In this document: positions 1 to 64,000 of the stretch, piece by piece | Position numbering within the stretch: the first letter of the stretch is position 1 | Layout: each line of letters starts with the position of its first letter | NCBI GenBank assembly: GCA_045542235.1 | Contig: JAZQKQ010000035.1 | Span: forward strand, 1,669 to 65,668 | Direction: 5' to 3' | Source of the DNA: Christensenellaceae bacterium | GTDB lineage: Bacteria; Bacillota; Clostridia; Christensenellales; Borkfalkiaceae | Length of the DNA stretch: 64,000 bases | The notes under the pieces: generated by a model | Seen by the model: the letters and a program-made list of their open reading frames with translations, nothing else | What the model was told of the DNA's origin: nothing | Databases searched by the model: none | Position numbers and translations under genes: made by a program

Positions 1-87
1 CATTTTTTTCCCTTCATTTCAATAGGTTTTTAAAAATTTCCAAAAATTTTTTTATCGTTTTTAAAATAATAGGCATAAAATCGCCAA

Positions 88-104
88 TAATCGACTTATA
101 GCCC
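88..104 (-). repeat. intergenic ATAAGTCGATTA-motif copy 1 (minus orientation)
   Basis: Plus strand reads taatcgacttatagccc. The reverse complement is gggctATAAGTCGATTA. Confidence 0.8.
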
Positions 105-128
105 AACTTTTTCCTTTTTTTAAAACTG

Positions 129-157
129 TTGACAACAGCTTAAAATAGTGTTATATT
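129..157 (+). promoter_or_regulatory. sigma-70-type promoter for the lyase gene
   Basis: TTGACA at 129-134, 17-nt spacer, TG-extended TATATT at 152-157. It lies about 30 nt upstream of the ATG at 188. Confidence 0.6.
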
Positions 158-187
158 GTTTATATAATAATTTTGCGAGAGAATAAA

Positions 188-1939
188 ATGAAAAAGTTTT
201 TTTTAATTTTTTTAATATTTTGTTTAGTTTTTGTTGCAGGTTGCGGAAATTCCAACCAAGAAAACAGCAGTTCTAACACCGCTCAAACGGGAAAAAATGA
301 AATTGAAGTTTTGCAAGTCGTTGGCAAAAACAACGCCATTTCTCTTTCCATTAAGGAAGAAGAAAACGTTAAATATAAATTCCTTTACTACGTCGATTCC
401 AACCCACTTTTAGTTGATAAAGAACTAACTAAAAGTGAAAACGGAATTTTAACTTGTAAAATTTTAGGTTTAAAAGCGGGAAAAAACAAGGTGGAAATTA
501 TAGCCGAAAAAAATGGCGAAACCACCAAAAAAATTATCGATGACGTTGAAGTTAATCAAACGGATATTTCAGGCTACGCCCACTTTAACAACCCAAACGG
601 CATTGGCGCTTATAACGACGACGGCACCTTAAAATCGAATGCTAAAATAATTTATCTTTCAAACGAAAACAAAAACACCGTTACCGAAAAAATTGGCAAC
701 ACCTATCCCCTTGGCATAGTTCAAATTTTACAAAACCTAAGTTTCTCAACCACACCCGTTGTCATTAGGGTTTTAGACAATATTTTAACAAACCAATGGA
801 AATATAAATCGGCTCCGCCACGACTTATTGACGACAGCAATTTAACCGCCGATTTTTTTGAAAACACCTTTGAAACCACCTACGGTGAAAACGTTGTTGG
901 GCTAACTAATAACGTAAAAAACGCTCGTGACGGCGTTATTTATAAATACGTGACAACCAAAACCGGCGTTAAGCTTTCATCGACCGGAACGACAAAAACT
1001 GCAACCATTAAATATTCTCGTAACGACTATCCGGAAATTAAAGGTAAAACCGTTTATTCCGATGACAGTAGCTATAATATGGTTCAAGTTAAAAACGCCA
1101 AAAACGTGACTATTGAAGGGGTTTTTGAAGGCGCAGGACTTTTTCAATGGGGAATTAATTTTAGCAAATGCAACGGCATTGAAGTTAGAAATTTAGTTTT
1201 CGACAGCTACACCGAAGACGCCCTTAGTTTTAACGGTGAATCGGGAAGCTCCGCAAGTGCAAGTTCTTTATTAGACTATCCTTACAAAGGCTTTTTCGTT
1301 CACCACAACACCTTTAAACGTGGAAAAAACAATTGGGATATAACAGGCGAGCGGGATAAATACGCAGGCGATGGAACAATCGATTTAAACGAATCGGCAA
1401 ACGTGACCATTGCCTACAATCAAATTATCAACGGCAAAAAAACCATTTTAATTTCTTCAAGTGACGAAAACAAAACCAACAACGTCACAATGCACCACAA
1501 CTATTTTTATAAGTGTGAAAGTCGCCTACCGTTTTCTCGCCACACCAACATTCACACCTACAACAACTACTATAACGAATGTAGCAGTTGCGTTCAAATT
1601 CAAGCCAACGGCTACCTATTTAGCGAAAACAATTTTTACAATAATTGCAAAAAAACATTGGTTGTAAAAACGGCAATAACTAACGATAAGTCCGCCGTTA
1701 AGTCGTTTAACGACGTTTTTTCTAATTGTCAAGCCATTGGCGGAACAATAGTTTTAAACCGAGAAGACTACGTTGAAAATAGCTGTGATACACGGCAAAA
1801 TTTCGACTATTCCACCTTCGACGTTAACCCTGAACTCTTTTATTACGACCAAGCAAACAAATGCTCAAAAGTTAGCATTATGCACAACGCAAACGAACTT
1901 CCTTTAATTATACAGTCAATTTCCGGCGCTAAAAATTAA
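188..1939 (+). CDS. secreted lipoprotein, pectate lyase (PL1)-like right-handed beta-helix
   Basis: Lipobox LVFVAGC follows a hydrophobic N-terminus. DGTIDLNESANVTIAYN and SRLPFSRHTNIHTYNNYY resemble the PL1 catalytic R-x-P-x-x-R...NNYY region. Start trimmed to ATG 188 (MKKFF). Confidence 0.6.
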   Translation: MKKFFLIFLIFCLVFVAGCGNSNQENSSSNTAQTGKNEIEVLQVVGKNNAISLSIKEEENVKYKFLYYVDSNPLLVDKELTKSENGILTCKILGLKAGKNKVEIIAEKNGETTKKIIDDVEVNQTDISGYAHFNNPNGIGAYNDDGTLKSNAKIIYLSNENKNTVTEKIGNTYPLGIVQILQNLSFSTTPVVIRVLDNILTNQWKYKSAPPRLIDDSNLTADFFENTFETTYGENVVGLTNNVKNARDGVIYKYVTTKTGVKLSSTGTTKTATIKYSRNDYPEIKGKTVYSDDSSYNMVQVKNAKNVTIEGVFEGAGLFQWGINFSKCNGIEVRNLVFDSYTEDALSFNGESGSSASASSLLDYPYKGFFVHHNTFKRGKNNWDITGERDKYAGDGTIDLNESANVTIAYNQIINGKKTILISSSDENKTNNVTMHHNYFYKCESRLPFSRHTNIHTYNNYYNECSSCVQIQANGYLFSENNFYNNCKKTLVVKTAITNDKSAVKSFNDVFSNCQAIGGTIVLNREDYVENSCDTRQNFDYSTFDVNPELFYYDQANKCSKVSIMHNANELPLIIQSISGAKN

Positions 1940-1947
1940 AGTTAAAC

Positions 1948-1991
1948 AAAAAAACCGCTTCGTTTTTCCTTTGAAAAACGGGGCGGTTTTT
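1948..1991. terminator. bidirectional rho-independent terminator between convergent genes
   Basis: Arm aaaaccgcttcgttttt pairs with aaaaacggggcggtttt (two G-T wobbles). A-run on the 5' side and T-run on the 3' side. Confidence 0.7.
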
Positions 1992-2013
1992 AAATTTTCT
2001 AAAACAAATTAAT

Positions 2014-2334
2014 TTAAATTAAAAATGGTAAAATCAGTTCAGTTAATAAAACGAATCCGCAAGAAAGAAGGGCAACCACTATTAAGGAGCGCTTGGAAAT
2101 TGAAGCGATTAACGCAACTACCGTTCCAACCAAAGCGGAAATGAAATTTTGGGTTGAATAGAAAATATATGGGAAAGTCATACTTGATAAAACGGCGTAA
2201 GGAAGATAATAAAACAAGCTTTGAAGGTAAACCGATTTTATTTTTTTGCGAAAAAACGCCATTGGAATAACTCTAATTAAATAGGTTATCAAGCACATTA
2301 CTAAAACGTAGAGAACCATTTTCGAGCTACTCAT
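2014..2334 (-). CDS. azlD: AzlD-like branched-chain amino acid transport protein
   Basis: A 106-aa protein that is all transmembrane segments. It overlaps the upstream AzlC-like gene, which is the classic azlCD pairing. Confidence 0.65.
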   Translation of the reverse strand: MSSSKMVLYVLVMCLITYLIRVIPMAFFRKKIKSVYLQSLFYYLPYAVLSSMTFPYIFYSTQNFISALVGTVVALIASISKRSLIVVALLSCGFVLLTELILPFLI

Positions 2335-3052
2335 TTTCTTCCACCCCCTTTTTTATTGGCTTTATAAAAGCCATAATAGCCGATGATAAAAGGGCGCAAA
2401 TTATAACGGCAAAACCTTGAGAAACGTTTGTTTTTAAAAGTGGAATAAAATAAAAACAACAGCTAAAAACCGCCGACAGTAAAACAAGGGATAAAACCGC
2501 TTTATCTTCACGAGCGGGCGGAATTATAATGGCAATAAACATTGCGTAAAGGGCAATGCCTAAAGCGTTTTGCACAACCATAGGCAAAACTGAACCTAAA
2601 ATTGACCCAAACAACGTTCCCCCACACCAACAAATATAAGGTAAAAGCATAAGCCCGTAAAAATAAACGTAATCCACCTTGCGATTTTTGGTTATAGAAA
2701 CGGCAAAAATTTCATCGGTTATGCCGTAGGAAGTCAATAACCTATGACCAAGTGGATAGTTTTCGCTTAGCTTTTGCGACAGGGTTATGCTCATTAAAAA
2801 ATAGCGTGCATTAATTATAAGTTGGGTTAAAACAATTTCAATAAGAGCGCCGTTTCTGCCAATAATTTCCAACCCCGCAAGTTGACCTGCGCTGGTTAAA
2901 TTGGTTGCGGAAATTAAAAGAGCAATTAAAATTGGCACGTCTAATAGGCTGGCTTTTACGCCAAAAGCAAAGGATACGGATAAATATCCCAAGCCAATGG
3001 GCAACCCGTCTTTAACGCCACGATTAAATTGTATAATCCTTTCCTTATTCAT
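2327..3052 (-). CDS. azlC: AzlC-family branched-chain amino acid permease
   Basis: A 241-aa polytopic membrane protein. The N-terminus GVKDGLPIGLGYLSVSFAFG is typical of AzlC. It is paired with azlD. Confidence 0.75.
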   Translation of the reverse strand: MNKERIIQFNRGVKDGLPIGLGYLSVSFAFGVKASLLDVPILIALLISATNLTSAGQLAGLEIIGRNGALIEIVLTQLIINARYFLMSITLSQKLSENYPLGHRLLTSYGITDEIFAVSITKNRKVDYVYFYGLMLLPYICWCGGTLFGSILGSVLPMVVQNALGIALYAMFIAIIIPPAREDKAVLSLVLLSAVFSCCFYFIPLLKTNVSQGFAVIICALLSSAIMAFIKPIKKGVEENE

Positions 3053-3106
3053 AACCTATAACCTTGCAAAACTTATGGCGTGCCGAAACACGCCATAAGT
3101 TTTATA

Positions 3107-6100
3107 TTACTTAAAATATTCTACTAATGATTCAAATAAGCCCATATCGAAATTGCCTTCAACGTTCTTGTAAAGTCCGCTTCCAACACGTTCGCTATGC
3201 CCCATTTTACCAAGCACACGACCATCAGGTGAACAAATACCTTCAATTGCTAAATAGGAGCCGTTAGGATTGTGCTGAATATCGAGGGTTGGATTGCCGT
3301 TAAAATCGGCGTATTGAGTGATAACTTGACCGTTGTTAATAAGCTCGGCTAAAAGTTTATCGTTTGCAATAAATCTACCTTCACCGTGAGAAATTGGAAC
3401 GGTAATAATATCGCCAACGTTAACCTTTTGAAGCCATGGCGACTTAACCGAAGCCACCCTTGTTCTAACAAGCTTTGATTGGTGGCGAGAAATAACGTTA
3501 AAGGATAGGGTTGCGCTGTCGCAATCGGTATCAACGATTTTTCCGTATGGCACTAAACCAAGTTTAATTAACGCTTGGAAGCCGTTGCAAATACCGAGCA
3601 TTAATCCGTCACGATTATCGAGAAGGTCGGTAACGGCTTCTTTAATTTTACTATTGCGGAAGAACGCCGTTATAAACTTACCCGAACCGTCAGGCTCGTC
3701 ACCGCCACTAAAACCACCTGGAATAAAGATTGCTTGGGCGCTATAAATTAAGTTAGCAAACTCGTCAACCGACCTTGAAATAGCTTCTGGGGTTAGGTTG
3801 TTAATAACGTAAACGATTGGTTCAGCCCCCGCCTTTTTAACAGCCTTTGCACTATCGAATTCGCAGTTAGTTCCTGGGAATACAGGAATTAAAACCTTAG
3901 GACAAGCACAGCGAACTCTTGGCTTTAATTGACTTCTATCAGTAAAACTAATTGGTTCAACTTTTTCCTTGCTACTTTCAATATTGCAAGGGTAAACCGA
4001 TTCGAGTTTTTCTTCAAAAATATCGTTTAATCGTGCTATATCCACACTTTCGGTTTTGTAAACAAGTTTTTCTTCACTGTCAACGTAACCGATTACTTGA
4101 CCTTCAACGTCGTTAGAAACTTCAACCACGAAAGCGCCGTAGTTATAGCTAAACAAATCGTTTAAGGTTAAATCGTCGTTAAACTTAAAACCAAAGCCGT
4201 TGCCAATTGCCATTTTATAAACGGCTTCAGCAACACCGCCGAAGGAAACGGCGTAGCAAGAGAGAACTTTGCCACTACGCATTAAAGAAGTAATTAAAGC
4301 GTAGTTTTTCTTTAAGCTTTCGCCCGTTGGCAAGTTGTTTTCATCAAGTTCAGGCTTAACTAAAATAACCTTTGAGCCTGCCTTTTTAAATTCGTTTGAA
4401 ATAATATTTTTAATTTTATCGGTAGTTACGGCAAAAGAAACGAGTGTTGGTGGAACGTCGATATTTTCAAAACTACCGCTCATTGAGTCCTTACCGCCAA
4501 TTGCGCCAACGCCCAATTCAAGTTGAGCCTTTAAAGCGCCTAATAATGCGGAAAGTGGCTTACCCCAACGCTTGCCGTCACGAAGTGGCTTTTCAAAATA
4601 TTCTTGGAAGGTTAAATAAACGTCTTCAAAGCTACCGCCAGTTGCAATAAGTTTTGAAACGGAATCGACAACGGCAATATAAGAACCGTGATAAGGGCTT
4701 TTTTCAGTGATATACGGATTATATCCCCAAGCCATTAAAGAACAATCTTCCGTGTCCTTTTCCGCTTGAGAAATTTTGTTAACCATTGCTTGAATTGGAG
4801 TGCGTTGATATTTACCGCCAAAAGGCATTAAAATCGTTCCTGCGCCAATGGTTGAGTCGAAACGTTCACCAAGACCACGCTTTGAACAAACGTTAAGGTC
4901 GCCAACCAATTCTTTAACGCCACAAGTAAAGCATTTTGGAAGCTCTTTATCGTAGCTTTGGCATTTAGCCATTTCAATATCAATGTGTTTTTCAGCGCCG
5001 TTAGAGTTAAGGAATTCACGAGAAATATCGCAAATAATTTTGCCGTTCCATTCCATAACGAGGCGTGGATTTTCAGTAACGGTTGCAACGATAGTAGCTT
5101 CGAGGTTTTCCCTTTCGGCAAGCTCTATAAATTTTTGAGCATCCTTCGCTTCAACAACAACCGCCATTCTTTCTTGGGATTCGGAAATTGCAAGTTCAGT
5201 TCCGTCTAACCCTTCATACTTTTTAGGAACGGCGTTAAGATTAATTTTTAAGCCGTCGGCAAGTTCCCCAATAGCAACGGAAACACCACCTGCGCCAAAG
5301 TCGTTGCAACGCTTAATAAGTTTAACGGCTTCGCCGTTTCTAAACAAACGTTGAAGTTTTCTTTCTTCAGGGGCGTTACCCTTTTGAACTTCTGCGCCAC
5401 AGGTTTCAATTGAACTTACCGAGTGAGATTTTGACGAACCGGTTGCGCCACCGCAACCGTCACGACCCGTTCTACCACCAAGTAAAATTACAACGTCGCC
5501 ATCGGTTGGACATTCACGGCGAACGAATTTTGCAGGTGTTGCACCAACGACTGCGCCAATTTCCATTCTCTTGGCAACGTAGCCAGGGTGATAAAGCTCG
5601 TCAACGATGCCCGTTGCAAGACCAATTTGGTTACCGTAAGAAGAATAGCCTGCGGCAGCCGTTTGAACGATTTTTCTTTGTGGAAGCTTACCTTTAATGG
5701 TTTCGCTAATTGGAGTTAAAGGATCACCCGCCCCCGTGACACGCATTGCCGAATAAACGTAGGCTCTGCCCGAAAGAGGGTCACGAATAGCACCGCCAAT
5801 ACAGGTTGCAGCGCCACCGAAAGGTTCAATTTCGGTTGGGTGGTTGTGGGTTTCGTTTTTGAAAAGAAGAAGCCATTCTTCATCCTTTCCGTCAACTACG
5901 ATGTTAATTTTAACCGTGCATGCGTTAATTTCATCAGATTCGTCAAGCTTGGTTAAAATTCCCTTTGCCTTTAAATATCTTGCGCCAATAGTGCCGATAT
6001 CCATAAGGTTCATAGGCTTAGTGCGGTTAAGTTCCTTTCTCGTTGCAACGTAGTCGTCGAAAGCCTTTTGTAAAAGAGGATCTTCCGTTTTAATTGAATC

Positions 6101-6778
6101 GATAGTGGTTAAGAAAGTTGTGTGACGGCAGTGGTCAGACCAATAGGTATCGATCATTCTAATTTCGGTCATGGTTGGGTTGCGGTTTTCCGACTTAAAG
6201 TAATTTTGACAAACTTTAACGTCGTCGGCATCCATAGCAAGACCTAAGTTTTTAATATAGTCTTTAAGTTCTTCATCGGTAGCTTGATTAAAGCCGTTTA
6301 AAATGGCAACTTCGCTTGGAATTTCATATTCCATTTTAAGAGTTTTAACCATTTCTAAACTTGCTTCACGGCTTTCTACCGGGTTAATAACGTATTTTTT
6401 AATTTTATCAAGGTCAACTTCACCTTCGATAACGTAAATTTTAGCCGTGCGAACAAGCGGTTTTTCAATTTGAGCAATAAGCTGAATACATTGAGCGGCG
6501 CTATCGGCACGTTGGTCGAACTGACCTGGCAAAAACTCAACGCCGAAAACGTTGGCGGTAGCGTTTAATTCAAAAAACGCATCGTCAACTTGAGGTTCTG
6601 AAAAAACGGTGTTAACGGCGTAATCGAAAAGTTCTTTTGAAACGTTTTCAATATCGTAGCGATTAATAACTCTAAGGCTTTTAATACCGCTAACGCCGGC
6701 TAATTCTAATTCCTTTTTTAACCCAACGGCCTCGTGGGCAAATTCCTTTTTCTTTTCAACGTAAACTCTATAAACCAT
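3107..6778 (-). CDS. purL: phosphoribosylformylglycinamidine synthase, fused large form
   Basis: 1223 aa with FGAM synthase AIR-synthase-like repeats and a C-terminal class I GATase (GICNGFQAL, HGEGRF). It sits in the pur operon. Confidence 0.95.
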   Translation of the reverse strand: MVYRVYVEKKKEFAHEAVGLKKELELAGVSGIKSLRVINRYDIENVSKELFDYAVNTVFSEPQVDDAFFELNATANVFGVEFLPGQFDQRADSAAQCIQLIAQIEKPLVRTAKIYVIEGEVDLDKIKKYVINPVESREASLEMVKTLKMEYEIPSEVAILNGFNQATDEELKDYIKNLGLAMDADDVKVCQNYFKSENRNPTMTEIRMIDTYWSDHCRHTTFLTTIDSIKTEDPLLQKAFDDYVATRKELNRTKPMNLMDIGTIGARYLKAKGILTKLDESDEINACTVKINIVVDGKDEEWLLLFKNETHNHPTEIEPFGGAATCIGGAIRDPLSGRAYVYSAMRVTGAGDPLTPISETIKGKLPQRKIVQTAAAGYSSYGNQIGLATGIVDELYHPGYVAKRMEIGAVVGATPAKFVRRECPTDGDVVILLGGRTGRDGCGGATGSSKSHSVSSIETCGAEVQKGNAPEERKLQRLFRNGEAVKLIKRCNDFGAGGVSVAIGELADGLKINLNAVPKKYEGLDGTELAISESQERMAVVVEAKDAQKFIELAERENLEATIVATVTENPRLVMEWNGKIICDISREFLNSNGAEKHIDIEMAKCQSYDKELPKCFTCGVKELVGDLNVCSKRGLGERFDSTIGAGTILMPFGGKYQRTPIQAMVNKISQAEKDTEDCSLMAWGYNPYITEKSPYHGSYIAVVDSVSKLIATGGSFEDVYLTFQEYFEKPLRDGKRWGKPLSALLGALKAQLELGVGAIGGKDSMSGSFENIDVPPTLVSFAVTTDKIKNIISNEFKKAGSKVILVKPELDENNLPTGESLKKNYALITSLMRSGKVLSCYAVSFGGVAEAVYKMAIGNGFGFKFNDDLTLNDLFSYNYGAFVVEVSNDVEGQVIGYVDSEEKLVYKTESVDIARLNDIFEEKLESVYPCNIESSKEKVEPISFTDRSQLKPRVRCACPKVLIPVFPGTNCEFDSAKAVKKAGAEPIVYVINNLTPEAISRSVDEFANLIYSAQAIFIPGGFSGGDEPDGSGKFITAFFRNSKIKEAVTDLLDNRDGLMLGICNGFQALIKLGLVPYGKIVDTDCDSATLSFNVISRHQSKLVRTRVASVKSPWLQKVNVGDIITVPISHGEGRFIANDKLLAELINNGQVITQYADFNGNPTLDIQHNPNGSYLAIEGICSPDGRVLGKMGHSERVGSGLYKNVEGNFDMGLFESLVEYFK

Positions 6779-6782
6779 AAGT

Positions 6783-8054
6783 CTATTCTCCCTTTCCGCA
6801 CTTTAACGCACGACTTCCAATATCCTTTCTATAAAAGGCGTTATCAAAATGAACTTTTTCAACGTTTTTATATGAATTTTCAATGGCTTTTTCCAAGTTT
6901 TCACCCGTTGAAACAACGCCTAAAACTCTACCGCCATTGGTTAATAGTTTTCCATTTTCAAGCTTTGCGCCCGCAACGAATAGCTGACCGTTAAAATTAG
7001 AATCAACGGTTATTTCATAACCCTTTTCATAGCTTTCAGGGTAACCCTTCGACGCCATTACAACGCAACAAGCGCTTCCATTATCAAACTCAACTTCAGT
7101 TTCGGCTAAGTTGCCAAAAGTGGTTGCTTGCATAACGGTTAAAAGATCGCTTTTTAAAAGCGGTAAAACAACTTGGGTTTCAGGATCGCCAAAACGACAG
7201 TTATATTCAATAACCTTAACCCCTTTCGGCGTTGCCATAAGCCCGAAATATAAACAGCCTTTAAAGGTTCTTCCTTCCTTTTCCATTGCCCTAACCGTTG
7301 GAAGGAAAATGTTTTCTATACATTCTTTTTCAATTTCCTTGGTGTAATAAGGGTTTGGAGCAATAGTTCCCATACCCCCCGTGTTTAAACCTTGGTCGTT
7401 GTCGAAAGCACGCTTGTGGTCCATTGACGAAACCATTGGCTTAACGGTTTTTCCATCGCAAAAAGCTAAAACGGAAATTTCCGGACCGGTTAAAAACTCT
7501 TCAATAACAACGCTTAAACCGCTTTTTCCAAACTTCCCGCCCTCAATCATTTCCTTAACGGCTTTCTTTGCTTCATCGTTGGTTTGGGCGATAATAACGC
7601 CTTTACCAAGGGCTAAACCGTCGGCTTTTACAACGATTGGCGCACCCACTTTATCGATATATTCACAGGCTTTGTCCACTTGGGTAAACACTTCGTAAGA
7701 AGCGGTTGGAATGTTATACTTTTTCATTAAATCTTTTGAAAAAGCCTTGCTACCTTCAATTATGGCAGCTTCCTTGGTCGGTCCAAAGCAAGGAATGCCC
7801 TTTTCGTTGAGCAAATTAACAAGCCCCAACACCAAAGGATCATCGGGAGCGACAACGGCATAGTCAATTTTGTTGTCAACGGCAAACTCAACTATTTTTT
7901 CAAGGTCGGTTGCCTTAATATCCACAAGGGTTGCATCATTTGCCATTCCGCCGTTGCCAGGCAAAGCAAAAATTTCGGTTACGTTTTTATTTTGTTTAAG
8001 TTTTTTAATGATGGCGTGTTCTCTTCCACCACCGCCAACTACCATAAGTTTCAT
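6783..8054 (-). CDS. purD: phosphoribosylamine-glycine ligase
   Basis: MKLMVVGGGGREHAI N-terminus, ATP-grasp core, and NCRFGDPE motif. Confidence 0.95.
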   Translation of the reverse strand: MKLMVVGGGGREHAIIKKLKQNKNVTEIFALPGNGGMANDATLVDIKATDLEKIVEFAVDNKIDYAVVAPDDPLVLGLVNLLNEKGIPCFGPTKEAAIIEGSKAFSKDLMKKYNIPTASYEVFTQVDKACEYIDKVGAPIVVKADGLALGKGVIIAQTNDEAKKAVKEMIEGGKFGKSGLSVVIEEFLTGPEISVLAFCDGKTVKPMVSSMDHKRAFDNDQGLNTGGMGTIAPNPYYTKEIEKECIENIFLPTVRAMEKEGRTFKGCLYFGLMATPKGVKVIEYNCRFGDPETQVVLPLLKSDLLTVMQATTFGNLAETEVEFDNGSACCVVMASKGYPESYEKGYEITVDSNFNGQLFVAGAKLENGKLLTNGGRVLGVVSTGENLEKAIENSYKNVEKVHFDNAFYRKDIGSRALKCGKGE

Positions 8055-8097
8055 AAACTTTTCCTTTTTTAGGCTTTAATTTTTTTGTTTTTTATGG

Positions 8098-8117
8098 GTT
8101 TAATCGCCTTATTTAGC
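8098..8117 (-). repeat. intergenic motif copy 8 (minus orientation, one core mismatch)
   Basis: Plus strand reads gtttaatcgccttatttagc. The reverse complement is gctaaATAAGgCGATTAAac. Confidence 0.6.
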
Positions 8118-8187
8118 GATTAATTAATTTTTTTTGTTCTTTTTTAAAATAAACGATTGCCTATCTCAATATAACAACCGCTCATTT

Positions 8188-8428
8188 CTTTCTCGGTTTT
8201 CGGCTTTTAGAAGCGAGTTAGGCAAGGCTCTCTTGGTGGAAGCGATTTGAATTGACCTTTTTGGTCATTCAAAGTGCGATAACCAAGGAGAAGGAATCAT
8301 TAAATAAACGAAATGCCTGCTCCTTTCTCGGTTTTCGGCTTTTAGAAGCAAGTTAGGCAAGGCTCCCTTGGTGGGAGCGATTTGAATTGACCTTTTCGGT
8401 CATTCAAAGTGCGACAACCAAGGAGAAA
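8188..8428. repeat. tandem duplication (period 135 bp) of a hairpin-rich element between purH' and purD
   Basis: Unit 1 is about 8188-8294 and unit 2 about 8323-8428, roughly 90% identical by eye. Each unit carries a long imperfect hairpin: ctcTCTTGGTgg..TTTGAATTGACC-ttttt-GGTCATTCAAA..ACCAAGGAGa. Confidence 0.85.
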
Positions 8429-8460
8429 CGAAGCATAACGAAGCTTATAAAAGGCGAAAA

Positions 8461-9645
8461 TTAGTGATGGAACAAACGCATACCGGTAAAACACATTACC
8501 ATGTTATATTTATCGGCGGTTTCGATAACGAGATCGTCACGAAGGGAACCACCGGGCTCGCAGATGAAGCTTACGCCACTTTTCTTAGCACGTTCAACGT
8601 TGTCGCTAAATGGGAAGAAAGCATCGCTGGCGAGAGTTACGCCGGAAATTTTTGAAAGATAGGCTTTCTTTTCTTCACGGGTAAATTCTTCAGGCTTTTC
8701 GCTGAAATATTTTTGCCAATTTCCATCGGCTAAAACGTCTTCGCACTCGTCGGAAAGATAAATGTCGATAACGTTATTTCTATCAGGTCTACCAATGGTT
8801 GGAAGGAATTTTAAACCTAAAACCTTATCGCTCATTCTCAAATGCCAAAGGTCGGCTTTTTGACCTGCAAGACGGGTGCAGTGAATACGAGATTGTTGAC
8901 CTGCCCCAACGCCGATTGCTTGACCATCGGTGGCAAAGCAAACTGAATTAGATTGGGTATATTTTAAAGTGATTAAAGCAATAATCATATCGATAATCGT
9001 GCTATCGGTTAGGTTTTTGTTTTTAGTCACAACGTTTTGCAAAAGTTCTTTGTTAATTTTAAAGTTGTTTCTACCCTGTTCAAAGGTCACGCCGAAAACT
9101 TGTTTGGTTTCTTGAATTTCAGGAACGTAGTTAGGGTCGATTTTAATAATATTGTAGCTTCCCTTTCTTTTAGCCTTTAAAATTTCAAGAGCCTTTGGAG
9201 AATAACTTGGAGCAATAATGCCGTCGCTAACCTCCCTTGAAATTATTTTTGCCGTAATTTCATCGCACTCGTCGGAAAGAGCAATCCAGTCGCCGAAAGA
9301 GCTCATTCTATCCGTTCCACGGGCACGAGCGTAAGCGCAAGCGATTAAAGAACTATCTAACCCTTCGATATCGTCAACGAAACAGCTCTTTTTAAGTTTT
9401 TCGCTTAAAACCTTACCTACGGCAGCGGAAGTTGGGCTAACGTGCTTGAAAGAAGTTGCGGCGCACATTCCCGTTGCTTCCTTAATTTCCTTAACTAATT
9501 GCCAAGAGTTAAAAGCATCTAAAAAGTTAATATAACCAGGTCTTCCGTTTAAAATTTCAATTGGAAGCTCCCCACCGTTTTTCATATAAATTTTAGCGGG
9601 CTTTTGGTTTGGATTACAGCCGTATTTTAATTCAAATTCTTTCAT
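8461..9645 (-). CDS. purH: AICAR formyltransferase-only PurH (no MGS/IMP cyclohydrolase domain)
   Basis: The protein starts MKEFELKYGCNPNQ, which is the AICARFT domain signature. Start trimmed to ATG 9645, 1 nt after the upstream stop. It has pur operon context. Confidence 0.85.
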   Translation of the reverse strand: MKEFELKYGCNPNQKPAKIYMKNGGELPIEILNGRPGYINFLDAFNSWQLVKEIKEATGMCAATSFKHVSPTSAAVGKVLSEKLKKSCFVDDIEGLDSSLIACAYARARGTDRMSSFGDWIALSDECDEITAKIISREVSDGIIAPSYSPKALEILKAKRKGSYNIIKIDPNYVPEIQETKQVFGVTFEQGRNNFKINKELLQNVVTKNKNLTDSTIIDMIIALITLKYTQSNSVCFATDGQAIGVGAGQQSRIHCTRLAGQKADLWHLRMSDKVLGLKFLPTIGRPDRNNVIDIYLSDECEDVLADGNWQKYFSEKPEEFTREEKKAYLSKISGVTLASDAFFPFSDNVERAKKSGVSFICEPGGSLRDDLVIETADKYNMVMCFTGMRLFHH

Positions 9646-9646
9646 T

Positions 9647-10360
9647 TTATTCACCTTTGTTTTTATTGAAAATTTTAGTTTGTTGAGCTTTGGTTTCAAG
9701 GTCGATAGAAATTGCATACATAGAAACCTTGTTATCTTTGTTTAAGCTTGACCAAACGCCGTTATAAAAACTTTCAAAATCGTTGCCAAGCTCAACCCAT
9801 TCAGGCTCGCCGGTAAAGGAAGGAATTGGGTTTCCGTTACCATTATAGGTGTGAATAAAATGACCTAAACCTTTAACTGGAGCGTAAGAATAAGTAAAGC
9901 GATTGCAACCCGAACCTTGTGGGTCGGCGCTTTTTAAAATGCTCATTTTATAGCTAAATTCACCTTCAAGGTTAAGTATTGCGCTAATTCTTGGGGTCCA
10001 GTTAGGACAATCAGGTTCAAACTCACGGGTTAAAAGAGCTTCTTCAAATGATTTTCCGTTAGCTAAAAAGTCGTAAATAGTGTCGGTTTGGTCGCCGTTG
10101 GTAACGATTAATTTACCGTTGATTGCACGAACGGGCGAATAGATAATTAAAGATGGGTCTTCAACCTTTGATGGGTCGAAAGGATAGATAATAATGCCGT
10201 CGTCAGTCTTTTCAAAAATTCTGTTTTGACTGTTTGCGCTTCTACCCATAATAAAATAAGCAACCATAGCCTTTTTTCCGTCGGCGCTTAAACCAACCAC
10301 GATACCACGACCAGGATAGTCGTTTTGAGCTAAAATATTTTCAAGTTTTAATTTTTCCAT
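9647..10360 (-). CDS. purO: PurO-type (archaeal-type) IMP cyclohydrolase
   Basis: YPGRGIVVG..VAYFIMGRSANSQNR, VTNGDQTDTI and NWTPRISA align from memory with Methanocaldococcus PurO motifs (YLGRILAVG, VSNGSHTDTI, NTPRIAA). Confidence 0.75.
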   Translation of the reverse strand: MEKLKLENILAQNDYPGRGIVVGLSADGKKAMVAYFIMGRSANSQNRIFEKTDDGIIIYPFDPSKVEDPSLIIYSPVRAINGKLIVTNGDQTDTIYDFLANGKSFEEALLTREFEPDCPNWTPRISAILNLEGEFSYKMSILKSADPQGSGCNRFTYSYAPVKGLGHFIHTYNGNGNPIPSFTGEPEWVELGNDFESFYNGVWSSLNKDNKVSMYAISIDLETKAQQTKIFNKNKGE

Positions 10361-10364
10361 AAAG

Positions 10365-10973
10365 TTAATTCCTTTTCATTAAAATATCTTTTGAAACGGT
10401 TTCAATAGCCCTTGGAAGAAGAATCCATTCGGCTTGTTCCATAACTCGTTTTTGCAAAATTTCAGGAGTGTCGCCATCGAGAATTTCAACGGCTTTTTGA
10501 GCAATTATTTTTCCCCCGTCGGGTATTTCGTTAACGAAATGCACCGTTGCACCGGTCACCTTCACCCCGTATTTTAAAGCTTCTTCGTGAACTTTTAAGC
10601 CGTAATATCCCTTTCCGCAAAAGGAAGGAATTAGGGCTGGATGAACGTTTATAATGCGGTTTGCAAAGGTTTTTGTAAAGCTTTCGCTTAAAATACACAT
10701 AAATCCGGCTAAAACTATAAGGTCGATTTCCAATTCTTTTAAAAGGGCAACAAGGCGATTTTCAAATTCTAAACCGCCAAGCTCTTTTTTGTTAATGCAA
10801 ACGCCCCTAACCCCGTGATTTTCAGCTCGGGTTAAAGCAAAGGCGTTGGGGTTGTTGGAAATTACAACTTTTATTTCAGCCGAAGTTATAATTCTATCGT
10901 CTACCGCATTTAGAATGGCTTGCAAATTAGTTCCGCCACCCGAAACCAAAACGGCAACTTTAACTTTTTTCAT
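10365..10973 (-). CDS. purN: phosphoribosylglycinamide formyltransferase
   Basis: VLVSGGGTNLQAI, LAGFM and NVHPALIP motifs. Confidence 0.9.
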   Translation of the reverse strand: MKKVKVAVLVSGGGTNLQAILNAVDDRIITSAEIKVVISNNPNAFALTRAENHGVRGVCINKKELGGLEFENRLVALLKELEIDLIVLAGFMCILSESFTKTFANRIINVHPALIPSFCGKGYYGLKVHEEALKYGVKVTGATVHFVNEIPDGGKIIAQKAVEILDGDTPEILQKRVMEQAEWILLPRAIETVSKDILMKRN

Positions 10974-10984
10974 AAGTCACCAAA

Positions 10985-12028
10985 TTAATATAAAACGATT
11001 TTTTCATCAGACTTAATGATGCTACCAATAACGTAGGCATCTTGTCCGTTTGCTTTTAAAATTTCAATTGACTTTTTAGCGTCTTGCTTGTTTACGATGC
11101 AAATCATTCCAACGCCCATATTATAGGTATTGAACATATCACGCTCGCTAACGTTACCAGCCTTTTGAATAAGGTTGAAAATTGGTAAAATTCTAACGTC
11201 GCTTTTAGCGATTGAAGCGCCTAAACCTTCAGGAATAGTTCTTGGAATATTTTCATAGAAACCACCGCCGGTAATATGAGAAATTCCCTTAACTTCAACT
11301 TGGTCGATAAGAGCTAAAACAGGCTTAACGTAAATTTTAGTTGGAGTTAAAAGGGTTTCGCCAAGGCTTTTTCCACCAAGTTCGCTAACGGGAGCTTTAA
11401 GGTCGCAATTTTCAATGTCGAAAACCTTTCTAACCAATGAAAAACCGTTAGAGTGAACACCACTTGATGGAAGGGCAATAATAACGTCGCCTTCCTTCAT
11501 TTTTGAAGCGTCGAGAATTTTGTTTTTATCGACAACGCCGGTTGCGCAACCTGCCAAGTCGTATTCATCTTCCGGATAAAACCCTGGCATTTCGGCAGTT
11601 TCGCCACCAATTAAAGCGCAACCCGATTGAACGCAACCTTCGGCAACGCCGGCAACGATTTGTTCAATTTTTTCAGGGAAGTTTTTTCCGCAAGCAATAT
11701 AGTCGAGAAAAATTTGAGGTTTTGCGCCACAACAAATAACGTCGTTAACGCACATTGCAACGCAGTCGATACCAACGGTATCGTGCTTGTCCATTAAAAA
11801 GGCAATTTTAAGCTTTGTTCCAACGCCGTCGGTTCCGCTAACTAAAACGGGCTTTGAAATGCCTTCAAGGTCGAGTTCAAACAACCCGCCAAAGCCACCG
11901 ATATCAGAAACGACGCCTTTGGTCATCGTTCTTTGAATGTGTTTTTTAATTAGCTCAACAGAGCGATAGCCAGCGGTAATATCAACACCGCTTTGAGCGT
12001 AAGCTTCCGATTTGGAAATTTCTTTCAT
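10985..12028 (-). CDS. purM: phosphoribosylformylglycinamidine cyclo-ligase (AIR synthetase)
   Basis: YAQSGVDI..., GTDGVGTK and DYIA motifs. Start trimmed to ATG 12028, which is preceded by AGGAGGAA. Confidence 0.95.
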
Positions 12029-12073
12029 AATTCCTCCTAAGGTTTTCACCTTTTTGCATATTTACTATAATTA

Positions 12074-12565
12074 TTAATTAAATTTGTCTTCAACGGCCTT
12101 ATTCTTTTTCAAAACCGTTTCTAAACCTTCACGCCTTGCGTTTTCAAGCTTTTCAGCCAAGCTATCGTCGGTTATAGCAAGCATTTCAATAGCTAATAGA
12201 GCGGCGTTTTTCGCCCCGTCGATTGCAACGGTAGCAACGGGAATGCCACTTGGCATTTGAACGGTTGCTAAAAGTGCGTCTAACCCGTCGAGATTGGTTG
12301 ATTTGCAAGGAATTCCAATTACGGGAAGAGTGGTATACGATGCAACAACCCCACCGAGATGAGCCGCCATACCCGCAGCGCAAATAATAGCGCCGAAGCC
12401 GTTTTTGCGAGCGTTAATTGAAAAATCAGCCGCCTCTTTCGGAGTGCGGTGAGCTGAATAAACGTGCGCCTCGTAAGGCACGCCGAATTCCTTTAAGGTG
12501 CTAATAGCCTTTTCAACAACCGGAAGGTCGCTGTCGCTACCCATAATAATACCAATTTTTTTCAT
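12074..12565 (-). CDS. purE: 5-(carboxyamino)imidazole ribonucleotide mutase
   Basis: IIMGSDSDLPV and AGMAAHLGGVVA motifs. Start trimmed to ATG 12565 (MKKIGIIMGS). Confidence 0.95.
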   Translation of the reverse strand: MKKIGIIMGSDSDLPVVEKAISTLKEFGVPYEAHVYSAHRTPKEAADFSINARKNGFGAIICAAGMAAHLGGVVASYTTLPVIGIPCKSTNLDGLDALLATVQMPSGIPVATVAIDGAKNAALLAIEMLAITDDSLAEKLENARREGLETVLKKNKAVEDKFN

Positions 12566-12596
12566 GTTTTCAATTCCTTTTATATAATACATAATA

Positions 12597-12624
12597 AGTA
12601 TACCATAACTATAAAATTTGTCAA
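12597..12624 (-). promoter_or_regulatory. pur operon promoter
   Basis: On the minus strand: TTGACA (12624-12619), 16-nt spacer, TGgTATACT with the -10 at 12602-12597. The leader to purE is only about 25 nt. Confidence 0.6.
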
Positions 12625-12759
12625 TAAAAAGAATAAATTTCGCCAAAAAACATTTCGGCATTTAGCACTAAAATATAGTAAAATTTGCCCAAACTTTATT
12701 TTTTAAACCCAAAAAAGCAATTTAATGAAAATTATTATTTATTAATTTGCAAAAAATGG

Positions 12760-12788
12760 TTGCAACTTATTTTTGAATGTGCTAAAAT
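12760..12788 (+). promoter_or_regulatory. guaB promoter
   Basis: TTGCAA at 12760-12765, 17-nt spacer, TGcTAAAAT with the -10 at 12783-12788. Confidence 0.6.
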
Positions 12789-12826
12789 TATTAAAATTTA
12801 CATTTAGAAAAATAAGGAGTGAACTT

Positions 12827-14329
12827 ATGGCTTATTTTTATGAAGAACAATCAAGAACTTTTAGCGAATATCTTTTAGTTCCAGGTTTAACCACAGAAGA
12901 ATGCATACCAACGAGAGTTGACCTTTCTACCCCGCTTGTAAAATACAAAAAGGGTGAAGAATGCCCACTTAGGCTCAATATTCCAATGGTCAGCGCTATA
13001 ATGCAATCGGTTTCCGACAATAAAATGGCTATTGCCCTTGCTAAACAAGGTGGTATTTCTTTTATATACGGCTCTCAATCAATTGAAAACCAAGCAAAAA
13101 TGGTTGCTCTTGTAAAAAAATATAAAGCAGGTTTCGTTGTTTCCGATTCTAACTTAACCCCACAAGCAACCTTACAAGACGTTTTAGATCTCGTAGAGAA
13201 AAACGGACACTCTACCATCGCTATTACCGATAACGGCGAACCTAACGGCAAACTTCTTGGTATTGTGACAAGCCGTGACTACCGTGTTAGTAGAATGGAT
13301 ACCAGCTTGAAAGTTAGAAAGTTTATGACCCCGCTCGACAAGCTTATAACCGCCGACGAATCGATTACCCTTTCCCAAGCAAACGATATTATTTGGGAAC
13401 ACAAACTTAACTCCCTACCTATCGTTGATAAAAAGGGCAACCTTTTATATTTCGTTTTCAGAAAGGACTACTCTGAACACAAACAAAATCCAAACGAACT
13501 TCTCGACAGCAAAAAACGCTATCTCGTTGGTGCAGGCGTTGGCACGAGAGATTATGAAGAACGCATTCCAGCATTAATTAAAGTCGGAGCCGACGTGCTT
13601 TGTATCGACTCATCCGACGGTTATAGCTGTTGGCAAGCAAAAACCATTAAATTCGTTCGTGATAACTACGGCGACAAGGTTAAAATTGGCGCAGGAAACG
13701 TTGTTTCAAAAGAAGGCTTTAACTATCTCGTTGAAGCTGGCGCAGACTTTGTTAAGGTTGGTATTGGCGGTGGATCAATTTGTATCACCCGTGAAACCAA
13801 AGGTATTGGTAGAGGTCAAGCAACGGCGTTAATTGAAGTTGCAAAAGCCCGTGACGAATATTATGAAAAAACGGGAATTTACGTTCCAATTTGTTCAGAC
13901 GGCGGTATCGTTCACGACTACCACATGACCCTTGCCCTTGCAATGGGCGCAGACTTCTTAATGCTCGGCAGATATTTTGCTCGTTTCGATGAAAGCCCAA
14001 CGAACAAAATTATCATTAACGGAAACTACGTTAAAGAATATTGGGGCGAAGGAAGTAATCGTGCTAAAAACTGGCAACGCTACGACCTTGGCGGAAAGGA
14101 TAAGCTAAGCTTTGAAGAAGGCGTTGATAGCTACGTTCCTTATGCAGGTCCACTCAACGACAACGTTGCAAAAACCTTATATAAAATTAAGTCAACAATG
14201 TGCAACTGTGGCGTAACTTCAATCTCTCAATTCCACAGAGAAGCAAAACTAACCCTCGTTTCATCGGTTAGTATCGTTGAAGGCTCCGCCCACGACGTAA
14301 TTTTAAAAAACACGACCTATAAAGACTAA
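12827..14329 (+). CDS. guaB: IMP dehydrogenase
   Basis: [10 protein letters not shown]-terminus, CBS pair, catalytic loop [12 protein letters not shown]. Start trimmed to ATG 12827, which follows AAGGAG. Confidence 0.9.
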
Positions 14330-14340
14330 TTAAAAAACGA

Positions 14341-14371
14341 AAAAGAAGCTTTTAAAAGCTTCTTTTTTTTT
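14341..14371 (+). terminator. rho-independent terminator of guaB
   Basis: AGAAGCTTTT/AAAAGCTTCT stem followed by a T9 run. Confidence 0.8.
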
Positions 14372-14373
14372 GC

Positions 14374-14392
14374 GTTAATCGACTTATTTGCC
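14374..14392 (-). repeat. intergenic motif copy 2 (minus orientation)
   Basis: Reverse complement reads ggcaaATAAGTCGATTAAc. Confidence 0.85.
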
Positions 14393-14409
14393 GATATTTT
14401 AACTTTTTA

Positions 14410-16314
14410 TTACTTTTTGCGTTTTAACAAAATTAAACCAATTGCCCCAAGGGTTAAACCAAAGCAAACCAAACTTCCCTCGCCCGTTGCGCTTGAAGAA
14501 CAACCTCTTTTTTCAGCCGTTTGATTATTAGCCGAACTCTTTTTGCTTCTGCTTCTTCTAGGCGCCGAACTTTGAGCGTTACTGCTTGAAAGCTCGGTGG
14601 AAACAACAGGCTTTTGATTTTCACTTTTGCCCACGCTCACTTGACCAACTTGACTTGTTTGGGTTGAGTCCGAGCTTTTACTTACTTGACCTGTTTGGCT
14701 ATTTTGACTTGATTTAACCGAGCTCGATTTACTAACGCTAGACTTGCTAGTTTGGCTTGTTTGAGCAGTATGTTTTATCACCGAAAATTCACCTAAAAGG
14801 TTAGCGCCAACTTTTTCGTTATAAATATTGCCGTTATTAGCAAGTTTAATTGAACGAAGAAGTGAAGTTTCAGCTTCGTAGCTACTTAAAATTTTAAGAT
14901 AAGCCTTGTAGCTACCTTCGGCAAAATTAGAAGGAATTTGCTCGGTTATTGAAAGGGTTTTAGTAGTTTTACTTAAAAGAGATTTTTCGCTTAAATTTGT
15001 TTTTGTAATCGACTTAACGTTGTCGTTTTTATCGGCAATAACTAAATAGATATTTTGTTTTCTGGTAATATTGCCAAAGCCCACGTTTTCAATATCGAAT
15101 TCAAGTTGCAAATTATCGCCTTGGGCAACGGTTTTCGTTAGGCGACTTCCACGCAAAACCAACCTATACCCCAAGCGATTGCGAATAAATTGAAAATCGG
15201 AAGTTTTATTCTTATAAACGGCGTCGTTGCCGGTATATGTGGTGTTTTCCCAATGGTAAATAACGTTTTTATAATTATAGTGATAGTTTAAATAGGAAGT
15301 GTGAGTTAAAAAACCTTCTTGTTCGATAAACGCACGACTATTATAGCTACCAATTCCGCTGTCGTATTCGTTTTTAATTTTAGCGCTACTATCGGCAAGA
15401 ACTTCCCCACCGAAAGGAACGAATTTAGCGTTAGTTAACCAACCGACTTCCGCATTTCTGTTAAGATAAGTTCCCGTGTCGGTAGAGTTACCTAAATAGC
15501 CGTCGTTATAGCAACCAATGCGGGCTTCGGGGGTGTTTTCTTCAATTTTTATATTATTGATGTTGTTTAAAGTATACGATTTGTTATATTTAGTGTTATA
15601 CCAATGTAAGAAATAGTGTGGTCTACGCACTAAAACGGGCATATCGCTCGGCGTTGCGTTAAGCCAAGCTTCAACGAGCTGATAAAAGCCTTGAACGTTA
15701 TCTCTATTACCAAATGTAGTTGAGTGCTGTTCGCCCCACGCTCCAAACATACCGCTTTGAACGGCGAAAATAACGTCGGCATTGTCGGTTATTACCTTTC
15801 CAAGCTGACTAACGTGTTTTAAAATCCAATCCATACTCGGCTCGCAATCGGCAGAGTTTTCACCGGTATAGGTTACGCCGTCCATATCGTAAGAAAATCT
15901 TACTATGCACGTTGCGTTAACCTTTCTAATTTCGTCAAACAACTTTTCAAGAGATAAAATATCGTTAGCCGTAATATCCTTTGCCGTTCCACCCATATTA
16001 GGCGAATATTTTTTTAGGTCGATGTTAAACCAAATTACGCTAACGCCGTCGTCGATGGTCCAGCCTGGCGACGACCAGGTAAAGCCGTTTACCCATTCGC
16101 TTGCATCGGTAAAAGTAAGAGCGCCGTCGTTATTAAGCTCAACGCCTTCCCTATGAATAAAACCGATATAAGGATTGTTTACGGTTTTAATAGACTCGGT
16201 GTAATCAAGCCCTGCATCGGTTAAAACTGAAGCCTGCGAAACCAAAGGCTTTGCCGTTAAAAGAACGGTTAACGAAAAGGCAAACGCCAAAAGGAAAAAT
16301 AAAACTTTTTTCAT
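14410..16314 (-). CDS. secreted glycoside-hydrolase-like protein (DUF4874/DUF4832-like) with Ser/Gln-rich stalk and C-terminal membrane anchor
   Basis: Sec signal peptide. GMFGAWGEQH resembles the DUF4832 / GH42-like GxWGEWH motif. A low-complexity S/Q stalk of about 100 aa is followed by a hydrophobic helix and KRKK. Confidence 0.4.
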   Translation of the reverse strand: MKKVLFFLLAFAFSLTVLLTAKPLVSQASVLTDAGLDYTESIKTVNNPYIGFIHREGVELNNDGALTFTDASEWVNGFTWSSPGWTIDDGVSVIWFNIDLKKYSPNMGGTAKDITANDILSLEKLFDEIRKVNATCIVRFSYDMDGVTYTGENSADCEPSMDWILKHVSQLGKVITDNADVIFAVQSGMFGAWGEQHSTTFGNRDNVQGFYQLVEAWLNATPSDMPVLVRRPHYFLHWYNTKYNKSYTLNNINNIKIEENTPEARIGCYNDGYLGNSTDTGTYLNRNAEVGWLTNAKFVPFGGEVLADSSAKIKNEYDSGIGSYNSRAFIEQEGFLTHTSYLNYHYNYKNVIYHWENTTYTGNDAVYKNKTSDFQFIRNRLGYRLVLRGSRLTKTVAQGDNLQLEFDIENVGFGNITRKQNIYLVIADKNDNVKSITKTNLSEKSLLSKTTKTLSITEQIPSNFAEGSYKAYLKILSSYEAETSLLRSIKLANNGNIYNEKVGANLLGEFSVIKHTAQTSQTSKSSVSKSSSVKSSQNSQTGQVSKSSDSTQTSQVGQVSVGKSENQKPVVSTELSSSNAQSSAPRRSRSKKSSANNQTAEKRGCSSSATGEGSLVCFGLTLGAIGLILLKRKK

Positions 16315-16344
16315 AACTCACCTTTAATTTATTAAAGTAAATTT

Positions 16345-16373
16345 ATTTTATCACAATTTACTCGCTATTGCAA
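16345..16373 (-). promoter_or_regulatory. promoter of the 14410-16314 gene
   Basis: On the minus strand: TTGCAA (inside the palindrome GCTATTGCAATAGC), 17-nt spacer, TGTGATAAAAT. Confidence 0.55.
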
Positions 16374-16460
16374 TAGCTTAAAGAAAATTCAACCTAATTT
16401 TAAATATACTTATATTTATTTTTATGTTATAACCTATTTAAATATTTTTTCAAAAAAGGC

Positions 16461-16479
16461 GTTAATCGACCTATTGCCC
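16461..16479 (-). repeat. intergenic motif copy 3 (minus orientation, one core mismatch)
   Basis: Reverse complement reads gggcaATAgGTCGATTAAc. Confidence 0.7.
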
Positions 16480-16487
16480 ACTTTTTA

Positions 16488-16530
16488 ACAAAAAATATCC
16501 CCATCGCCCTAAAAATAGGCGTGGGGATAA
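16488..16530 (-). terminator. rho-independent terminator of the lipid operon
   Basis: On the minus strand: ATCCCCACGCC..GGCGATGGGGAT hairpin followed by ATTTTTTG. Confidence 0.7.
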
Positions 16531-16533
16531 ATT

Positions 16534-18303
16534 TTATTCTTGTTCACCTAACTTACAGCCAATTGCAACCATAATTTTATCTTTAACTTCATCCATTTGA
16601 GATTTAAAGTCACCGTTTCTAAAACGAATTGGAGTTTTTTCTACTATGGTTTTACTTTCGTCGTCAATGACCAACGGAACAAATTTTAAGTGGCGATTAA
16701 ACTTTTTATAATAAAGTTTTTCCAAAAGCAAAAATCCGGAATAAATGTCGCTTTCCGTTTGGCTGTTAGCCGTGTAGTTAATGTCGGGGAAAATAATAAT
16801 ATTTTCGTGCTTTTCCAAACATTCCATCGATTTTTTCAAAGTCGTTAAGGAATTAGTGTTCTTTCTATAAACGGGCACGGCTTCCATACTTTTTAAAATT
16901 GGAACGAGAGCGCCCGTTGTCCAAAAGGCGCAGAACTTCGACTTAAACTTACCCATTTTTTGGGTTACGGGGAAAGTATAGGTTGAAAATTGCTTATAAC
17001 ATTCCCTGTAAGAGAAGAATGGCGAAAAAGCAAGTAAATGCACGTCGAAGCCAAGTTTCGTTATGGTTGTTAGCGGTCCGTGCATATTAAGGTGACGGCA
17101 AACGTAAACGGTTCCCACCTTGTCTTCCGCAACCAAAGAAGTATATTTTTTAGTGAAAAGTCGATAGAAAAATCTAACGAAGCGTGAATACCAACCCCAA
17201 AACTTTCCGTTTTTACGGCGACGACCTGCAAAAACCCATCTTGTTTGAATTTGGTAGGATAAAATTGACATAACCGCCGTTGACAAGCCCGTGCATAGGG
17301 TAACCAAACTTGGTTGCTCAATAAAGTGGGCAAACAACGAAGCGTAACCTAAGGAAGCTAAATATAAAAATAGCCACAAAATATAATAGCGATATATGCT
17401 CCGCTTTGATTTTCCGTTAAAAACGTATTTATAGTTAACGGCAAAATTAAACACCGACGAGCCTACTCTTGCAATAGTTTGAGCGCAAATTGCTTGGCTA
17501 AAAATCCATAGCCCCGCTTCGGGTAGATATTTTAAGCCTAAATATAAGAACAATATTTCGCAAACGGCTGAAAGCACGCTGGCAATCATAAAAAAGCTTA
17601 AATTCGTTAATAGCACCTTTGCCACCCTTAAACTATCACGCACGGTGTGGTAGTGCGAAACCTTTTCAACGTCGTCGGGCTTTTCTTCGTAAACGGTGGT
17701 TATTGGCACTTCACGAATTGGAACGTCCCTTTTATGTAGCACCACAAGCTGATTCATTTCATATTCAAACCTATCGCCTTTAATTTCAAGCAAGATATCG
17801 AGAAGAGAATATGGAAAGGACCTTAAACCCGTTTGAGTGTCTGAAATTCTAACGCCGTATAAAAGCTTAAAAACTCTGCGAGTTGAAACGTTTCCAACCC
17901 GAGAACGCTTTGGAACTTGGGGTAAAGAAAAATCTCTAACGCCAAGCACGAAAGAATCGCCAAACTCGGCGCAAGTTAAAGAAGTGTTTAAAACGTCTTC
18001 AACTAAATGCTGTCCGTCGCAATCGGCGGTGGTAAAAACGAAACGCTCGTCAAAATTTTCCTTTGCGTATTTAAAAGCCGTTTTTAAAGCATAGCCCTTT
18101 CCGTGGTTTTCTGCGTATTCTAAAACGGTGCATCTTTCAAGTTCTCTCAACTTGTTAAAAACGTCGCTATACTTTTCGCCACTACCATCGTTAACAACGA
18201 TAAGTTGGGCTATACGTGCGTTAATTAAGGTTTTTGCATATTCAACGAAATTATTGCTCGGTTCGTATGCGGGAATTATTACAACGCATTGATTTGTTTG
18301 CAT
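16534..18303 (-). CDS. family-2 glycosyltransferase fused to a GtrA-like membrane domain and a C-terminal acyltransferase-like region
   Basis: IIPAYEP..VVNDGS..DCDGQH is a GT2 signature. The central polytopic segment contains NFAVNYKYVF, which is GtrA-like. The C-terminal ~220 aa has CRHLNMHG and IIFPD, a weak resemblance to LPLAT motifs I and III. Confidence 0.55.
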   Translation of the reverse strand: MQTNQCVVIIPAYEPSNNFVEYAKTLINARIAQLIVVNDGSGEKYSDVFNKLRELERCTVLEYAENHGKGYALKTAFKYAKENFDERFVFTTADCDGQHLVEDVLNTSLTCAEFGDSFVLGVRDFSLPQVPKRSRVGNVSTRRVFKLLYGVRISDTQTGLRSFPYSLLDILLEIKGDRFEYEMNQLVVLHKRDVPIREVPITTVYEEKPDDVEKVSHYHTVRDSLRVAKVLLTNLSFFMIASVLSAVCEILFLYLGLKYLPEAGLWIFSQAICAQTIARVGSSVFNFAVNYKYVFNGKSKRSIYRYYILWLFLYLASLGYASLFAHFIEQPSLVTLCTGLSTAVMSILSYQIQTRWVFAGRRRKNGKFWGWYSRFVRFFYRLFTKKYTSLVAEDKVGTVYVCRHLNMHGPLTTITKLGFDVHLLAFSPFFSYRECYKQFSTYTFPVTQKMGKFKSKFCAFWTTGALVPILKSMEAVPVYRKNTNSLTTLKKSMECLEKHENIIIFPDINYTANSQTESDIYSGFLLLEKLYYKKFNRHLKFVPLVIDDESKTIVEKTPIRFRNGDFKSQMDEVKDKIMVAIGCKLGEQE

Positions 18304-18316
18304 AGTTTACTTTCCT

Positions 18317-19144
18317 TTAAAAATTATTAGCATCGAAATTATCAATGCTGGTTTGAATTATCTTAGAAATATCTTCAGCTAATTCTTGAGTAGATTTATC
18401 TTGATATTCTTCATAGGTTATAATTTTTAACACGTTAATATAAACGTGATTAGTTTTAAAAAGCATTTTTTTGCCAATTTTTTCAGTGCCTTCAAAAACC
18501 ATAACGGCAATTGGCGCTTTAGCCTTGGTTGCAATTTTTAAACTGCCCGCCTTTAAAGGCATTAAATTTCTATCTTTAAGATTGCGAGTGCCTTCCGGAC
18601 AAACGCCAATGCTCAAATTTTGTTCCTTTAAAAACTTTGAAGCTTTAATAATGGTTTTTAGGGCTTCACGGTCGTTATTTCTATCAATAGCCAAACAACC
18701 GGCGTTATTTAAAAAAGGTCCTGCAAGGGGAATTTTAAAATTTTCCGGTTTGGAAATCATAACGGGGTTGCACCTTTCAAAAACCTTAAATTGCAAAATT
18801 GGGTCAAACTTCGACCTATGGTTTGAAACTAATAAATAAGCCTTGTCCCCTTCAATTAATTCCCCGTTTTTAACGTGAACTTTAACACGGAAAACCTGTA
18901 AAATAAAACCAACTACCACCTTAACCCAAAAATAGGCAAACTTGTTTGGTTTATCCGGCGATTTTTTTGGTAAAAACAGCGAAATAATAAGCAAGCCGAG
19001 CAAAATTATTCCTATATACGCCAAAAAGAAGCCAAGCCACAATAGTAGCGGAATATAAAGAGTGGAAATTGATGAAAAGGCGTTGAGCTTAAAGCTTACT
19101 AAAACAGCCGTGGCTAACCCTGCCAAAAATGAAAATAATAACAT
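18317..19144 (-). CDS. plsC: 1-acyl-sn-glycerol-3-phosphate acyltransferase
   Basis: NHRSKFD (the H-x4-D motif) and CPEGTR, with N-terminal transmembrane segments. Confidence 0.8.
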   Translation of the reverse strand: MLLFSFLAGLATAVLVSFKLNAFSSISTLYIPLLLWLGFFLAYIGIILLGLLIISLFLPKKSPDKPNKFAYFWVKVVVGFILQVFRVKVHVKNGELIEGDKAYLLVSNHRSKFDPILQFKVFERCNPVMISKPENFKIPLAGPFLNNAGCLAIDRNNDREALKTIIKASKFLKEQNLSIGVCPEGTRNLKDRNLMPLKAGSLKIATKAKAPIAVMVFEGTEKIGKKMLFKTNHVYINVLKIITYEEYQDKSTQELAEDISKIIQTSIDNFDANNF

Positions 19145-19152
19145 ATTACACC

Positions 19153-19989
19153 TTAAAATTTAACCGTATACTTACTAACGTTTTTAAAAGTTTCGCCATC
19201 TACTTGAAGGGCGCAAGGAATAGAAAATTCAACGGTTATTTCCCTACCTTCGCAAATGGCAATTCGTTTTTTATGCTTAACGTGTTCGCCTTTGAAAATT
19301 TTTGGAAAAATAAGCAAAGTTATAAGCCTTGAAAACCCCTTGAAAACAACTTGTGAAAGGGTGGAACTTTCCAACCTATCCTGGTTAGGAGCAACCATCA
19401 TACCGCCACCGTAAAATCTTCCAAGCATGGTTGGCGCAATCCAAACGTTTTTATAAAAATAGGTTTTGCCATCGCAAACGACTTTTGCGTTTCGCTTTTT
19501 ATATTTAAACAAAAGCTGTTTAATAGCAATTGAAGTATAGTTAATTTTTTTAACCTTTTTTGCCCTTAGCTCATCGCCAACCTGACAGCACATTCCGTCG
19601 ATACCAAAGCCAACGCCGTTAATAAACTTATATTCCTTTCCGTTTACCGTAACCGTTGGCAATTTTTTCATATAAGTGTTTAGCAAAATAACCTTTTCAG
19701 GGGTTTTTCCGTAAAAAACGTCTTGAGCGAAGTCGTTACCGGTGCCGGTTGGAACGTAGAAAACGTTAGGTAAATTAGGGCTATATTCAACTTGATTAAT
19801 AAAATAAAAAATAGTTCCGTCGCCACCAACTAAATAAATTTCGTCCGTTTGAGCCACGCTTTCAATAAAATTTGAAATATCTATGGTTAATAAATCGATT
19901 AATTCACCTAAAATAGATAAATTAAACTCTTCAGCTTTAACTTTACCTTGATTATTTCCGCTTAACGGATTATACAAAACGTATTTCAT
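19153..19989 (-). CDS. diacylglycerol/lipid kinase (DagK/YegS family)
   Basis: VGGDGT and PTGTGNDFA motifs. Confidence 0.8.
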   Translation of the reverse strand: MKYVLYNPLSGNNQGKVKAEEFNLSILGELIDLLTIDISNFIESVAQTDEIYLVGGDGTIFYFINQVEYSPNLPNVFYVPTGTGNDFAQDVFYGKTPEKVILLNTYMKKLPTVTVNGKEYKFINGVGFGIDGMCCQVGDELRAKKVKKINYTSIAIKQLLFKYKKRNAKVVCDGKTYFYKNVWIAPTMLGRFYGGGMMVAPNQDRLESSTLSQVVFKGFSRLITLLIFPKIFKGEHVKHKKRIAICEGREITVEFSIPCALQVDGETFKNVSKYTVKF

Positions 19990-20191
19990 AAAATTCCCCT
20001 TAATTCTGCCTATAAGTAAGGCTGAATTTTTCGTAAAATTTAAAGGTTTATATATAAATATATACTATCACTCTACTATTTTAGCACACGAAAGTAAACT
20101 TAAAGTTAAATTTTGGTGAAAATTTAACAGCTTTATTTGACTATTTTTAAAAGTGTGTTATACTAAAATAAAATATATTAGAAGGAAACCA

Positions 20192-20875
20192 ATGTTTAAC
20201 ATTTTAATTTGTGAAGACGACTTACATATTTTACAGCTAATGAAAATTAGGCTAACCCAACAGGGCTATAAAACCTACACGGCTACCAACGGCGAAGAAG
20301 GACTTGAAATTTTTGAAAACAACCCTATCGACCTTATGATAGTCGACGTGACTATGCCTAAAATGAACGGCTTTGAGCTGGTTAAAAAGGTCCGTGCGTT
20401 AGATAGCCAAGTGCCTGCAATAATCGTTTCCGCAAGGGGAAATCTTGCCGATAAAACCCAAGGTTTTTTAGTTGGAATCGACGACTATATGGTCAAGCCC
20501 ATTGAGTTTGGCGAGCTATTGTTGAGAATTAAAGCTTTAATGCGCCGAGCAAAAATTGTTATAGAACAAAAAATTACCATTTCCAACGTGGTATTAGACT
20601 ATTCCAGCCTTTCAGTTAGCGATAACGCCGAGAGAAAAGTAGTTTTAACCAAGCGAGAATTTTCCATTTTGTTTAAACTGCTATCCTACCCTGAACGAGC
20701 TTTTACCAAAGGTCAGCTTTTCGATGAATTTTGGGGGTTTGGCTCGGCAAGTTCGGAAGATACGGTTAAGGTTTTTATCAACCGCATACGCTCAAAAATT
20801 AAAGACTTCCCCGAAATTGATATTGCAACCATTCGTGGCATTGGCTATAAAGGTATAAGAAATGAAAAAAACTAA
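20192..20875 (+). CDS. OmpR-family response regulator
   Basis: Receiver domain (ILICEDD, MIVDVTMPKMNG) and winged-helix output (TIRGIGYK). Start trimmed to ATG 20192. Confidence 0.9.
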   Translation: MFNILICEDDLHILQLMKIRLTQQGYKTYTATNGEEGLEIFENNPIDLMIVDVTMPKMNGFELVKKVRALDSQVPAIIVSARGNLADKTQGFLVGIDDYMVKPIEFGELLLRIKALMRRAKIVIEQKITISNVVLDYSSLSVSDNAERKVVLTKREFSILFKLLSYPERAFTKGQLFDEFWGFGSASSEDTVKVFINRIRSKIKDFPEIDIATIRGIGYKGIRNEKN

Positions 20876-21917
20876 ACAAAAAAACATATTTTCCACGGCA
20901 CGAATAACCCGCCTAATTTTTACAAGCTGGCTAATTTCCCTTGGAATAACCTTTTTATTAACAAGCATTTTGCAAGCCTTAGTTCCGGCTTACACCGAAA
21001 TGCACTTCGTTATTATCATTTTAATTTTCTACGCTATTAGCACCCTTATCGGCTCGCTTATCTTCTATTTTTTCACCAAGCGAACAAACGCAGTTATAGC
21101 GGAAATTAACAGCTCTATCCATAAACTTTCAACGGGAGATTTTTCAGCAAAAATCGATTTTCCACCCATCAACGACGACGTTGACCAAGTGGTTAATAAC
21201 TACAACAATATGGTGCAAGAACTTAACTCTCTCGCCATTTTAAACAACGATTTTATTTCTAACTTTTCCCACGAGTTTAAAACGCCAATCGTTTCGGTAA
21301 AAGGCTATGCCGAACTGCTTTACGAAAGCCCTAATTTAACCTTAGAGCAAAAGCAATACGCCAAAATTATTCTCGATGAAAGCAACCGACTTGCCAACCT
21401 TTCAAACAGCGCCCTAACCCTTTCAAAGTTAGATTACGCCCAAGTTGTCAACGGCAAAACCAAGTTTTATTTAGACGAAGAAATTGCCCAATGTATTTTG
21501 CTTTTCGACAACCAGCTAAACCAAAAAAATTTAACCCTTGAATGCGACATTGACAGTTTCGTAATTTTTGCCCACAAAAATTTAACCCGTGAAATTTGGA
21601 TTAATTTAATTTCAAACGCCGTTAAATATACCCCCGAAAACGGGATTATAACCATTACCGCAAAAGAGCACGGCGAATACGCTTTCGTAACGATAACCGA
21701 CTCCGGCGGTGGTATTACCCCTGAAATTGCCGATAAAATTTTTAGCAAAAACTATCGTGGCGAAAACGCAATTTCAACCGAAGGTCACGGCTTGGGACTT
21801 TCAATTACAAAACGAATAGTTGAACTTCACGGGGGAACAATCCACGCCGAAACAACTCAAAAAAAGGTTTCGCAAATCGTTGTAAAACTTCCAACCAATA
21901 ATAAAAGTGCTTACTAA
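20862..21917 (+). CDS. sensor histidine kinase
   Basis: Two N-terminal transmembrane segments, H-box FSHEFKTP, N-box NAVKYT, and G-boxes DSGGGI and GHGLGLSI. It overlaps the response regulator gene by 14 nt. Confidence 0.9.
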   Translation: MKKTKQKNIFSTARITRLIFTSWLISLGITFLLTSILQALVPAYTEMHFVIIILIFYAISTLIGSLIFYFFTKRTNAVIAEINSSIHKLSTGDFSAKIDFPPINDDVDQVVNNYNNMVQELNSLAILNNDFISNFSHEFKTPIVSVKGYAELLYESPNLTLEQKQYAKIILDESNRLANLSNSALTLSKLDYAQVVNGKTKFYLDEEIAQCILLFDNQLNQKNLTLECDIDSFVIFAHKNLTREIWINLISNAVKYTPENGIITITAKEHGEYAFVTITDSGGGITPEIADKIFSKNYRGENAISTEGHGLGLSITKRIVELHGGTIHAETTQKKVSQIVVKLPTNNKSAY

Positions 21918-21939
21918 AATGGTAAGCACTTTATTTTTT
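21906..21939 (+). terminator. rho-independent terminator of the two-component operon
   Basis: AGTGCTTAC/GTAAGCACT stem followed by a T-run. It overlaps the stop codon. Confidence 0.7.
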
Positions 21940-23209
21940 ATTGTATGCAGTTAACAACGGTTGATTGACCAATATAATCGGCAATGCCGTTAATTTTTAA
22001 AAGGTCTTCCATACTTCCGTTATAGTTTATGGTTTCAAAACTTTCAACGTCGAAAACTAAATAAACGTCCGTTATGGTTGACGGTAAACTAACGTTTTTT
22101 ACGTTATTACTATACTCAAATAGCCTTTGAGGAAGTGTTGTAATACCTTCTTCAACGACAACCGTTTCAAGCTTTGCACAGCTACTAAACGCAAACCATT
22201 CCAATTTTTTTACCGTTGACGGAATTGTTAAAGTAGTTATGGAAGTGCCTGAATAGGCGTTTGAATAGATGGTTTTAACGTTAGGCTTAATTTTAATTTC
22301 AGTAATAAGGTCGCAACCGCCGTATAAACCGCTTGGAATATAATCCATATCGGCAGGAAGTTCATATTCTTCGTTAATTCTATTACAGCTAAAAGCATAA
22401 CTTCCAATTGACGTTAAAGTTTTAGGCAAATCAAGTTTTCCAAGTTTTGCGCAACCGTTGAAAGCACATTCACCAAGAGCCGTTAATTCGTTTGAAATTT
22501 GAACGGAAGATAAATTTGTGCAATCGGAAAAAGCGTTATCGCTAATAGTTAATAAACTGTTTGGCAAAACGACCCTTTTAAGATTATAGCAACTTTCACA
22601 CATAGCGAATCCAATGGAAGTTAATCCTTCGGAAAAAACTAACTCTTTTACGTTCGTTCTTGAAAACGCCCTACCTTCAACGACCTTTAGTGATGAAGGC
22701 ATATTTATATTAGTTAATTTTTTGCACCTGTCAAAAGCCCCGTATTTAATAATTTCAACTGTATTTGGTAAAACCACGTGTTCAAGGCTCTTTTGCTCGT
22801 AAAACCCTTCTTCTTCAACGCCTTTTACAACGTATCCATCAAGAGTTTCGGGAACGATAATGGTGTCTAAATCGTTTTTAGCTTTAATTTTAACGAGACA
22901 ACCGCCTTGATATAAGCTTGCAACACCCAAAACGTTTTTACTTTGCAAGCAAATTAGCTCGTAAGAAGATAAAGCCGAGCTTTTACTAACCGATTGAGAT
23001 TGGCTTTGGGTTGATTTTTCTAAACCGCTATGGCTAACGCCACTTACGCTCCTTTGAATTTCGGCGCTGGTTAACCCACTTTTATCGTTAGAACCACTTT
23101 TACTGTTTTCTAAAATAATATTAAAGTTAGAAAGGTCGCAACCCACCACAGTCACTAAAAGAATAACCAAACAAAAAAGAGATAAAACTTTTTTAACAAA
23201 ACTTTTCAT
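21938..23209 (-). CDS. lipoprotein with BspA-type leucine-rich repeats
   Basis: Lipobox VVGC. Repeated ..AF..C..L..I.LP..L..IG..AF units are present. Confidence 0.7.
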   Translation of the reverse strand: MKSFVKKVLSLFCLVILLVTVVGCDLSNFNIILENSKSGSNDKSGLTSAEIQRSVSGVSHSGLEKSTQSQSQSVSKSSALSSYELICLQSKNVLGVASLYQGGCLVKIKAKNDLDTIIVPETLDGYVVKGVEEEGFYEQKSLEHVVLPNTVEIIKYGAFDRCKKLTNINMPSSLKVVEGRAFSRTNVKELVFSEGLTSIGFAMCESCYNLKRVVLPNSLLTISDNAFSDCTNLSSVQISNELTALGECAFNGCAKLGKLDLPKTLTSIGSYAFSCNRINEEYELPADMDYIPSGLYGGCDLITEIKIKPNVKTIYSNAYSGTSITTLTIPSTVKKLEWFAFSSCAKLETVVVEEGITTLPQRLFEYSNNVKNVSLPSTITDVYLVFDVESFETINYNGSMEDLLKINGIADYIGQSTVVNCIQ

Positions 23210-23249
23210 TTTTTAACCTTAAATAAATTAGGCAAACAATTTTAAAAAA

Positions 23250-24230
23250 TTATTCCCATTCAATAGTTCCGCTTGGCTTTGGAGTTAAATCGAATAAAAC
23301 TCTGTTAACGTTTGCCACTTCGCTGGTGATGCGGGCGGTAATTTTTTCTAAAATTTCATAAGGAACACGCTCGATGGTAGCGGTCATTGCGTCAACCGTG
23401 TTAACAGCACGAATAATAACCGGATAAGCGTAAGTTCTTTGGTCGTTGCAAACGCCAACCGACTTAAAGTCAGGCACGGCGGTAAAATATTGCCAAACCT
23501 TGCCGTCTAATCCAGCTTTTGCAAACTCTTCACGCAAAATTGCATCGCTTTCACGAACGGCTTCAAGGCGATCACGAGTGATTGCGCCAAGGCATCTAAC
23601 CCCAAGACCTGGGCCTGGGAATGGTTGACGATAAACCATTTCGTAAGGAAGACCGAGAGCGTCGCCTACCATTCTAACTTCATCTTTATAAAGGAATTTT
23701 AGCGGTTCGATAAGCTTAAATTGTAAATCTTCAGGAAGACCGCCAACGTTGTGGTGAGCTTTAACCCCACCGCTTTCTAAAATGTCAGGATAAATTGTGC
23801 CTTGAGCTAAAAATTCAATGCCTTGTTGTTTTCTTGCTTCTTCTTCAAAAACACGAATGAATTCAGCGCCGATAATTTTACGTTTTTGTTCAGGCTCGCT
23901 AATACCTTCAAGTTTTGAAAGGAAGCGGTCGATAGCGTCAACGTAAACGAGATTAGCCTTCATTTGGTTTTGAAAAACTTCAACAACCTGTTCAGGCTCG
24001 CCTTTTCTAAGTAAGCCGTGATTTACGTGAACGCAAACCAAATTAGTTCCAATGGCTTTAATTAAAAGACCGGCAACAACCGAGCTATCAACACCGCCGG
24101 AAAGGGCTAAAAGCACCTTTTTATTGCCAACGACGTTTTTAATTTCGGCAATTTGTTCATCGATAAACTTGTTTGCAAGCTCCAAAGTGTTAATTCGAGC
24201 CATAGTTTGAGGGCGAACGTTGTTTTCCAT
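23250..24230 (-). CDS. guaA: GMP synthase ATP-pyrophosphatase/dimerisation domains only (no glutamine amidotransferase domain)
   Basis: [13 protein letters not shown]-loop and C-terminal ...KPSGTIEWE. The protein starts about 40 aa before the PP-loop. Start trimmed to ATG 24230, which follows GGGAGG. Confidence 0.85.
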
Positions 24231-24424
24231 AAAATAACCTCCCGATAATGTGAAAAAAATCACATAGAATAATTAATATAATAAGTTTGCCTTAAAGGTA
24301 AAAATTTGTCAATTAATTTTATAAAAAAATGTTAAAAGAACGAAAAATTTTTATTAAAAATAATTGACTGTTAACCTTTGGTTAATATACAATTAAAACA
24401 TAAAACTCAAACGAGGTATTTACT

Positions 24425-25255
24425 ATGGATGGATTTAACGAGTTGTTTTCAAAAATCGGTAATTTTTTCGTTACCAATTGGATAAACCTTGTGGGTGCAA
24501 TAGCCCTACTTATAATTGGCGGTGTAATTATAACCCTAATTTGCAAACTTCTTTTAAAAATAATTTATTCAAGCAAAGTTGACAACGCAAGCGGCGGATT
24601 TTTCGTAACGCTGATAAAAATAATTCTTTGGATTGGCTTAATTTTCGGTTGTGCCGGCATTTTAGGCATTAACGGAAACAGCTTTTTAGTTGCCTTTTCT
24701 TCCGTTGCTCTCGCCATTGGCTTAGCTTTAAAAGACAGCCTTGCCAACATTGCCAACGGCATTATTATAGTGGTTATTAAGCCTTTTAAAAAGGGCGACT
24801 ACATTCAAGCGGGGGGCGTGGAAGGCACGGTTAAAAAGATTTCCATTTTAACGACCGAATTAGCAACCGCCGACAATAAGAGAGTGGTATTACCAAATAG
24901 CAACGTGACCACCGGCAACGTTATTAACTTTTCGGCAAACCCAACCCGACGAATAGACTTAACATATTCCGTAAGCTACAACGCCAATATGAGCGAAGTT
25001 AAAGAAGTTTTATTCAATACCGTTTCAAACTATAACTACACTCTTTCAAGCCCAACACCTATTATTTATATGGAAAAACACAACGCTTCAAGCATTGATT
25101 TTAAAGTGCGTTTTTGGGTTAATAACAGCGATTATTGGAACGCATATTTTGGATTAAACGAAAAGGTGTTTGAAGCTTTTAAAGAGAAAAACATTGAAAT
25201 TCCTTACAATCAACTCGACGTGCATATTACTCAAATAAATGGTGACCAACAATGA
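24425..25255 (+). CDS. small-conductance mechanosensitive channel (MscS family)
   Basis: Three transmembrane segments, a pore helix G/A-rich segment, and a beta-domain (KPFKKGDYI..G.VEGTV). Confidence 0.85.
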   Translation: MDGFNELFSKIGNFFVTNWINLVGAIALLIIGGVIITLICKLLLKIIYSSKVDNASGGFFVTLIKIILWIGLIFGCAGILGINGNSFLVAFSSVALAIGLALKDSLANIANGIIIVVIKPFKKGDYIQAGGVEGTVKKISILTTELATADNKRVVLPNSNVTTGNVINFSANPTRRIDLTYSVSYNANMSEVKEVLFNTVSNYNYTLSSPTPIIYMEKHNASSIDFKVRFWVNNSDYWNAYFGLNEKVFEAFKEKNIEIPYNQLDVHITQINGDQQ

Positions 25256-28200
25256 AAAACCGTGTTATAGCCCTACTTTGTGCTCTTTTTTTAGCAACAA
25301 CTGCCCTGGCTTTTATTTCAAAAATAAACACAAAGCCAGTAAACGTTGCCCTTGGCGTTGACTATTCAATTCCAATTGCAAACCGCACTCAAAAACCTTA
25401 TAAATCTAAACTGCCCGACAGCTGGTATAACCCAAGCGAATTTTACGGATGTAGTCAAAACTCATTTACCAACAACGCTACTGCCGGCATCGACTTAATT
25501 TCAACCGATGGGCAAGTTAACTATGCAAACCAAGAAATTTTAGCCCTTGAAATGGGAACTTCCGTTGAATTTTACCTTGAAGTGGGAGCGTCAAACTACC
25601 CTTACACTCTTCTTTCCAACGGCATCAACTATTACTACGCTAACTATTCAACGATTTTTTCTTCCACCGTCAGTCTAAACTATAACGGAACAACCCATAA
25701 CTTATACGATAGTTCGGTTAGTCCAACCTTTGACAATCAGGTTTTTATAGACGACCTTAAAAACGCAAACAAAATTGCGTTTCTAACCTATAACAATGCA
25801 ACCAGTTCCTACGACTATGAAAACATGACCGCTAACGGCGATTATAGATTAATGAAATTCACCATAACCGCCAATGAAGTGGGAACTGACGTTTTAGAAA
25901 TTGCTTTCGGCGACTATCAATACGTTTACGGCTCGGTTAAGCTTTTAATTAACGTTTACCAAACCAACGGCATTGGAAAAATTGCCACCAATCAAATTCA
26001 AGCTTACACCGATTTTAACCTATACGACCCTACTACAAACTATTCCTTTTCAAAAGCGGAACAATATTATAAAGGCAGTTTAAACGGTCAAGTTTTATAT
26101 TTTCCACAAAACGCAACCTTTTATTTATCAAAATATTGCACGCCTTACGTTGACGATAACTCGATTTATCAATTCACAGACTTGTCGGGCGGAAGCTATA
26201 TTGAATTAATCGACGTCACCACAGACAGCGATCTATTAATTAATAAAAACGTTTACGGCGACTATAATTTAATACCGCAAAAAGCCGGCGCTTATGAAAT
26301 AACTTGCAGTTCAACTTTCAATTTAACTTACCAAAACTATAACGATAGTAGCTCGGTTTACCAAAAGAATTTTTTAAATACTTTTACTTTAATTTTCTAC
26401 ACCGACCTTTCGCTAATTCCTCAAAACGAAATTTTAAACGAAAGCAAGGAAATTTGCTATCCAACCGACTACGAAATTAATTTTAGCTTAAACTTACCAA
26501 CCGACGTTTTTTCCGTTAATTACTTCGTTGATAACGAAAGCGTGACAACCAAATTTTTTACCGAACCACAAAAGGGAACTTTTAAGGCGGAAACTAAAAA
26601 CCTTTTATACTTTAATTCGGCGAAAAATGCAATAACCGAATACGTTAATAATTCTGCTTCAACTTATAGAGCCAACGTTGAAAAAACCGGGCTTTACGAT
26701 GAAACGACCGTCAATAGCATGGTTAACGACTATAAAATTAACTTAGAAGATGAAATGCTTCCTTACGCCGAAGAGAAATATTTCCCTACCCTTACCACAC
26801 AGTATTCCTATGAAGTAGTTGAAAACGAAACGCTTTTACCAACCCTTCAATTAAACCTTGACGGCGAAAAAACAACTTCAACTTTTTCAATCGATCTATC
26901 TAAATATTCCATTAACCAAACGGAAACAGCCCTACTTAGCGACCTTACTTTAGTTAACGATTCGCCCCTTTTAACCATTGAAAACTACGATAAAATTAGC
27001 CAAATTGCCAAGGTCGAATTATACACTAATAGCAACGATATCTATTTTAGAAACGGCTCAATTTATTTCAGCGACTACGCAGTTGGCTCAAATCAGTTGT
27101 TGCTTGTTGCCGACTATGGTAAATATGGAAGCAAAAAATCTAACTTCACCGTCAACTTAACCGATAGCTCAATTGACTATTTCGTTAGCGACACAAGTTT
27201 TCAAGTGACCCAAGGTCAAAGCGTGACCATTCCAATTTCCTGCTCCCGCCAAGACTTTGACAACACGGAAACTACATTTGAAGTTTCCTCTAAATTCGGC
27301 TACGTAACTTACACTCAAAACGGACAATCAATTATTTTAAACGGCGTTGATTTAGGCGTTGATTACCTTACCCTTTCGGTTATGAACAACGGCGTTGAAC
27401 TTAAAAAAATTAATTTTAGCGTTATCGTTTTAGCAAAGGAAAATCTTGAAGATTTAAGCGTAGGCTTCGAGCAAGGCAGTCACGTTAAAATTTATTTAAC
27501 CGATTTAACCAATCACGTTAATTTAACCGTGGCAAACCACCCTAAAGCGGAAAATTTAAACTATAATTTCCTATGCCTAAACACCGCAATTTTACAGGTG
27601 CAAAAAACCGGTGATAAAACTGCCGTTCTAACGGCAAAAGCCCAAGGAAAAACCACCGTTTTAGCCTTTTGCCAATTAGCTGACGGAACAAGCGTTAACG
27701 CAATGTGTGAAGTGACCATTTTCACCGAAAAACCTTCTTGCGATATCACTTTTAAAAACTCATCCGACTCGGCTTTTACCGTTTACGACCAGATTACCTG
27801 CTCAATTAACACCAACGGGTTTATGCTTTCAAATAACGTGGAAACAAATTGGTATATCGACGGAGTAAAGGTGGATAACACAGCCTTACCGCCAAGCGAT
27901 AGCCAACAAATTTCCCCTAACGGTCAATCGTTAATTACCAAGCTAACCAAGGGCGAACACCTTATTAAGGTGGAAGTTTTTGACAAAGATTATCAACTTA
28001 ACCTTTCTTGCGAAAAACAAATTTATATTTCGGAAGTCTTTGAAAAATCCCACGAGCTATCCTTTAAAGAAAGCTCTATCGACCTTGTTTACACCGGCGA
28101 TAAAAACGACATTTACGTTACCAATATTTATCTTGATAACGTTTTAAACGGCAACCAAACTTACAGTTGGTCACTCGACGATAATTCAATTTGTCAAATT

Positions 28201-29193
28201 ATGAATAGTGGCGAAAAATTCTCCATTGAGCCTTTAAAAGCAGGCGAAACCACCCTTCACGTTTTCACCACCGTTGGCGAAATTAACAAACGCACTATTC
28301 GCTGTCAACTTAAAATTAACGTTGAAGAAATTAAAGAAATTGCTTTCACCGCTAACAATAAGTTCCCAAAACCGGGCGAAACGGTTAAAATTGAATTAAT
28401 TGTAAACGGCAAAAACACCTTTAAAAACCTTAACCTACCAATTGAAGTTTCCTTCCGTGACCAAACTAATCAAACGGTTATTGATAAAACGGCAAACCAA
28501 ATTACCTTGGTTAACGCATTTAGCGACGTTTACTCTATTTCCACTACCTACGGCGAACTATCCGCAAATTACAGTTTAACCGTTTCCAGTTTTAATTTAA
28601 GGGAAATTTTAGAAAAAGCGCTACCAATTTTGATTTTTGTTGCAATTATTGCAATAGTTTTATTGGTTTTATTCACCAAGAAAAACAATCCTTTCGCCAA
28701 CGTTACTAAACGAATTGATAAACTTGAAAAACAAATTGATAGCTCTATTTTACAACTTAAATCGGCTAATACCGAAGATAAAATTTTAAAGGAACTTAAA
28801 CTTGTTAACTCTCAATGTGGAAAACTTTTAGCTTCTTCCACCTACTATTTAAACGAAGGTCACGACCAGCTTAGTCCACTTTGTCAACAAATTTTAACCC
28901 TTAAAAAAATAACTTTTGCCCTTTGCAATTCTAAGTGCTTAAACAGCGAAAAAACCATTGCCGTTTTAAACAAAATTAAAGAAAATCAGTTTAACGAAAT
29001 TCAAGCGACCATGGTTGAAATTAAGCTTTCTTATGAAAAATATCTCGAAGAGGCAACCAACAAAGAAAAAGCCGAACTTTTAGCCGAAAAACAGGCTAAA
29101 CAAAAAAAGAAAGCCTTAACCAAAGAAGAACTTAAACAAGAAAATTACTCTTACCTACTAAACAAAGGCTTCTTCGACGACGAAGGCGAATAA
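25252..29193 (+). CDS. 1313-aa type-I membrane surface protein with Ig-like (Big_2-like) repeats and a cytoplasmic coiled-coil tail
   Basis: N-terminal signal or anchor. Big_2-like segments (TAVLTAKAQGKTTVLAF, GETTLHVFTT). A transmembrane helix lies near aa 1095, followed by a K/E-rich tail. The start ATGA overlaps the mscS stop. Confidence 0.5.
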   Translation: MKNRVIALLCALFLATTALAFISKINTKPVNVALGVDYSIPIANRTQKPYKSKLPDSWYNPSEFYGCSQNSFTNNATAGIDLISTDGQVNYANQEILALEMGTSVEFYLEVGASNYPYTLLSNGINYYYANYSTIFSSTVSLNYNGTTHNLYDSSVSPTFDNQVFIDDLKNANKIAFLTYNNATSSYDYENMTANGDYRLMKFTITANEVGTDVLEIAFGDYQYVYGSVKLLINVYQTNGIGKIATNQIQAYTDFNLYDPTTNYSFSKAEQYYKGSLNGQVLYFPQNATFYLSKYCTPYVDDNSIYQFTDLSGGSYIELIDVTTDSDLLINKNVYGDYNLIPQKAGAYEITCSSTFNLTYQNYNDSSSVYQKNFLNTFTLIFYTDLSLIPQNEILNESKEICYPTDYEINFSLNLPTDVFSVNYFVDNESVTTKFFTEPQKGTFKAETKNLLYFNSAKNAITEYVNNSASTYRANVEKTGLYDETTVNSMVNDYKINLEDEMLPYAEEKYFPTLTTQYSYEVVENETLLPTLQLNLDGEKTTSTFSIDLSKYSINQTETALLSDLTLVNDSPLLTIENYDKISQIAKVELYTNSNDIYFRNGSIYFSDYAVGSNQLLLVADYGKYGSKKSNFTVNLTDSSIDYFVSDTSFQVTQGQSVTIPISCSRQDFDNTETTFEVSSKFGYVTYTQNGQSIILNGVDLGVDYLTLSVMNNGVELKKINFSVIVLAKENLEDLSVGFEQGSHVKIYLTDLTNHVNLTVANHPKAENLNYNFLCLNTAILQVQKTGDKTAVLTAKAQGKTTVLAFCQLADGTSVNAMCEVTIFTEKPSCDITFKNSSDSAFTVYDQITCSINTNGFMLSNNVETNWYIDGVKVDNTALPPSDSQQISPNGQSLITKLTKGEHLIKVEVFDKDYQLNLSCEKQIYISEVFEKSHELSFKESSIDLVYTGDKNDIYVTNIYLDNVLNGNQTYSWSLDDNSICQIMNSGEKFSIEPLKAGETTLHVFTTVGEINKRTIRCQLKINVEEIKEIAFTANNKFPKPGETVKIELIVNGKNTFKNLNLPIEVSFRDQTNQTVIDKTANQITLVNAFSDVYSISTTYGELSANYSLTVSSFNLREILEKALPILIFVAIIAIVLLVLFTKKNNPFANVTKRIDKLEKQIDSSILQLKSANTEDKILKELKLVNSQCGKLLASSTYYLNEGHDQLSPLCQQILTLKKITFALCNSKCLNSEKTIAVLNKIKENQFNEIQATMVEIKLSYEKYLEEATNKEKAELLAEKQAKQKKKALTKEELKQENYSYLLNKGFFDDEGE

Positions 29194-29199
29194 ATTAAA

Positions 29200-29245
29200 A
29201 GCGCACTGCTATTAAAGTTATAACGGCGGTGCGCTAATTTTTTTC
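29200..29245 (+). terminator. rho-independent terminator
   Basis: AGCGCAC..GTGCGCT stem followed by a T7 run. Confidence 0.6.
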
Positions 29246-29322
29246 TTAAAAACTTTGATAAAGTTTTATTTAACCTAAAACGGACTTAATAATATAAAAA
29301 AAATGCTTTTTGTTTTTAAATA

Positions 29323-29351
29323 TTGACATTAAAAAAATTGTGTGATAAAAT
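29323..29351 (+). promoter_or_regulatory. promoter of the acidic-repeat gene
   Basis: TTGACA, 17-nt spacer, TGTGATAAAAT. Confidence 0.65.
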
Positions 29352-29383
29352 TATTTTGTATTGAAAAATATAAAGGGGATATT

Positions 29384-30250
29384 ATGGAAGAAATTAATCA
29401 AAATTTAGAAACCGATGAAACCCTTCAACCCGAAGTCGTTGATGAATCGGTCAATAACGAAAATGAAGAGCCTGCTATGGTTGAAGATAATCAAGAAGAA
29501 AGCAACCAAGCCGAAAGTGAAGAATTAGCTGAAAACGAAAACGAAGAACTTACAATCGTTGAAGATAATCAAGAAGAAAGCGACCAAGCCGAAGGCGAAG
29601 AATTAGCTGAAAGCGAAAGCGAAGAACTTGCAATCGTTGAAGATAATCAAGAAGAAAGCGACCAAGCTGAAAGCGAAGAATTAGAAATTGTTGAAAGTGA
29701 AAATTCTCTCGAACTACCTGAACTTGAAAGTGAAAACGAAAGCGAAGAAATTAAAATTATAGCCGAGGCGGAAGAAAGCTACGTTGCCCCTGAAAAAGCA
29801 GAAGAAATTGTAGCAAAAACCCCCGTATTAGACGATTATCCAGCATCATACAGCAGAATTAAACCAAGTAGATCAATTAAGCCTGACGACGTTGGAGAGC
29901 TTTTTGAAACCGTTGACGACGACGAAGATTCCCTTCCAAAAAGCAAAAAGAAAAAAAGAAAAAAGAAAAAGAAGGCAAAGCCGGTTGATAAAACCGTTTT
30001 ACCTGTAAAAACCTTTAAACTATTAATTTGCGAAATTTTCGTTAGCATTCCAATTATTGGTTTTATTATTGCACTAATTATCAGCCTAAATAAAAAAGCC
30101 AACAAAAACCTTCGTTCATATTCAAAGCTTGCCCTATTTTGGCATATCGTTGGAGTTGGCTTGTTCTTTTTAATTTATATTTACGGCGGTTGGGGCGCAT
30201 TTATTAGCTGGATATTCGACGTTTTTGGCATTGGTGGAGTTTATTGGTAA
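29384..30250 (+). CDS. membrane protein with highly acidic tandem-repeat N-terminal half
   Basis: Start at ATG 29384 follows AAAGGGGA. It has 26-aa E/D/Q-rich repeats, a K-rich patch (KKKKRKKKKKAK), and two C-terminal transmembrane helices. Confidence 0.5.
   Translation: MEEINQNLETDETLQPEVVDESVNNENEEPAMVEDNQEESNQAESEELAENENEELTIVEDNQEESDQAEGEELAESESEELAIVEDNQEESDQAESEELEIVESENSLELPELESENESEEIKIIAEAEESYVAPEKAEEIVAKTPVLDDYPASYSRIKPSRSIKPDDVGELFETVDDDEDSLPKSKKKKRKKKKKAKPVDKTVLPVKTFKLLICEIFVSIPIIGFIIALIISLNKKANKNLRSYSKLALFWHIVGVGLFFLIYIYGGWGAFISWIFDVFGIGGVYW
29480..29690 (+). repeat. in-frame 78-bp tandem repeat, about 2.7 copies
   Basis: gttgaagataatcaagaagaaagc recurs at 29480, 29558 and 29636. 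Confidence 0.85.
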
Positions 30251-30258
30251 AATAACTG

Positions 30259-30287
30259 TTTACAAATTAAAATTTTTGTGATAAAAT
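30259..30287 (+). promoter_or_regulatory. promoter of the small ORF at 30318
   Basis: TTTACA, 17-nt spacer, TGTGATAAAAT. Confidence 0.55.
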
Positions 30288-30317
30288 AAACGTATATATA
30301 AATTAAGGAGTAAGAAA

Positions 30318-30542
30318 ATGAAAATTTATAAAATCGTTCCTTACGCAGGCACCGTTGTTTTAAGAAAAAAAGAATTAGCTCAAGACGCCGTTGTTCGTTA
30401 TTTCGACGTTATCAACCAAGAATGTGTTGACGGTTGGGAATTCGTTAGTATGTGTCCAATCACCGTAACGAGACCGCTTGGTAAACTTCGCATTCGCAAC
30501 GAAACGTATAATGCGTTTATTTTCTCAAAGGAAGAAGAATAA
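30318..30542 (+). CDS. small conserved-looking protein (DUF4177-like?)
   Basis: 74 aa, with AAGGAG 7 nt upstream. It has its own promoter and terminator. The family assignment is a weak recollection. Confidence 0.35.
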   Translation: MKIYKIVPYAGTVVLRKKELAQDAVVRYFDVINQECVDGWEFVSMCPITVTRPLGKLRIRNETYNAFIFSKEEE

Positions 30543-30555
30543 AAAACACTAAAGA

Positions 30556-30590
30556 AAAAAGCTTTTGCCTTTTGCAAAAGCTTTTTGTTT
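30556..30590 (+). terminator. rho-independent terminator
   Basis: AAAAGCTTTTGC/GCAAAAGCTTTT stem followed by T-rich sequence. Confidence 0.75.
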
Positions 30591-30602
30591 TAAAAAAAAT
30601 TT

Positions 30603-30640
30603 AAAAAGGTGGCTTTAACCGTGTTATAGCCACCTTTTTT
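30603..30640 (-). terminator. terminator of the 30642-33521 gene
   Basis: AAAAAGGTGGCT..AGCCACCTTTTTT, which is symmetric with A and T runs. Confidence 0.7.
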
Positions 30641-30641
30641 A

Positions 30642-33521
30642 TTAATCCGTTATAAATTCTATATTATCAATATAGTAGTTAGTGTTGCCGTTTAAAGCGT
30701 AAATTCTAAAATAGTTTACCTTTGATAAATCAATTGCTCCACCCGTTGTTCCTGCCGATGAAATTGGAAGATAAAGTTCGTTCCAACCCGTTTTTACAAC
30801 GTATTGCTCAAAGGACCAATTTAGCTCGTTGCTATCACAAGTGCCGGAAGAAGAAATTTCAATTTGTCCTCCGCCCACGTTGTTTATATCTTCACAATAA
30901 ATATAACAATGCAAATATCCTTTAGAAAACTTTGAAAGGTCTTTGGCGGTAAAAGATCCACTAAGATTAGCGTTCCCACCGCTAACGTTAATTTTCCAAC
31001 TACCAGAGCCTTGTTTTACGAATAATGAATTGGTGTTTAGGCTGGCGTTTAGCCCCTTTGTATCGCAATCGAAAAGAGTTTGTTTAACGGCGTTTGGTCC
31101 AACGTATTCAATTTCATCAACGGTAGAAATTGCGCTGTCAAAAGCCTTTTCCTTGGTCACGCCAAAGCCAATTCTTCCATAAGCTTTCAACCTTCCGCTC
31201 TTATATCCAAGTGAAATTCCGTAAACCCTAAGAGAGCCAACAATAACCATTTCTCCGCCCTCAAGAGTGTAAACGCATTTATCGTTAGGAATATAATCTA
31301 AAGAAGTATTTAAAAGCACTGCGCTACCGCCTACCATTTGACAAAATCCCGCTTCACCGTAACAGAAAGTGTTGAAAATCTTTTGGTTCGTTGGGTTTTT
31401 AAGGGAAATCATTGTGGTGTAAGTTCTTCCAATACCATCACGCAAAATGGCAAAATCTTCGTTAGATTCACCGCTGTTTCTAATTGCTTTCCAGTTATTA
31501 ACGTTGCAGTTTGCCGAATCAAAATAGTCGTAAAGGTTAGAACGAGTCATAAAATTCGGGTTTGATAAACAGCTGGAAATAACGCCGTTTTCGCCACCTA
31601 CTACAATAAAGTTTTTATAGCAAATGCCGTAGTTAGAATTTAAAATATGTCTATTACAACTTGAAAAATCAAAACCAACGTATGCGCCTACAATTTCGTT
31701 GTTTAATGCGTAAACGTCGCAACCCAATCCTTTAACGGCAACGTCGTTTGGGGCTGAACTATTATCAAGGGCGGTTTTTGCATTTTTAAAATCGTTTTTA
31801 GCAAGCCAAATGCGAACGCCCCTTAAACCTGCGCCTTCTTCAAGATTAAAGGTTTCACCGCTTACGTAGCTTACGAACACAACTCCGTTTTTTCCGTTTT
31901 GACTTTGGTTAGTTCTTGAAAAAACTCCCTGTGAAGACCTAAGTTCAACGTTTTTAGGAATGGTCACCTTGCCGTTTAATCTATAAATGCCGTTAGGAAC
32001 AACCACAACGCCACCCGAACTTGACACACCTTTTAAAATTTGGTTAAGCTTTTCAGTGTTGTCAACCATACCACCGCCGGTTAGCCCTTCGGCAATATAT
32101 AGCTTGGTATGCTTTGGATAGCTAAGGTTAAAATTCATATTATATTTTGAAAGGTCAACCGAACCACTTTCAACAACGTTCGTGCCTGAGCCGGAAAATT
32201 CCGCCGTTGAAGAAGCCGTTTTAATTACGCCTACCGGTGAGTTATTAACAACTTTACCAAGGCTGGAATTGGTAAACACAACACCGCTTCTACCATTTAA
32301 ATAATCGGCATATACGCCGGTTTCCGCCTTAATTTGGGCGTTATTTACAAGACCCCAAAAGCCTGCGTCGGCCCTGATACCCGTTGTAAATTTAATTCCA
32401 ATTTTTGCCCTATCAATTTTTACGTTAGCAATCAGTTGATCGTCAAGGTCGCCTAAAACTAACCCTTCAAGGTTGTTTGAAATATATTCGTTAAGTTTTT
32501 GCGAATTTTGACAAGAAAAACCTTTGGTTGCGTTAATCCAATATTTTGGCGAAAGGTTTAAATTATTATAAAAACCAACGTCGGTAGTGGCGTTATGGGT
32601 TAAAGCGTTTTTCAAAAAAGTTCCGTATAAATTTTCAATGTTGCAAAGTTCGTTATAGCTTGTTTTTAACGAAATTCCAATTCCGTAAACGCTGTTTAAA
32701 AAGGTCACGTTTTTAATGGTCGTGGTCACCGGGCTATCGGCATAAATGGTATAGCCATAGTCTATTACGCCGTTAATATTTTGTTCGGTATAATAAAAGG
32801 TTAACCCCTCCACACCGCTGTGTCCACTAAGTTTAAAAAGCGGTTTTTCATAAGGCTTTAAACTTCCAAGTGCCGTTGGTTTTGCAAGGATAATCGTGCC
32901 GTAGGCAGGGTTATCTATTTCAGGGTTTTGCCAATCGCCACGCAAGGTAACGTATTGCGGAAGGGAAATTTCCCCCGTAACAAGGTATTGTCCGGCAGGC
33001 AAAAACACCGTTCCACCACCGTTTTGCGAAACCTGATTAATTGCCGACTGAATGGCGGAAGTGGAATCCTTTACGCCCGTTTTATCGGCGCCGTAATCGG
33101 TGGCAACCGCATCGCAAATAACCGTGTCGGCTGTTTGATAAATGGTTGAAACAATTTTGGTTTTAGCGTTTGAGTTAAGCGGAGAAATATAGCTTTCAAC
33201 TTGATTAATTTGCGGTGTGTTATTTTCCCCGTCACCGCTACTATCTTCTTTTGAAGACGAAGTCAAGCTTTCTAAACTCGAAGAATTTTGACTGTTTTCC
33301 GCCCAATTGCTTTTACTATTTTCTTTACTTTCGCCTACGCTTTTTTCCGTTGATTTATTGGCAGATATAACGCTATTGCTTGGGCTGACAAGCCATTTTG
33401 AGCTTTTGGTTTGTGCTTGGCTACTTTTTTCGCTAACCAGCCCACTGCCGTTTGGCGTTCCCTTTGAACAACCAACGACTAAAAAAATTAGGCATATTAA
33501 AAATACTATTAATTTTTTCAT
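30642..33521 (-). CDS. lipoprotein with two pectate-lyase-superfamily (GH55-like) beta-helix modules and a C-terminal CBM-like domain
   Basis: Lipobox VVGC and a Ser-rich linker. DYGADKTGVKDSTSAIQSAI..GGGTVFLPAGQYLV is the Pectate_lyase_3 N-terminal signature. A second copy reads GGVVVVPNGIYRLNG. Confidence 0.5.
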   Translation of the reverse strand: MKKLIVFLICLIFLVVGCSKGTPNGSGLVSEKSSQAQTKSSKWLVSPSNSVISANKSTEKSVGESKENSKSNWAENSQNSSSLESLTSSSKEDSSGDGENNTPQINQVESYISPLNSNAKTKIVSTIYQTADTVICDAVATDYGADKTGVKDSTSAIQSAINQVSQNGGGTVFLPAGQYLVTGEISLPQYVTLRGDWQNPEIDNPAYGTIILAKPTALGSLKPYEKPLFKLSGHSGVEGLTFYYTEQNINGVIDYGYTIYADSPVTTTIKNVTFLNSVYGIGISLKTSYNELCNIENLYGTFLKNALTHNATTDVGFYNNLNLSPKYWINATKGFSCQNSQKLNEYISNNLEGLVLGDLDDQLIANVKIDRAKIGIKFTTGIRADAGFWGLVNNAQIKAETGVYADYLNGRSGVVFTNSSLGKVVNNSPVGVIKTASSTAEFSGSGTNVVESGSVDLSKYNMNFNLSYPKHTKLYIAEGLTGGGMVDNTEKLNQILKGVSSSGGVVVVPNGIYRLNGKVTIPKNVELRSSQGVFSRTNQSQNGKNGVVFVSYVSGETFNLEEGAGLRGVRIWLAKNDFKNAKTALDNSSAPNDVAVKGLGCDVYALNNEIVGAYVGFDFSSCNRHILNSNYGICYKNFIVVGGENGVISSCLSNPNFMTRSNLYDYFDSANCNVNNWKAIRNSGESNEDFAILRDGIGRTYTTMISLKNPTNQKIFNTFCYGEAGFCQMVGGSAVLLNTSLDYIPNDKCVYTLEGGEMVIVGSLRVYGISLGYKSGRLKAYGRIGFGVTKEKAFDSAISTVDEIEYVGPNAVKQTLFDCDTKGLNASLNTNSLFVKQGSGSWKINVSGGNANLSGSFTAKDLSKFSKGYLHCYIYCEDINNVGGGQIEISSSGTCDSNELNWSFEQYVVKTGWNELYLPISSAGTTGGAIDLSKVNYFRIYALNGNTNYYIDNIEFITD

Positions 33522-33583
33522 AAAAAACCTTTATAATTTTTAGTTTAGCTTAATAAATTAACTAAATATTTTTATTAAAAAGT

Positions 33584-33603
33584 GGTCTATAAGTCGATTA
33601 AAC
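33584..33603 (+). repeat. intergenic motif copy 4 (plus orientation)
   Basis: ggtctATAAGTCGATTAAac. Here the motif sits in the loop of a GTGGT/ACCAC hairpin flanked by A and T runs. Confidence 0.85.
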
Positions 33604-33620
33604 CCATAAACCACCATTTT

Positions 33621-34544
33621 TTATAACCTTGTAGTAGTAATTTTATCGTAAATTTCTTTATATTTATCTTTATAGAATAAATTACTACCAGGCGTGGTAA
33701 CCGAAGCCGTTCCCGCAGCAACGCCACACCTTAACATCTCTTCAATTCCAGCGCCTTTTTCAATGGCAACGGCAACGCCGGCAACCATGCTATCCCCTGC
33801 GCCAACGGTTGAATTAACCGCAACGTTTTCACTCTTTGAATAAAAAGCGTTAGTTCCATCGGTTAAAATTGCTCCGTCCTTTCCAAGGGAAAGTAGCACG
33901 GTTTTTGCGCCACGGTCAATAAGTTTATAGCATCCTTTAACCATATCTTTAAAATTAGTATAGCTTTCCTTATTAACAACTTCAAGCTCGTTAAGGTTTG
34001 GCTTTGCCATAAACACACCTTGGCTAAGAGCGCAAAGCATTTTTTCACTTTCGCAGTCAACTATAACTTTTGAGGTTTTGTTTGAAGCCCCGACCATTTT
34101 ACCATAATAATCGTCGGCAACGCCACTTGGTAAAGAGCCGGAAATTATGGTAATTTGAGCATCTTTACTCATTTCGCCAATAACTCTAATTAGTTCGGCT
34201 TGCTTTTCTTTTGAAACGTTAGCGCCACGATCGTTAATTTCAGTCATCATCGATTTGCTATCAATAATTTTATAATTAATGCGAACGTGCCCTCTCGACC
34301 AAACGAAAGAAGCGGAAACCCCTTCGTTTGCAAGATATTGCATACACCGCCTACCGCCCGTTTCAAACATAAAACCGGTAGTTTTAACTTGGTGGTTAAG
34401 CCTTGCCACACCTACTGCGGCGTTAAGGGCTTTACCTGCCCATCGTTCAATTTTATTTTCAATTCTATTAAGCCTGCCAACGTTAAATTTTTCAAGCTCT
34501 AAAGTGCAATCGATGCACGGATTTGGACATACCGTTAAAATCAT
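33621..34544 (-). CDS. 1-phosphofructokinase-family (PfkB) hexose-phosphate kinase
   Basis: ILTVCPNPCIDCT N-terminus and GAGDSMVAG motif. Start trimmed to ATG 34544. Confidence 0.8.
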   Translation of the reverse strand: MILTVCPNPCIDCTLELEKFNVGRLNRIENKIERWAGKALNAAVGVARLNHQVKTTGFMFETGGRRCMQYLANEGVSASFVWSRGHVRINYKIIDSKSMMTEINDRGANVSKEKQAELIRVIGEMSKDAQITIISGSLPSGVADDYYGKMVGASNKTSKVIVDCESEKMLCALSQGVFMAKPNLNELEVVNKESYTNFKDMVKGCYKLIDRGAKTVLLSLGKDGAILTDGTNAFYSKSENVAVNSTVGAGDSMVAGVAVAIEKGAGIEEMLRCGVAAGTASVTTPGSNLFYKDKYKEIYDKITTTRL

Positions 34545-34585
34545 TTTAATTCTCCGTCGACAAAGCAATGATAATTAAACTTGGG

Positions 34586-34613
34586 TATAGGCTAGTTAAA
34601 AAACTAGCCTATA
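34586..34613. other. perfect 12-bp-arm inverted repeat between the EF-G paralogue and the kinase gene
   Basis: TATAGGCTAGTT-aaaa-AACTAGCCTATA. Neither strand has a U-run after it. Confidence 0.6.
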
Positions 34614-34619
34614 GCACGA

Positions 34620-36680
34620 TTATTTATTCTTTTTTGCTTCATCAATAATTTTTTGAGCATTTTGAGCAGGCACTTCTTCATAGCGTGCAAACTCTAATTT
34701 ATACTTGCCCCTACCTTGAGTCATACTTCTAAGGTCAGTTGCGTATTTTAAAATTTCCGATTCAGGAACTTCCGCTTCAACAACTTGCTTGTTGCCATCG
34801 ATGTGAGTTCCTAAAATTCTACCACGGCGCTTATTCATATCGCCCATAATTGCGCCAAGAAAATCTGGTGGGATAACGATTTCAGCGCTCATAACAGGTT
34901 CTAAAATGCAAGGTCTTGCGTTTGGAATACCCTTTAAATAAGCATCTTTCGCAGCGCCGATAAAGGCAATTTCCTTACTGTCAACCGGGTGAGATTTACC
35001 ATCGAAAAGAGTGCATTTTAAGTTAACCATTGGATAGCCGGCTAAAACGCCTTGTTTCATTGCTTCCCTTAAACCTTTATCAACGGCAGGAATAAATTGG
35101 CGAGGAACCGCACCGCCTACAACGGCATCAACGAATTCGTAAACGCCGTCTTCTGCGCCACTTTCAAACTTAACGGATACAACGCCGTATTGACCACCGC
35201 CACCCGACTGTTTAATATGGCGACCTTCAGCTTCCGCACGGAACTTAATAGTTTCACGGAAGGCAACTTTTGGTTCTTTCAAAATTGCCGAGCAACCGAA
35301 TTTTGCTTTAAGCTTTTTACATAAAACGGCAAGTTGGGCATCGCCAACGCCGGCTAAAATCATTTCACCGGTTTCTTCGTTTTTGGTTACCTTAAAGCAA
35401 GTATCTTCTTCCCTAAGCTTTCTTAAACCTTGGAAAATTTTATCTTCATCGCCTTGTTTTTCAGCGTAAACAGCCATTTGATAAACGGGAGCAGGCTTGT
35501 CGATTGGGTCAATTTTAACCCTAATGCCGTCACCGCAAAGGGTGTCGCCCGTTCTAATGTCGTCGAGCTTGTTAGTTGCGCCAATATCGCCTGCACAAAT
35601 TTCCGAAACAGGAATTTGTTTTTTGCCGTTAACGAAATAGAGCGAAGAAATTTTTTCTTGAGCATCGTTGCCCATATTAAACAAGGTCATACCCGTTTTA
35701 ACCGTTCCCGAAACAACCTTAAAAATTGAAAGTTTACCAAAGAATGGATCAACGATAGTTTTGAAAACGTGTAATACAACGGGGCCGTTAGCATCTAACT
35801 TAATTTCTTCAATGTCGTCGTCAGGAGTAGTAGCAACCAAGGTTGGAGCTTCATCAGGCGATGGGAAAAGCGCCTTCATTTTATCTTTTAAATACATAAC
35901 GCATTGGTTTTTAAGTCCACTACCGCCAATGATAGGAATACAACCGCATTGATTCATACCAATGTTAATACCCTTTTCCATATCTTCCATAGAAAGAGTG
36001 CCCGTTTCAAAATATTTATCTAAAAGTTCTTCGTCGTTTCCTGCCGCAACTTCGCAAAGTTCGTTAAATTCACGCTCGAACTTTGGTTTAATATGGTCGG
36101 GAATTTCACCGAGATTTTTACCGTCGAGACTGTAATAATTACCACTTGAAACGCTTACGAAACCAATAATTTTGTCATTTTCAACGCTTGGAATGAACAT
36201 TGAAGCAACAAGCTTTGGATATTTTTCTTTAATGGCTTGATAAGTTTTTAAAAAAGTAGAATTTTCTTTATCTAATCCAGACACGAAAATAAGGCAAGGC
36301 TTTTTCTTTTCAATGCAGTAATCAATAGCTTTTTCCGTTCCTACCGATAAGTTACCGCTAGCGCTGGTTACGATAACGGCTGCGTCGGCCGCAACGAGGG
36401 CTTGATACATTTCGCCTTCAAAATCGAAAAATCCTGGAACGTCAATAATATTAAACTTATAACCGTCATCGTAAGTTGCACTTGCAACCGAAAGGGAAAT
36501 AGAGCTCTTTTTAGCAATTTCTTCGCTGTCAAAGTCCATAACGGTGTTGCCGTCGTCAACCTTTCCAAGGCGGTCGATAACCTTTGCGTTGTAAAGCATT
36601 GCTTCAGCTAAGGTGGTTTTGCCCTCACCGGAGTGACCAATAAGCGCAATGTTTCTAATTTTCTTAACGTCGATACCCAT
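34620..36680 (-). CDS. EF-G paralogue with degenerate GTPase motifs
   Basis: Five-domain EF-G length and order. G1 is GHSGEGKT. G3 is DVPGFFDF, with the catalytic His replaced by Phe. G4 is SGLD instead of NKxD. Confidence 0.8.
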   Translation of the reverse strand: MGIDVKKIRNIALIGHSGEGKTTLAEAMLYNAKVIDRLGKVDDGNTVMDFDSEEIAKKSSISLSVASATYDDGYKFNIIDVPGFFDFEGEMYQALVAADAAVIVTSASGNLSVGTEKAIDYCIEKKKPCLIFVSGLDKENSTFLKTYQAIKEKYPKLVASMFIPSVENDKIIGFVSVSSGNYYSLDGKNLGEIPDHIKPKFEREFNELCEVAAGNDEELLDKYFETGTLSMEDMEKGINIGMNQCGCIPIIGGSGLKNQCVMYLKDKMKALFPSPDEAPTLVATTPDDDIEEIKLDANGPVVLHVFKTIVDPFFGKLSIFKVVSGTVKTGMTLFNMGNDAQEKISSLYFVNGKKQIPVSEICAGDIGATNKLDDIRTGDTLCGDGIRVKIDPIDKPAPVYQMAVYAEKQGDEDKIFQGLRKLREEDTCFKVTKNEETGEMILAGVGDAQLAVLCKKLKAKFGCSAILKEPKVAFRETIKFRAEAEGRHIKQSGGGGQYGVVSVKFESGAEDGVYEFVDAVVGGAVPRQFIPAVDKGLREAMKQGVLAGYPMVNLKCTLFDGKSHPVDSKEIAFIGAAKDAYLKGIPNARPCILEPVMSAEIVIPPDFLGAIMGDMNKRRGRILGTHIDGNKQVVEAEVPESEILKYATDLRSMTQGRGKYKLEFARYEEVPAQNAQKIIDEAKKNK

Positions 36681-36781
36681 AATAATCATTTTCCTTATTA
36701 TATATTTTATTAAACAAATTTAAAAAATTTCTTTAAAGCAAGGCAAAAATTAAAACTACTAATTTTCCTTTGCTCCTGCTT

Positions 36782-36810
36782 ATTATACTATATTTTGCTT
36801 AACATTTCAA
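36782..36810 (-). promoter_or_regulatory. promoter of the EF-G paralogue
   Basis: On the minus strand: TTGAAA, 17-nt spacer, TATAAT. The leader is about 100 nt. Confidence 0.6.
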
Positions 36811-36897
36811 TAGGCATTTTAAAATTTTCACATTAAATTTTTCATTTTGTCCTTTTGTGTAATTTTTTTCACGTAAAACCGCCCTTTCAAAGCTAAA

Positions 36898-36932
36898 AAG
36901 GCCGTGACTAACTAGCCACGCCCTTTTTTTAG
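36898..36932 (-). terminator. probable terminator after the Sel1 gene
   Basis: On the minus strand: GGGCGTG..CACGGCC hairpin (one mismatch) followed by TTTTT. Confidence 0.5.
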
Positions 36933-36939
36933 CTTAATT

Positions 36940-37782
36940 TTAAGGTTTTTTCATTGCAGCAACCCTTGACATTGCTAAAATATTACCCTTTTCCGCCGAC
37001 TTTTTATAAAGCTGATAAGCCTTGTCCATATCCACCTGCTTGCCTTTGCCGAAGAAATAGCAATTGCCCAAGTTATATAAGGCTTTATCATCACCCTGTT
37101 CAGCCGCCTTTTCTAGCCAAGAAATGGCTAACTTATAATTTTGGTGTTTTGGTTCTAAATAATAAGCGCCCATAACCCCCTGACTTTGAGCGTTTCCGTT
37201 ATGAGCGGAAATATCAAACCACTCGTAGGCCTTTGACGGATTTTTACTAACGTAAATTCCCTTTAAGTAAAAGGTTGCCAAATTATATTGAGCTTTATCG
37301 CATCCTAAAAAAGCGGCCCGCTCGTAATATTCAAAAGCTTGCCTTAATTTTGGCGGTATGGTTTTAGTGTAAGCGTAGGCAATTGAGCACATAGAATTGG
37401 TGTCGCCCATGTCCGCAGCTTTTTGAAAATATTCCATTGCCTTTGCCATGCTTGCTTCAACGCCGTAACCCTTTTTATGGCAAACCCCCAACAATCTATA
37501 AACGTTAACGTCTTTAAGCTCGGTTAATGAATTTAACCAAAAAAACGCCCTTTCATAGTCCTGAGTAGTCCCTAAACCGTAATAGCAACACATTGCCAAA
37601 TTATATCGAGCATCGCTATCGCCACCGTAAGTCGCCTTGGAAAAAAGTTCAAAAGCCCGCTCAAAGTTTTGTTCAACGCCCTTACCTAAAAAATACATTT
37701 TACCAAGCAAACATTGAGCACGAGCATTGTCGGTTTCAGCCAAAATATTTAATTGATCAACGTAGTTAACAATTCTTTCCAT
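36940..37782 (-). CDS. Sel1-like repeat (SLR/TPR) protein
   Basis: About seven repeats of A..W/Y..KAA..G...A...LG..Y..G.GV.. Confidence 0.85.
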   Translation of the reverse strand: MERIVNYVDQLNILAETDNARAQCLLGKMYFLGKGVEQNFERAFELFSKATYGGDSDARYNLAMCCYYGLGTTQDYERAFFWLNSLTELKDVNVYRLLGVCHKKGYGVEASMAKAMEYFQKAADMGDTNSMCSIAYAYTKTIPPKLRQAFEYYERAAFLGCDKAQYNLATFYLKGIYVSKNPSKAYEWFDISAHNGNAQSQGVMGAYYLEPKHQNYKLAISWLEKAAEQGDDKALYNLGNCYFFGKGKQVDMDKAYQLYKKSAEKGNILAMSRVAAMKKP

Positions 37783-37826
37783 AATTTCACCAAATGCTTA
37801 ATTTTTTTATTAAAACTTTAAAAACT

Positions 37827-37845
37827 CGCCTATAAGTCGATTAAT
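37827..37845 (+). repeat. intergenic motif copy 5 (plus orientation)
   Basis: cgcctATAAGTCGATTAAt. It overlaps the stop codon of the VWA gene (37841-37843). Confidence 0.85.
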
Positions 37846-39196
37846 TGGCATTTTTATCAACCATTCGAGCAACCACGCCGTATGGCGGATCGATTTCAAG
37901 GTTATTTATTACCCACAAAACGGGTATGTCGATAATTTTATTTTTATCGGGGAAAGGAGCATAGCCATCGGTTAAAATTACAACCGATTTAGGCAAATTA
38001 TCCGCCATTTCCTTTTCAATATATTTAAATATAACCCCAAAGTCAGTTCCCCCACCGCCGTAGGCGTTAATTCGCTTAAACTCCTCTTCATCCATAAAAG
38101 GAACGGGCTTTACGACTTCGGCATCGAAAAAACCTAAATAGCCTTTAAGCTTTCCGTTAAATTGGTCGATTGCCCCCTTAATTTCACTATAACACCTTGC
38201 AACGTCGTCGTCACTCATTGAACCGGAAGTATCAATCATAAATAAAATATTTTCAACGCTTTCATCCTTTTCGTTGAAATCGGGCAGGTAAAACCCGTTA
38301 TCAAACCGCCTATCCGGTGGCGAAAAAGAATAATCCATAACTTCTTCTTGAACGAAATTTTGCAAAATCGTTCGCCAATCGATAATTGGATTTTTTAATT
38401 GATCTAAAACTCTCTTAGCGCAAAGTGGCACCAACCCACGGCTGGTTGACGATTCTCTAACGGAAATAGACTCAACCGCTTGGCGCAAACGCATTTCCCA
38501 AAAACGTTCAAGTTCATCGTTATCGGGGGTTTTTCCCCATTGGCTATGGCTGTCTATTCTCGCACCACTAACACCGCAATCAGGATAGCCGTAACCATTG
38601 GATTTCATTCCGCCGTTTCCGCCGTTTGAATTTTTACCTTGTCCGTTTCGTCCATTATTATTTTGACCGTTTTTACCTGATGAGCCATTAGACGAAGAAG
38701 AATTTTTACTGCTAACCCCTTTTTTGGCGTTTTTTTCAAACTCCTTCTTTATTAGCTCGTAAACTTCTTCGGCGGTGTATAAATAGCCTTCGCTTCCGTC
38801 GGGAACGGTGTGCATTGCCTCGCCGTAGTTAGTTAAAGTAATTTTTCGTTTATCCATATTTTGCGAACGCAAAATGTTTGAATTCACAACAACGTCGCAA
38901 GCAACGTTAAACAAAAACTCATCACGCCCATTCGTTCTAAAACAATGCTTTAACGCAATGTGCAAAACTTCGTGCATAAGCACAAAGTCAAGCTCGGAGT
39001 CGGTTAATTCCCCTAAAAACCTTGTTCCAAAAACAATTTTCTCCCCGTCGGTATAAGCCGTTTCGGCGTTAGAGTCAATGGCAAACTTTGCGTGCATTAA
39101 TAAAATTCCGTAAAAGCCGTTTTCCGTTAAAAGCCTAAGCCGAGAAAGAAGCAAACGTTTAGAATATTCTTTCATTAAATCATTAGACAATTCCAT
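37841..39196 (-). CDS. zincin metallopeptidase-like N-domain + low-complexity linker + VWA domain (DUF2201-type architecture)
   Basis: HExxH as LMHEVLHIALKH. A G/N/S-rich linker. MIDAS motif as MIDTSGSMS, and VILTDG. Confidence 0.8.
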   Translation of the reverse strand: MELSNDLMKEYSKRLLLSRLRLLTENGFYGILLMHAKFAIDSNAETAYTDGEKIVFGTRFLGELTDSELDFVLMHEVLHIALKHCFRTNGRDEFLFNVACDVVVNSNILRSQNMDKRKITLTNYGEAMHTVPDGSEGYLYTAEEVYELIKKEFEKNAKKGVSSKNSSSSNGSSGKNGQNNNGRNGQGKNSNGGNGGMKSNGYGYPDCGVSGARIDSHSQWGKTPDNDELERFWEMRLRQAVESISVRESSTSRGLVPLCAKRVLDQLKNPIIDWRTILQNFVQEEVMDYSFSPPDRRFDNGFYLPDFNEKDESVENILFMIDTSGSMSDDDVARCYSEIKGAIDQFNGKLKGYLGFFDAEVVKPVPFMDEEEFKRINAYGGGGTDFGVIFKYIEKEMADNLPKSVVILTDGYAPFPDKNKIIDIPVLWVINNLEIDPPYGVVARMVDKNAN

Positions 39197-40298
39197 TTAA
39201 AAGCCTTCCTTTATCCCTTAACCATTTTGCAAATTCAGGAATGTTCATAAGCTTTAATTTTGCGTTTTCTTCAATATATAAATAGTCCTTTAAAATTAGC
39301 ACCGAAAAATCGGGTGGAAGCATTGAGGCATAGCGAATTGAATTGGCAATTTTATCCAATTTGTCCATATTCTTTTTTGCGTGAGCAACAATTGACGAAC
39401 AGAGAGCGTAAAGGGTGTCAACCCCCTTTGGAACTTTATATTCCGTGCCGTTAAAAATGCCGTCGATACTCGGTAAATCTAAAAAGACTTTACACCAAGT
39501 TTTAAACTCTATTGCAACGCCAACGCCCAAACAACCTTGAATTATAGGATAAGCCTTTTCAATATCGTCGCCACAGGCAAACAACACGTTTGAAACCATT
39601 TCCCAACTTCTTGGGGTTGCAAAAGCTAAATCGTCGCTGGAAGCGTCGAACATATTTAAATAGTCCCTTTTAAAAGCTAAAAAGCCAATAACCTTAGGGT
39701 TAATTCCCTTTTTAACCGCCCAAGCTCGCCAACCTTCAAAATTTTCTTTAACGGCAAAATGGCAAAGTCTGTTTGCCAATGCTTTTGGCATTTTATAGGC
39801 AACGGACTTATCGGTCACCCTATTCCCCGCCGCAATAACGATGCAGTTATCAGGCAAGCGGTGTTCACCAATAACCCTATCGAGAGTTATTTGGTAAGCC
39901 GCCGCCTGCACCGATTGAGGAGCAGCTGAAATTTCATCAAGAAACAAAATATTAACCACGCTAGGCGACGGATCCATATTAAATATTTGTGGTTTAAGCC
40001 AAACCGCCAAAGTTTTATCGGCGTTAGCCGTTGGAATACCCCTAAGGTCAATTGGGTTAAAAAGCAACAAGCGCACGTCGGTTACGGCAACCTTTTTGCC
40101 TGTTTTTTTGCTAATTTTTTCACCGAGCTGTCTAACCGCTTGGCTTTTACCAACGCCGGGAGCACCCCAAAGCATAACGGAAGGAATCGTTTTTAGGTCG
40201 ATTTTAAAATTTATTGCGTTAGAATATAAAACGGAAAGATTTTCCACAATTTTGCCAATTTCTAACGCCACAACGTTATCTGATTTAATCGCAGTCAT
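39183..40298 (-). CDS. MoxR-class AAA+ ATPase (AAA_5)
   Basis: Walker A GAPGVGKS, Walker B ILFLDEIS, sensor AAGN. It overlaps both neighbouring genes by 14 nt. Confidence 0.85.
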   Translation of the reverse strand: MTAIKSDNVVALEIGKIVENLSVLYSNAINFKIDLKTIPSVMLWGAPGVGKSQAVRQLGEKISKKTGKKVAVTDVRLLLFNPIDLRGIPTANADKTLAVWLKPQIFNMDPSPSVVNILFLDEISAAPQSVQAAAYQITLDRVIGEHRLPDNCIVIAAGNRVTDKSVAYKMPKALANRLCHFAVKENFEGWRAWAVKKGINPKVIGFLAFKRDYLNMFDASSDDLAFATPRSWEMVSNVLFACGDDIEKAYPIIQGCLGVGVAIEFKTWCKVFLDLPSIDGIFNGTEYKVPKGVDTLYALCSSIVAHAKKNMDKLDKIANSIRYASMLPPDFSVLILKDYLYIEENAKLKLMNIPEFAKWLRDKGRLLNGIV

Positions 40299-43200
40299 TG
40301 TCTACCCCCAATTTTTTATCAATTCTTTTTAATTTTCTTTTTAGTTTTTCAATATCGTCGCCATAGAATTTAAGTTTTGGAATTTCCTTTTCCAAATTAG
40401 CCTTTTCGTTTTCTAAAGCAACTAAATATTGATTAATTTTTTCATAATGCTCTTGAAGATTAGCAATATAATTATCAATTCTTATGAGGTGCCCTTTTTC
40501 AGCGTTTGAAAGTTCAACGTTATATCTACCTTCCCTTTGCAAAACCAAGTAAGGGTGGTTAATATCCATATTAGAAGGCATAATAAGGGAAAAACCTTGA
40601 TAAGAAGCGATGGTTTTTTCTTCAGTTTGCAAGTGGTTTGCCATAAGTTCGTTTTGAATTAATCCGGCAAAATCTCTCCGCCATTCCTTATCGGTAATAG
40701 GCTCGAAAGAAGCAATCTCTTGAACGTCGCTTAAACATTTTAAGCAAACTTCACGCTGTTTTTCGATAAGAGCAGGCAGTGCGTTAAGCCTTTCTTCCAT
40801 CGTCTGCTTTAAAATAACCTGTCTTGCTTGAAGGGAAACGCATTTTGAAAGCTGATTGCTAACTTCTACCCTTTCTTTAATGAGCGGATTACCAATTGCC
40901 AACGCCTTAATTTCAGCATAGTCTAGCACGATATCGTCAACGTTAGAAGCTTCTCTTTGAGAAACCGTTCCGCTTAATAAATCGCAAATAAACCGCTGTT
41001 TCGTTTCTAAAAGTTGCCACGAATAGGCATCGAAACTACCTTTGGTTATATACCTGTAAATAAACACCTGACTGTTTTGGTTGCCCTGTCTTATAATTCT
41101 ACCGTTTCGCTGAACCATATCGGCAGGTTTCCAAGGCACGTCGATGTGGTGAACCGCAACAAGCTTATCTTGAACGTTAACGCCTAAACCAAGCTTAAAA
41201 GTCGAGCCGATTAACACTCTAATTTCACCACGGCGCATTTTATTGAACAAATCGGTTCGCTGTCTTTCGGTGTGAGCGTTGTGAATATAGGCAACGTGCT
41301 CTCTTAAAACGCCCTTCAAAAGCAATAATCTGGTAAGTTCGTCGTAAATATTAAACCCAGCTTTCGGCGTTGAACTATCGCAAAAAACAATTTGCGTTAA
41401 ATTTTTAGCCGAAGTTTGCTGATAGATATTAAACACGTTTTCAGCGCAATCACGAACCTTTGAAAGATGGTCTTCACGGGCGTTTTCATCAACCAATCTA
41501 ATGTCTAACGCCGCCTTTCTACCATCGGTGGTAATTTTAAGCATATTATCTTCATTTCTACCAACCTTGCGATTTCTAACCTTGTCGGCACGAGTGGAAA
41601 TTTCCTTTAAATAGCTATCAAGTTGCAAAGATTTTTCAATAAGTTGGTCGTTATAGCCTTTAAAAATTGGCAAACCAACCGCCTTTGCTTGGTCGTGGAA
41701 ATCGGCAAAACCGGCAAGCATATTCGTTAGTTCTGGAATATTATGGAATTTTGAAAATCTCGTTGCCAAACGGTAGCTTGAAGTGTCAACGTCAATTTCA
41801 AACACCGTTTGCTTTTCGGCAAACATTCCAATCCAAGCGTCGAAACTCGATAAATCTAAAAGGCTAAGTTCACCGCTTTGAAGGTAGGTTTGCAAGGTGA
41901 AAACGTCGGTAATAGAGTTGGAAATTGGCGTGCCGGTTGCAAAGCAAATGCCACCGCCACCGTTGGTTTTTTGCACGAATCTAACCTTTTCAAGCATATC
42001 CTTACACTTGATTGAGCCTTGGGAATTAATGCCCAAAACGTGCCCGATTTTAGTGTCAAGCGGTAGGTTTTTAAAGTTGTGAGCTTCATCAACGAAAAGC
42101 CTAGTAATACCCAATTCGTTAAAATAAACGTTAACTTCTTTATCGTCAACCTTCTTTTTTCTTAAAAGCTCTTCTTCTTCAATTTCCACCCTTTTCTTTT
42201 CAAGGCGCTTTAACCTTGTTTTTAAAGAATCTTTTGCTCGCTTTGGATTTTTTAACGCAATTAAAATGGAATCGATTTCTTCAATAATTTGGTTTTTATA
42301 GTAATTTAAACCAAACTGAATTGATGAAAAACAGCTATAACAAATTACGATTGCATCGTAGTTGCCGTCACGCATTTTAATAAGAGTTTCCTTTTTCTTT
42401 GCAGGAGTGAAAACCTTTGGCTCAACGTAGAGAACGTTTGAGTTTGGATACATATCGGCGTAAATTTCCTTCCATTGTCCAATAATGTTGTTTGGAACTA
42501 CGAACATATTCTTTTTGGAAGCGCCAATTCGCTTTAATTCTTCACCTGCGGCAATCATAACGTAGGTTTTACCCGAACCAACGTCGTGAGCGAGCAAGGT
42601 GTTTGGAGTGAAAAGTATTCTGGCAATGGCATTTTTTTGGTAATCGTAAAGCTTTACCAACTTATTCATAGTTGGCAAGGTTAAAAAACCACCGTTAAAC
42701 CGACGAGTTCTTAAACTACCAAACTTGTTTGTAAAAATGGTTCTAAGCTCTTCCGCACGGGCTTTATCACGCCAAACCCACTTTTGGAAATCACGCAAAA
42801 TTAATGCTTGCTTTTCAACGCAAAGCATTGTTTCTTCCTTGTTTAAAACGGAAACCTTTTTATCCTTTTTATAGTCCATAACCTGGTCGTATATGGTTAA
42901 AGGTCGTTGGTTTAAAGTTCTCTCGATAATTTCAAGAGCGTTGAGCCTTGAAGTGCCGAAAGTGGAAGTAGACTTAACGTCGCCCACGCCCATATAACGG
43001 CGCTTAAAAGGGATTTCCCAAGTGCCGGTTATTTCATCAAACAAGGTTGCATAGTCAGGGTGATTAAAATATTTTGCACCCCCTAAAAGGTGGATTATAA
43101 ACTTGTCCACCACGTGAGAAGGAAGCCAAGGCGAGCCTAAGGTTACGTAAATATCCTTTTGATTAACTTCTTCCGGCATAACCTTATTAATCGCTTCAAT

Positions 43201-43740
43201 ATTTTCCTTAAAATAACCCCTATATTGAATGTTTGCGGTAATTGCAATTTCCCGCTTGCGCAAAAGGTTGCCCGAAAGATATTCATCGGCAGTTTCCCAA
43301 CCCTTATAAAACACACCGCCCCAGCTTTCAGGGTTTTGAAAAATTGCACCCTTTAAGCCGAAAATTACGTCCTTTAAACTTAGTGCGGTAATTTGAGAAA
43401 TATATTCAATATCCACCCTACCCAACTGGTTTAAGCTCATAATAAGCCCGTCGGCAAGGTTTTCGCAATAAACCCCTTTTACCTGTTCGCTGTTTTTAAA
43501 GGCGTTTTCCCAATCGAGTGAAACTTCCATGGTGGTAGATTTTTCCACTTCTTCATCGGTAGGCATAACGATTTGAGGCTTTGTAAAAATAGCTTCCTTT
43601 TCCACCTTTTTTACAATTTTTGCCTCAGGCTTTTTACCGGATTTTTGAGCGTTATACTCCTTTTCAAACTGCTCAAAGTCAATTTTTCCGTTAACGGACT
43701 CTAACAAATTATTAAGTTGTTCAAAATCAATTTTTAACAT
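40285..43740 (-). CDS. SNF2-family DEAH helicase, 1151 aa, with uncharacterised N- and C-terminal extensions
   Basis: Motif I AHDVGSGKT, motif II DEAHNFKN, motif III ATGTPISNS, motif VI QRNGRIIRQGN, and a coiled-coil C-terminus. Confidence 0.85.
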   Translation of the reverse strand: MLKIDFEQLNNLLESVNGKIDFEQFEKEYNAQKSGKKPEAKIVKKVEKEAIFTKPQIVMPTDEEVEKSTTMEVSLDWENAFKNSEQVKGVYCENLADGLIMSLNQLGRVDIEYISQITALSLKDVIFGLKGAIFQNPESWGGVFYKGWETADEYLSGNLLRKREIAITANIQYRGYFKENIEAINKVMPEEVNQKDIYVTLGSPWLPSHVVDKFIIHLLGGAKYFNHPDYATLFDEITGTWEIPFKRRYMGVGDVKSTSTFGTSRLNALEIIERTLNQRPLTIYDQVMDYKKDKKVSVLNKEETMLCVEKQALILRDFQKWVWRDKARAEELRTIFTNKFGSLRTRRFNGGFLTLPTMNKLVKLYDYQKNAIARILFTPNTLLAHDVGSGKTYVMIAAGEELKRIGASKKNMFVVPNNIIGQWKEIYADMYPNSNVLYVEPKVFTPAKKKETLIKMRDGNYDAIVICYSCFSSIQFGLNYYKNQIIEEIDSILIALKNPKRAKDSLKTRLKRLEKKRVEIEEEELLRKKKVDDKEVNVYFNELGITRLFVDEAHNFKNLPLDTKIGHVLGINSQGSIKCKDMLEKVRFVQKTNGGGGICFATGTPISNSITDVFTLQTYLQSGELSLLDLSSFDAWIGMFAEKQTVFEIDVDTSSYRLATRFSKFHNIPELTNMLAGFADFHDQAKAVGLPIFKGYNDQLIEKSLQLDSYLKEISTRADKVRNRKVGRNEDNMLKITTDGRKAALDIRLVDENAREDHLSKVRDCAENVFNIYQQTSAKNLTQIVFCDSSTPKAGFNIYDELTRLLLLKGVLREHVAYIHNAHTERQRTDLFNKMRRGEIRVLIGSTFKLGLGVNVQDKLVAVHHIDVPWKPADMVQRNGRIIRQGNQNSQVFIYRYITKGSFDAYSWQLLETKQRFICDLLSGTVSQREASNVDDIVLDYAEIKALAIGNPLIKERVEVSNQLSKCVSLQARQVILKQTMEERLNALPALIEKQREVCLKCLSDVQEIASFEPITDKEWRRDFAGLIQNELMANHLQTEEKTIASYQGFSLIMPSNMDINHPYLVLQREGRYNVELSNAEKGHLIRIDNYIANLQEHYEKINQYLVALENEKANLEKEIPKLKFYGDDIEKLKRKLKRIDKKLGVDNDCD

Positions 43741-43820
43741 TTGTAAGCTCCTTTAATTTTCCTTTGCAATACAATTATAGCCCTAAAACCAGACGAAATA
43801 AAGATATTTTTAATCTATAA

Positions 43821-43870
43821 TTTACGCATTTTACCTAACCGCTAACGGATTTTACGCAAATTTTACGCAA
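43821..43870 (+). repeat. three direct TTTACGCA repeats in the divergent control region
   Basis: TTTACGCA at 43821, 43851 and 43862, with a partial TTTACG at 43921. Confidence 0.6.
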
Positions 43871-44027
43871 TTTTTTGTTATTTTAAAAATTTTTTTCCTA
43901 ACGCTTTTTTTCGACAAACTTTTACGTTTTTTTCTATGTATATTATTGTTAAAAATGAAAGGGGTGTTTTCCTTTTTTTTACAAAAATTTTTTAAAAAAT
44001 TTTTTTATTATATTTTTTAGCCCTTTA

Positions 44028-44056
44028 TTGATTTTATTTTAATTGTGTGATAAAAT
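44028..44056 (+). promoter_or_regulatory. promoter giving an apparently leaderless dGTPase-like mRNA
   Basis: TTGATT, 17-nt spacer, TGTGATAAAAT. The -10 ends 6 nt before ATG 44063, and there is no SD. Confidence 0.6.
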
Positions 44057-44062
44057 TATTTT

Positions 44063-45259
44063 ATGAGTTACATAGAGTTAGATAAAAATATTGAAAACTT
44101 AATAAAAACCGAAAGGAAAAACGGAACTTACAAAAGGGTTGAATGTTGCGATAACAGCGCTATTCGCAGGTTTTCTAACCCACACGACCAACCTTCGATA
44201 ATTAGAAGCAACTTTATTAAAGACGTTGACAAAATTTTAAACCTGCCCTTTTACAATCGCTACGGCGATAAAACCCAAGTTTTTTCCTTTTATAGAAACG
44301 ACGATATTTCCAGGCGGTTTAGCCACGTTCAATTGGTTTCAAGAATTGCCCGAACAATCGGCAAAGCTTTAAACCTTAACCTTGAACTTATTGAAGCCAT
44401 TTCTTTAGGTCACGACCTTGGCCACCCACCCTTTGGACACAGTGGAGAAGTTATTTTAGATAAACTTTTTTATTCTCAAACCAAACGGCATTTTTCCCAC
44501 GCAATTCAATCGGTGCGAATTTTAACCGATATATTCCCACAAAATTTAACTCTACAAACCCTTTCGGGAATAGCTTCACACAACGGAGAAATAGAACAAA
44601 AAAATTACCAACCTAAACCCCTTGAAAGCTTTGACCAATTTGACAAGCTCATTGAAGAATGTTACGTAAACGACCAAACGGCTAAAAAGTTGGTGCCATC
44701 GACTTTGGAAGGTTGTCTTGTGAAAATTTGCGACATAATTGCCTATATCGGCAAGGACCGGCAGGATGCTCAAAAAATTAACCTTGTCGCCCAGGAAAAC
44801 TTTACCGACCAAATAATCGGGCTTTTCAACGCCGAAATTATTAACAATTTAATGGTCAACCTAATTGAAAATAGCTACGGCAAGCCTTACGTTTGTTTAA
44901 GCGATGAATTTTTCACGGCTCTTAAAAGCGCAAAGGAACAAAATTATAAATTAATTTACGCCCACCCGCAAAACGTTGAAATTTTTAATAGCGTTGTTAA
45001 TCCAATGTTTGAAATGGTTTATTTCAAGCTTTTAAGTCACCTTAAAAATAAAAATCAATCATCGCCAATTTTCACCCACCACGTTAATCTTATTAACAAC
45101 AGTTTTTACTCTCGAAGTCAGCCTTACGGCGAAGGCGAGCCTAACCAAATCGTAGTTGATTTTATTGCTTCTATGACCGACGATTACTTTTTAGACATTT
45201 TTCATCACCTTTTCCCTGACAGCAATTTAAAGGTTGAATTTAAGGGTTATTTTGATTAA
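44063..45259 (+). CDS. dGTP triphosphohydrolase-like HD-domain protein
   Basis: LGHDLGHPPFGHSGE and the HD signature. Length is 398 aa. Confidence 0.8.
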   Translation: MSYIELDKNIENLIKTERKNGTYKRVECCDNSAIRRFSNPHDQPSIIRSNFIKDVDKILNLPFYNRYGDKTQVFSFYRNDDISRRFSHVQLVSRIARTIGKALNLNLELIEAISLGHDLGHPPFGHSGEVILDKLFYSQTKRHFSHAIQSVRILTDIFPQNLTLQTLSGIASHNGEIEQKNYQPKPLESFDQFDKLIEECYVNDQTAKKLVPSTLEGCLVKICDIIAYIGKDRQDAQKINLVAQENFTDQIIGLFNAEIINNLMVNLIENSYGKPYVCLSDEFFTALKSAKEQNYKLIYAHPQNVEIFNSVVNPMFEMVYFKLLSHLKNKNQSSPIFTHHVNLINNSFYSRSQPYGEGEPNQIVVDFIASMTDDYFLDIFHHLFPDSNLKVEFKGYFD

Positions 45260-45264
45260 ATAAT

Positions 45265-45283
45265 GGCAAATAAGTCGATTAAC
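45265..45283 (+). repeat. intergenic motif copy 6 (plus orientation)
   Basis: ggcaaATAAGTCGATTAAc, 6 nt after the stop codon. Confidence 0.85.
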
Positions 45284-45295
45284 GCAAGTTTTTAT

Positions 45296-45331
45296 AAAAA
45301 AATCCTGAAAGCAAAACTTTCAGGATTTTTA
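45296..45331 (+). terminator. rho-independent terminator
   Basis: AATCCTGAAAG/CTTTCAGGATT stem followed by a T-run. Confidence 0.8.
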
Positions 45332-45370
45332 AATTTAAAATTAATTTGTATAAAAATTTAAGCGTTTAAA

Positions 45371-45661
45371 TTATAAAAGGAATGGTAAAATTACAACGAC
45401 AATAAGAACCACAAGAGAAATCCAGAACAAGCAGAACACAAGCTTGTTTTCCTTGTTTTGAGCGTAGTATAGATAACCACAATAAGCCATAACGCAAACG
45501 GCGCAAATTCTTAAAACGTTTTCAATAACGCCAACGATTTGAATACTGATTCCAAAGTGAGCTAACACGATGTTTAAAACCGTGCCAACGCCCCAAACAA
45601 CGAACAATAAAAAGCAAATTAAATTCATAAAGCTTGATTTTTGATTTGAATTTTTACCCAT
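45371..45661 (-). CDS. small membrane protein, unknown function
   Basis: About 96 aa from MGKNSNQ, with three predicted transmembrane helices. Confidence 0.4.
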   Translation of the reverse strand: MGKNSNQKSSFMNLICFLLFVVWGVGTVLNIVLAHFGISIQIVGVIENVLRICAVCVMAYCGYLYYAQNKENKLVFCLFWISLVVLIVVVILPFLL

Positions 45662-45872
45662 TTTAAAATTCTCCCTTTCGTAAAAAAAATGTAATCGAAT
45701 TAAACCGACCAAAAATATGATAACACACATTTAACTCTTTCGCAATAGCTTTTTTCATTTTTTTAAACAAAAATTAATATAATGGTTTAGAAAATTTGCA
45801 AAATTCTATATACAAAACCAAATTTTAGTGATATAATAGTTAAAACTATTAAATTACTAAAGGGTGATTTTT

Positions 45873-46907
45873 ATGAAAGACGTTAAAAACGAAAGATTTA
45901 TAACAATGGGCGAATTACTTTTAAGACTTTCCCCACCAAATTACGAAAAAATTAGAACGACCGACGAGTTTGGCGTAACCTACGGCGGCGCAGAAGCTAA
46001 CGTTGCGGCGTCACTTTCCAATCTTGGTGTAGACAGCTCTTACTTTACAATCGTTCCCGACTCTTCAATTGGTAAGGCGGCAATTAGATATCTTCGTTCC
46101 TTCGACGTTCATTGTTCACCTTGTCACTACGTTGATAAGGGAAGAATGGGCATATACTTTTTAGAAGTCGGTTTTGGCGTTCGCTCGTCAATCATAACCT
46201 ACGACCGAGAAAATTCAGCCTTTTCTAACTTTGATTTTACAACCATCGATTTTAAGAAAAAGCTCAAAGGCTACACTTGGCTTCACCTTAGCGGTATAAC
46301 CCCTGCCCTTTCTCAAAATTGTAGAGTATTAGTTATGCTTGCCCTTAAAGCGGCAAAAGAGCTTGGAATTACCGTTAGTTTCGACTGCAACTTCCGTTCA
46401 GCTCTTTGGGAATGGCAAGAAGCCCGTGACTGTATTACCGAATATTTGCCATACGTTGACGTTCTTTTCGGCATTGAGCCAATTAATCTTAGAGATGAAA
46501 ACGGCGTTGACATGAAAGATGGACTTTCAATGAACCCAACCTACAAAGAACAAGACAGAATTTTCCGTGAGCTTTATAAACGCTATAAATTTAAGGCTAT
46601 CGGTCGCCACATTCGCTACGTTCATTCGGGTAGTGAAAATTCCCTTAAAGCGTTTATGTGGTATAACGGGGAAACCTATGAAAGCAAGTCCTTTAAGTTC
46701 AGCATTTTAGACCGTGTTGGCGGTGGCGATGCTTTTGCCAGCGGTATGATTTACGCTATTATGCGTGATATGAAGCCAGACGATATCGTTAACTTTGCCG
46801 TTGCTTCTTCGGTTATTAAACACACCATGCACGGCGACTTTAACCTAACCGACGACGAAGAATCAATTAAACTATTAATGAATCAACAATTTGAAATTAG
46901 AAGATAA
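45873..46907 (+). CDS. kdgK: 2-dehydro-3-deoxygluconokinase-like PfkB sugar kinase
   Basis: TMGELLLRLSPP N-terminus and GGGDAFASG motif. Confidence 0.7.
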   Translation: MKDVKNERFITMGELLLRLSPPNYEKIRTTDEFGVTYGGAEANVAASLSNLGVDSSYFTIVPDSSIGKAAIRYLRSFDVHCSPCHYVDKGRMGIYFLEVGFGVRSSIITYDRENSAFSNFDFTTIDFKKKLKGYTWLHLSGITPALSQNCRVLVMLALKAAKELGITVSFDCNFRSALWEWQEARDCITEYLPYVDVLFGIEPINLRDENGVDMKDGLSMNPTYKEQDRIFRELYKRYKFKAIGRHIRYVHSGSENSLKAFMWYNGETYESKSFKFSILDRVGGGDAFASGMIYAIMRDMKPDDIVNFAVASSVIKHTMHGDFNLTDDEESIKLLMNQQFEIRR

Positions 46908-46917
46908 GGAGAAAACT

Positions 46918-47337
46918 ATGAAGGATTTAAACTGCGGATATTGCGTTCACGGCGAGCCTCTTGCAAAATTCGGCATTTTTATTTGCGACCTTGAAGTTAG
47001 CCAACTAATCCTATTTAAAGAACAATCGAAAAAAGGCAGATGTATCGTTGCCTATAAAGACCACGTTAGCGAAATCGTAAACATTTCCGACGATGAAAGA
47101 AATAAATTTTTTGCCGACGTTAATCGTGTTGCAAAAGCCATTCACAAGGTTTTCAAACCGGACAAACTTAACTACGGCGCTTACGGCGACACGGGCTGTC
47201 ATTTGCACGTTCACCTTTGCCCAAAATATAAAGACGGTGACGAATGGGGTGGAACGTTTACTATGAACCCTAACAAAACCTATTTAACCGAAGCTGAATA
47301 TGAAAAAATGATTGACGACATTAAAAACGCCCTTTAA
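46918..47337 (+). CDS. HIT-family hydrolase
   Basis: Histidine triad as CHLHVHLCP. Start at ATG 46918 follows AAGGAG. Confidence 0.7.
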   Translation: MKDLNCGYCVHGEPLAKFGIFICDLEVSQLILFKEQSKKGRCIVAYKDHVSEIVNISDDERNKFFADVNRVAKAIHKVFKPDKLNYGAYGDTGCHLHVHLCPKYKDGDEWGGTFTMNPNKTYLTEAEYEKMIDDIKNAL

Positions 47338-47397
47338 TGGGAATACTATTAAAATCAGCTTATAATCAGTAAAAAATAACCTTATAAGGAATTAACT

Positions 47398-48618
47398 ATG
47401 GCACATAACGTTATTGAAGAAGCAAAGCGTTGCTTAAATTGCAAAAACCCACAATGCGTTAAGGGTTGCCCAATTTCCACGCCTATTCCTGAATTTATTT
47501 CAACCTTTTTAAACGGCGATATCAATAAAGCAGGACAACTTTTGTTTGATAACAACCCGCTTTCCGTGGTTTGTTCGTTGGTTTGCAACCATTCAAGCCA
47601 ATGCCAAGGTCACTGCATTAAAGGCATTAAAGGTCAACCCGTTGAAATTAGCACCATTGAAAACTATATTTCCGAACGCTATCTCGATAGCTTGCAATTA
47701 GATCAAGCCCCACCTAACGGCATTAAAGTTGCGGTTGTGGGTGGCGGTCCTGCCGGCATCACCATTTCAATTAAAATGGCTCAGCTTGGTTACGACGTAA
47801 CCTTGTTTGAAAGCAAGCCTAAAATCGGCGGTGTTTTAAGGTTCGGTATTCCCGAATTCCGCCTTCCAAAGTCTATTATCGATAGGTTTGAAAAATTAAT
47901 GATTAAAATGGGCATTAAAATCAAACCTAACATTACCATTGGCAAATCTTTCGGAGTAGAAGAACTTTTCCGTGACGGCTTTAAAGCCATTTCTATTGGA
48001 ACGGGCGTAACCTATCCAAACAACCTTAACATAAAGGGCGAAACTCTCGCCCACGTTCACTACGGCGTTCACTACCTTAAAAGCCCTGAAAGCTACCGCT
48101 TAGGCAACAATCTCGTTATCATTGGCGGTGGAAACGTAGCAATGGACGTTGCAAGAACTGCTATGCGCCAAGGGGTTAAAAACGTTACCATAACCGTCCG
48201 CTCGGAAACCTATTCGGCAACTAAGGAAGAAGCCGACTACGCTCAAATTGAAGGCGCTGATTTTATATATAATATAACGCCTATTGAAATTACCGATAAC
48301 AGCGTAATTTTCGCAAAAACAATTACCAATGCCGACGGCAGTTTACAAACTACCAACGAAACCTACGAAATGAATTGCGACAGCGTTATAATTTGCGTTT
48401 CTCAAAAACCTTCTAACCTAATTCTTCGCCAAACCCAAGGCTTAGAAGTAAACGAAAGAGGGCTTGCAAAAATCAGCGAAGACGGCGTCACTTCCCGCCC
48501 TGGCATCTTTGCCTCGGGTGACGTTGTTCGTGGCGCTAAAACCGTTGTTGAAGCCGTTGAAACTTCTAAAAAGGTTGCCGCTGCAATGGATAAATATTTA
48601 AAAAGTTTAAAAAACTAA
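47398..48618 (+). CDS. GltD/NfnB-like NAD(P)H-dependent FAD oxidoreductase (glutamate synthase small-chain family)
   Basis: N-terminal Fe-S Cys clusters (CLNCKNPQCVKGCP). Two Rossmann motifs, VAVVGGGPAG and VIIGGGNVAMD. Confidence 0.8.
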   Translation: MAHNVIEEAKRCLNCKNPQCVKGCPISTPIPEFISTFLNGDINKAGQLLFDNNPLSVVCSLVCNHSSQCQGHCIKGIKGQPVEISTIENYISERYLDSLQLDQAPPNGIKVAVVGGGPAGITISIKMAQLGYDVTLFESKPKIGGVLRFGIPEFRLPKSIIDRFEKLMIKMGIKIKPNITIGKSFGVEELFRDGFKAISIGTGVTYPNNLNIKGETLAHVHYGVHYLKSPESYRLGNNLVIIGGGNVAMDVARTAMRQGVKNVTITVRSETYSATKEEADYAQIEGADFIYNITPIEITDNSVIFAKTITNADGSLQTTNETYEMNCDSVIICVSQKPSNLILRQTQGLEVNERGLAKISEDGVTSRPGIFASGDVVRGAKTVVEAVETSKKVAAAMDKYLKSLKN

Positions 48619-48635
48619 AACCTACGTTTAAATTA

Positions 48636-48677
48636 AAAAGCAAGACTATAAGAAAACAACTTATAATCTTGCTTTTA
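48636..48677 (+). terminator. rho-independent terminator
   Basis: AAGCAAGACTATAAG..TTATAATCTTGCTT stem followed by T-rich sequence. Confidence 0.75.
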
Positions 48678-48702
48678 TTTTTGTTTTTATTAATTAAATA
48701 AC

Positions 48703-48721
48703 GGGCTATAAGTCGATTAAC
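48703..48721 (+). repeat. intergenic motif copy 7 (plus orientation)
   Basis: gggctATAAGTCGATTAAc. Confidence 0.85.
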
Positions 48722-48729
48722 GGCAATTT

Positions 48730-48942
48730 TTAGCCAATAAAAGTAAACCTATCCACCTTTTCCCCGTTAACTTCAACCTGCTCTAAAAACATTTTTAACG
48801 GTCTAACCCAAACCTGTCCGTCGCCGTATAAGGCTTTGTAAACAACCAAATCGTTTAAGTTTTCGCTATCTTTTGCAAGGCAGATAACTTCATATTCATT
48901 TCCTTTAAAGTGCCTATATTTTCCAAGCTTTAATTCTTTCAT
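48730..48942 (-). CDS. DUF1653-like small protein
   Basis: YRHFKGNEYEVI...VVYKALYGDGQVWVRP matches my recollection of the DUF1653 pattern. Confidence 0.65.
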   Translation of the reverse strand: MKELKLGKYRHFKGNEYEVICLAKDSENLNDLVVYKALYGDGQVWVRPLKMFLEQVEVNGEKVDRFTFIG

Positions 48943-49002
48943 TTTTTCACCTGTTTTTCTTTTATTATATAATAAAATAATAATATTTTCAACCCCTTGC
49001 CG

Positions 49003-49031
49003 TTGACACGAAAGCTTTTAAGTGATAAAAT
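49003..49031 (+). promoter_or_regulatory. promoter giving an apparently leaderless exonuclease mRNA
   Basis: TTGACA, 17-nt spacer, AGTGATAAAAT. The -10 ends 6 nt before ATG 49038, and there is no SD. Confidence 0.6.
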
Positions 49032-49037
49032 TGTATT

Positions 49038-49637
49038 ATGATTTTATATTTCGATACGGAAACAACGGGTTTACGCCCCGGAAATATCATTCAATTAAGC
49101 TATATTTTAGACGACGGAAAAACCCAAAAGGGTAAAAATTTTTATTTTAACGCACAAAACGTTGAACCGAGCGCCACCGCCGTTCACGGCTACACGCCAC
49201 AGCTTATTTTACAGCTTTCAAAGGGCAAAGTTTTTAGTGACTACGCAATGGAAATTTACGCCGATTTTTTAAACGCAAAGCTTATTGTTGGGCACAATTG
49301 CAATTTCGACGTTGCCTTTTTAATTAGCGAATTCAAACGCCTAAACCTTCAATTTCGATATAACGAAAGTTTTGATACAATGCGTTTTTTCACTCCCGTT
49401 TTAAAGCTTGAACGGTCTTCTACAAAAATGTATAAATACCCTAAACTTTGCGAACTTTGCGAGTTTTATCAAATTAGCGAAAAGGAAATTTCCGCCCAAG
49501 TAAAACGAATTTTCGGTGGCGACTCTTCTACCCTACACGAAGCTCGTTTCGATACAACGGCAATGTATTTATCCGTTCAAAAAAGCTTAAAAACCCAACC
49601 AAAGCTTTTTGAGCGTTTATCAAATTATTTAAATTAA
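49038..49637 (+). CDS. DEDDh 3'-5' exonuclease (DnaQ/epsilon-like)
   Basis: ExoI YFDTETTG, ExoII GHNCNFDVAFL, ExoIII HEARFDT. Confidence 0.85.
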   Translation: MILYFDTETTGLRPGNIIQLSYILDDGKTQKGKNFYFNAQNVEPSATAVHGYTPQLILQLSKGKVFSDYAMEIYADFLNAKLIVGHNCNFDVAFLISEFKRLNLQFRYNESFDTMRFFTPVLKLERSSTKMYKYPKLCELCEFYQISEKEISAQVKRIFGGDSSTLHEARFDTTAMYLSVQKSLKTQPKLFERLSNYLN

Positions 49638-49689
49638 ACTTGGTTATTAACAGCTTAAATTGAGCTTTTAAATAGTTTAATAACCACAT

Positions 49690-49764
49690 TGGGGTGTCGC
49701 CAAGCGGTAAGGCAACGGACTCTGACTCCGTCACCCGTAGGTTCGAATCCTACCACCCCAGCCA
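49690..49764 (+). tRNA. tRNA-Gln (anticodon CTG)
   Basis: The cloverleaf folds by hand. Acceptor is TGGGGTG/CACCCCA with the U1-A72 pair typical of bacterial tRNA-Gln. Anticodon stem is ACGGA/TCCGT with loop CTCTGAC and CTG at 49722-49724. T arm is GTAGG-TTCGAAT-CCTAC. Discriminator is G, and the CCA end is encoded. Confidence 0.9.
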
Positions 49765-49767
49765 TTT

Positions 49768-49824
49768 GAAAACACCATTGAAATCCGAACCCCTAAAGTT
49801 TGAATGACAATGGTGTTTTCTTTA
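49768..49824 (+). terminator. hairpin and T-run downstream of tRNA-Gln
   Basis: GAAAACACCATTG..CAATGGTGTTTTC with a 27-nt loop. Confidence 0.5.
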
Positions 49825-49952
49825 TAAATCCTTATTTTATGCGGCTTTTCAAGGTCGCATTTTTTATTTTCTAATCGGACTCCAAAACCGAAAAATGAAA
49901 AATACGCATACAATTCAAATCAAATGTTTATTCTCGAACCCCCATAGTCCGA

Positions 49953-51107
49953 TTACTCGTCATCAAGATTTCCTAATATTGCTGAATATTCACGCTCCTT
50001 TTGTTCGGGAGTCTTGTATTGAATCTTGGCGTAAGGGTGGCGTGTGTTGTAAAATTCCATATAATCATAAATCGATTGGAGCAGTTCTCCCTCTGTGCGA
50101 TATTTCTTTCTATACAATTCCTCTCTCTTTAAAGAAGCGAAGAAAGACTCAACAACGAAATTATCATAAGGAACATAAGGGCGTGAAAAAGAACGAGTGA
50201 TACCTAATGCTTTTATGTAATCATTTAGCGTTTTAGAACAGTAGTTAGCCCCTCGGTCGGTATGGAAAATTAAAGAGGATAGCGGCTGCCGATTTTCATA
50301 AGTTTTTTTGAAGGTCGTTTTAATGAGCTGCGTGCTTGTTTTTCTTGCCTACTTTATGAGCAATGACTTTTCGTGCATACAAGTCGATGATAACACAAAT
50401 ATAATACGATTTTCCGTTGCATTTAAAATAGTGACATCACTTACCCATACTTGATTGGGAGCATCAGGATCAAATTCTTGATTCAAATAATTTTTGTGTC
50501 TTTGAATTTCATCAGCATAAAGCTTTTTTGCTTCCTGCCGAATGCTTACAAGTCCAATATCGTTCATTAATTCTCGCACCATTGCCTCGTTTACCTTAAC
50601 ACCTTTGTTTCACAAAACGGCAGTTATTTTTCTGGCACCGAAAATTTGACTGCTTTCATCGAAAACCTCTTGTATTTGCATACGTAAAGCTTCGCGCCGT
50701 TTGGCATACCAAGTATTATCTCTTTTGATACGAAGAATGTGGCTGTAATAAGTTCCTCGAGCAATATCTAATGCATCGCAGATCATATGAATGCTATATT
50801 CACTCGACAACTTTTCGGCTACATAAAGCTTTTGCTGTAAAGGGGAGTTAGGCAAAACGTTCGCCTTTTTGATAATTTCAATAATACCTTCCAACCGTTT
50901 GACTTTGGCTTCAAGCAAGTTGAAGTTTCGCAAAGTTAAGCCTTTTCGTGTTGCTTCCGCTTGCTCTGTTCGATAATCAGATAGCCACTTGTAAAAGGTA
51001 CTTTTTGAAATTCCTATAGATTTGATGATACTTGTAGGCGACTCGGATTTAGATAAATAACGATCCAAAATCGCTTGCTTTTCCTCATTTGTGAATTTTG
51101 ATTTCAT
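49953..51107 (-). mobile_element. IS3-family transposase, pseudogenised
   Basis: OrfA HTH and leucine zipper at 51107-50610. HTH_21 and rve start (PNQVWVSDVT) at 50582-50349. My own translation of 50345-49953 gives HTDRGANY..RPYVPYDNFVVESFFASLKREE..FYNTRHPY, the DDE core. All three fragments share one frame, which is interrupted by an in-frame TGA (50610-50612) and TAG (50349-50351). Element ends were not resolved. Confidence 0.8.
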
Positions 51108-51199
51108 GATATAATCCTCCTTTTGAAAATTATATCATGAAAATATATATGGGCTGATAATTATTATTTGTAAACAAATATTTTTTTACTAAAAAACAC

Positions 51200-51228
51200 T
51201 TGCAAAACAACTTAAAGTATAGTATAAT
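51200..51228 (+). promoter_or_regulatory. promoter of the ATPase/RloB pair
   Basis: TTGCAA, 17-nt spacer, TATAAT. Confidence 0.65.
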
Positions 51229-51319
51229 GATAGTGAGAAAAAATCTCACAAACATGAATAATTAACCGAAGTTTGAGGTATAATAACATAAAACAATCAT
51301 TAAATTGGAGGTAATTGCA

Positions 51320-52537
51320 ATGCTTTGCCAATTCTCAGTTAAAAATTTTCAATGTTTAAAAGAAGAAATTACTTTTGATATGCAAGCAACTAATATAACG
51401 GAATATAATGAAAGTTTAATAGTGGATTCAGATGGAGAAAAATTTTTACCACTTGGAGTAATTTATGGACCAAATGGGTCTGGTAAGTCTACTGTTTTAA
51501 CTGCGATGTATAGCATCTGTAGCAAAATAATGAAACCTATATGCGCGGTTGGATGTGATAATACGGAGTGTGCCAAAAGAAATGGCGGTGCTCTTATAAA
51601 ACCATTTAAATTTTCCAAAGATACAATAAATCAACCGACTGAATTTGAATTATTCTTTAGAACTGAAAAATGTGAATATCAATATATTATATCAATTCTA
51701 AAAGATAAAATAGTTAATGAGGAGTTGTATAAAAAATCTATTTCAAGTAGCTCCTACTCAACTATGTTTACTAGAAAAGGTTCGATTATTGAGTTAAAAA
51801 ATTCTTTCAAAGGGTATAACTGTAGTGGCATATCCGATAATCTCCCCTTGCTTTCATTCTTAGGAATTACACATGGACGAAATGCTACCGTAAAAGATAT
51901 CGTTAATTGGTTAGAAGATAGTATTGATTTCATTAACTATGGTAACCCTGATACTGATTCTCGAATAGGAGTTACAGAATCAAGTAAAATAAAATCGTTA
52001 ATTCTCAAGATGCTAATGGAAATGGATATCGATATATCCGATTATAGAGTGGAAGAAACAGAGGATAATATTAGAGTTTATACCACGCATACTATTGATA
52101 AGAACAGTTATGAATTAGAACTTAGCGAGGAATCTAATGGAACAATAAAGATTTTTGGAATATTACCTCGCATTGCTAGCACTTTGCTTTCCGGAGGAAC
52201 ATTGGTTATTGACGAATTGGATGCAAAGATACACCCTGTTTTGTTAAAGTATATTATTGAACTGTTTAGTAACAAAGAATCTAATCAAAAAGGTGCACAG
52301 TTAATATTCACATCCCATGATCTTTCAACTATGAATAATGATGTATTTAGAAGAGATGAAATATGGTTTATAGCCAAAGGGGAAAACAAAGCAGCTAAAC
52401 TATATTCGCTTGTGGAATTTAAGAATGATGATGGAAAAACAGAAAGAAAGGACGCGAAGTACGATAAACGTTATTTAGAAGGAAAATACGGTGCAGACCC
52501 CTACTTAAGAAGATTTATAGATTGGGGTGAGTATTAA
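51320..52537 (+). CDS. ABC/AAA_21-type ATPase (RloA/AbiLi-like)
   Basis: Walker A GPNGSGKST, Walker B LVIDELDAKIHP, and LIFTSHD. Start at ATG 51320 follows GGAGG. Confidence 0.85.
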   Translation: MLCQFSVKNFQCLKEEITFDMQATNITEYNESLIVDSDGEKFLPLGVIYGPNGSGKSTVLTAMYSICSKIMKPICAVGCDNTECAKRNGGALIKPFKFSKDTINQPTEFELFFRTEKCEYQYIISILKDKIVNEELYKKSISSSSYSTMFTRKGSIIELKNSFKGYNCSGISDNLPLLSFLGITHGRNATVKDIVNWLEDSIDFINYGNPDTDSRIGVTESSKIKSLILKMLMEMDIDISDYRVEETEDNIRVYTTHTIDKNSYELELSEESNGTIKIFGILPRIASTLLSGGTLVIDELDAKIHPVLLKYIIELFSNKESNQKGAQLIFTSHDLSTMNNDVFRRDEIWFIAKGENKAAKLYSLVEFKNDDGKTERKDAKYDKRYLEGKYGADPYLRRFIDWGEY

Positions 52538-53223
52538 TGGCAAGTTCAAAGGATCGAAAAAAGAAAAGACAAATTGACTATTTGAATCCGCTAGAAAGAA
52601 TATATGTGTTTTGTGAAGGAGAGCAAACAGAACCACTGTATTTTAAAGGATTTGAAAAAGCCATAAAAAACAATCCCATATACAAAAATCTTGTTCATAT
52701 ACACATTGAAGGCGTCGGAGCTGAAACCTTGCGTGTTATTTATTATGCAGAAGAGTATGTGAAACAAAATAATATAAAGGGTGCACAAATTTGGTGTGTA
52801 TATGATAAAGATAGTTTTCCCACACAAGACTTTAATGCTGTATCACAAAGAGCCGAAATATTAAACGGACAACAAAACAAAGTTACTTATCATTGCGCAT
52901 GGTCTAATCAGTGTATTGAATATTGGTTTATCTTAAATTTTGCGAATTATACATCAGACAATGATAGGAAAGACTATAGAAAATTCTTACATAAAAAATT
53001 TAAAGAACTGGGATGGACTAGATACGAAAAAAACAATGAAGAATTGTTTGAAATTATGACAGAAAAAGGAGACCCTAAGAAAGCAATTGTGTATGCGCAA
53101 AGGCAGTTAGATGCTTTCAGGGGGAAAACCGATACTCAATCTGTTCCTGCCACCAAGGTTCATTTGTTGGTTCAAGAACTTGCGAAATATCTCCCTGATG
53201 ATATTAAAAGCAAATATATTTAA
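52537..53223 (+). CDS. RloB-like (TOPRIM-like) protein
   Basis: IYVFCEGEQTEPLYF, WCVYDKDSF and AWSNQCIEYWFILNF match the RloB pattern. The start overlaps the ATPase stop as TAATG. Confidence 0.8.
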   Translation: MASSKDRKKKRQIDYLNPLERIYVFCEGEQTEPLYFKGFEKAIKNNPIYKNLVHIHIEGVGAETLRVIYYAEEYVKQNNIKGAQIWCVYDKDSFPTQDFNAVSQRAEILNGQQNKVTYHCAWSNQCIEYWFILNFANYTSDNDRKDYRKFLHKKFKELGWTRYEKNNEELFEIMTEKGDPKKAIVYAQRQLDAFRGKTDTQSVPATKVHLLVQELAKYLPDDIKSKYI

Positions 53224-53290
53224 GGGTATTCGTTAAGTTCAAATCCCATAAGTACTTGCTCAAAAATATCTTTTTCGTAGCCTTTGCACA

Positions 53291-53634
53291 TTAAAAACGG
53301 ACACTTTTTAGTGTCCGTTTTTTATTAGATAAAGGATTCGAACCTACAACTCGCACAAGCGAGCAAATTATATAATTGCCGACTTTTGGTGTTGAAATTC
53401 ATTTCAACGTAGAAATGCAATCGCATTTCCCAAAACGTCTCCGAATCCTACCACCCCAGCCATTAAAAATGGACACTTTTTAGTGTCCGTTTTTTATTAG
53501 ATAAAGGATTCGAACCTACAACTCGCACAAGCAAGAAAGTTATATAATTACCGACTTTTGGTGTTGAAATTTATTTCAACGTAGAAATGCAATCGCATTT
53601 CCCAAAACGTCTCCGAATCCTACCACCCCAGCCA
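53291..53634 (+). repeat. two tandem 172-bp units, each ending in a copy of the tRNA-Gln 3' end
   Basis: Units are 53291-53462 and 53463-53634, about 95% identical by eye. cgaatcctaccaccccagcca at 53442-53462 and 53614-53634 matches tRNA positions 49744-49764. Confidence 0.9.
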
Positions 53635-53666
53635 AAAACACCAAGTCGTTTCGACTTGGTGTTTTT
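53635..53666 (+). terminator. rho-independent terminator after the last tRNA 3'-end copy
   Basis: AAACACCAAGTCG-ttt-CGACTTGGTGTTT followed by a T-run. The stem base AAACACCA/TGGTGTTT is the same as in the hairpin after the intact tRNA. Confidence 0.75.
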
Positions 53667-53684
53667 ATCCATTGCGAAAGCAAT

Positions 53685-53821
53685 GGTATATAATCACTTA
53701 TTAGCGTGTATATCATCACCGAAGGTGTATATCCAGCCGTAGGCTAAATTACTTTCGCAATGATGATATACAAAGCGTTACTTTGATTGTATGCAATTTT
53801 CACAAAATTGACGATATACAC
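53685..53821. repeat. iteron-like 9-mer array (GTGTATATC)
   Basis: Direct copies at 53685 (degenerate), 53706 and 53725. Inverted copies (GATATACAa/c) at 53765 and 53813. There is also CATTGCGAAAG (53670-53680) and its complement CTTTCGCAATG (53752-53762). Confidence 0.6.
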
Positions 53822-53870
53822 CGCCAAGCGGTGATTTGCATTCAAACTCATTTTTTGAAACGCATTAATA

Positions 53871-55425
53871 GTTTTAATTACTTATAGAATAACAAGACTC
53901 TCAAACAACGAATTAGGACAAAGGAAAAGATTGTCAGTTTTAATTACTTATAGAATAACAAGACTCTCAAACTGTTATGTAGTGGAAAGTTTCCAATATC
54001 GTTGTTTTAATTACTTATAGAATAACAAGACTCTCAAACAAATACTTTTTCATTTGGGGCTGGATATTCGTTTTAATTACTTATAGAATAACAAGACTCT
54101 CAAACTTAATGCACGTAAATGGCAACAATTTGACCGTTTTAATTACTTATAGAATAACAAGACTCTCAAACGTATTCTTTCTCGCCGTGTCCGTTCGTGT
54201 GGTTTTAATTACTTATAGAATAACAAGACTCTCAAACTAATTGGGTTAGGAATTTCCGTTGTTGTTTGTTTTAATTACTTATAGAATAACAAGACTCTCA
54301 AACATAAATTTAACGTTAAAAAGGTATTGAAAGGTTTTAATTACTTATAGAATAACAAGACTCTCAAACTCTTATGTGGGGGGCGGTGCGTAATGAGTAG
54401 TTTTAATTACTTATAGAATAACAAGACTCTCAAACAATTGGCTATGCAAAAATTATAACGTTATAGTTTTAATTACTTATAGAATAACAAGACTCTCAAA
54501 CTTATATAACAATTTTTAAAGCGTTAAAAAAGTTTTAATTACTTATAGAATAACAAGACTCTCAAACTAATAGTTTGCACTATTTTTTTTGAAAATGGTT
54601 TTAATTACTTATAGAATAACAAGACTCTCAAACTAAACAACGAGAACGAATGCGTTCACATTCGTTTTAATTACTTATAGAATAACAAGACTCTCAAACA
54701 AAACGATTTAGGGGTCTCTTTTTCAAAAAGTTTTAATTACTTATAGAATAACAAGACTCTCAAACACCTACAACAGGAAGAACGCCGAAAATAAGGTTTT
54801 AATTACTTATAGAATAACAAGACTCTCAAACTAACAGCTATTTTATTTTGTCAAGCATTTTGTTTTAATTACTTATAGAATAACAAGACTCTCAAACATC
54901 ACCGAGCTTTGTTTCGTTACTATTTACGTTTTAATTACTTATAGAATAACAAGACTCTCAAACATTTTTCATTATTAATTCCTCCAATTATGAGTTTTAA
55001 TTACTTATAGAATAACAAGACTCTCAAACGTTAAGCCACCATAAATTAAAGGCGCAAGAGTTTTAATTACTTATAGAATAACAAGACTCTCAAACGCTCG
55101 CTAACGTCATAATCGCTTGTAACGTGTTTTAATTACTTATAGAATAACAAGACTCTCAAACTGTTGGAGCGAAAAATTGATATCCAATATTGTTTTAATT
55201 ACTTATAGAATAACAAGACTCTCAAACAAATGTAGCTCATTTTCTGCATTTCTTCAAGTTTTAATTACTTATAGAATAACAAGACTCTCAAACCATATAG
55301 CTATAACTATAACTAACGTTATAGTTTTAATTACTTATAGAATAACAAGACTCTCAAACTCTGTGCAAATTTCGTGATTATTATCTGCTGTTTTAATTAC
55401 TTATAGAATAACAAGACTCTCAAAC
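53871..55425 (-). CRISPR. type II-A CRISPR array: 24 identical 36-nt repeats and 23 spacers (22 of 30 nt, one of 31 nt)
   Basis: The plus-strand repeat is GTTTTAATTACTTATAGAATAACAAGACTCTCAAAC, with a period of 66 nt. In the cas-operon orientation it reads GTTTGAGAGTCTTGTTATTCTATAAGTAATTAAAAC. The leader side is next to csn2. Confidence 0.97.
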
Positions 55426-55510
55426 CTCAAATTATTGGCGTGAAAGTTTTTGCACTGACAATACAATTATTCTATAAGCAACATTTTTAACGTGTTCTAT
55501 TATCATTTTA

Positions 55511-56209
55511 TCACAAATTATTATAATTTTCAAGCACTTCACATAAATCTTCTGTGATAATAATAGCTTTTTCGTTAGATAACAAGGGGCGAAGCTTTGC
55601 GCTTTCAATTAAAAGAAGCCCAACGTGTTCCGCCTGACAATGAGAATAAATTTGTTGCAATTTTTCGTTAGATAAAACACTTTTTAAGTTAACGAAAACA
55701 AAAAATTCACATTTTTTAAGTTCAATTAAGCAATTAACGTAGCAAACGATTTTTTCTTCTAAACTTTCATATTGAGTTTCAAATTTTACTCCGGCAATTT
55801 TAAAAAAATCGATGGGTTGAGGTTGATTAAACTCAACCGAAAAGGGCAAACAAAAAGAAAGCTCGCTAATAAACTCCATTGTTTTTTCAATTAAGGAATT
55901 AAGCTCTATTAATTTTTCACCCAACGCAACCGATTCTAAATTTTTATGTAAAACGTTTAATAATTTTTTATCGTTTAAATCGAAATTAAACAAATTAGGA
56001 ACCATTGCACCAAATTTTGAAGGATTAATTATTTGTTCGTTTTGAGAAAAAATAAAATCACCTTCGGCCCCCTCAAACCGCTCAACCAAAGTGGAAACCA
56101 CGCTGTAAAATTCGGTTGGATTTTCAATTATTAACAATTGCACGAACTCTTCAGATAAAACCAGTGGAGTTTCTAAGTGAACGTGCGCAATTTTTATTTC
56201 GCCATTCAT
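55511..56209 (-). CDS. csn2: Csn2 (type II-A adaptation protein)
   Basis: 232 aa, the last gene of the cas operon next to the array. Its size and layout match Csn2. Confidence 0.8.
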   Translation of the reverse strand: MNGEIKIAHVHLETPLVLSEEFVQLLIIENPTEFYSVVSTLVERFEGAEGDFIFSQNEQIINPSKFGAMVPNLFNFDLNDKKLLNVLHKNLESVALGEKLIELNSLIEKTMEFISELSFCLPFSVEFNQPQPIDFFKIAGVKFETQYESLEEKIVCYVNCLIELKKCEFFVFVNLKSVLSNEKLQQIYSHCQAEHVGLLLIESAKLRPLLSNEKAIIITEDLCEVLENYNNL

Positions 56210-56526
56210 AACTCAATTAACCTATCAGTGCTTTCAATTACAACCTGTTGTCTTTCGCCTACTAAATATTCAATTTTTGAAAATTGATTTTCCGTTATTT
56301 CCAACATCTCCACAATACCCTCTGAAGGAAGATTTTCTTTAACCCGCTGTTTTATTGCAAGACTTAAAACGTTGTTGATTGCAAGCTTTGTATAAACAGA
56401 TTTTTGCATCATAATAAAACCGTTTTTCAACAAAAATTTGTGAAAACGATTATATTCTCGCCTATCTTTATCGGTTATCATCGGCAAATCGAAAAACAAC
56501 ATTAATCTCATAAATTTATAATTCAT
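56206..56526 (-). CDS. cas2: Cas2
   Basis: 106 aa with MRLMLFFDLP and a ferredoxin-like fold pattern. It overlaps both cas1 and csn2. Confidence 0.9.
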   Translation of the reverse strand: MNYKFMRLMLFFDLPMITDKDRREYNRFHKFLLKNGFIMMQKSVYTKLAINNVLSLAIKQRVKENLPSEGIVEMLEITENQFSKIEYLVGERQQVVIESTDRLIEL

Positions 56527-57397
56527 CTTTAAAAATTTTTTCAGGAAAAATTAACAATTTTTCATTTTTTTCAGAAAGAGCGTGAAAAACGCTTTTTGTA
56601 AACTGTCTAATAGCTAAATCAAGAGTTGTGTTTTTACCATCAATAATGGTTTTATAGTTTAAAACGTTTGCCATTTTTTTCTTAAAATTTTTATCGCCTT
56701 CTTCAATTTCAACGGCGGTTTTATCAACCACAATGCGAAACGGCTCCATTAAATCGCAACCAAGATTAAATTGATTAAATTCATTTACGTGCCAAATTCC
56801 AATTTGAGTTAAATAACCGCTGGAAACAATTTCTCTGTTAAAGGCCGATAAAACGACTGCATAGCCATAGTTTAAACAACCGTTTAAAAATCCGCCCGCC
56901 TTTCGAGAATTGTTTTCCCCCAAAATGCAATTAAAATAAACCTTTGCCGAATGCCCTTCACGATTAGTTTCATCGTTATGGCTAACGTTTAAAGCATAAC
57001 CCTTTAACAAATTTGCTTGGTCAATAAAGCCACGCATTTCTAAATGCTCGGCTTGCAACTCAATTTTTCGCTTTATAATTTCCTTCCAAACCCTACCTTT
57101 AATTTCATCGCTCCAACTAAACTGCTCTTTATAACGCTTAGGGGTGTTATGAGCAGAGTAATAGGGCAACAATTCCGATTGAGGATTATTTTTTTCATCG
57201 CAAAAAATAACCTTAACGTTTTTTTTCATAAGCTCGCATAGGAGAGAAGCAGTTAACGAAACAGCCGTGCTTTGAACGATTAGCGTGTTAATTTCGTCAA
57301 TAAAAATTTTTCTTTCCTGCTCCCCTCTAATTATCAAGCTATTTAAACGAGCTTCTAATTTTGCCCTACTTTTAATTATTACAACTCTAAACCCCAT
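56516..57397 (-). CDS. cas1: Cas1
   Basis: 293 aa, type II Cas1 pattern (NPQSELLP, GLNYGYA, FNLGCDLMEPFR). Confidence 0.95.
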   Translation of the reverse strand: MGFRVVIIKSRAKLEARLNSLIIRGEQERKIFIDEINTLIVQSTAVSLTASLLCELMKKNVKVIFCDEKNNPQSELLPYYSAHNTPKRYKEQFSWSDEIKGRVWKEIIKRKIELQAEHLEMRGFIDQANLLKGYALNVSHNDETNREGHSAKVYFNCILGENNSRKAGGFLNGCLNYGYAVVLSAFNREIVSSGYLTQIGIWHVNEFNQFNLGCDLMEPFRIVVDKTAVEIEEGDKNFKKKMANVLNYKTIIDGKNTTLDLAIRQFTKSVFHALSEKNEKLLIFPEKIFKDEL

Positions 57398-60300
57398 TAT
57401 ACTTTTTGAATGCGTTCAACTAAACCGCAAGGCGATTGATGTATTATTGAAAAATCAACGTTAGTAATATTTTTATTAATACGTAATTTCCCGCAATTTT
57501 TACCTTTACCATCTTCTAATAAAGATAAATCAGCGCACTCTGGGTTGCATTTCATAAACCGAACAATTTGCAATAAAACTACAATTTGTTCAAAAGTAGA
57601 TAAATTTTCAAAAAGCGGTTTTTTACTAACTAATTTTTTGTTAAAACTCCTAACAGCTGATAAACCTTGATAGAAATCTTTAGATAATGTTTCAATAATT
57701 AAATTATAAAGCTTTAAGTTTTCTTTTTTAGTTGCATAAAAAGTTACCCCTTTTCGGTTTGATATTAAAGGAATTTCATCAAGTTGCTTTTCGGAACTTG
57801 AAAGTTTACCTTTTATATTTCTTTCAACTAATTTTGTAATTTGTTTTACGTATAAATCGGTTTCACTGCTCGTAAACCATTGTTGCGCATTATGGATAAG
57901 TATTTGGTTTCCTGTCGCCCCGGCTAACCAAACCTTATAACCATTTACGGAAACGAGAGTTTTTAATTTCAATTTTGGAATAATAATCTTCGGTTCATTT
58001 AATCCACAAGCTAATAAATATTCACTAATTGCATTTTGATTCTTTTTAATTTGATAATCAATAAGAATTGGAATAGATTCAATGGTTTTTATTATATTGC
58101 CTTTTTTATCTTTTGATTCAACAATTGCAAAATACGCCGTGCTTAACGACTTAAATCCACCATATTTTTCAGTTTCATTATAAGGCTTACATTGTTTACG
58201 AGGAGCGGCAATTCCAGACTCATCTTTACCATAAATAGTTTCATTATAAAAACCTCCTTGGTTTACGTAAGAATATCGTGTGACCATCATGCTGGTTTTA
58301 GAAGCTATTTTTCTTATGCGGTCAATATCGAAATCGCCCGCCCAAGCGCCTTCAATCGGCTTTTTGAAAAGATTTTTTAAATTATATTCACGCCAAAAGT
58401 CGTTTTCCTTGCGATAATAATAATCATAAGCGGAGGTGAATTTGGTGTGGTAAACGTTTCCAACGACAATATTCAAATAAGCATCACGAGCGTGATGTAA
58501 ATCGTTTGTTTCACGACATTTAACAAAATTATGTTCTTGCTTAAAGTCGTCAACGTTTTTTGCTTTACTGTAAACAATTGTTGTTCCAAACCGCTCGTAT
58601 TTACACTTTAATAGTTCCGCAACGGCTTTAATGGTTTGATTAGTAATAACAAGCTGGCGACTAATAAATTCTCTAAAATCATCGTCAGATAAAGGTTTAG
58701 TTCTCATTAACCTATTATATTTTGTTTCGCTCATTAACCCCTTTGCTTTTAAAATTTTCCAAAAGCTTTGCTGTTTTGTAAAGCCCAATGGTAACGGATA
58801 AATATCCCTTTTTTCAGCATTTTTAACCCTTTCTACAAGCACTTTATTATCAAGACTATCATCTTTAGTTATAGAACGTGGAATAACGTGATCCACGTCG
58901 TAAAGGTCGGTAGCAAGTTGGTCTAAATTGATTGGATTCCCCGTATAAGCGCATCTACCAAGCTGTGAAAAATACAAATATAAACGTTCTTGACGAAGGC
59001 GTGAATCGGTGATTTCTTCTTTATTAAGCTCTTTTGTAAGCTCGTCGATATTAGCGCAATCTTCACCAACTCCTGCATATAACGCTAACAGCTTATTTTT
59101 ACGAGAAATCGTGCGACCTTTATCACCCTTTTCTCCATCTTGACGAGTTACTTCAATAAAAATTTTATTAGGAGCTTTACCAACCGCTTTAACGTATTCG
59201 TCAATCATAGTAAGCGATTGCCAAATTCCACGGCGAACCATAGGCGAAACGTATAATTCGGCAACGTCTTCATAGGTAATATCTTCTTTCCTACCAGAAT
59301 TTTCATCATCAATCGCCTGTTTAAACGAATATTCTTCACCAAATAAAATTTGATTAAAATTATCGTTAGAATTATACAAACAGCTTAAAATAGTTTGAAC
59401 TTCACCGGTCACTTGATTAACGCCACCAACAATTTCGCACAACAATTTTTTCGATAAACGGCCAAACTCCTTAAACGACGTTAAACCCTTTAACCACTTA
59501 ATATTTTCTTTAAAAATAGCAAGGTGTCCATATTTTTGTAAAATCATGCTTTCAACAAGACTTTTATCGGTATTTAACGTGTGCCAAAGAATAATATCTT
59601 CAAAAATTTCCGGTTTTTCATCGACAAGCGTTCCAAATTTATCCTTAAAAATAACGTAGGAATTCATGCTTGCATTCAAACCAATTTGCGAATCAAACCC
59701 GGTTATTGAAAGAGCTTTAACTTCCGCTTGTGTATATTTTCCACTTAAAAGAAGATAATCTTTAATTAGCTTAACGCCTACTTTTTTATTCTTTAAGAAT
59801 AAATTATTAAAAATTTCCTTTTTTAATTCTACCGAAATACCAATTCCATCAAATTTTATTTTATTAATTTGATTTAAAACGTCGAAAGCTTGATAATACA
59901 TTGAGCCCTTTGGTAGCACGTCTTGATTGCGTAGATATGAACACTTATTGGTCATTCGGCGAATAAACGCTTCGTTACTTTTAGCTTTATCTACAATTTC
60001 ATCAAAATTCCAAGGGGTAATTTTATCGTTTTTGCCCTCATATCGCACCATCCAGCTATTTTTTCCGTAGGTATTTAACGGGCCAACGTAGTAAGGAATT
60101 TTAAACAAGAATATCTTTTTAATTTTTTCAATAGCTGAATAACCATCGGAATTTTTTTGCAAAAATTCAGGATAATTTTTTCCTAAATTTTCCAAAATTA
60201 AATTTAATTCCATGCCGTTGATTTGATGCGGAAATAAACCGTTATCCGCATTTATAATTTTAGGCAAAAACGCATCGTTTTCAATTTCTGAAATAATAAA

Positions 60301-61488
60301 ATTAAAGGTTTCGTTATCACTTACGGGCACGCTTGATAAAGTTTTTTTCAAAAAATTGTAAAATTCTTCTTTATTTAAGCATTTTTCAACGTGTTTTTTA
60401 TTTCCTTTCTTTTTTGTATATCCAATATAATTAACGTAATTACATTTTTCAGAAGTGCTCCTAAAAATTTTAGAATATACCGACTTGTCGTAATTAGCTT
60501 TAACGAATAATTTTAATTTATCTAAATCGCTTTTATGCTTTTCATAAATAGCAACCATAGCTTCAGAAATATTTGAATAGCCTTCTAACACCTTTTCAAA
60601 TACCGTAAAATTATAAATTGCCCTTGCTTCTTTTAATAGCGAATAATGATCTTCATCAAATGTGTCGCTCATTGAATCAAAGTTTTCATCCGATAATCCC
60701 CTAAACGAAAAACTTTTTACATCTTTATATTTTTCTTTAAATTCTTCACCAAACATTTTCTTTGGCGAAGCTGTCCCTCCAAGTAAAAGTGAAACCCATT
60801 CCTTTTGCTCGGCGGTGGTTGCGTTTAAAATTTTATAACCCTCTTTCTTCTTATCGTTTAATCCCTTTAAGGCAATTGCTAAATTTTTGAATTCTTCAAG
60901 ACGCTCCATTGACAACCGCAAATCTATCTCGCTTTCTAACTCTTCAACTACCAAATTAAAATTATCAAATAAACGCCTAATATCCCTAATTGAATTGATG
61001 TCTTCACCTTCAAACAAAAAGTGTCCACGATATTTTATAATATGATGTAAAGCTAAATAATAAAGCCTTAAATCAGCTTTACCTTCACATTCAATAAGTT
61101 TTTTACGCAAATGAAAAATAGTAGGAAATTCTTTATAAAATTCTACGTCCGAATAATTTTCATCGGCAAACAATGAAAATTTTGTATTTAAATTGTCATG
61201 CTTATCCTCTTCGTAAAAGCCGCTGTTATTTAATCGCAAAAAGAAAAGTTCATCCGTCATAAAAGGCGCAAAAATCCCTTGTAAAAAATCAATGCGCTGA
61301 CGGCGTCGAGCTAATCTTCTTCGAGAAGTTCTTTTCCCTCTGCGCTCAGAAGCATCGTTTGCCTTTTCAAATAGTCTCACAGCCCATAAATCTTTGCCCT
61401 TGCGGCGCAAAAGATTATAGTTCTCATCGGTGCAAGCCATTCCCACTGATTCAGTGCCTATGTCCATACCCACGTAAAATTTTTTCAT
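57397..61488 (-). CDS. cas9: Cas9 (about 1363 aa from ATG 61488)
   Basis: RuvC-I GMDIGTESVGMA, Arg-rich bridge helix RRGKRTSRRRLARRRQR, HNH YDVDHVIPRS..DNKVLV, RuvC-III HHARDAYLN. The start follows GGAGG. The stop overlaps the cas1 start as TAATG. Confidence 0.95.
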   Translation of the reverse strand: MKKFYVGMDIGTESVGMACTDENYNLLRRKGKDLWAVRLFEKANDASERRGKRTSRRRLARRRQRIDFLQGIFAPFMTDELFFLRLNNSGFYEEDKHDNLNTKFSLFADENYSDVEFYKEFPTIFHLRKKLIECEGKADLRLYYLALHHIIKYRGHFLFEGEDINSIRDIRRLFDNFNLVVEELESEIDLRLSMERLEEFKNLAIALKGLNDKKKEGYKILNATTAEQKEWVSLLLGGTASPKKMFGEEFKEKYKDVKSFSFRGLSDENFDSMSDTFDEDHYSLLKEARAIYNFTVFEKVLEGYSNISEAMVAIYEKHKSDLDKLKLFVKANYDKSVYSKIFRSTSEKCNYVNYIGYTKKKGNKKHVEKCLNKEEFYNFLKKTLSSVPVSDNETFNFIISEIENDAFLPKIINADNGLFPHQINGMELNLILENLGKNYPEFLQKNSDGYSAIEKIKKIFLFKIPYYVGPLNTYGKNSWMVRYEGKNDKITPWNFDEIVDKAKSNEAFIRRMTNKCSYLRNQDVLPKGSMYYQAFDVLNQINKIKFDGIGISVELKKEIFNNLFLKNKKVGVKLIKDYLLLSGKYTQAEVKALSITGFDSQIGLNASMNSYVIFKDKFGTLVDEKPEIFEDIILWHTLNTDKSLVESMILQKYGHLAIFKENIKWLKGLTSFKEFGRLSKKLLCEIVGGVNQVTGEVQTILSCLYNSNDNFNQILFGEEYSFKQAIDDENSGRKEDITYEDVAELYVSPMVRRGIWQSLTMIDEYVKAVGKAPNKIFIEVTRQDGEKGDKGRTISRKNKLLALYAGVGEDCANIDELTKELNKEEITDSRLRQERLYLYFSQLGRCAYTGNPINLDQLATDLYDVDHVIPRSITKDDSLDNKVLVERVKNAEKRDIYPLPLGFTKQQSFWKILKAKGLMSETKYNRLMRTKPLSDDDFREFISRQLVITNQTIKAVAELLKCKYERFGTTIVYSKAKNVDDFKQEHNFVKCRETNDLHHARDAYLNIVVGNVYHTKFTSAYDYYYRKENDFWREYNLKNLFKKPIEGAWAGDFDIDRIRKIASKTSMMVTRYSYVNQGGFYNETIYGKDESGIAAPRKQCKPYNETEKYGGFKSLSTAYFAIVESKDKKGNIIKTIESIPILIDYQIKKNQNAISEYLLACGLNEPKIIIPKLKLKTLVSVNGYKVWLAGATGNQILIHNAQQWFTSSETDLYVKQITKLVERNIKGKLSSSEKQLDEIPLISNRKGVTFYATKKENLKLYNLIIETLSKDFYQGLSAVRSFNKKLVSKKPLFENLSTFEQIVVLLQIVRFMKCNPECADLSLLEDGKGKNCGKLRINKNITNVDFSIIHQSPCGLVERIQKV

Positions 61489-61505
61489 TTTTTTCCTCCA
61501 ATCTA

Positions 61506-61534
61506 TTGACAATAATTTTTTTTTGCATTATAAT
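61506..61534 (+). promoter_or_regulatory. consensus promoter of the tracrRNA
   Basis: Perfect TTGACA (61506-61511), 17-nt spacer, TATAAT (61529-61534). Confidence 0.75.
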
Positions 61535-61539
61535 AAAAG

Positions 61540-61626
61540 TATAGAATAACAAGACGAGTTCAAATAAGATTTATTCTAACCACTTGTTCGCATTGGCGAC
61601 ACACTCTCCGTTTGGAGAGTTTTTTT
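61540..61626 (+). ncRNA. tracrRNA
   Basis: The anti-repeat ATAGAATAACAAGAC-GAG-TTCAAA pairs with the crRNA repeat GTTTGA-GA-GTCTTGTTATTCTAT. It ends in the terminator ACTCTCC-gttt-GGAGAGT followed by T6. It is divergent from cas9. Confidence 0.75.
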
Positions 61627-61769
61627 CTTTGCAAAATTTTATATCTAAATTATAACACACCCTAGCCAATCATTCAATATTTTTTTAAATTTTTAAACGT
61701 TTATTTTTTGGCTTAACCTTATTTTACACATAATACCTGACAAATTCTGTCAAAATAAAAAAATTTATT

Positions 61770-61815
61770 AAAAAAATCCCCACGAGTTTGAAAAATTCAA
61801 AAACGTGGGGTTTTT
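61770..61815 (-). terminator. terminator of the XRE gene
   Basis: On the minus strand: CCCCACG..CGTGGGG followed by a T7 run. Confidence 0.7.
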
Positions 61816-61821
61816 ATTACT

Positions 61822-62151
61822 TTATGGTAGATTAACGCCTAAAATTTCTTCAAGAGAAATTTGGCAAATTTGAGCGTAGTAAATGAGAACTTCAATTGAC
61901 GGTTTGCTTCTGCCCGTTTCCCAATTTTGAATTGAACTAAGTCCCCAACCAAGGGCTTCACCAAGCTCGGACTGACTGATTGCCCTATCCATATTTTTTT
62001 TACAATCTAAACAATTTAAGCTGTGGCAATCGCCGTGATTTCGAGTGTAAAAGCAAACGTATCGGCGCAAATTTAAATTATGAACCCTAAGTTCGTAAAG
62101 CTTTAAACTAACTGATTCCCAATCGATTTTTGGCACGGCAATAATTTCCAT
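61822..62151 (-). CDS. XRE-family HTH protein with a Cys/His-rich N-terminal extension
   Basis: ISQSELGEALGWGLSSIQNWETGRSKPS is an XRE HTH. The N-terminus carries HGDCHSLNCLDC. Confidence 0.7.
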   Translation of the reverse strand: MEIIAVPKIDWESVSLKLYELRVHNLNLRRYVCFYTRNHGDCHSLNCLDCKKNMDRAISQSELGEALGWGLSSIQNWETGRSKPSIEVLIYYAQICQISLEEILGVNLP

Positions 62152-62180
62152 TTTTTAACTCCATTTTGTTTTTTATTGTT

Positions 62181-62218
62181 AATAACCGTGCTATACGCCC
62201 ATATATAGCACGGTTATT
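62181..62218. other. 15-bp-arm inverted repeat between nrdG and the XRE gene
   Basis: AATAACCGTGCTATA..TATAGCACGGTTATT. The T-run is on the plus strand only, which is antisense to the genes. Confidence 0.5.
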
Positions 62219-62231
62219 TTAAAATTTCAAT

Positions 62232-62756
62232 TTAAATATCAAGCCAAACGGGCTTATTTTCAGCAAGAGATTTTTTAACGTTAATTAGCCTTTGGTTTGA
62301 CGAGCCACGAAATTTTAAGCGAATATCTTTAAGGCTTTCCACAAACTCGCCGTCGACCAACACGTCGATTAAAGAAAGCATTTCTTTGGCGATTTCCGAA
62401 TTGCACCTTGCCGATTTTTCACCGCAAATTTCTTCAAACAAATAGCCCGAATAACACCAAATATCTTTATTAGGGAATTGCTTTTTAACCCTTTTTAAAA
62501 ACGGAAGCAACACCTTTTGATTTTCCGGCTCGAAAGGCTCGCCACCGAGAAGTGACAAACCACGAATATAGCTTTTTTCAAGCTCGGCTAAAATTAAGTT
62601 TTCGGCGTTTTCATCAAAGGGTTTACCAAAATTAAAATCCCAAGTTTGAGCGTTAAAACAGCCCTTGCAGTGGTGAGAGCACCCTGAAACGAACAGCGAC
62701 ACCCTACACCCCAAGCCGTTTGCAATATCGCAAAGTTTAATTTCACCGTAATTCAT
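62232..62756 (-). CDS. nrdG: anaerobic ribonucleotide reductase activating protein (radical SAM)
   Basis: VSLFVSGCSHHCKGCFN cluster motif. It lies downstream of nrdD. Confidence 0.9.
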   Translation of the reverse strand: MNYGEIKLCDIANGLGCRVSLFVSGCSHHCKGCFNAQTWDFNFGKPFDENAENLILAELEKSYIRGLSLLGGEPFEPENQKVLLPFLKRVKKQFPNKDIWCYSGYLFEEICGEKSARCNSEIAKEMLSLIDVLVDGEFVESLKDIRLKFRGSSNQRLINVKKSLAENKPVWLDI

Positions 62757-62771
62757 AACAAACCCGATTAA

Positions 62772-64000
62772 TTATAGGTGTAAAACCCTTTCTTTAATTT
62801 CTTGAGTTCTACCTTGATTCCAAAATTGCGAGCCAATATAACCACAAGTTCTTCTTGCAACGTTGAGTTTGTTTTGGTCGGTATTTCCACAGTGTGGACA
62901 TTTCCAACCGAGTTTTTTATCGGCGTCTTCATAAATTTGAATTTCGCCGTCGTAGCCACAAACTTGGCAATAATCGCTCTTGGTGTTGAGTTCGGCATAC
63001 ATAATATTATCATAGATAAACTTCATAACGTCTAAAACGGCGGTCAAGTTATCTTGCATGTTAGGAACTTCAACGTAAGAGATAGCACCGCCTGGGCTTA
63101 GGGCTTGGAATTTCGATTCAATTTCAAGCTTTTTGAAAGCGTCGATTGGCTCGGTTACGTGAATGTGATAGCTGTTAGTGATATAGTTTTTATCGGTAAC
63201 GCCTTTAACGATACCAAAACGTTTTTGCAAACTTTTAGCAAACTTATAAGTAGTGCTTTCAAGTGGAGTGCCGTAAAGCGAGTAGTCAATGTTTTCTTCC
63301 GCCTTCCATTTAGCGGTATATTCGTTGAGCTTTTTCATAATTTCCAAGCCCAAAGCTTCACCTTCCGGCTCGGTTAACTTTTTGCCGTTAAGCGAGTAAA
63401 CACATTCCCAAAGCCCAGCAAAACCAAGAGAAATGGTTGAATAACCGCCGTGGAGCAAGCTATCGATTGTTTGACCTTTTTTAAGGCGAGCAAGAGCGCC
63501 ATATTGCCACAAGATTGGAGCTGCATCGGAAAGAGTTCCGGTCAAACGCTCGTGGCGGGCTTGAAGAGCACGGTGGCAAAGTTCTAAACGTTGGTCGAAA
63601 ATGCGCCAGAAAGCTTCCATATCGCCCTTCGCCGAAAGACCAATATCAACCAAGTTAACGGTGACTACGCCTTGGTTAAATCTGCCGTAATATTTTGGAT
63701 TACCCGCATTATCAACGTAAGGGGTAAGGAAGGAACGACAGCCCATGCAAGTGTAACAATTGCCGTTGCCGTTTTTATCGATTTTTGATTTAAGCATAAC
63801 CTTTTCGGAAATATAGTCGGGAACCATGCGCTTTGCGGTGCATTTTGCAGCAAGCTCGGTTAAATACCAATATTTACTATCTTCCTTAATATTATCTTCT
63901 TCTAAAACGTAAATAAGTTTTGGGAAAGCAGGAGTAACGTAAACGCCCTTTTCGTTTTTAACGCCGATATAACGTTGGTTAAGGGTTTCTTCAATAATCA
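62772..64000 (-). CDS. nrdD: anaerobic ribonucleoside-triphosphate reductase, 3' part (5' end beyond the window)
   Basis: C-terminal Zn ribbon CQVCGY..CPHCG and glycyl-radical motif RTCGYIG. I translated the frame upstream of Met 63827 and it stays open to position 64000 (..PAFPKLIYVLEE..). Confidence 0.9.
   Translation of the reverse strand, partial: IIEETLNQRYIGVKNEKGVYVTPAFPKLIYVLEEDNIKEDSKYWYLTELAAKCTAKRMVPDYISEKVMLKSKIDKNGNGNCYTCMGCRSFLTPYVDNAGNPKYYGRFNQGVVTVNLVDIGLSAKGDMEAFWRIFDQRLELCHRALQARHERLTGTLSDAAPILWQYGALARLKKGQTIDSLLHGGYSTISLGFAGLWECVYSLNGKKLTEPEGEALGLEIMKKLNEYTAKWKAEENIDYSLYGTPLESTTYKFAKSLQKRFGIVKGVTDKNYITNSYHIHVTEPIDAFKKLEIESKFQALSPGGAISYVEVPNMQDNLTAVLDVMKFIYDNIMYAELNTKSDYCQVCGYDGEIQIYEDADKKLGWKCPHCGNTDQNKLNVARRTCGYIGSQFWNQGRTQEIKERVLHL

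Follow-up and report, generated by a model that had tools for sequence, protein, structure and literature searches.

The consensus of IHF sites presented in 10.1101/382655, WATCARnnnnTTR, covers one half of the footprint, and at some sites the other half holds an A-tract of 4–6 A. DNA-uptake signals of the DUS and USS type reach thousands of copies and up to 1% of the chromosome, and the dialects of the DUS follow clades while keeping shared conserved parts (Frye et al. 2013, PMC3630211). REPs are typically intergenic, lie close behind genes and occur in both orientations (PMC2817692, PMC3733652). The motif described here, with the core ATAAGTCGATTAA, is tentatively read, at a probability of roughly 40%, as the core of a double-stranded site of ~45–55 bp that is recognized by a sequence-specific DNA-bending architectural protein. 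Among the four explanations offered, without preference, by the first-pass annotation, a binding site for a global factor fits best, in view of phased flanks, purifying conservation and clade-specific centres. That annotation also knew of no described motif that matches, which agrees with literature searches, in which the exact word turned up in a single paper on an unrelated E. coli subject.

The window, a stretch of 64,000 nucleotides, contains eight copies, and a motif scan recovered all of them as five exact and three one-mismatch cores (Table 1); the coordinates given for them earlier are padded versions of these core positions. When up to two mismatches are allowed, the window has 16 matches compared to 3.6 ± 1.9 in shuffled sequences, and 0 of 100 shuffles reached 16. 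All eight copies lie outside ORFs, with copy 6 overlapping a stop codon. A ninth one-mismatch hit inside an ORF lacks the flank pattern and may be a chance match. The gene at 14410–16314, which had been placed between copies 2 and 3, actually lies between the third and fourth (14375 and 16462), counting from one.

Table 1. Copies of the motif in the window, with core positions and gene context.
Feature	Interval	Core	Strand	Context
Copy 1	66..131	87-99 (ATAAGTCGATTAT, T13 variant, one mismatch)	-	core with A-tract and T-tract flanks (aaaaagttgggct / tggcgatttt); upstream of ORF 173-1939
Copy 2	8079..8144	8100-8112 (ATAAGGCGATTAA, one mismatch)	-	between ORFs 6783-8054 and 8461-9717 (purD / purH, both minus)
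Copy 3	14354..14419	14375-14387 (exact)	-	convergent gap, guaB (12773-14329, +) / ORF 14410-16314 (-)
Copy 4	16441..16506	16462-16474 (ATAGGTCGATTAA, one mismatch)	-	59 nt behind stop of ORF 16534-18303 (-)
Copy 5	33557..33622	33589-33601 (exact)	+	19 nt behind stop of ORF 33621-34568 (-); orientation opposite to that gene
Copy 6	37800..37865	37832-37844 (exact)	+	core TTA is the reverse complement of the stop codon of ORF 37841-39196 (-)
Copy 7	45238..45303	45270-45282 (exact)	+	10 nt behind stop of dGTPase-like ORF 44063-45259 (+); convergent gap
Copy 8	48676..48741	48708-48720 (exact)	+	89 nt behind stop of ORF 47398-48618 (+)
Doubtful ninth match		19890..19902 (ATAAATCGATTAA, one mismatch)	+	inside ORF 19153-19989; flank pattern absent

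The core is the commonest 13-mer of the 1.43-Mb genome (G000), which holds the word 56 times without mismatch and 161 times when one mismatch is allowed, while 500 permuted words average 0.16 and 5.7. Around it runs the pattern AAAAA-RT-n-GG-n-C-T, ATAAGTCGATTAW, six bases and TTTTT, with more A/T tracts spaced ~10 bp apart. In the position-specific profile, A occupies -13 to -9, GG -5/-4, T -1 and T +20 to +24, with W tracts near -20 and +31, in agreement with the embedding proposed from the window alone (A run, GGC, core, G/C, T run). This extended profile is not explained by hairpin pairing. No covariation in a fixed register was found among all flank pairs tested (best z=3.1), and real copies fold about as well as chimeras whose left and right flanks are unrelated (-8.5 vs -7.6 kcal/mol, p=0.17). 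Four or more contiguous flanking pairs are present in only 3 of 49 T13 copies and 1 of 56 A13 copies, and the core is better conserved than the arms.

Each of the 23 genomes of the genus, an uncultured lineage of gut Clostridia, carries the motif, which is absent from sister genera. Its outer parts are conserved, while the central four bases differ by clade (TCGA, CCGA or CCCG). In G000 the centre is TCGA in 106 of 293 ATAAGnnnnTTAW matches, and in the relative G018 the preferred centre is CCGA. Canonical copies number 8 to 123 per genus genome, and ATAAGCCCGTTAW has 0 to 258 copies, with the highest counts where canonical copies are fewest.

As first described, the window has four minus-strand copies left of 17 kb and four plus-strand copies right of 33 kb. 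This split suggested a polar signal of the KOPS, Chi or Ter type, with orientation tracking the direction of replication, and the 31 forward and 15 reverse exact copies of G018 lean the same way. However, GC skew is negative over the entire window with no sign change, and therefore there is no replication switch between the two groups. Across the whole genome, orientation depends neither on local GC skew (50/35 vs 42/34, Fisher p=0.75) nor on the strand bias of genes (p=0.42), and neighbouring copies share an orientation in 73 of 135 pairs. One 393-kb contig of G018 has positive skew in 18 of 20 intervals; there, copies of this dialect split 23 plus to 14 minus, and those of the CCCG dialect 5 to 6. 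Chi and KOPS are not known to show the intergenic concentration seen here, where the density between genes is 23 times that inside them. The switch in the window is chance, and a polar signal is almost certainly not the explanation.

The 23-fold enrichment differs by gap type: convergent gaps hold 2.14 copies per kb, tandem gaps 0.93 and divergent gaps 0.22, compared to 0.040 in coding DNA. Across contigs, copies are over-dispersed after correction for these classes (p=0.0023), and long one-directional housekeeping arrays have zero copies. Intergenic copies make up 108 of the 161, and the distance from stop codon to copy has a median of 14.5 nt, with 85 of 114 within 30 nt. The site is placed preferentially just behind genes, at transcription-unit ends, in either orientation. 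A promoter or operator reading would make the motif a sigma-factor or repressor site ahead of the genes of a regulon. Some copies do lie 20–40 nt upstream of a ribosome-binding site and start codon, and the motif may loosely resemble sigma-28-type -35/-10 elements. Yet only 6 copies fall in 147 divergent gaps compared to 37 in 148 convergent gaps, where a promoter would have no gene to act on; the next start codon is anywhere from ~8 to 264 nt away, while the distance to the previous stop is tight; and both orientations occur. A promoter or operator is extremely unlikely.

Position behind stops, with an A run upstream and a T run downstream, could also mark an RNA-level element, in which the motif would either form the conserved top of an intrinsic (bidirectional) terminator or stabilize transcript 3′ ends as a hairpin. 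Divergent gaps and long operon-like arrays have few copies, and downstream of guaB three relatives carry a plain terminator where others have the motif. Terminators had been noted near many window copies, and terminator-like sites or other hairpins accompany four of them. Copy 2 and its own left flank make up an inverted repeat (terminator-like site 8100–8123), a bidirectional terminator-like hairpin at 14339–14368 is 7 nt from copy 3, a minus-strand terminator-like hairpin at 33581–33615 encloses copy 5, and an A/T-rich hairpin, seen by eye, follows copy 7. Scans found none at 87, 16462, 37832 or 48708. A subset of copies, including 8100 and 33589 and some perfect hairpins, are true hairpins with a T run. 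However, in tandem gaps a scan found no hairpin-plus-T site at 37 of 61 motif-bearing gene ends, and the inner stem of the CCCG form is weaker in the TCGA dialect, with no compensating change in the left flank. Relative to the nearest upstream gene, orientation is 140:103 over three genomes (58:42), although an RNA signal should be sense-specific, and it is 64:59 inside genes. About one third of copies are inside genes with the full flank pattern, where a terminator would be harmful. The lack of flank covariation and of excess stability over chimeras extends to G004 (p=0.14), and no Rfam family matches at the gathering score. An RNA-level role for the motif is very unlikely.

Of the 161 copies, 47 are ORF-internal, with the reservation that gene calls are crude longest-ORF calls and some "coding" copies near ORF starts are therefore not coding. 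Thirty-eight copies deep in ORFs of at least 200 aa, in both orientations, share the same flank profile, and taken together the coding copies occupy all four stop-free frames. Those checked arose in place, with no indels, in poorly conserved gene stretches. A methyltransferase copy aligns ungapped in 19 of 19 orthologues, and the orthologues of a TPR protein have no gap tied to the motif. In the TPR-protein gene the 13-mer is invariant in 7 species while adjacent codons vary. One orthologous coding site reads TCGA, CCGA or CCCG by species, at the cost of an R/G change. Codon choice can evidently write the site into coding sequence.

Between species G011 and G003, which are 82–96% identical over 68 kb (91–96% in most blocks), 10 copies of G011 fall in aligned blocks. 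Eight have identical 13-mers, one differs by one base, and the tenth falls in an unalignable gap, which holds an oppositely oriented copy. By a hand calculation, the probability of finding all 104 core bases unchanged at 5% divergence is ~0.005. Selection or a molecular drive maintains the site at the DNA level.

These comparisons also bear on the proposal that the copies are the footprint or target of a small mobile element, a REP/MITE-like palindrome of ~37 bp spread by an enzyme, with gene conversion homogenizing the copies. The intergenic majority lies close behind genes in both orientations, sub-family abundance differs between species, and overlapping pairs occur head-to-head and tail-to-tail. 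Many G004 copies share one identical 37-mer that contains an imperfect inverted repeat (AAAAAGTGG / CCACTTTTT), and the consensus there folds at -11 kcal/mol. This looks like a copied palindromic element and counts against a protein site, and the fold would also suit an RNA-level element. Insertion, however, left no trace at the coding copies checked, one copy sits in a conserved stretch right after the Walker A motif of an ABC ATPase, and the same coding site carries each species' dialect. Three window copies were bridged in strains ~1% divergent with no presence/absence difference, none was seen at 4–9% divergence, and a clean insertion accounts for 0 of the 10 copies compared between G011 and G003. 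Neither Y1 transposase (RAYT) nor TnpB was found in the 95%-complete genome, and the consensus has no GTAG or CGTC end tag. Conservation is stronger in the core than in the arms, which do not covary. On this evidence a mobile repeat is unlikely.

A DNA-uptake signal, by which motif-bearing DNA of the cells' own kind would be favoured for uptake and recombination while clades diverged into dialects, would account for part of the pattern. Abundance without strand bias, spread through the genus and absence from sister genera, clade-following dialects with conserved outer parts, and copies that arise in place in poorly conserved gene stretches all stand in its favour. The flanking A/T tracts in helical phase are also a property of the Haemophilus USS. 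As reported for the DUS in PMC3630211, copies gather behind genes, sometimes as inverted pairs. What does not hold is the machinery, the density and the distribution. The suggested check for competence genes found DprA and a ComEC ORF with the channel domain only; ComEA falls below cut-off, with its match in a 733-aa frame. Among 23 genus genomes no meaningful type II/IV secretion-family ATPase was found (best 25.8 bits, a partial P-loop stretch), and neither prepilin peptidase nor the prepilin N-methyl motif was found in 95%-complete G000. Density is ~1 copy per 9 kb, about ten times below the known systems, and spacing is clumped (CV 1.13). Unlike the DUS, which accumulates in the core genome (PMC3630211), the motif has no copy in contigs totalling 293 kb that are rich in genes for housekeeping and DNA repair, where 28.7 copies are expected. 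An uptake signal is quite unlikely.

A site for a DNA-bending protein would consist of an A5 tract, RT-n-GG-n-C, T-ATAAG, four clade-specific bases, TTA-W, six bases and a T5 tract, with additional A/T tracts about one helical turn apart completing it. Such putative binding would most likely mark or insulate transcription-unit ends, or manage DNA topology there; the 47 ORF-internal copies need explaining if binding affects transcription. E. coli REP/BIME elements, together with IHF and gyrase, are said to act likewise at transcription-unit ends. Compared with the IHF consensus given in 10.1101/382655, T-ATAAG-nnnn-TTA agrees at 8 of 9 specified positions, and the dialect-variable four bases coincide with nnnn. 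Unlike that consensus, the motif has A in place of C, its four central positions, rather than being free, are highly specific in a given genome, and its downstream T tract has no counterpart there.

The candidate reader is a genus-specific HU/IHF-family (DNABII) protein, a link suggested by co-occurrence at the genus level and by the resemblance in layout. G000 has one DNABII gene, which scores below every NCBIfam HU/IHF cut-off and has a homologue in 23 of 23 genus genomes. Identity is 73–86% in the 18 genomes scored with the G000 protein as query, compared to only 34–47% for the proteins of outgroup genomes. In the DNABII tree the genus forms a clade on a stem branch of 1.06 changes per site (support 100/99), although the whole genus may simply be on a long branch. 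A second DNABII paralogue, which is linked to dialect by no more than one or two independent events on the tree, occurs in 10 of 23 genomes, including all 8 with at least 143 CCCG copies.

The first-pass annotation described eight intergenic copies of a 13-nt core motif in the window, and a motif search recovered all of them, five as exact matches and three with one mismatch (see table). None of the eight falls within the called open reading frames (ORFs), although one overlaps a stop codon. At a tolerance of two mismatches, the window contains 16 matches compared to 3.6 ± 1.9 in 100 shuffles, none of which reached 16. A ninth one-mismatch match lies inside an ORF without the flank pattern described below, and may be a chance match.

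The genome that holds the window (G000) is available as an assembly of 1.425 Mb in 45 contigs, with 36% G+C and 95% completeness. It contains 56 exact copies of the core and 161 copies at up to one mismatch, while 500 permutations of the core letters gave on average 0.16 exact and 5.7 near-exact matches, which places the motif well above the background against which the first-pass annotation had asked for it to be counted. The most frequent 13-mers of the genome are motif words, ahead of words consisting only of A and T, and the 161 copies of 13 bp make up about 0.15% of the sequence. The largest number seen in the genus, 258 exact copies of the variant ATAAGCCCGTTAW, belongs to the related genome G004, of 1.5 Mb.

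Positions of motif copies and other features, in window coordinates or as genome, contig (C) or locus (L) and position
Feature	Sequence	Position	Strand	Remark
Exact core ATAAGTCGATTAA	window	14375	-	window motif search
Exact core ATAAGTCGATTAA	window	33589, 37832, 45270, 48708	+	window motif search
One-mismatch cores	window	87, 8100, 16462	-	window motif search
One-mismatch match inside ORF	window	19890
Palindromic motif pairs	G000	C12:1180-1201, C43:10440-10461, C45:17867-17890, C33:19399-19422, C36:16461-16482
Second DNABII paralogue, examples	G005, G004, G018	G005:C7:255189, G004:C1:336498, G018:C5:64395
ComEC-like ORF	G000	C6:24396-25874 (L444:4396-5874)	-	492 aa
ParB (Spo0J) gene	G000	C33:55301-55576
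Motif copies bracketing the ParB gene	G000	C33:54309, 56101, 57430
CRISPR array and adjoining ORFs	window	53871-55425 and 55511-61512		ORFs on minus strand
172-bp unit, two tandem copies	window	53289-53634
Pieces resembling the 172-bp unit, in tandem	G000	C42:58487-58927		also on C10, C16, C31, C33, C43
Helicase-like gene	window	40285-43740	-	1151 aa
dGTP triphosphohydrolase-like gene	window	44063-45259	+

The word ATAAGTCGATTAW is found in all 22 other species of the genus, in 8–123 copies each, so that the conservation in relatives which had been proposed for checking is present throughout. Among 18 genomes sampled from other genera, 16 have no copies and the remaining two have 2 each. No hyper-abundant word was found in two sister genera of the same family (200 kb sampled from each), and, as a negative control, the motif was found at none of 80 metagenomic loci near GuaB relatives of other taxa (66–78% identical). 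Among the matches listed for the 14-mer CTATAAGTCGATTA, most belong to uncultured gut Clostridia and Christensenellaceae MAGs from humans, goats, and deer. Viral contigs were rejected as carriers. Their matches are attributed to chance because the flank signature (score of at least 7) is nearly absent from them, occurring in 4 of 232 matches listed compared to 81 of 130 from genome contigs, and nothing about phages follows; each viral contig among the matches listed has a single motif match.

Within a constant ATAAG....TTAW, the four central bases of the core are TCGA, CCGA, or CCCG, and these dialects follow the clades of the genus. The variant ATAAGCCCGTTAW occurs in 143–258 copies in eight species that have only 9–21 canonical copies, and in 0–2 copies in G000 and three other genomes of the genus (G003, G011, and G014). 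The remaining species contain intermediate numbers of both forms. One further genome, G018, prefers CCGA (on one contig, 21 copies with CCGA, 14 with TCGA, 11 with CCCG, and 7 with CCGT).

The core is embedded in a longer pattern. In the G000 profile, the left side features W at −22 to −18, A at −13 to −9, R at −8, T at −7, GG at −5/−4, C at −2, and T at −1, while on the right the core, with A or T at position 13, is followed by T at +20 to +24 and W near +31. No conservation is seen past approximately 35 bases on either side of the core, and the motif is therefore not the end of a longer repeat. The pattern in G004 is sharper, AAAAAGT-SSGSCT-ATAAGCCCGTTAT-CGCCAC-TTTTT, with W tracts near −30, −19, +32, and +43. 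The left flank is identical in both dialects, which means that it is a sequence element of its own and not the pairing partner of the centre.

No flank-pair covariation in a fixed register was found in G000 or in G004, and a fixed-register hairpin is rejected for this reason. Real copies in G000 fold with −8.5 kcal/mol compared to −7.6 kcal/mol for chimeras of left and right flanks (p=0.17), and four or more contiguous pairs immediately beside the core are present in only 4 of 105 exact copies. In G004, the consensus forms an imperfect palindrome (−11 kcal/mol) whose arms lack covariation, and conservation is higher in the core than in the arms. The flanks are thus not simply the two arms of a hairpin. 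Approximately 15–20 copies in G000 are real hairpins or overlapping inverted pairs, and where motifs overlap head-to-head or tail-to-tail, they form perfect palindromes of 22–24 bp that are predicted to fold into hairpins at −15 to −25 kcal/mol. The sole Rfam match at gathering score in the window is one tRNA, with none to the motif.

Genes were called crudely, as greedy longest ORFs of at least 70 aa, which cover 91% of G000. By these calls, 108 of the 161 copies are intergenic, at 0.95 per kb compared to 0.040 per kb in ORFs, an enrichment between genes that holds genome-wide. The density is 2.14 per kb in convergent gaps, 0.93 in tandem gaps, and 0.22 in divergent gaps. Distances to the nearest gene end have a median of 14.5 nt and do not exceed 30 nt for 85 of 114 copies. 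This placement is compatible with a link to transcription-unit ends. Placement behind genes argues against a promoter and also against operator sites; a sigma-70-type promoter is rejected on the divergent and convergent densities and on a distance to the next start that varies widely. Sigma-28 and sigma-54 promoters, Spo0A, cre, and MraZ boxes, and Xer/dif-like cores were also dropped, as they do not fit in spacing or symmetry.

The same placement would suit an RNA terminator, and a subset of copies does meet the description of one, with a stable hairpin followed by a T run. In a scan of motif-bearing gene ends, a hairpin-plus-T site is present at 24 of 61 ends in tandem gaps (37 are without one) and at 61 of 64 in convergent gaps. 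However, the sense bias is weak for a signal read in RNA: counted against the nearest upstream gene, orientation splits 76:53 in G000, 35:29 in G004, and 29:21 in G018 (together 58:42 in percent), and the corresponding splits for copies within genes are 33:31, 9:11, and 22:17. The absence of covariation and the copies inside genes also speak against a terminator.

In the window, four copies on the left are on the minus strand and four on the right are on the plus strand, as the first-pass annotation had observed, but the orientation switch that it saw in this arrangement is a chance pattern. Across G000, neither the GC skew of the surrounding 20 kb (Fisher p=0.75) nor gene-strand bias (p=0.42) is associated with orientation, and neighbouring copies share an orientation in 73 of 135 cases. 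GC skew is negative throughout the window. In G018, a 393-kb contig whose GC skew is positive in 18 of 20 windows has orientations split 23:14. A polar role like that of KOPS, Chi, or Ter is rejected because orientation is independent of GC skew and gene strand, with no strong strand bias following replication direction.

Forty-seven of the 161 copies in G000 are located in ORFs, and they use all four stop-free frames (LIDL, NRLI, ISRL, and YKSI). Thirty-eight copies lie deep inside ORFs of at least 200 aa and retain the flanking A and T tracts as well as the GG. In a methyltransferase gene (Pfam), a counterpart of the G000 copy is lacking from all 19 of 19 orthologues, which align without gaps, and several of these orthologues have a motif or near-motif in the opposite orientation at a nearby stretch encoding SGYK(S/T)(V/I)I. 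In a TPR-protein gene, the same site reads ATAAGTCGATTAA in G000 and in the related genome G009, ATAAGCCGATTAA in G018, and ATAAGCCCGTTAA in another seven species. The codons around the invariant 13-mer differ, and the encoded residues change between NRLI and NGLI. One copy in an ABC transporter gene lies in a conserved stretch after the Walker A motif. The in-gene copies are therefore real and arose in place without insertion.

In three public sequencing runs about 1% divergent, contigs bridge the window copies at 8100, 14375, and 16462 without a difference in presence or absence, and the only changes close by, among the differences listed, are of 1 nt in homopolymers; run X11 covers the stretch in small pieces only. 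G011 and G003 are 82–96% identical over 68 kb (91–96% in most blocks), and 8 of 10 copies in G011 have an identical 13-mer in G003, while one differs by a single base. The tenth lies in a diverged gap, where the G003 copy is in the other orientation. The T13 form is a near-palindrome (ATAA-G-TCGA-TTAT), and thus a small change can flip its apparent orientation. None of the 10 is a clean insertion.

Conservation of position at greater distances is suggestive. Behind orthologous genes, the motif is shared between G000 and G004 in 8 of 20 cases against 28 of 182 (p=0.012), and between G000 and G018 in 5 of 18 against 17 of 94, which is not significant; both comparisons are confounded because operon ends are themselves conserved. 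Behind guaB, a motif or near-motif is present in 5 of 8 species in different contexts, and a plain terminator or nothing in the other three. In G011 (C15, L006), the last guaB codons and the stop are repeated in tandem about three times with an 18-nt unit, and G003 is without this repeat, a 36-nt difference.

These observations bear on whether the motif is a REP- or MITE-like element, i.e., the product of a small mobile repeat. Like the REP/BIME elements of enterobacteria and pseudomonads, it has more than 100 copies, mostly extragenic, behind genes, and in both orientations, forms an imperfect palindrome, and has species-specific variants; a 37-mer in G004 also fits such an element. RIP/RIB is the class of BIME that binds IHF. 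Architectural proteins and topoisomerases are believed to bind to REP/BIME elements at the ends of operons (PMC2817692, PMC3733652). The motif differs from REPs in that a third of its copies are in genes and arose without insertion, contrary to an extragenic-only definition, and in that the conserved unit is an asymmetric 13-bp core and not a stem. The GTAG/CGTC end tag of REPs, as given in PMC3733652, is at neither end of the conserved stretch in the G000 and G004 profiles. A MITE is rejected on the ungapped coding alignments, the lack of clean insertions among 10 copies, and the three copies bridged at about 1% divergence, a small sample. Dialect-matched coding sites and the better conservation of the core also argue against mobile repeats, as do the transposase searches: Y1 transposase/RAYT (PF01797) had no matches in G000, with a positive control in 6 of 14 reference genomes, and no TnpB was found in G000.

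With coding DNA and the type of gap taken into account, copies are over-dispersed among contigs (chi-square 83.9, simulated p=0.0023). The copy-free contigs, a post hoc selection, total 293 kb, in which 28.7 copies would be expected, and the five largest are long one-directional arrays. The 33 large ORFs sampled there include SMC, ClpX, trigger factor, LigA, PcrA/UvrD, MutS2, PheT, Lon, IF-2, and PNPase, and none matched phage or transposon families.

The dialects, the coding-DNA copies, and the constraint speak for a DNA uptake signal of the DUS/USS type. As with the DUS/USS of Neisseriaceae and Pasteurellaceae, it is the most over-represented word of its genome, has no strand bias, is kept identical over time, and is shared by a whole clade with dialects around a conserved part. 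Its flanking A/T tracts in helical phase are also like those of the Haemophilus USS. Moreover, like DUS as described in PMC3630211, in-gene copies occupy permissive stretches, and copies behind genes lie near terminators, sometimes as inverted pairs. The same paper gives thousands of copies for DUS/USS, up to about 1% of the chromosome. In contrast, the motif is about ten times less dense, clumped, and missing from large housekeeping stretches, and its carriers are uncultured Gram-positive-type gut Clostridia, a group in which we know of no uptake sequence. Literature searches found nothing on over-represented uptake sequences in Clostridia or on intergenic repeat motifs in Christensenellales, and the exact 13-nt word only in an unrelated subject.

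The uptake machinery also speaks against this explanation. The suggested check for competence genes was positive for a ComEC channel domain and DprA in G000, but pilus or pseudopilus genes and a ComEA above cut-off were not found. The sole ComEC-like ORF matches only the Pfam Competence channel domain, and no beta-lactamase-fold nuclease domain was found in it (Pfam). None of the 23 genus genomes has a real match to the type II/IV secretion-family ATPase (PF00437; best 25.8 bits, partial), and G000 has no match to prepilin peptidase (PF01478) or the prepilin N-methyl motif (PF07963). Because the assemblies are incomplete, such machinery is to be read as not found and not as absent. A ParB/Noc-type reader is rejected, as G000 has a single ParB gene and no second one was found. 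Three motif copies closely bracket this gene.

HIP1 (GCGATCGC) of cyanobacteria is a hyper-abundant word of coding and non-coding DNA that is kept by selection, has lineage variants, and was long without a known function (PMC5861425 and PMC4390886). The motif resembles it in hyper-abundance in both kinds of DNA and in lineage-specific variants. However, HIP1 is a perfect 8-bp palindrome, tied to methyltransferases and far denser, while the motif is 13 bp, asymmetric, long-flanked, and concentrated behind genes.

The preferred reading is that the motif is a double-stranded DNA site for a bending protein and is kept by selection, a tentative reading to which we give a probability of about 0.4. 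It accounts for all the observations. In one study, the IHF consensus WATCARnnnnTTR occupies one half of a footprint of more than 25 bp, and some sites have an A-tract of 4–6 A in the other half (10.1101/382655). Compared to this consensus, T-ATAAG-nnnn-TTA matches at 8 of 9 specified positions, with A in place of the consensus C, and the four dialect-variable bases coincide with the free positions. An A5 tract lies 7 nt upstream in the G000 and G004 profiles. The motif resembles an IHF site in its asymmetric core of about 13 bp with two conserved blocks around four variable bases, its A-tract about 7–8 bp to one side, its footprint-sized pattern of more than 25 bp, and the presence of a DNABII (HU/IHF family) protein. 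It differs in that the central four bases are species-specific and a T tract is added on the far side.

That the DNABII protein, the candidate reader, reads the site is about half as probable as the bending-site reading itself. Unlike the IhfA/IhfB pair, G000 has a single divergent DNABII gene, whose product falls below all NCBIfam HU/IHF cut-offs and has HU proteins as its best solved relatives. A copy is present in all 23 genus genomes and is 73–86% identical in the 18 scored with the G000 query, while DNABII proteins of outgroup genomes of the order are only 34–47% identical to it. In the DNABII tree, for which the tool warns of long-branch effects, the genus forms a clade (support 100/99) with a stem branch of 1.06 changes per site and short inner branches. 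A second DNABII paralogue, in its own clade (99/98) distinct from outgroup HU proteins, occurs in 10 of 23 genus genomes, namely the eight with at least 143 CCCG copies as well as G018 and another genus genome, G005. This association represents one or two events at most because it follows the tree, and it is a lead, not evidence of binding.

A genus-own IHF-like system, in which a fast-diverged DNABII protein would have co-evolved with 100–260 high-affinity sites at transcription-unit ends, is an unlikely, speculative extension. Lineages that keep the paralogue would have a heterodimer and the asymmetric CCCG dialect, while loss of the paralogue would have left a homodimer and been accompanied by drift to the near-palindromic T13 form. 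Once bound, the sites would serve these reduced genomes as boundary or topological elements that depend on the protein but not on orientation.

To our knowledge, hyper-abundant clade-specific words occur in few bacterial groups (DUS/USS, REP, HIP1, and Chi/KOPS), and all of these words have been informative about uptake, mobile DNA, or the handling of chromosomes. In the present case, a dialect-bearing word, partly in coding sequence, occurs in an uncultured small-genome genus of gut Clostridia in which competence pili and REP transposases were not found. With the DNABII protein as its reader, the word would offer a natural example of co-evolution between a nucleoid protein and its sites in the genome; as a tag for uptake or self-recognition, it would imply DNA exchange in the gut by a route so far unknown. 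Together with its dialects, the motif can also serve as a cheap marker for assigning metagenomic contigs to the genus and its clades.

Other features were observed in the window. A 172-bp unit occurs as two tandem copies that are 96% alike, with a terminator-like hairpin and a stretch resembling the reverse complement of a tRNA T-arm, and similar pieces occur elsewhere; they may be a second repeat family or remnants of tRNA-derived attachment sites. A CRISPR array contains about 22 copies of a 36-nt repeat with a 66-nt period, whose words are among the commonest 13-mers of G000 (24–25 copies). Four ORFs adjoin it, the largest a 1371-aa type II Cas9 (TIGR01865, 821 bits) and the three smaller ones putative cas genes. 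A helicase-like protein with weak SNF2/PLD anti-phage matches (DISARM DrmD, phospholipase-D-like) is encoded beside a dGTP triphosphohydrolase-like gene, and these two genes and the CRISPR locus may form a defence neighbourhood.

Follow-up and report, generated by a model that had tools for sequence, protein, structure and literature searches.

Does the minus-strand gene cluster at positions 36940-43740 of the window, i.e. the whole 64,000-nucleotide stretch analysed here, form a unit of its own, and what might that unit do in the conflict between bacteria and invading DNA? The cluster comprises the genes for an SNF2 helicase (ORF 1, 40285-43740, 1151 aa), a MoxR ATPase (ORF 2, 39183-40298, 371 aa), a zincin-VWA protein (ORF 3, 37841-39196, 451 aa) and a Sel1-repeat protein (ORF 4, 36940-37782, 280 aa). 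The start of the MoxR gene overlaps the stop of the helicase gene, and the start of the zincin-VWA gene overlaps the stop of the MoxR gene, by 14 nt each; read directly, these overlaps are ATGACTGCGATTAA and ATGGAATTGTCTAA, exactly where a preliminary description of this DNA had placed them, as are all four ORFs. A purine-rich ribosome-binding site lies 5' of each junction. The Sel1 gene follows after a gap of 58 nt, as also described earlier, and only 3' of it is there a terminator-like intrinsic hairpin with a T run (36903-36920, minus strand), closing what is one four-gene operon. Upstream of the helicase gene, positions 43741-43900 of the minus strand read as a putative promoter and leader. 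Besides a weak sigma-70-like match (43887-43860), they contain TATAAT (43779-43774) and, as ribosome-binding site, AAAGGAG (43754-43748); three direct repeats resembling TGCGTAAAAT (43821-43885) could be an operator.

We searched 185,579 species-level genomes and found helicase relatives in at least 577; all counts out of 80 given below refer to the best 80 of these at least 577 genomes. The order helicase, MoxR, zincin-VWA was present in every one of these loci whose contig permitted it, one copy being degraded, and 75 independent loci repeat both the gene order and the overlaps. Between MoxR and VWA the overlap is 14 nt long in 46 loci and 17 nt long in 15; between helicase and MoxR, 49 loci have 4 nt, 12 have 8 nt and 4 have 14 nt. 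The coupling is thus conserved, but the equal length of the two overlaps in the window, highlighted in the preliminary description, is incidental. Further syntenic trio loci occur in metagenomes, where all 12 stand-alone helicases (about 1100-1300 aa, trio-level profile score) have MoxR downstream, and VWA too unless the contig is cut; locus L213 has a short, C-terminally truncated helicase ORF without MoxR or VWA. About 65 metagenome loci carry the helicase in a fused ORF of 1700-3000 aa, none of them with MoxR or VWA. In IMG/VR the helicase lies inside ORFs of ~1,300-5,700 aa, mostly 3,500-5,000 aa, in 59 of 62 loci, with no MoxR or VWA beside those 59, and the trio is found on two short contigs only. 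Among sequenced phages and plasmids (INPHARED, IMG/VR, PLSDB) the trio type, defined by an identity of about 50% or more, is all but missing, and every helicase match there is <40% identical; the hosts of the trio are gut Firmicutes, hundreds of species. Syntenic in essentially all uncut loci of the 80 species-level genomes and in metagenomes, the three coupled genes co-occur beyond the source genome, and the trio is a real, conserved, co-inherited unit.

Pfam identified SNF2-rel_dom, ResIII and Helicase_C in ORF 1 and no methylase or nuclease domain, in keeping with the earlier reading, and all motifs quoted there are present in the ORFs. The N-terminal ~370 aa had been called unassigned, which holds for the variable, unconserved first ~90 aa, but aa 94-370 (about 280 aa) belong to a DarB-like helicase module: aa 94-1120 match phrog_10089, annotated as 'DarB-like antirestriction', with an E-value of 4e-233. 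A winged helix and DUF8437 (about aa 94-360) are followed by a two-lobed SNF2 motor (about aa 360-930), a coiled coil and a small β-rich C-terminal domain; homologues bear PF28553 WH_1, PF28554 DUF8437 and PF28555 Helicase_dom, and across 84 sequences helicase motifs I, II and VI show a conservation of at least 95%. A Foldseek search with the AlphaFold2 model returned SNF2 remodellers as all top matches (for example SMARCAD1, Mot1, ALC1 and Chd1; E about 1e-13); these structural neighbours are SNF2 motors that strip proteins off DNA, as Mot1 does. Judged by homology, ORF 1 corresponds to the helicase half of a DarB-type methylase-helicase ('polyvalent') protein whose methylase is absent. It shares the winged helix/DUF8437, the SNF2 motor and the C-terminal coiled-coil domain with phage P1 DarB (phrog_10089; PMC5512222) and has 31-38% identity with hundreds of proteins from phages and plasmids, but it lacks the N6-adenine methylase and LPD36, has 1151 aa instead of the 2000-5000 aa of the fused proteins, lies outside a phage or plasmid and is followed by MoxR and zincin-VWA genes, both of which are missing from the fused forms in the loci examined.

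ORF 2 was assigned to AAA_3 (35.2 bits, cut-off 27), AAA and AAA_5 and matches phrog_1297 over its full length (E 1.4e-91); Walker A (GxPGxGKSQ), Walker B (ILFLDE) and the sensor AAGN are conserved in the motif alignment, and the best PDB matches of its profile are midasin AAA domains. In ORF 3 a zincin metallopeptidase domain (aa 1-160; DUF2201_N, E 2.7e-30) with an HExxH motif at H75/E76/H79 is joined by a disordered G/N/S-rich linker (aa 162-212) and a helical region to a VWA domain (DUF2201/VWA, E 1.7e-15) whose MIDAS is intact (DTSGS at 322-326, GGGGT, TDG). ORF 3 matches phrog_1314 over its full length (E 3.3e-80), and its AlphaFold2 model (pLDDT 71.7, both domains confident) yielded PDB matches that include the MDN1/Rea1 MIDAS and NorQD as well as full-length matches to proteins of N4-like, jumbo and PBS1 phages. 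As the MoxR Walker A/B, HExxH and MIDAS motifs are at least 95% conserved, too, all trio enzymes look active.

By these matches, MoxR and zincin-VWA are the gp24/gp25-type pair that N4-like phages and jumbo phages carry. N4 gp24/gp25 and the MoxR/MPTase-vWA genes of group 2.2 jumbo phages (PMC4193335, PMC7824862) form the same two-gene unit with the same domains and match over the full length by PHROG and structure, but they are only 23-37% identical to the window pair, have no adjoining SNF2 helicase and belong to the core genes of their phages, with a function that is unknown or related to assembly; the window pair, by contrast, is chromosomal and helicase-coupled. The best structural and profile matches of ORF 2 and ORF 3, midasin (Rea1/MDN1) and NorQ/NorD, combine a MoxR/midasin-clade AAA+ ring with a MIDAS VWA that grips the substrate and transmits force (PMC9976466, PMC13036017); they differ in their tasks, the remodelling of ribosome precursors or metal insertion into nitric oxide reductase, and in having neither a fused protease nor a DNA motor. 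Because the helicase is DarB-like and the pair is of the N4 gp24/gp25 type, both halves of the trio descend from mobile-element lineages. The closest outside relatives of both halves stand on the invader side, which counts against a role in defence.

The Sel1 gene, in contrast to the trio, is not a conserved part of the cassette. ORF 4 contains six Sel1 repeats (E 5e-55) with no signal peptide evident, and in near-identical assemblies it shares its contigs with the trio, but a Sel1-like gene lies 3' of the trio in only 1/80 other species (L056), and LRR_5 genes are found in 13/80 loci. It is a lineage-specific fourth operon gene and probably encodes an optional adaptor, like the BspA-type LRR genes behind the trio elsewhere. 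The divergent neighbour is indeed an HD/dGTPase-like protein; it accompanies the cassette in one of the 80 loci only and so is not linked to it either, and with 91.6 bits it is far below the 400-bit cut-off of the NCBIfam anti-phage dGTPase.

No named defence system was matched: a search with PADLOC 2023 and NCBIfam 2026 gave partial matches to the helicase C-lobe and none for MoxR or VWA, and no name for the trio was found in the searchable literature. DISARM DrmD, Zorya ZorD, BREX type 3 BrxHII, Dpd DpdE and Hma HmaA resemble ORF 1 as SNF2-family motors of anti-invader operons, but the matches cover ~70-200 residues of the C-terminal lobe with 13-55 bits versus NCBIfam cut-offs of 500-1500, and the partners of these motors (DrmABC, ZorABC, PglX/PglZ, Dpd proteins, methylases) are all missing here. 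The logic of the trio is also that of the MoxR-vWA 'ternary' conflict systems, which combine the chaperone couple and a peptidase fused to vWA with a third, likewise conserved component, the presumed invader sensor (VMAP, iSTAND, FtsH or β-propeller; Kaur, Burroughs et al. 2020, PMC7159879; PMC12839542) and are, like the trio, predicted. The third component here, however, is an SNF2 translocase with intact motifs, Pfam detected no effector-associated or death-like adaptor domains in the trio, and its hosts are unicellular gut Clostridia instead of multicellular bacteria.

The trio has hypervariable flanks in which defence genes and mobile-element genes abound, consistent with a defence-island setting. 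WYL/WCX (BrxR/CapW-type) regulators lie within 10 kb in 30/80 loci, and raw counts for the same 80 are 12 for IetA-like AAA ATPases, 7 for DUF2779/Cas4-like, 5 for GmrSD and 5 for the 5'-nucleotidase PDC-S08; single loci contain Csm6, retron or DRT reverse transcriptases, GajB, or PDC-S26, S27 and S02. By raw count, WYL, IetA-like AAA, GmrSD, PDC-S08 or DUF2779, singly or together, is present in 40 of the best 80 loci, but about half have none of these recurrent families, which counts against defence, and in some loci the WYL gene is downstream of the trio and may control the next system instead. In the window the cassette has AbiL and a type II-A CRISPR-Cas locus at a distance of 7.6-17.8 kb, but its immediate neighbours, an EF-G-like gene and a PfkB kinase gene, are ordinary, which likewise counts against defence. 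Among the annotated window ORFs there is no integrase, phage structural or conjugation gene within about 10 kb, as stated before; an IS transposase fragment is located at 50610-51107. The trio is nevertheless horizontally mobile island cargo: an 11,955-bp block comprising integrase, Xis, PemK, a sigma-like gene, the trio and an IS recurs with 99.97% identity in a second genomic context, so that the trio there rides on a ~12-kb Tn916-like integrative element. Embedding in prophage or ICE modules is not consistent across loci.

Guilt by association suggests as the best reading, with a probability of roughly 45%, that the trio is a self-contained mobile three-gene module and an unnamed phage or plasmid defence system in islands of gut Firmicutes. 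Of the uncharacterised conflict system proposed earlier, the conserved, unnamed trio and its defence-rich context stand, and the Sel1 and HD/dGTPase genes drop out. The defence reading is favoured by the synteny, the conserved catalytic motifs, the change of helicase partner between stand-alone and fused forms, the near-absence from phages and plasmids, the flanking defence genes, the mobility as cargo and the mechanistic parallels with Mot1, midasin, NorD and the ternary systems. We infer a physical complex in which the SNF2 protein, a dsDNA translocase descended from the helicase with which DarB-type proteins act on incoming DNA, would find or track foreign DNA, or protein complexes on it, and then recruit or license the MoxR hexamer. 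The VWA partner would hold the target protein via its MIDAS metal site, as do the midasin MIDAS domain and NorD, and ATP-driven remodelling by MoxR would pull the target or relieve inhibition of the fused enzyme, so that the zincin peptidase could cut either a DNA-bound invader protein or a host protein with abortive outcome. The Sel1-repeat protein in the source lineage, as a fourth subunit, and the LRR protein elsewhere would probably be target-binding adaptors.

A serious rival, possible though doubtful, is that the trio benefits its carrier element as a counter-defence or establishment module: the translocase would run on the element's own DNA, and MoxR and zincin-VWA would clear host restriction or other defence proteins from it by cleavage, a proteolytic stand-in for the DarB-type methylase. 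In its favour are the homology of helicase aa 94-1120 to anti-restriction proteins and the replacement of the methylase by MoxR-VWA as the partner of the helicase. In the 'early-phase' polyvalent proteins that phages and conjugative elements encode, zincin peptidases and the SNF2 clade of ORF 1 are the commonest partners (PMC5512222), and MoxR/zincin-VWA pairs belong to the core genes of N4-like phages, occur in jumbo phages too and adjoin T4SS genes on conjugative plasmids. The Tn916-like block and the PcfJ, resolvase and CHAP genes beside some trio loci point the same way. Yet it is the fused DarB type that abounds in INPHARED, IMG/VR and PLSDB, in most loci the flanking 10 kb hold neither transfer nor virion genes, the window copy lacks a nearby mobile-element hallmark, and the frequent WYL regulators and restriction/Abi-type neighbours suit the host or island side better.

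That the trio serves cellular DNA maintenance, clearing DNA-protein crosslinks or stalled roadblocks by a SprT/Spartan-like logic, is improbable. A DNA motor, a remodelling ATPase and a protease would suit that task, PafBC-type WYL regulators control DNA-damage regulons, and one ORF 3 homologue (P0188) has a precomputed SprT-like Pfam match (PF10263), but Pfam gives no SprT match for ORF 3 of the window, the trio is patchily distributed, over hundreds of the 185,579 species genomes, the flanks are hypervariable, a mobile block carries it and its relatives are overwhelmingly phage- or plasmid-borne. Least credible of all is a prophage remnant in which MoxR and zincin-VWA were a virion-assembly chaperone and protease and the helicase an unrelated neighbour. 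A role as assembly chaperone has been proposed for the pair of jumbo phages (PMC7824862), in Acidianus two-tailed virus an assembly role of the MoxR/VWA pair has been shown, and ORF 3 has its full-length structural matches among phage proteins; the annotated window ORFs and the recurrent families of the 80 loci, however, include no structural, terminase or lysis genes beside the trio. Since the helicase is co-inherited and translationally coupled across loci, it is not an incidental neighbour, and the conservation of all motifs is unexpected for a decaying remnant.

Four minus-strand ORFs, together spanning 36940-43740 of the window, encode an SNF2 helicase (ORF 1, 40285-43740, 1151 aa), a MoxR ATPase (ORF 2, 39183-40298, 371 aa), a zincin-VWA protein (ORF 3, 37841-39196, 451 aa) and a Sel1-repeat protein (ORF 4, 36940-37782, 280 aa). 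Base-by-base reading verified that both junctions within the first three genes (the trio) are, as claimed in the preliminary description, stop/start overlaps of an equal 14 nt, ATGACTGCGATTAA and ATGGAATTGTCTAA, and a purine-rich ribosome-binding site lies ahead of each. The gap between ORF 3 and the Sel1 gene is 58 nt, the sole convincing terminator hairpin of the operon is located 3' of the Sel1 gene (36903-36920), and ORF 1 is parted from a divergent HD-domain gene by a 322-nt A+T-rich intergenic region containing TATAAT and an AAAGGAG ribosome-binding site. Given the overlaps, the short gap, the lone terminator and the upstream promoter region, the four genes read as a single operon, whose joint transcription we infer from this layout. 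On the minus strand, the promoter region ahead of the helicase gene also contains three direct TGCGTAAAAT-like copies (43821-43885), which could be an operator. No regulator gene adjoins the trio in the window, whereas WYL genes do so in other species, and a search of the 322-nt intergenic region for a small upstream ORF or regulator yielded only ORFs of 21 and 24 aa with no evident meaning.

The domain content foreseen from sequence for the four proteins was confirmed by Pfam. ORF 1 matches SNF2-rel_dom (37.4 bits, cut-off 24.9), ResIII and Helicase_C (43.1 bits, cut-off 23.5), the DUF-type Pfam names of its additional domains being recent, and has the two-lobe helicase motifs and the above-threshold profile of the SWI2/SNF2 ATPase superfamily; its motifs AHDVGSGKT, DEAHNFKN and QRNGRIIRQGN are kept across 84 sequences. 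ORF 2 matches AAA_3 (35.2 bits, cut-off 27), AAA and AAA_5 and combines the Walker A/B core and family profile of MoxR AAA+ proteins with an adjoining VWA partner gene, an adjacency kept in 73 of 75 loci. ORF 3 joins a DUF2201_N zincin domain (106.3 bits, cut-off 23.2) to a DUF2201/VWA domain (57.7 bits, cut-off 26.4), the architecture of gp25 of phage N4, with both HExxH and MIDAS intact, and ORF 4 consists of six Sel1 repeats. Conservation across 70-84 orthologues is at least 95% in helicase motifs I, II and VI, in the Walker A, Walker B and sensor motifs of MoxR, and in the HExxH triad (H75, E76, H79) and the MIDAS elements DxSxS, GGGGT and TDG of ORF 3, these ORF 3 residues being invariant or nearly so, while the G/N/S-rich linker of ORF 3 and the first ~90 helicase residues are unconserved. 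Judged by these sequences, all three enzymes of this coupled operon are apparently active.

In the AlphaFold2 model of ORF 3 the zincin and VWA domains are both confident, with a disordered linker between them, and its PDB neighbours are VWA/MIDAS domains, including the MDN1/Rea1 MIDAS and NorQD. The ORF 1 model is of moderate quality, residues 1-160 at the N-terminus being of low confidence; at this pLDDT of 65.9 the top 50 Foldseek neighbours in the PDB are all SNF2 remodellers (E 1e-11 to 1e-14), nearer than other SF2 helicases. They include SMARCAD1, ALC1, Chd1, ISWI, INO80, CSB and Mot1, which strips TBP from DNA. No solved structure close to the trio proteins was found by sequence; the matches obtained were the C-lobe of SsoRad54, a weak hit of the zincin domain to minigluzincin MJ1213 and, as best PDB match of the MoxR-orthologue profile, the AAA domains of midasin.

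Scanning one genome per species recovered at least 577 helicase relatives, and synteny was read in the best 80 of these, all from Clostridia or related Firmicutes of gut and rumen. Helicase, MoxR and zincin-VWA genes follow one another on the same strand in every one of the 80 loci that is uncut by a contig end, one copy being degraded, so that co-occurrence of the three coupled genes, a check set in the preliminary description, was borne out in these loci. Among 75 loci, the overlap between MoxR and VWA genes measures 14 nt in 46 and 17 nt in 15, and that between helicase and MoxR genes 4 nt in 49, 8 nt in 12 and 14 nt in four. The trio is strictly co-inherited.

The preliminary description had also considered the Sel1 protein and the divergent HD/dGTPase-like neighbour as possible parts of the system. 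Both were rejected as components, as each recurs beside the trio in only one of the 80 other loci. The neighbour (44063-45259) matches the PADLOC dGTPase model (E 1e-43) and stays well below the threshold for anti-phage dGTPases (NF041026, 91.6 bits versus a cut-off of 400), its best NCBIfam match being the generic dGTPase PRK01286.1-2 at 192 bits, below the cut-off of 393. In other lineages a BspA-type LRR gene often stands right after the trio (13/80 loci), at a distance of just 4 nt in several of them. A fourth subunit made of solenoid repeats thus recurs as an optional addition.

The PHROGs search aligned aa 94-1120 of ORF 1 with phrog_10089, 'DarB-like antirestriction' (E 4e-233), and relatives covering the full module, 31-38% identical, mark it as a helicase module of the DarB clade. 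The relatives in phages and plasmids, within this same range of identity, are annotated as DNA methylase or DarB-like, and those in IMG/VR sit within ORFs of ~1,300-5,700 aa, mostly 3,500-5,000 aa. An exhaustive profile-free helicase search returned 6,964 cluster representatives with E-values of 1e-30 or lower. Beyond ~40% identity, most of them are proteins of 1,050-1,250 aa in which the helicase stands alone; below it, most measure 2,000-3,400 aa and have the helicase module in the C-terminal half. Iyer et al. (PMC5512222) described this SWI2/SNF2 clade in polyvalent proteins as a methylase-helicase dyad, the archetype of which is DarB of phage P1. DarB-type proteins, which are delivered with the DNA, have a fused methylase and are encoded by phages or conjugative elements, and neither of these two features applies to ORF 1. 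Pfam gave no family match for an N6-adenine methylase (with LPD36) N-terminal to its helicase, and homology to DarB-type proteins starts at ~aa 91, preceded only by the ~90 unconserved residues. Phage or transfer genes are absent from the window locus, as is the trio type, at 40% identity or more, from INPHARED and PLSDB. We assign ORF 1 by its profile matches to the SNF2 superfamily and the DarB helicase clade; lacking a methylase and lying outside phages, it does not count as a DarB-type protein.

A metagenome scan for which more distant stand-alone helicases served as seeds split the loci cleanly. In each of the 12 loci where a helicase that stands alone reaches a trio-level profile score, a MoxR gene lies downstream, with VWA as well unless the locus is cut; two of them are deep-branching and have no overlaps. 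Neither MoxR nor VWA accompanies the helicase in ~65 loci where it lies inside a long fused ORF, or in one locus (L213) whose helicase ORF is short and truncated at the C-terminus. The partner of the helicase is therefore one of two alternatives, a methylase in the same polypeptide or MoxR and zincin-VWA in the same operon. By this either/or pattern, which is a direct handle on its role, the helicase appears to deliver an effector to DNA.

ORF 2 and ORF 3, whose profiles assign them to the MoxR and DUF2201 families, match phrog_1297 (E 1e-91) and phrog_1314 (E 3e-80), respectively, over their full lengths, the relatives of ORF 3 being N4 gp25-type proteins. The genes for gp24, an AAA ATPase, and gp25 are core genes of N4-like phages, where their function is unknown (PMC4193335), and in jumbo phages a pair of MoxR and metallopeptidase-vWA has been noted and an assembly chaperone role proposed (PMC7824862). 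ORF 3 matches such phage proteins full length in structure, confirming the common architecture, and no helicase accompanies the pair on contigs of jumbo phages. A helicase-less pair of MoxR and VWA-like genes, the MoxR homologue annotated as MoxR family ATPase, is also found on the Synechocystis plasmid pSYSA, and two conjugative plasmids carry a VWA-like gene, adjoining T4SS genes in one of them, with a gene labelled ATP-binding protein 1-4 kb upstream and no helicase. Both halves of the trio descend from invader genes. That the trio itself is a module embedded in prophages or ICEs was rejected, since IMG/VR, INPHARED and PLSDB contain, in place of the trio, the DarB type with its fused helicase and MoxR-VWA pairs without one. 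On pSYSA (L159, 19361-34554), toxin-antitoxin genes and a gene of the DUF262 (GmrSD_N-type) family surround the pair, a setting which suggests that MoxR and the VWA-like protein alone may act as a conflict module.

The flanks of the trio vary between species. The helicase sequence P0041 is listed, as an identical copy, in 177 blocks indexed from assemblies of gut samples, and an 11,955-bp block carrying it is 99.97% identical in two different genomic settings (5705-17659 in both L001 and L004). This block encodes a tyrosine integrase, an HTH_17 excisionase (Xis), a PemK-like toxin, a sigma-70 region-4 protein, a 58-aa ORF, the trio and an rve-type IS, that is, a Tn916-like recombination and regulation module with no transfer genes. 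Near-identity of the block within differing flanks demonstrates that the trio is cargo of a mobile island.

Recurrent neighbours were counted within 10 kb of the trio in the 80 loci. BrxR/CapW-type regulators with WYL and WCX are found in 30 loci, an ATPase of 672 aa that combines AAA and AAA_lid_6 and has IetA-like PADLOC matches in 12, a 281-aa protein of unknown family following this ATPase in 10, and DUF2779/Cas4-like, metallophosphatase and FtsH-like AAA-M41 proteins in seven each, the last not adjacent to the trio; GmrSD and a 5'-nucleotidase (PADLOC candidate PDC-S08) occur in five each. At least one of WYL, IetA-like AAA, GmrSD, PDC-S08 and DUF2779 is present in 40/80 loci; going by this raw count, enrichment of defence genes around the trio is plausible. 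The 265 neighbours at positions ±1 to ±3 comprise Csm6, retron and DRT reverse transcriptases, GajB, PDC-S26, S27, S02 and S23, PcfJ, resolvases and PD-(D/E)xK nucleases as well as ordinary metabolic genes. The IetA-like ATPase and the 281-aa protein, which has no family assignment, form a module downstream of the trio (L005, 15889-23516) that is also present in L015, L028, L030, L044, L065 and L081, some loci adding a 473-aa unknown, an LRR_5 protein and the FtsH-like AAA-M41 protein; it may be a separate, likewise unnamed system.

PADLOC and NCBIfam scans of the four proteins and their neighbours turned up no named defence system corresponding to the trio, and the preliminary description likewise knew of none that links such a pair to an SNF2 helicase. 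By helicase match and partner genes it falls outside DISARM, Zorya, BREX-3, Dpd and Hma: the NCBIfam scores of ORF 1 are 43 bits for DrmD (cut-off 610), 31 for DpdE (500) and 17 for ZorD (1500), its PADLOC matches are confined to the helicase C-lobe, and no partner genes of these systems are present in the window. In the openly accessible literature that was searched, we found no published description of an SNF2, MoxR and DUF2201 operon. In published ternary MoxR-vWA conflict systems, MoxR and a vWA protein that carries a peptidase work with a third component as sensor (PMC7159879; PMC12839542). The trio resembles those of Kaur et al. 2020 (PMC7159879) in its MoxR and vWA couple and in the fusion of the effector, here a zincin, to vWA, but their third component is VMAP, an inactive STAND, FtsH or a beta-propeller, whereas that of the trio is an active SNF2 ATPase. 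By analogy, the operon would work like a MoxR-vWA ternary system while falling outside that group's definition of the third component, and an SNF2 ATPase in this position is new. The operon is real, widespread and unnamed, and its evolutionary pattern is informative; its function is a prediction. It is abundant, with at least 577 species-level genomes and thousands of metagenomic proteins, yet nameless and without phenotype or solved structure, and it joins two puzzling modules of mobile elements, the DarB helicase and the MoxR/zincin-VWA core pair of N4-like phages.

In the mechanism we propose, the SNF2 motor would be the DNA-tracking part that brings its partner to DNA; this partner would modify DNA in DarB-type proteins and act on protein in the trio. 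As in midasin and NorQD, the VWA MIDAS would keep hold of a substrate on which the MoxR ring exerts force, and the fused zincin would then cut it, a scheme that would fit the published logic of ternary MoxR-vWA conflict systems. We favour a role in defence, at a probability of 0.45. The island context speaks for it, as do the WYL regulators and the fact that sequenced phages and plasmids lack the trio type; bacterial immunity would then gain a mechanism based on a protease and guided by a DNA motor. Counter-defence or establishment is suggested by the origin of both halves in invader genes and by their carriage on an integrative element; we regard this role as possible, and the trio would then provide a proteolytic alternative to protective methylation. 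Housekeeping repair, considered beside the variable flanks and the island cargo, is improbable, and a prophage assembly remnant, the reading nearest to the chaperone role proposed for the jumbo-phage pair, is very improbable for an operon with intact motifs.

Within the favoured defence role, a more specific and rather doubtful reading is that of a new kind of DNA-guided immune system whose targets are proteins instead of nucleic acid. Its translocase, taken over from the DarB-type entry proteins of the invaders themselves, would patrol incoming DNA and pass the invader proteins bound there to a puller of MoxR and MIDAS resembling midasin, whose fused zincin would destroy them. If so, the gp24/gp25 core pair of N4-like phages would be explained as the invader-side counterpart.

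The immediate window neighbours of the trio are ordinary (EF-G-like, PfkB kinases, HIT, oxidoreductase, exonuclease), and neither Pfam nor PADLOC matched a 1313-aa ORF (25252-29193) or a 302-aa ORF (29342-30250). A search of dGTPase-bearing contigs from the same species revealed no empty site, because in all these related assemblies the place of the helicase next to the dGTPase is occupied, each time by a truncated ORF at the contig end. Farther along, the window holds an AbiLi/AbiLii-type pair (AAA_21 ATPase plus RloB, 51305-53223; PADLOC E 1.2e-83 and 6.2e-25) and an apparently complete type II-A CRISPR-Cas locus (53871-61512) with Cas9 (57397-61512), Cas1 (56516-57397) and Csn2 (55511-56209) on the minus strand, a space that would suit cas2 (56209-56516) and an array of ~22 units with the 36-nt repeat GTTTTAATTACTTATAGAATAACAAGACTCTCAAAC (~53871-55425). 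A tRNA-Gln (CTG) gene (49690-49764) and an N-terminal fragment of an IS-type transposase (50610-51107) may mark the edge of an inserted region with AbiL and CRISPR-Cas. Between the AbiL genes and the CRISPR array lies a 172-nt tandem duplication (53289-53634), the two copies of which are 96% identical and include a hairpin-plus-T-run motif.
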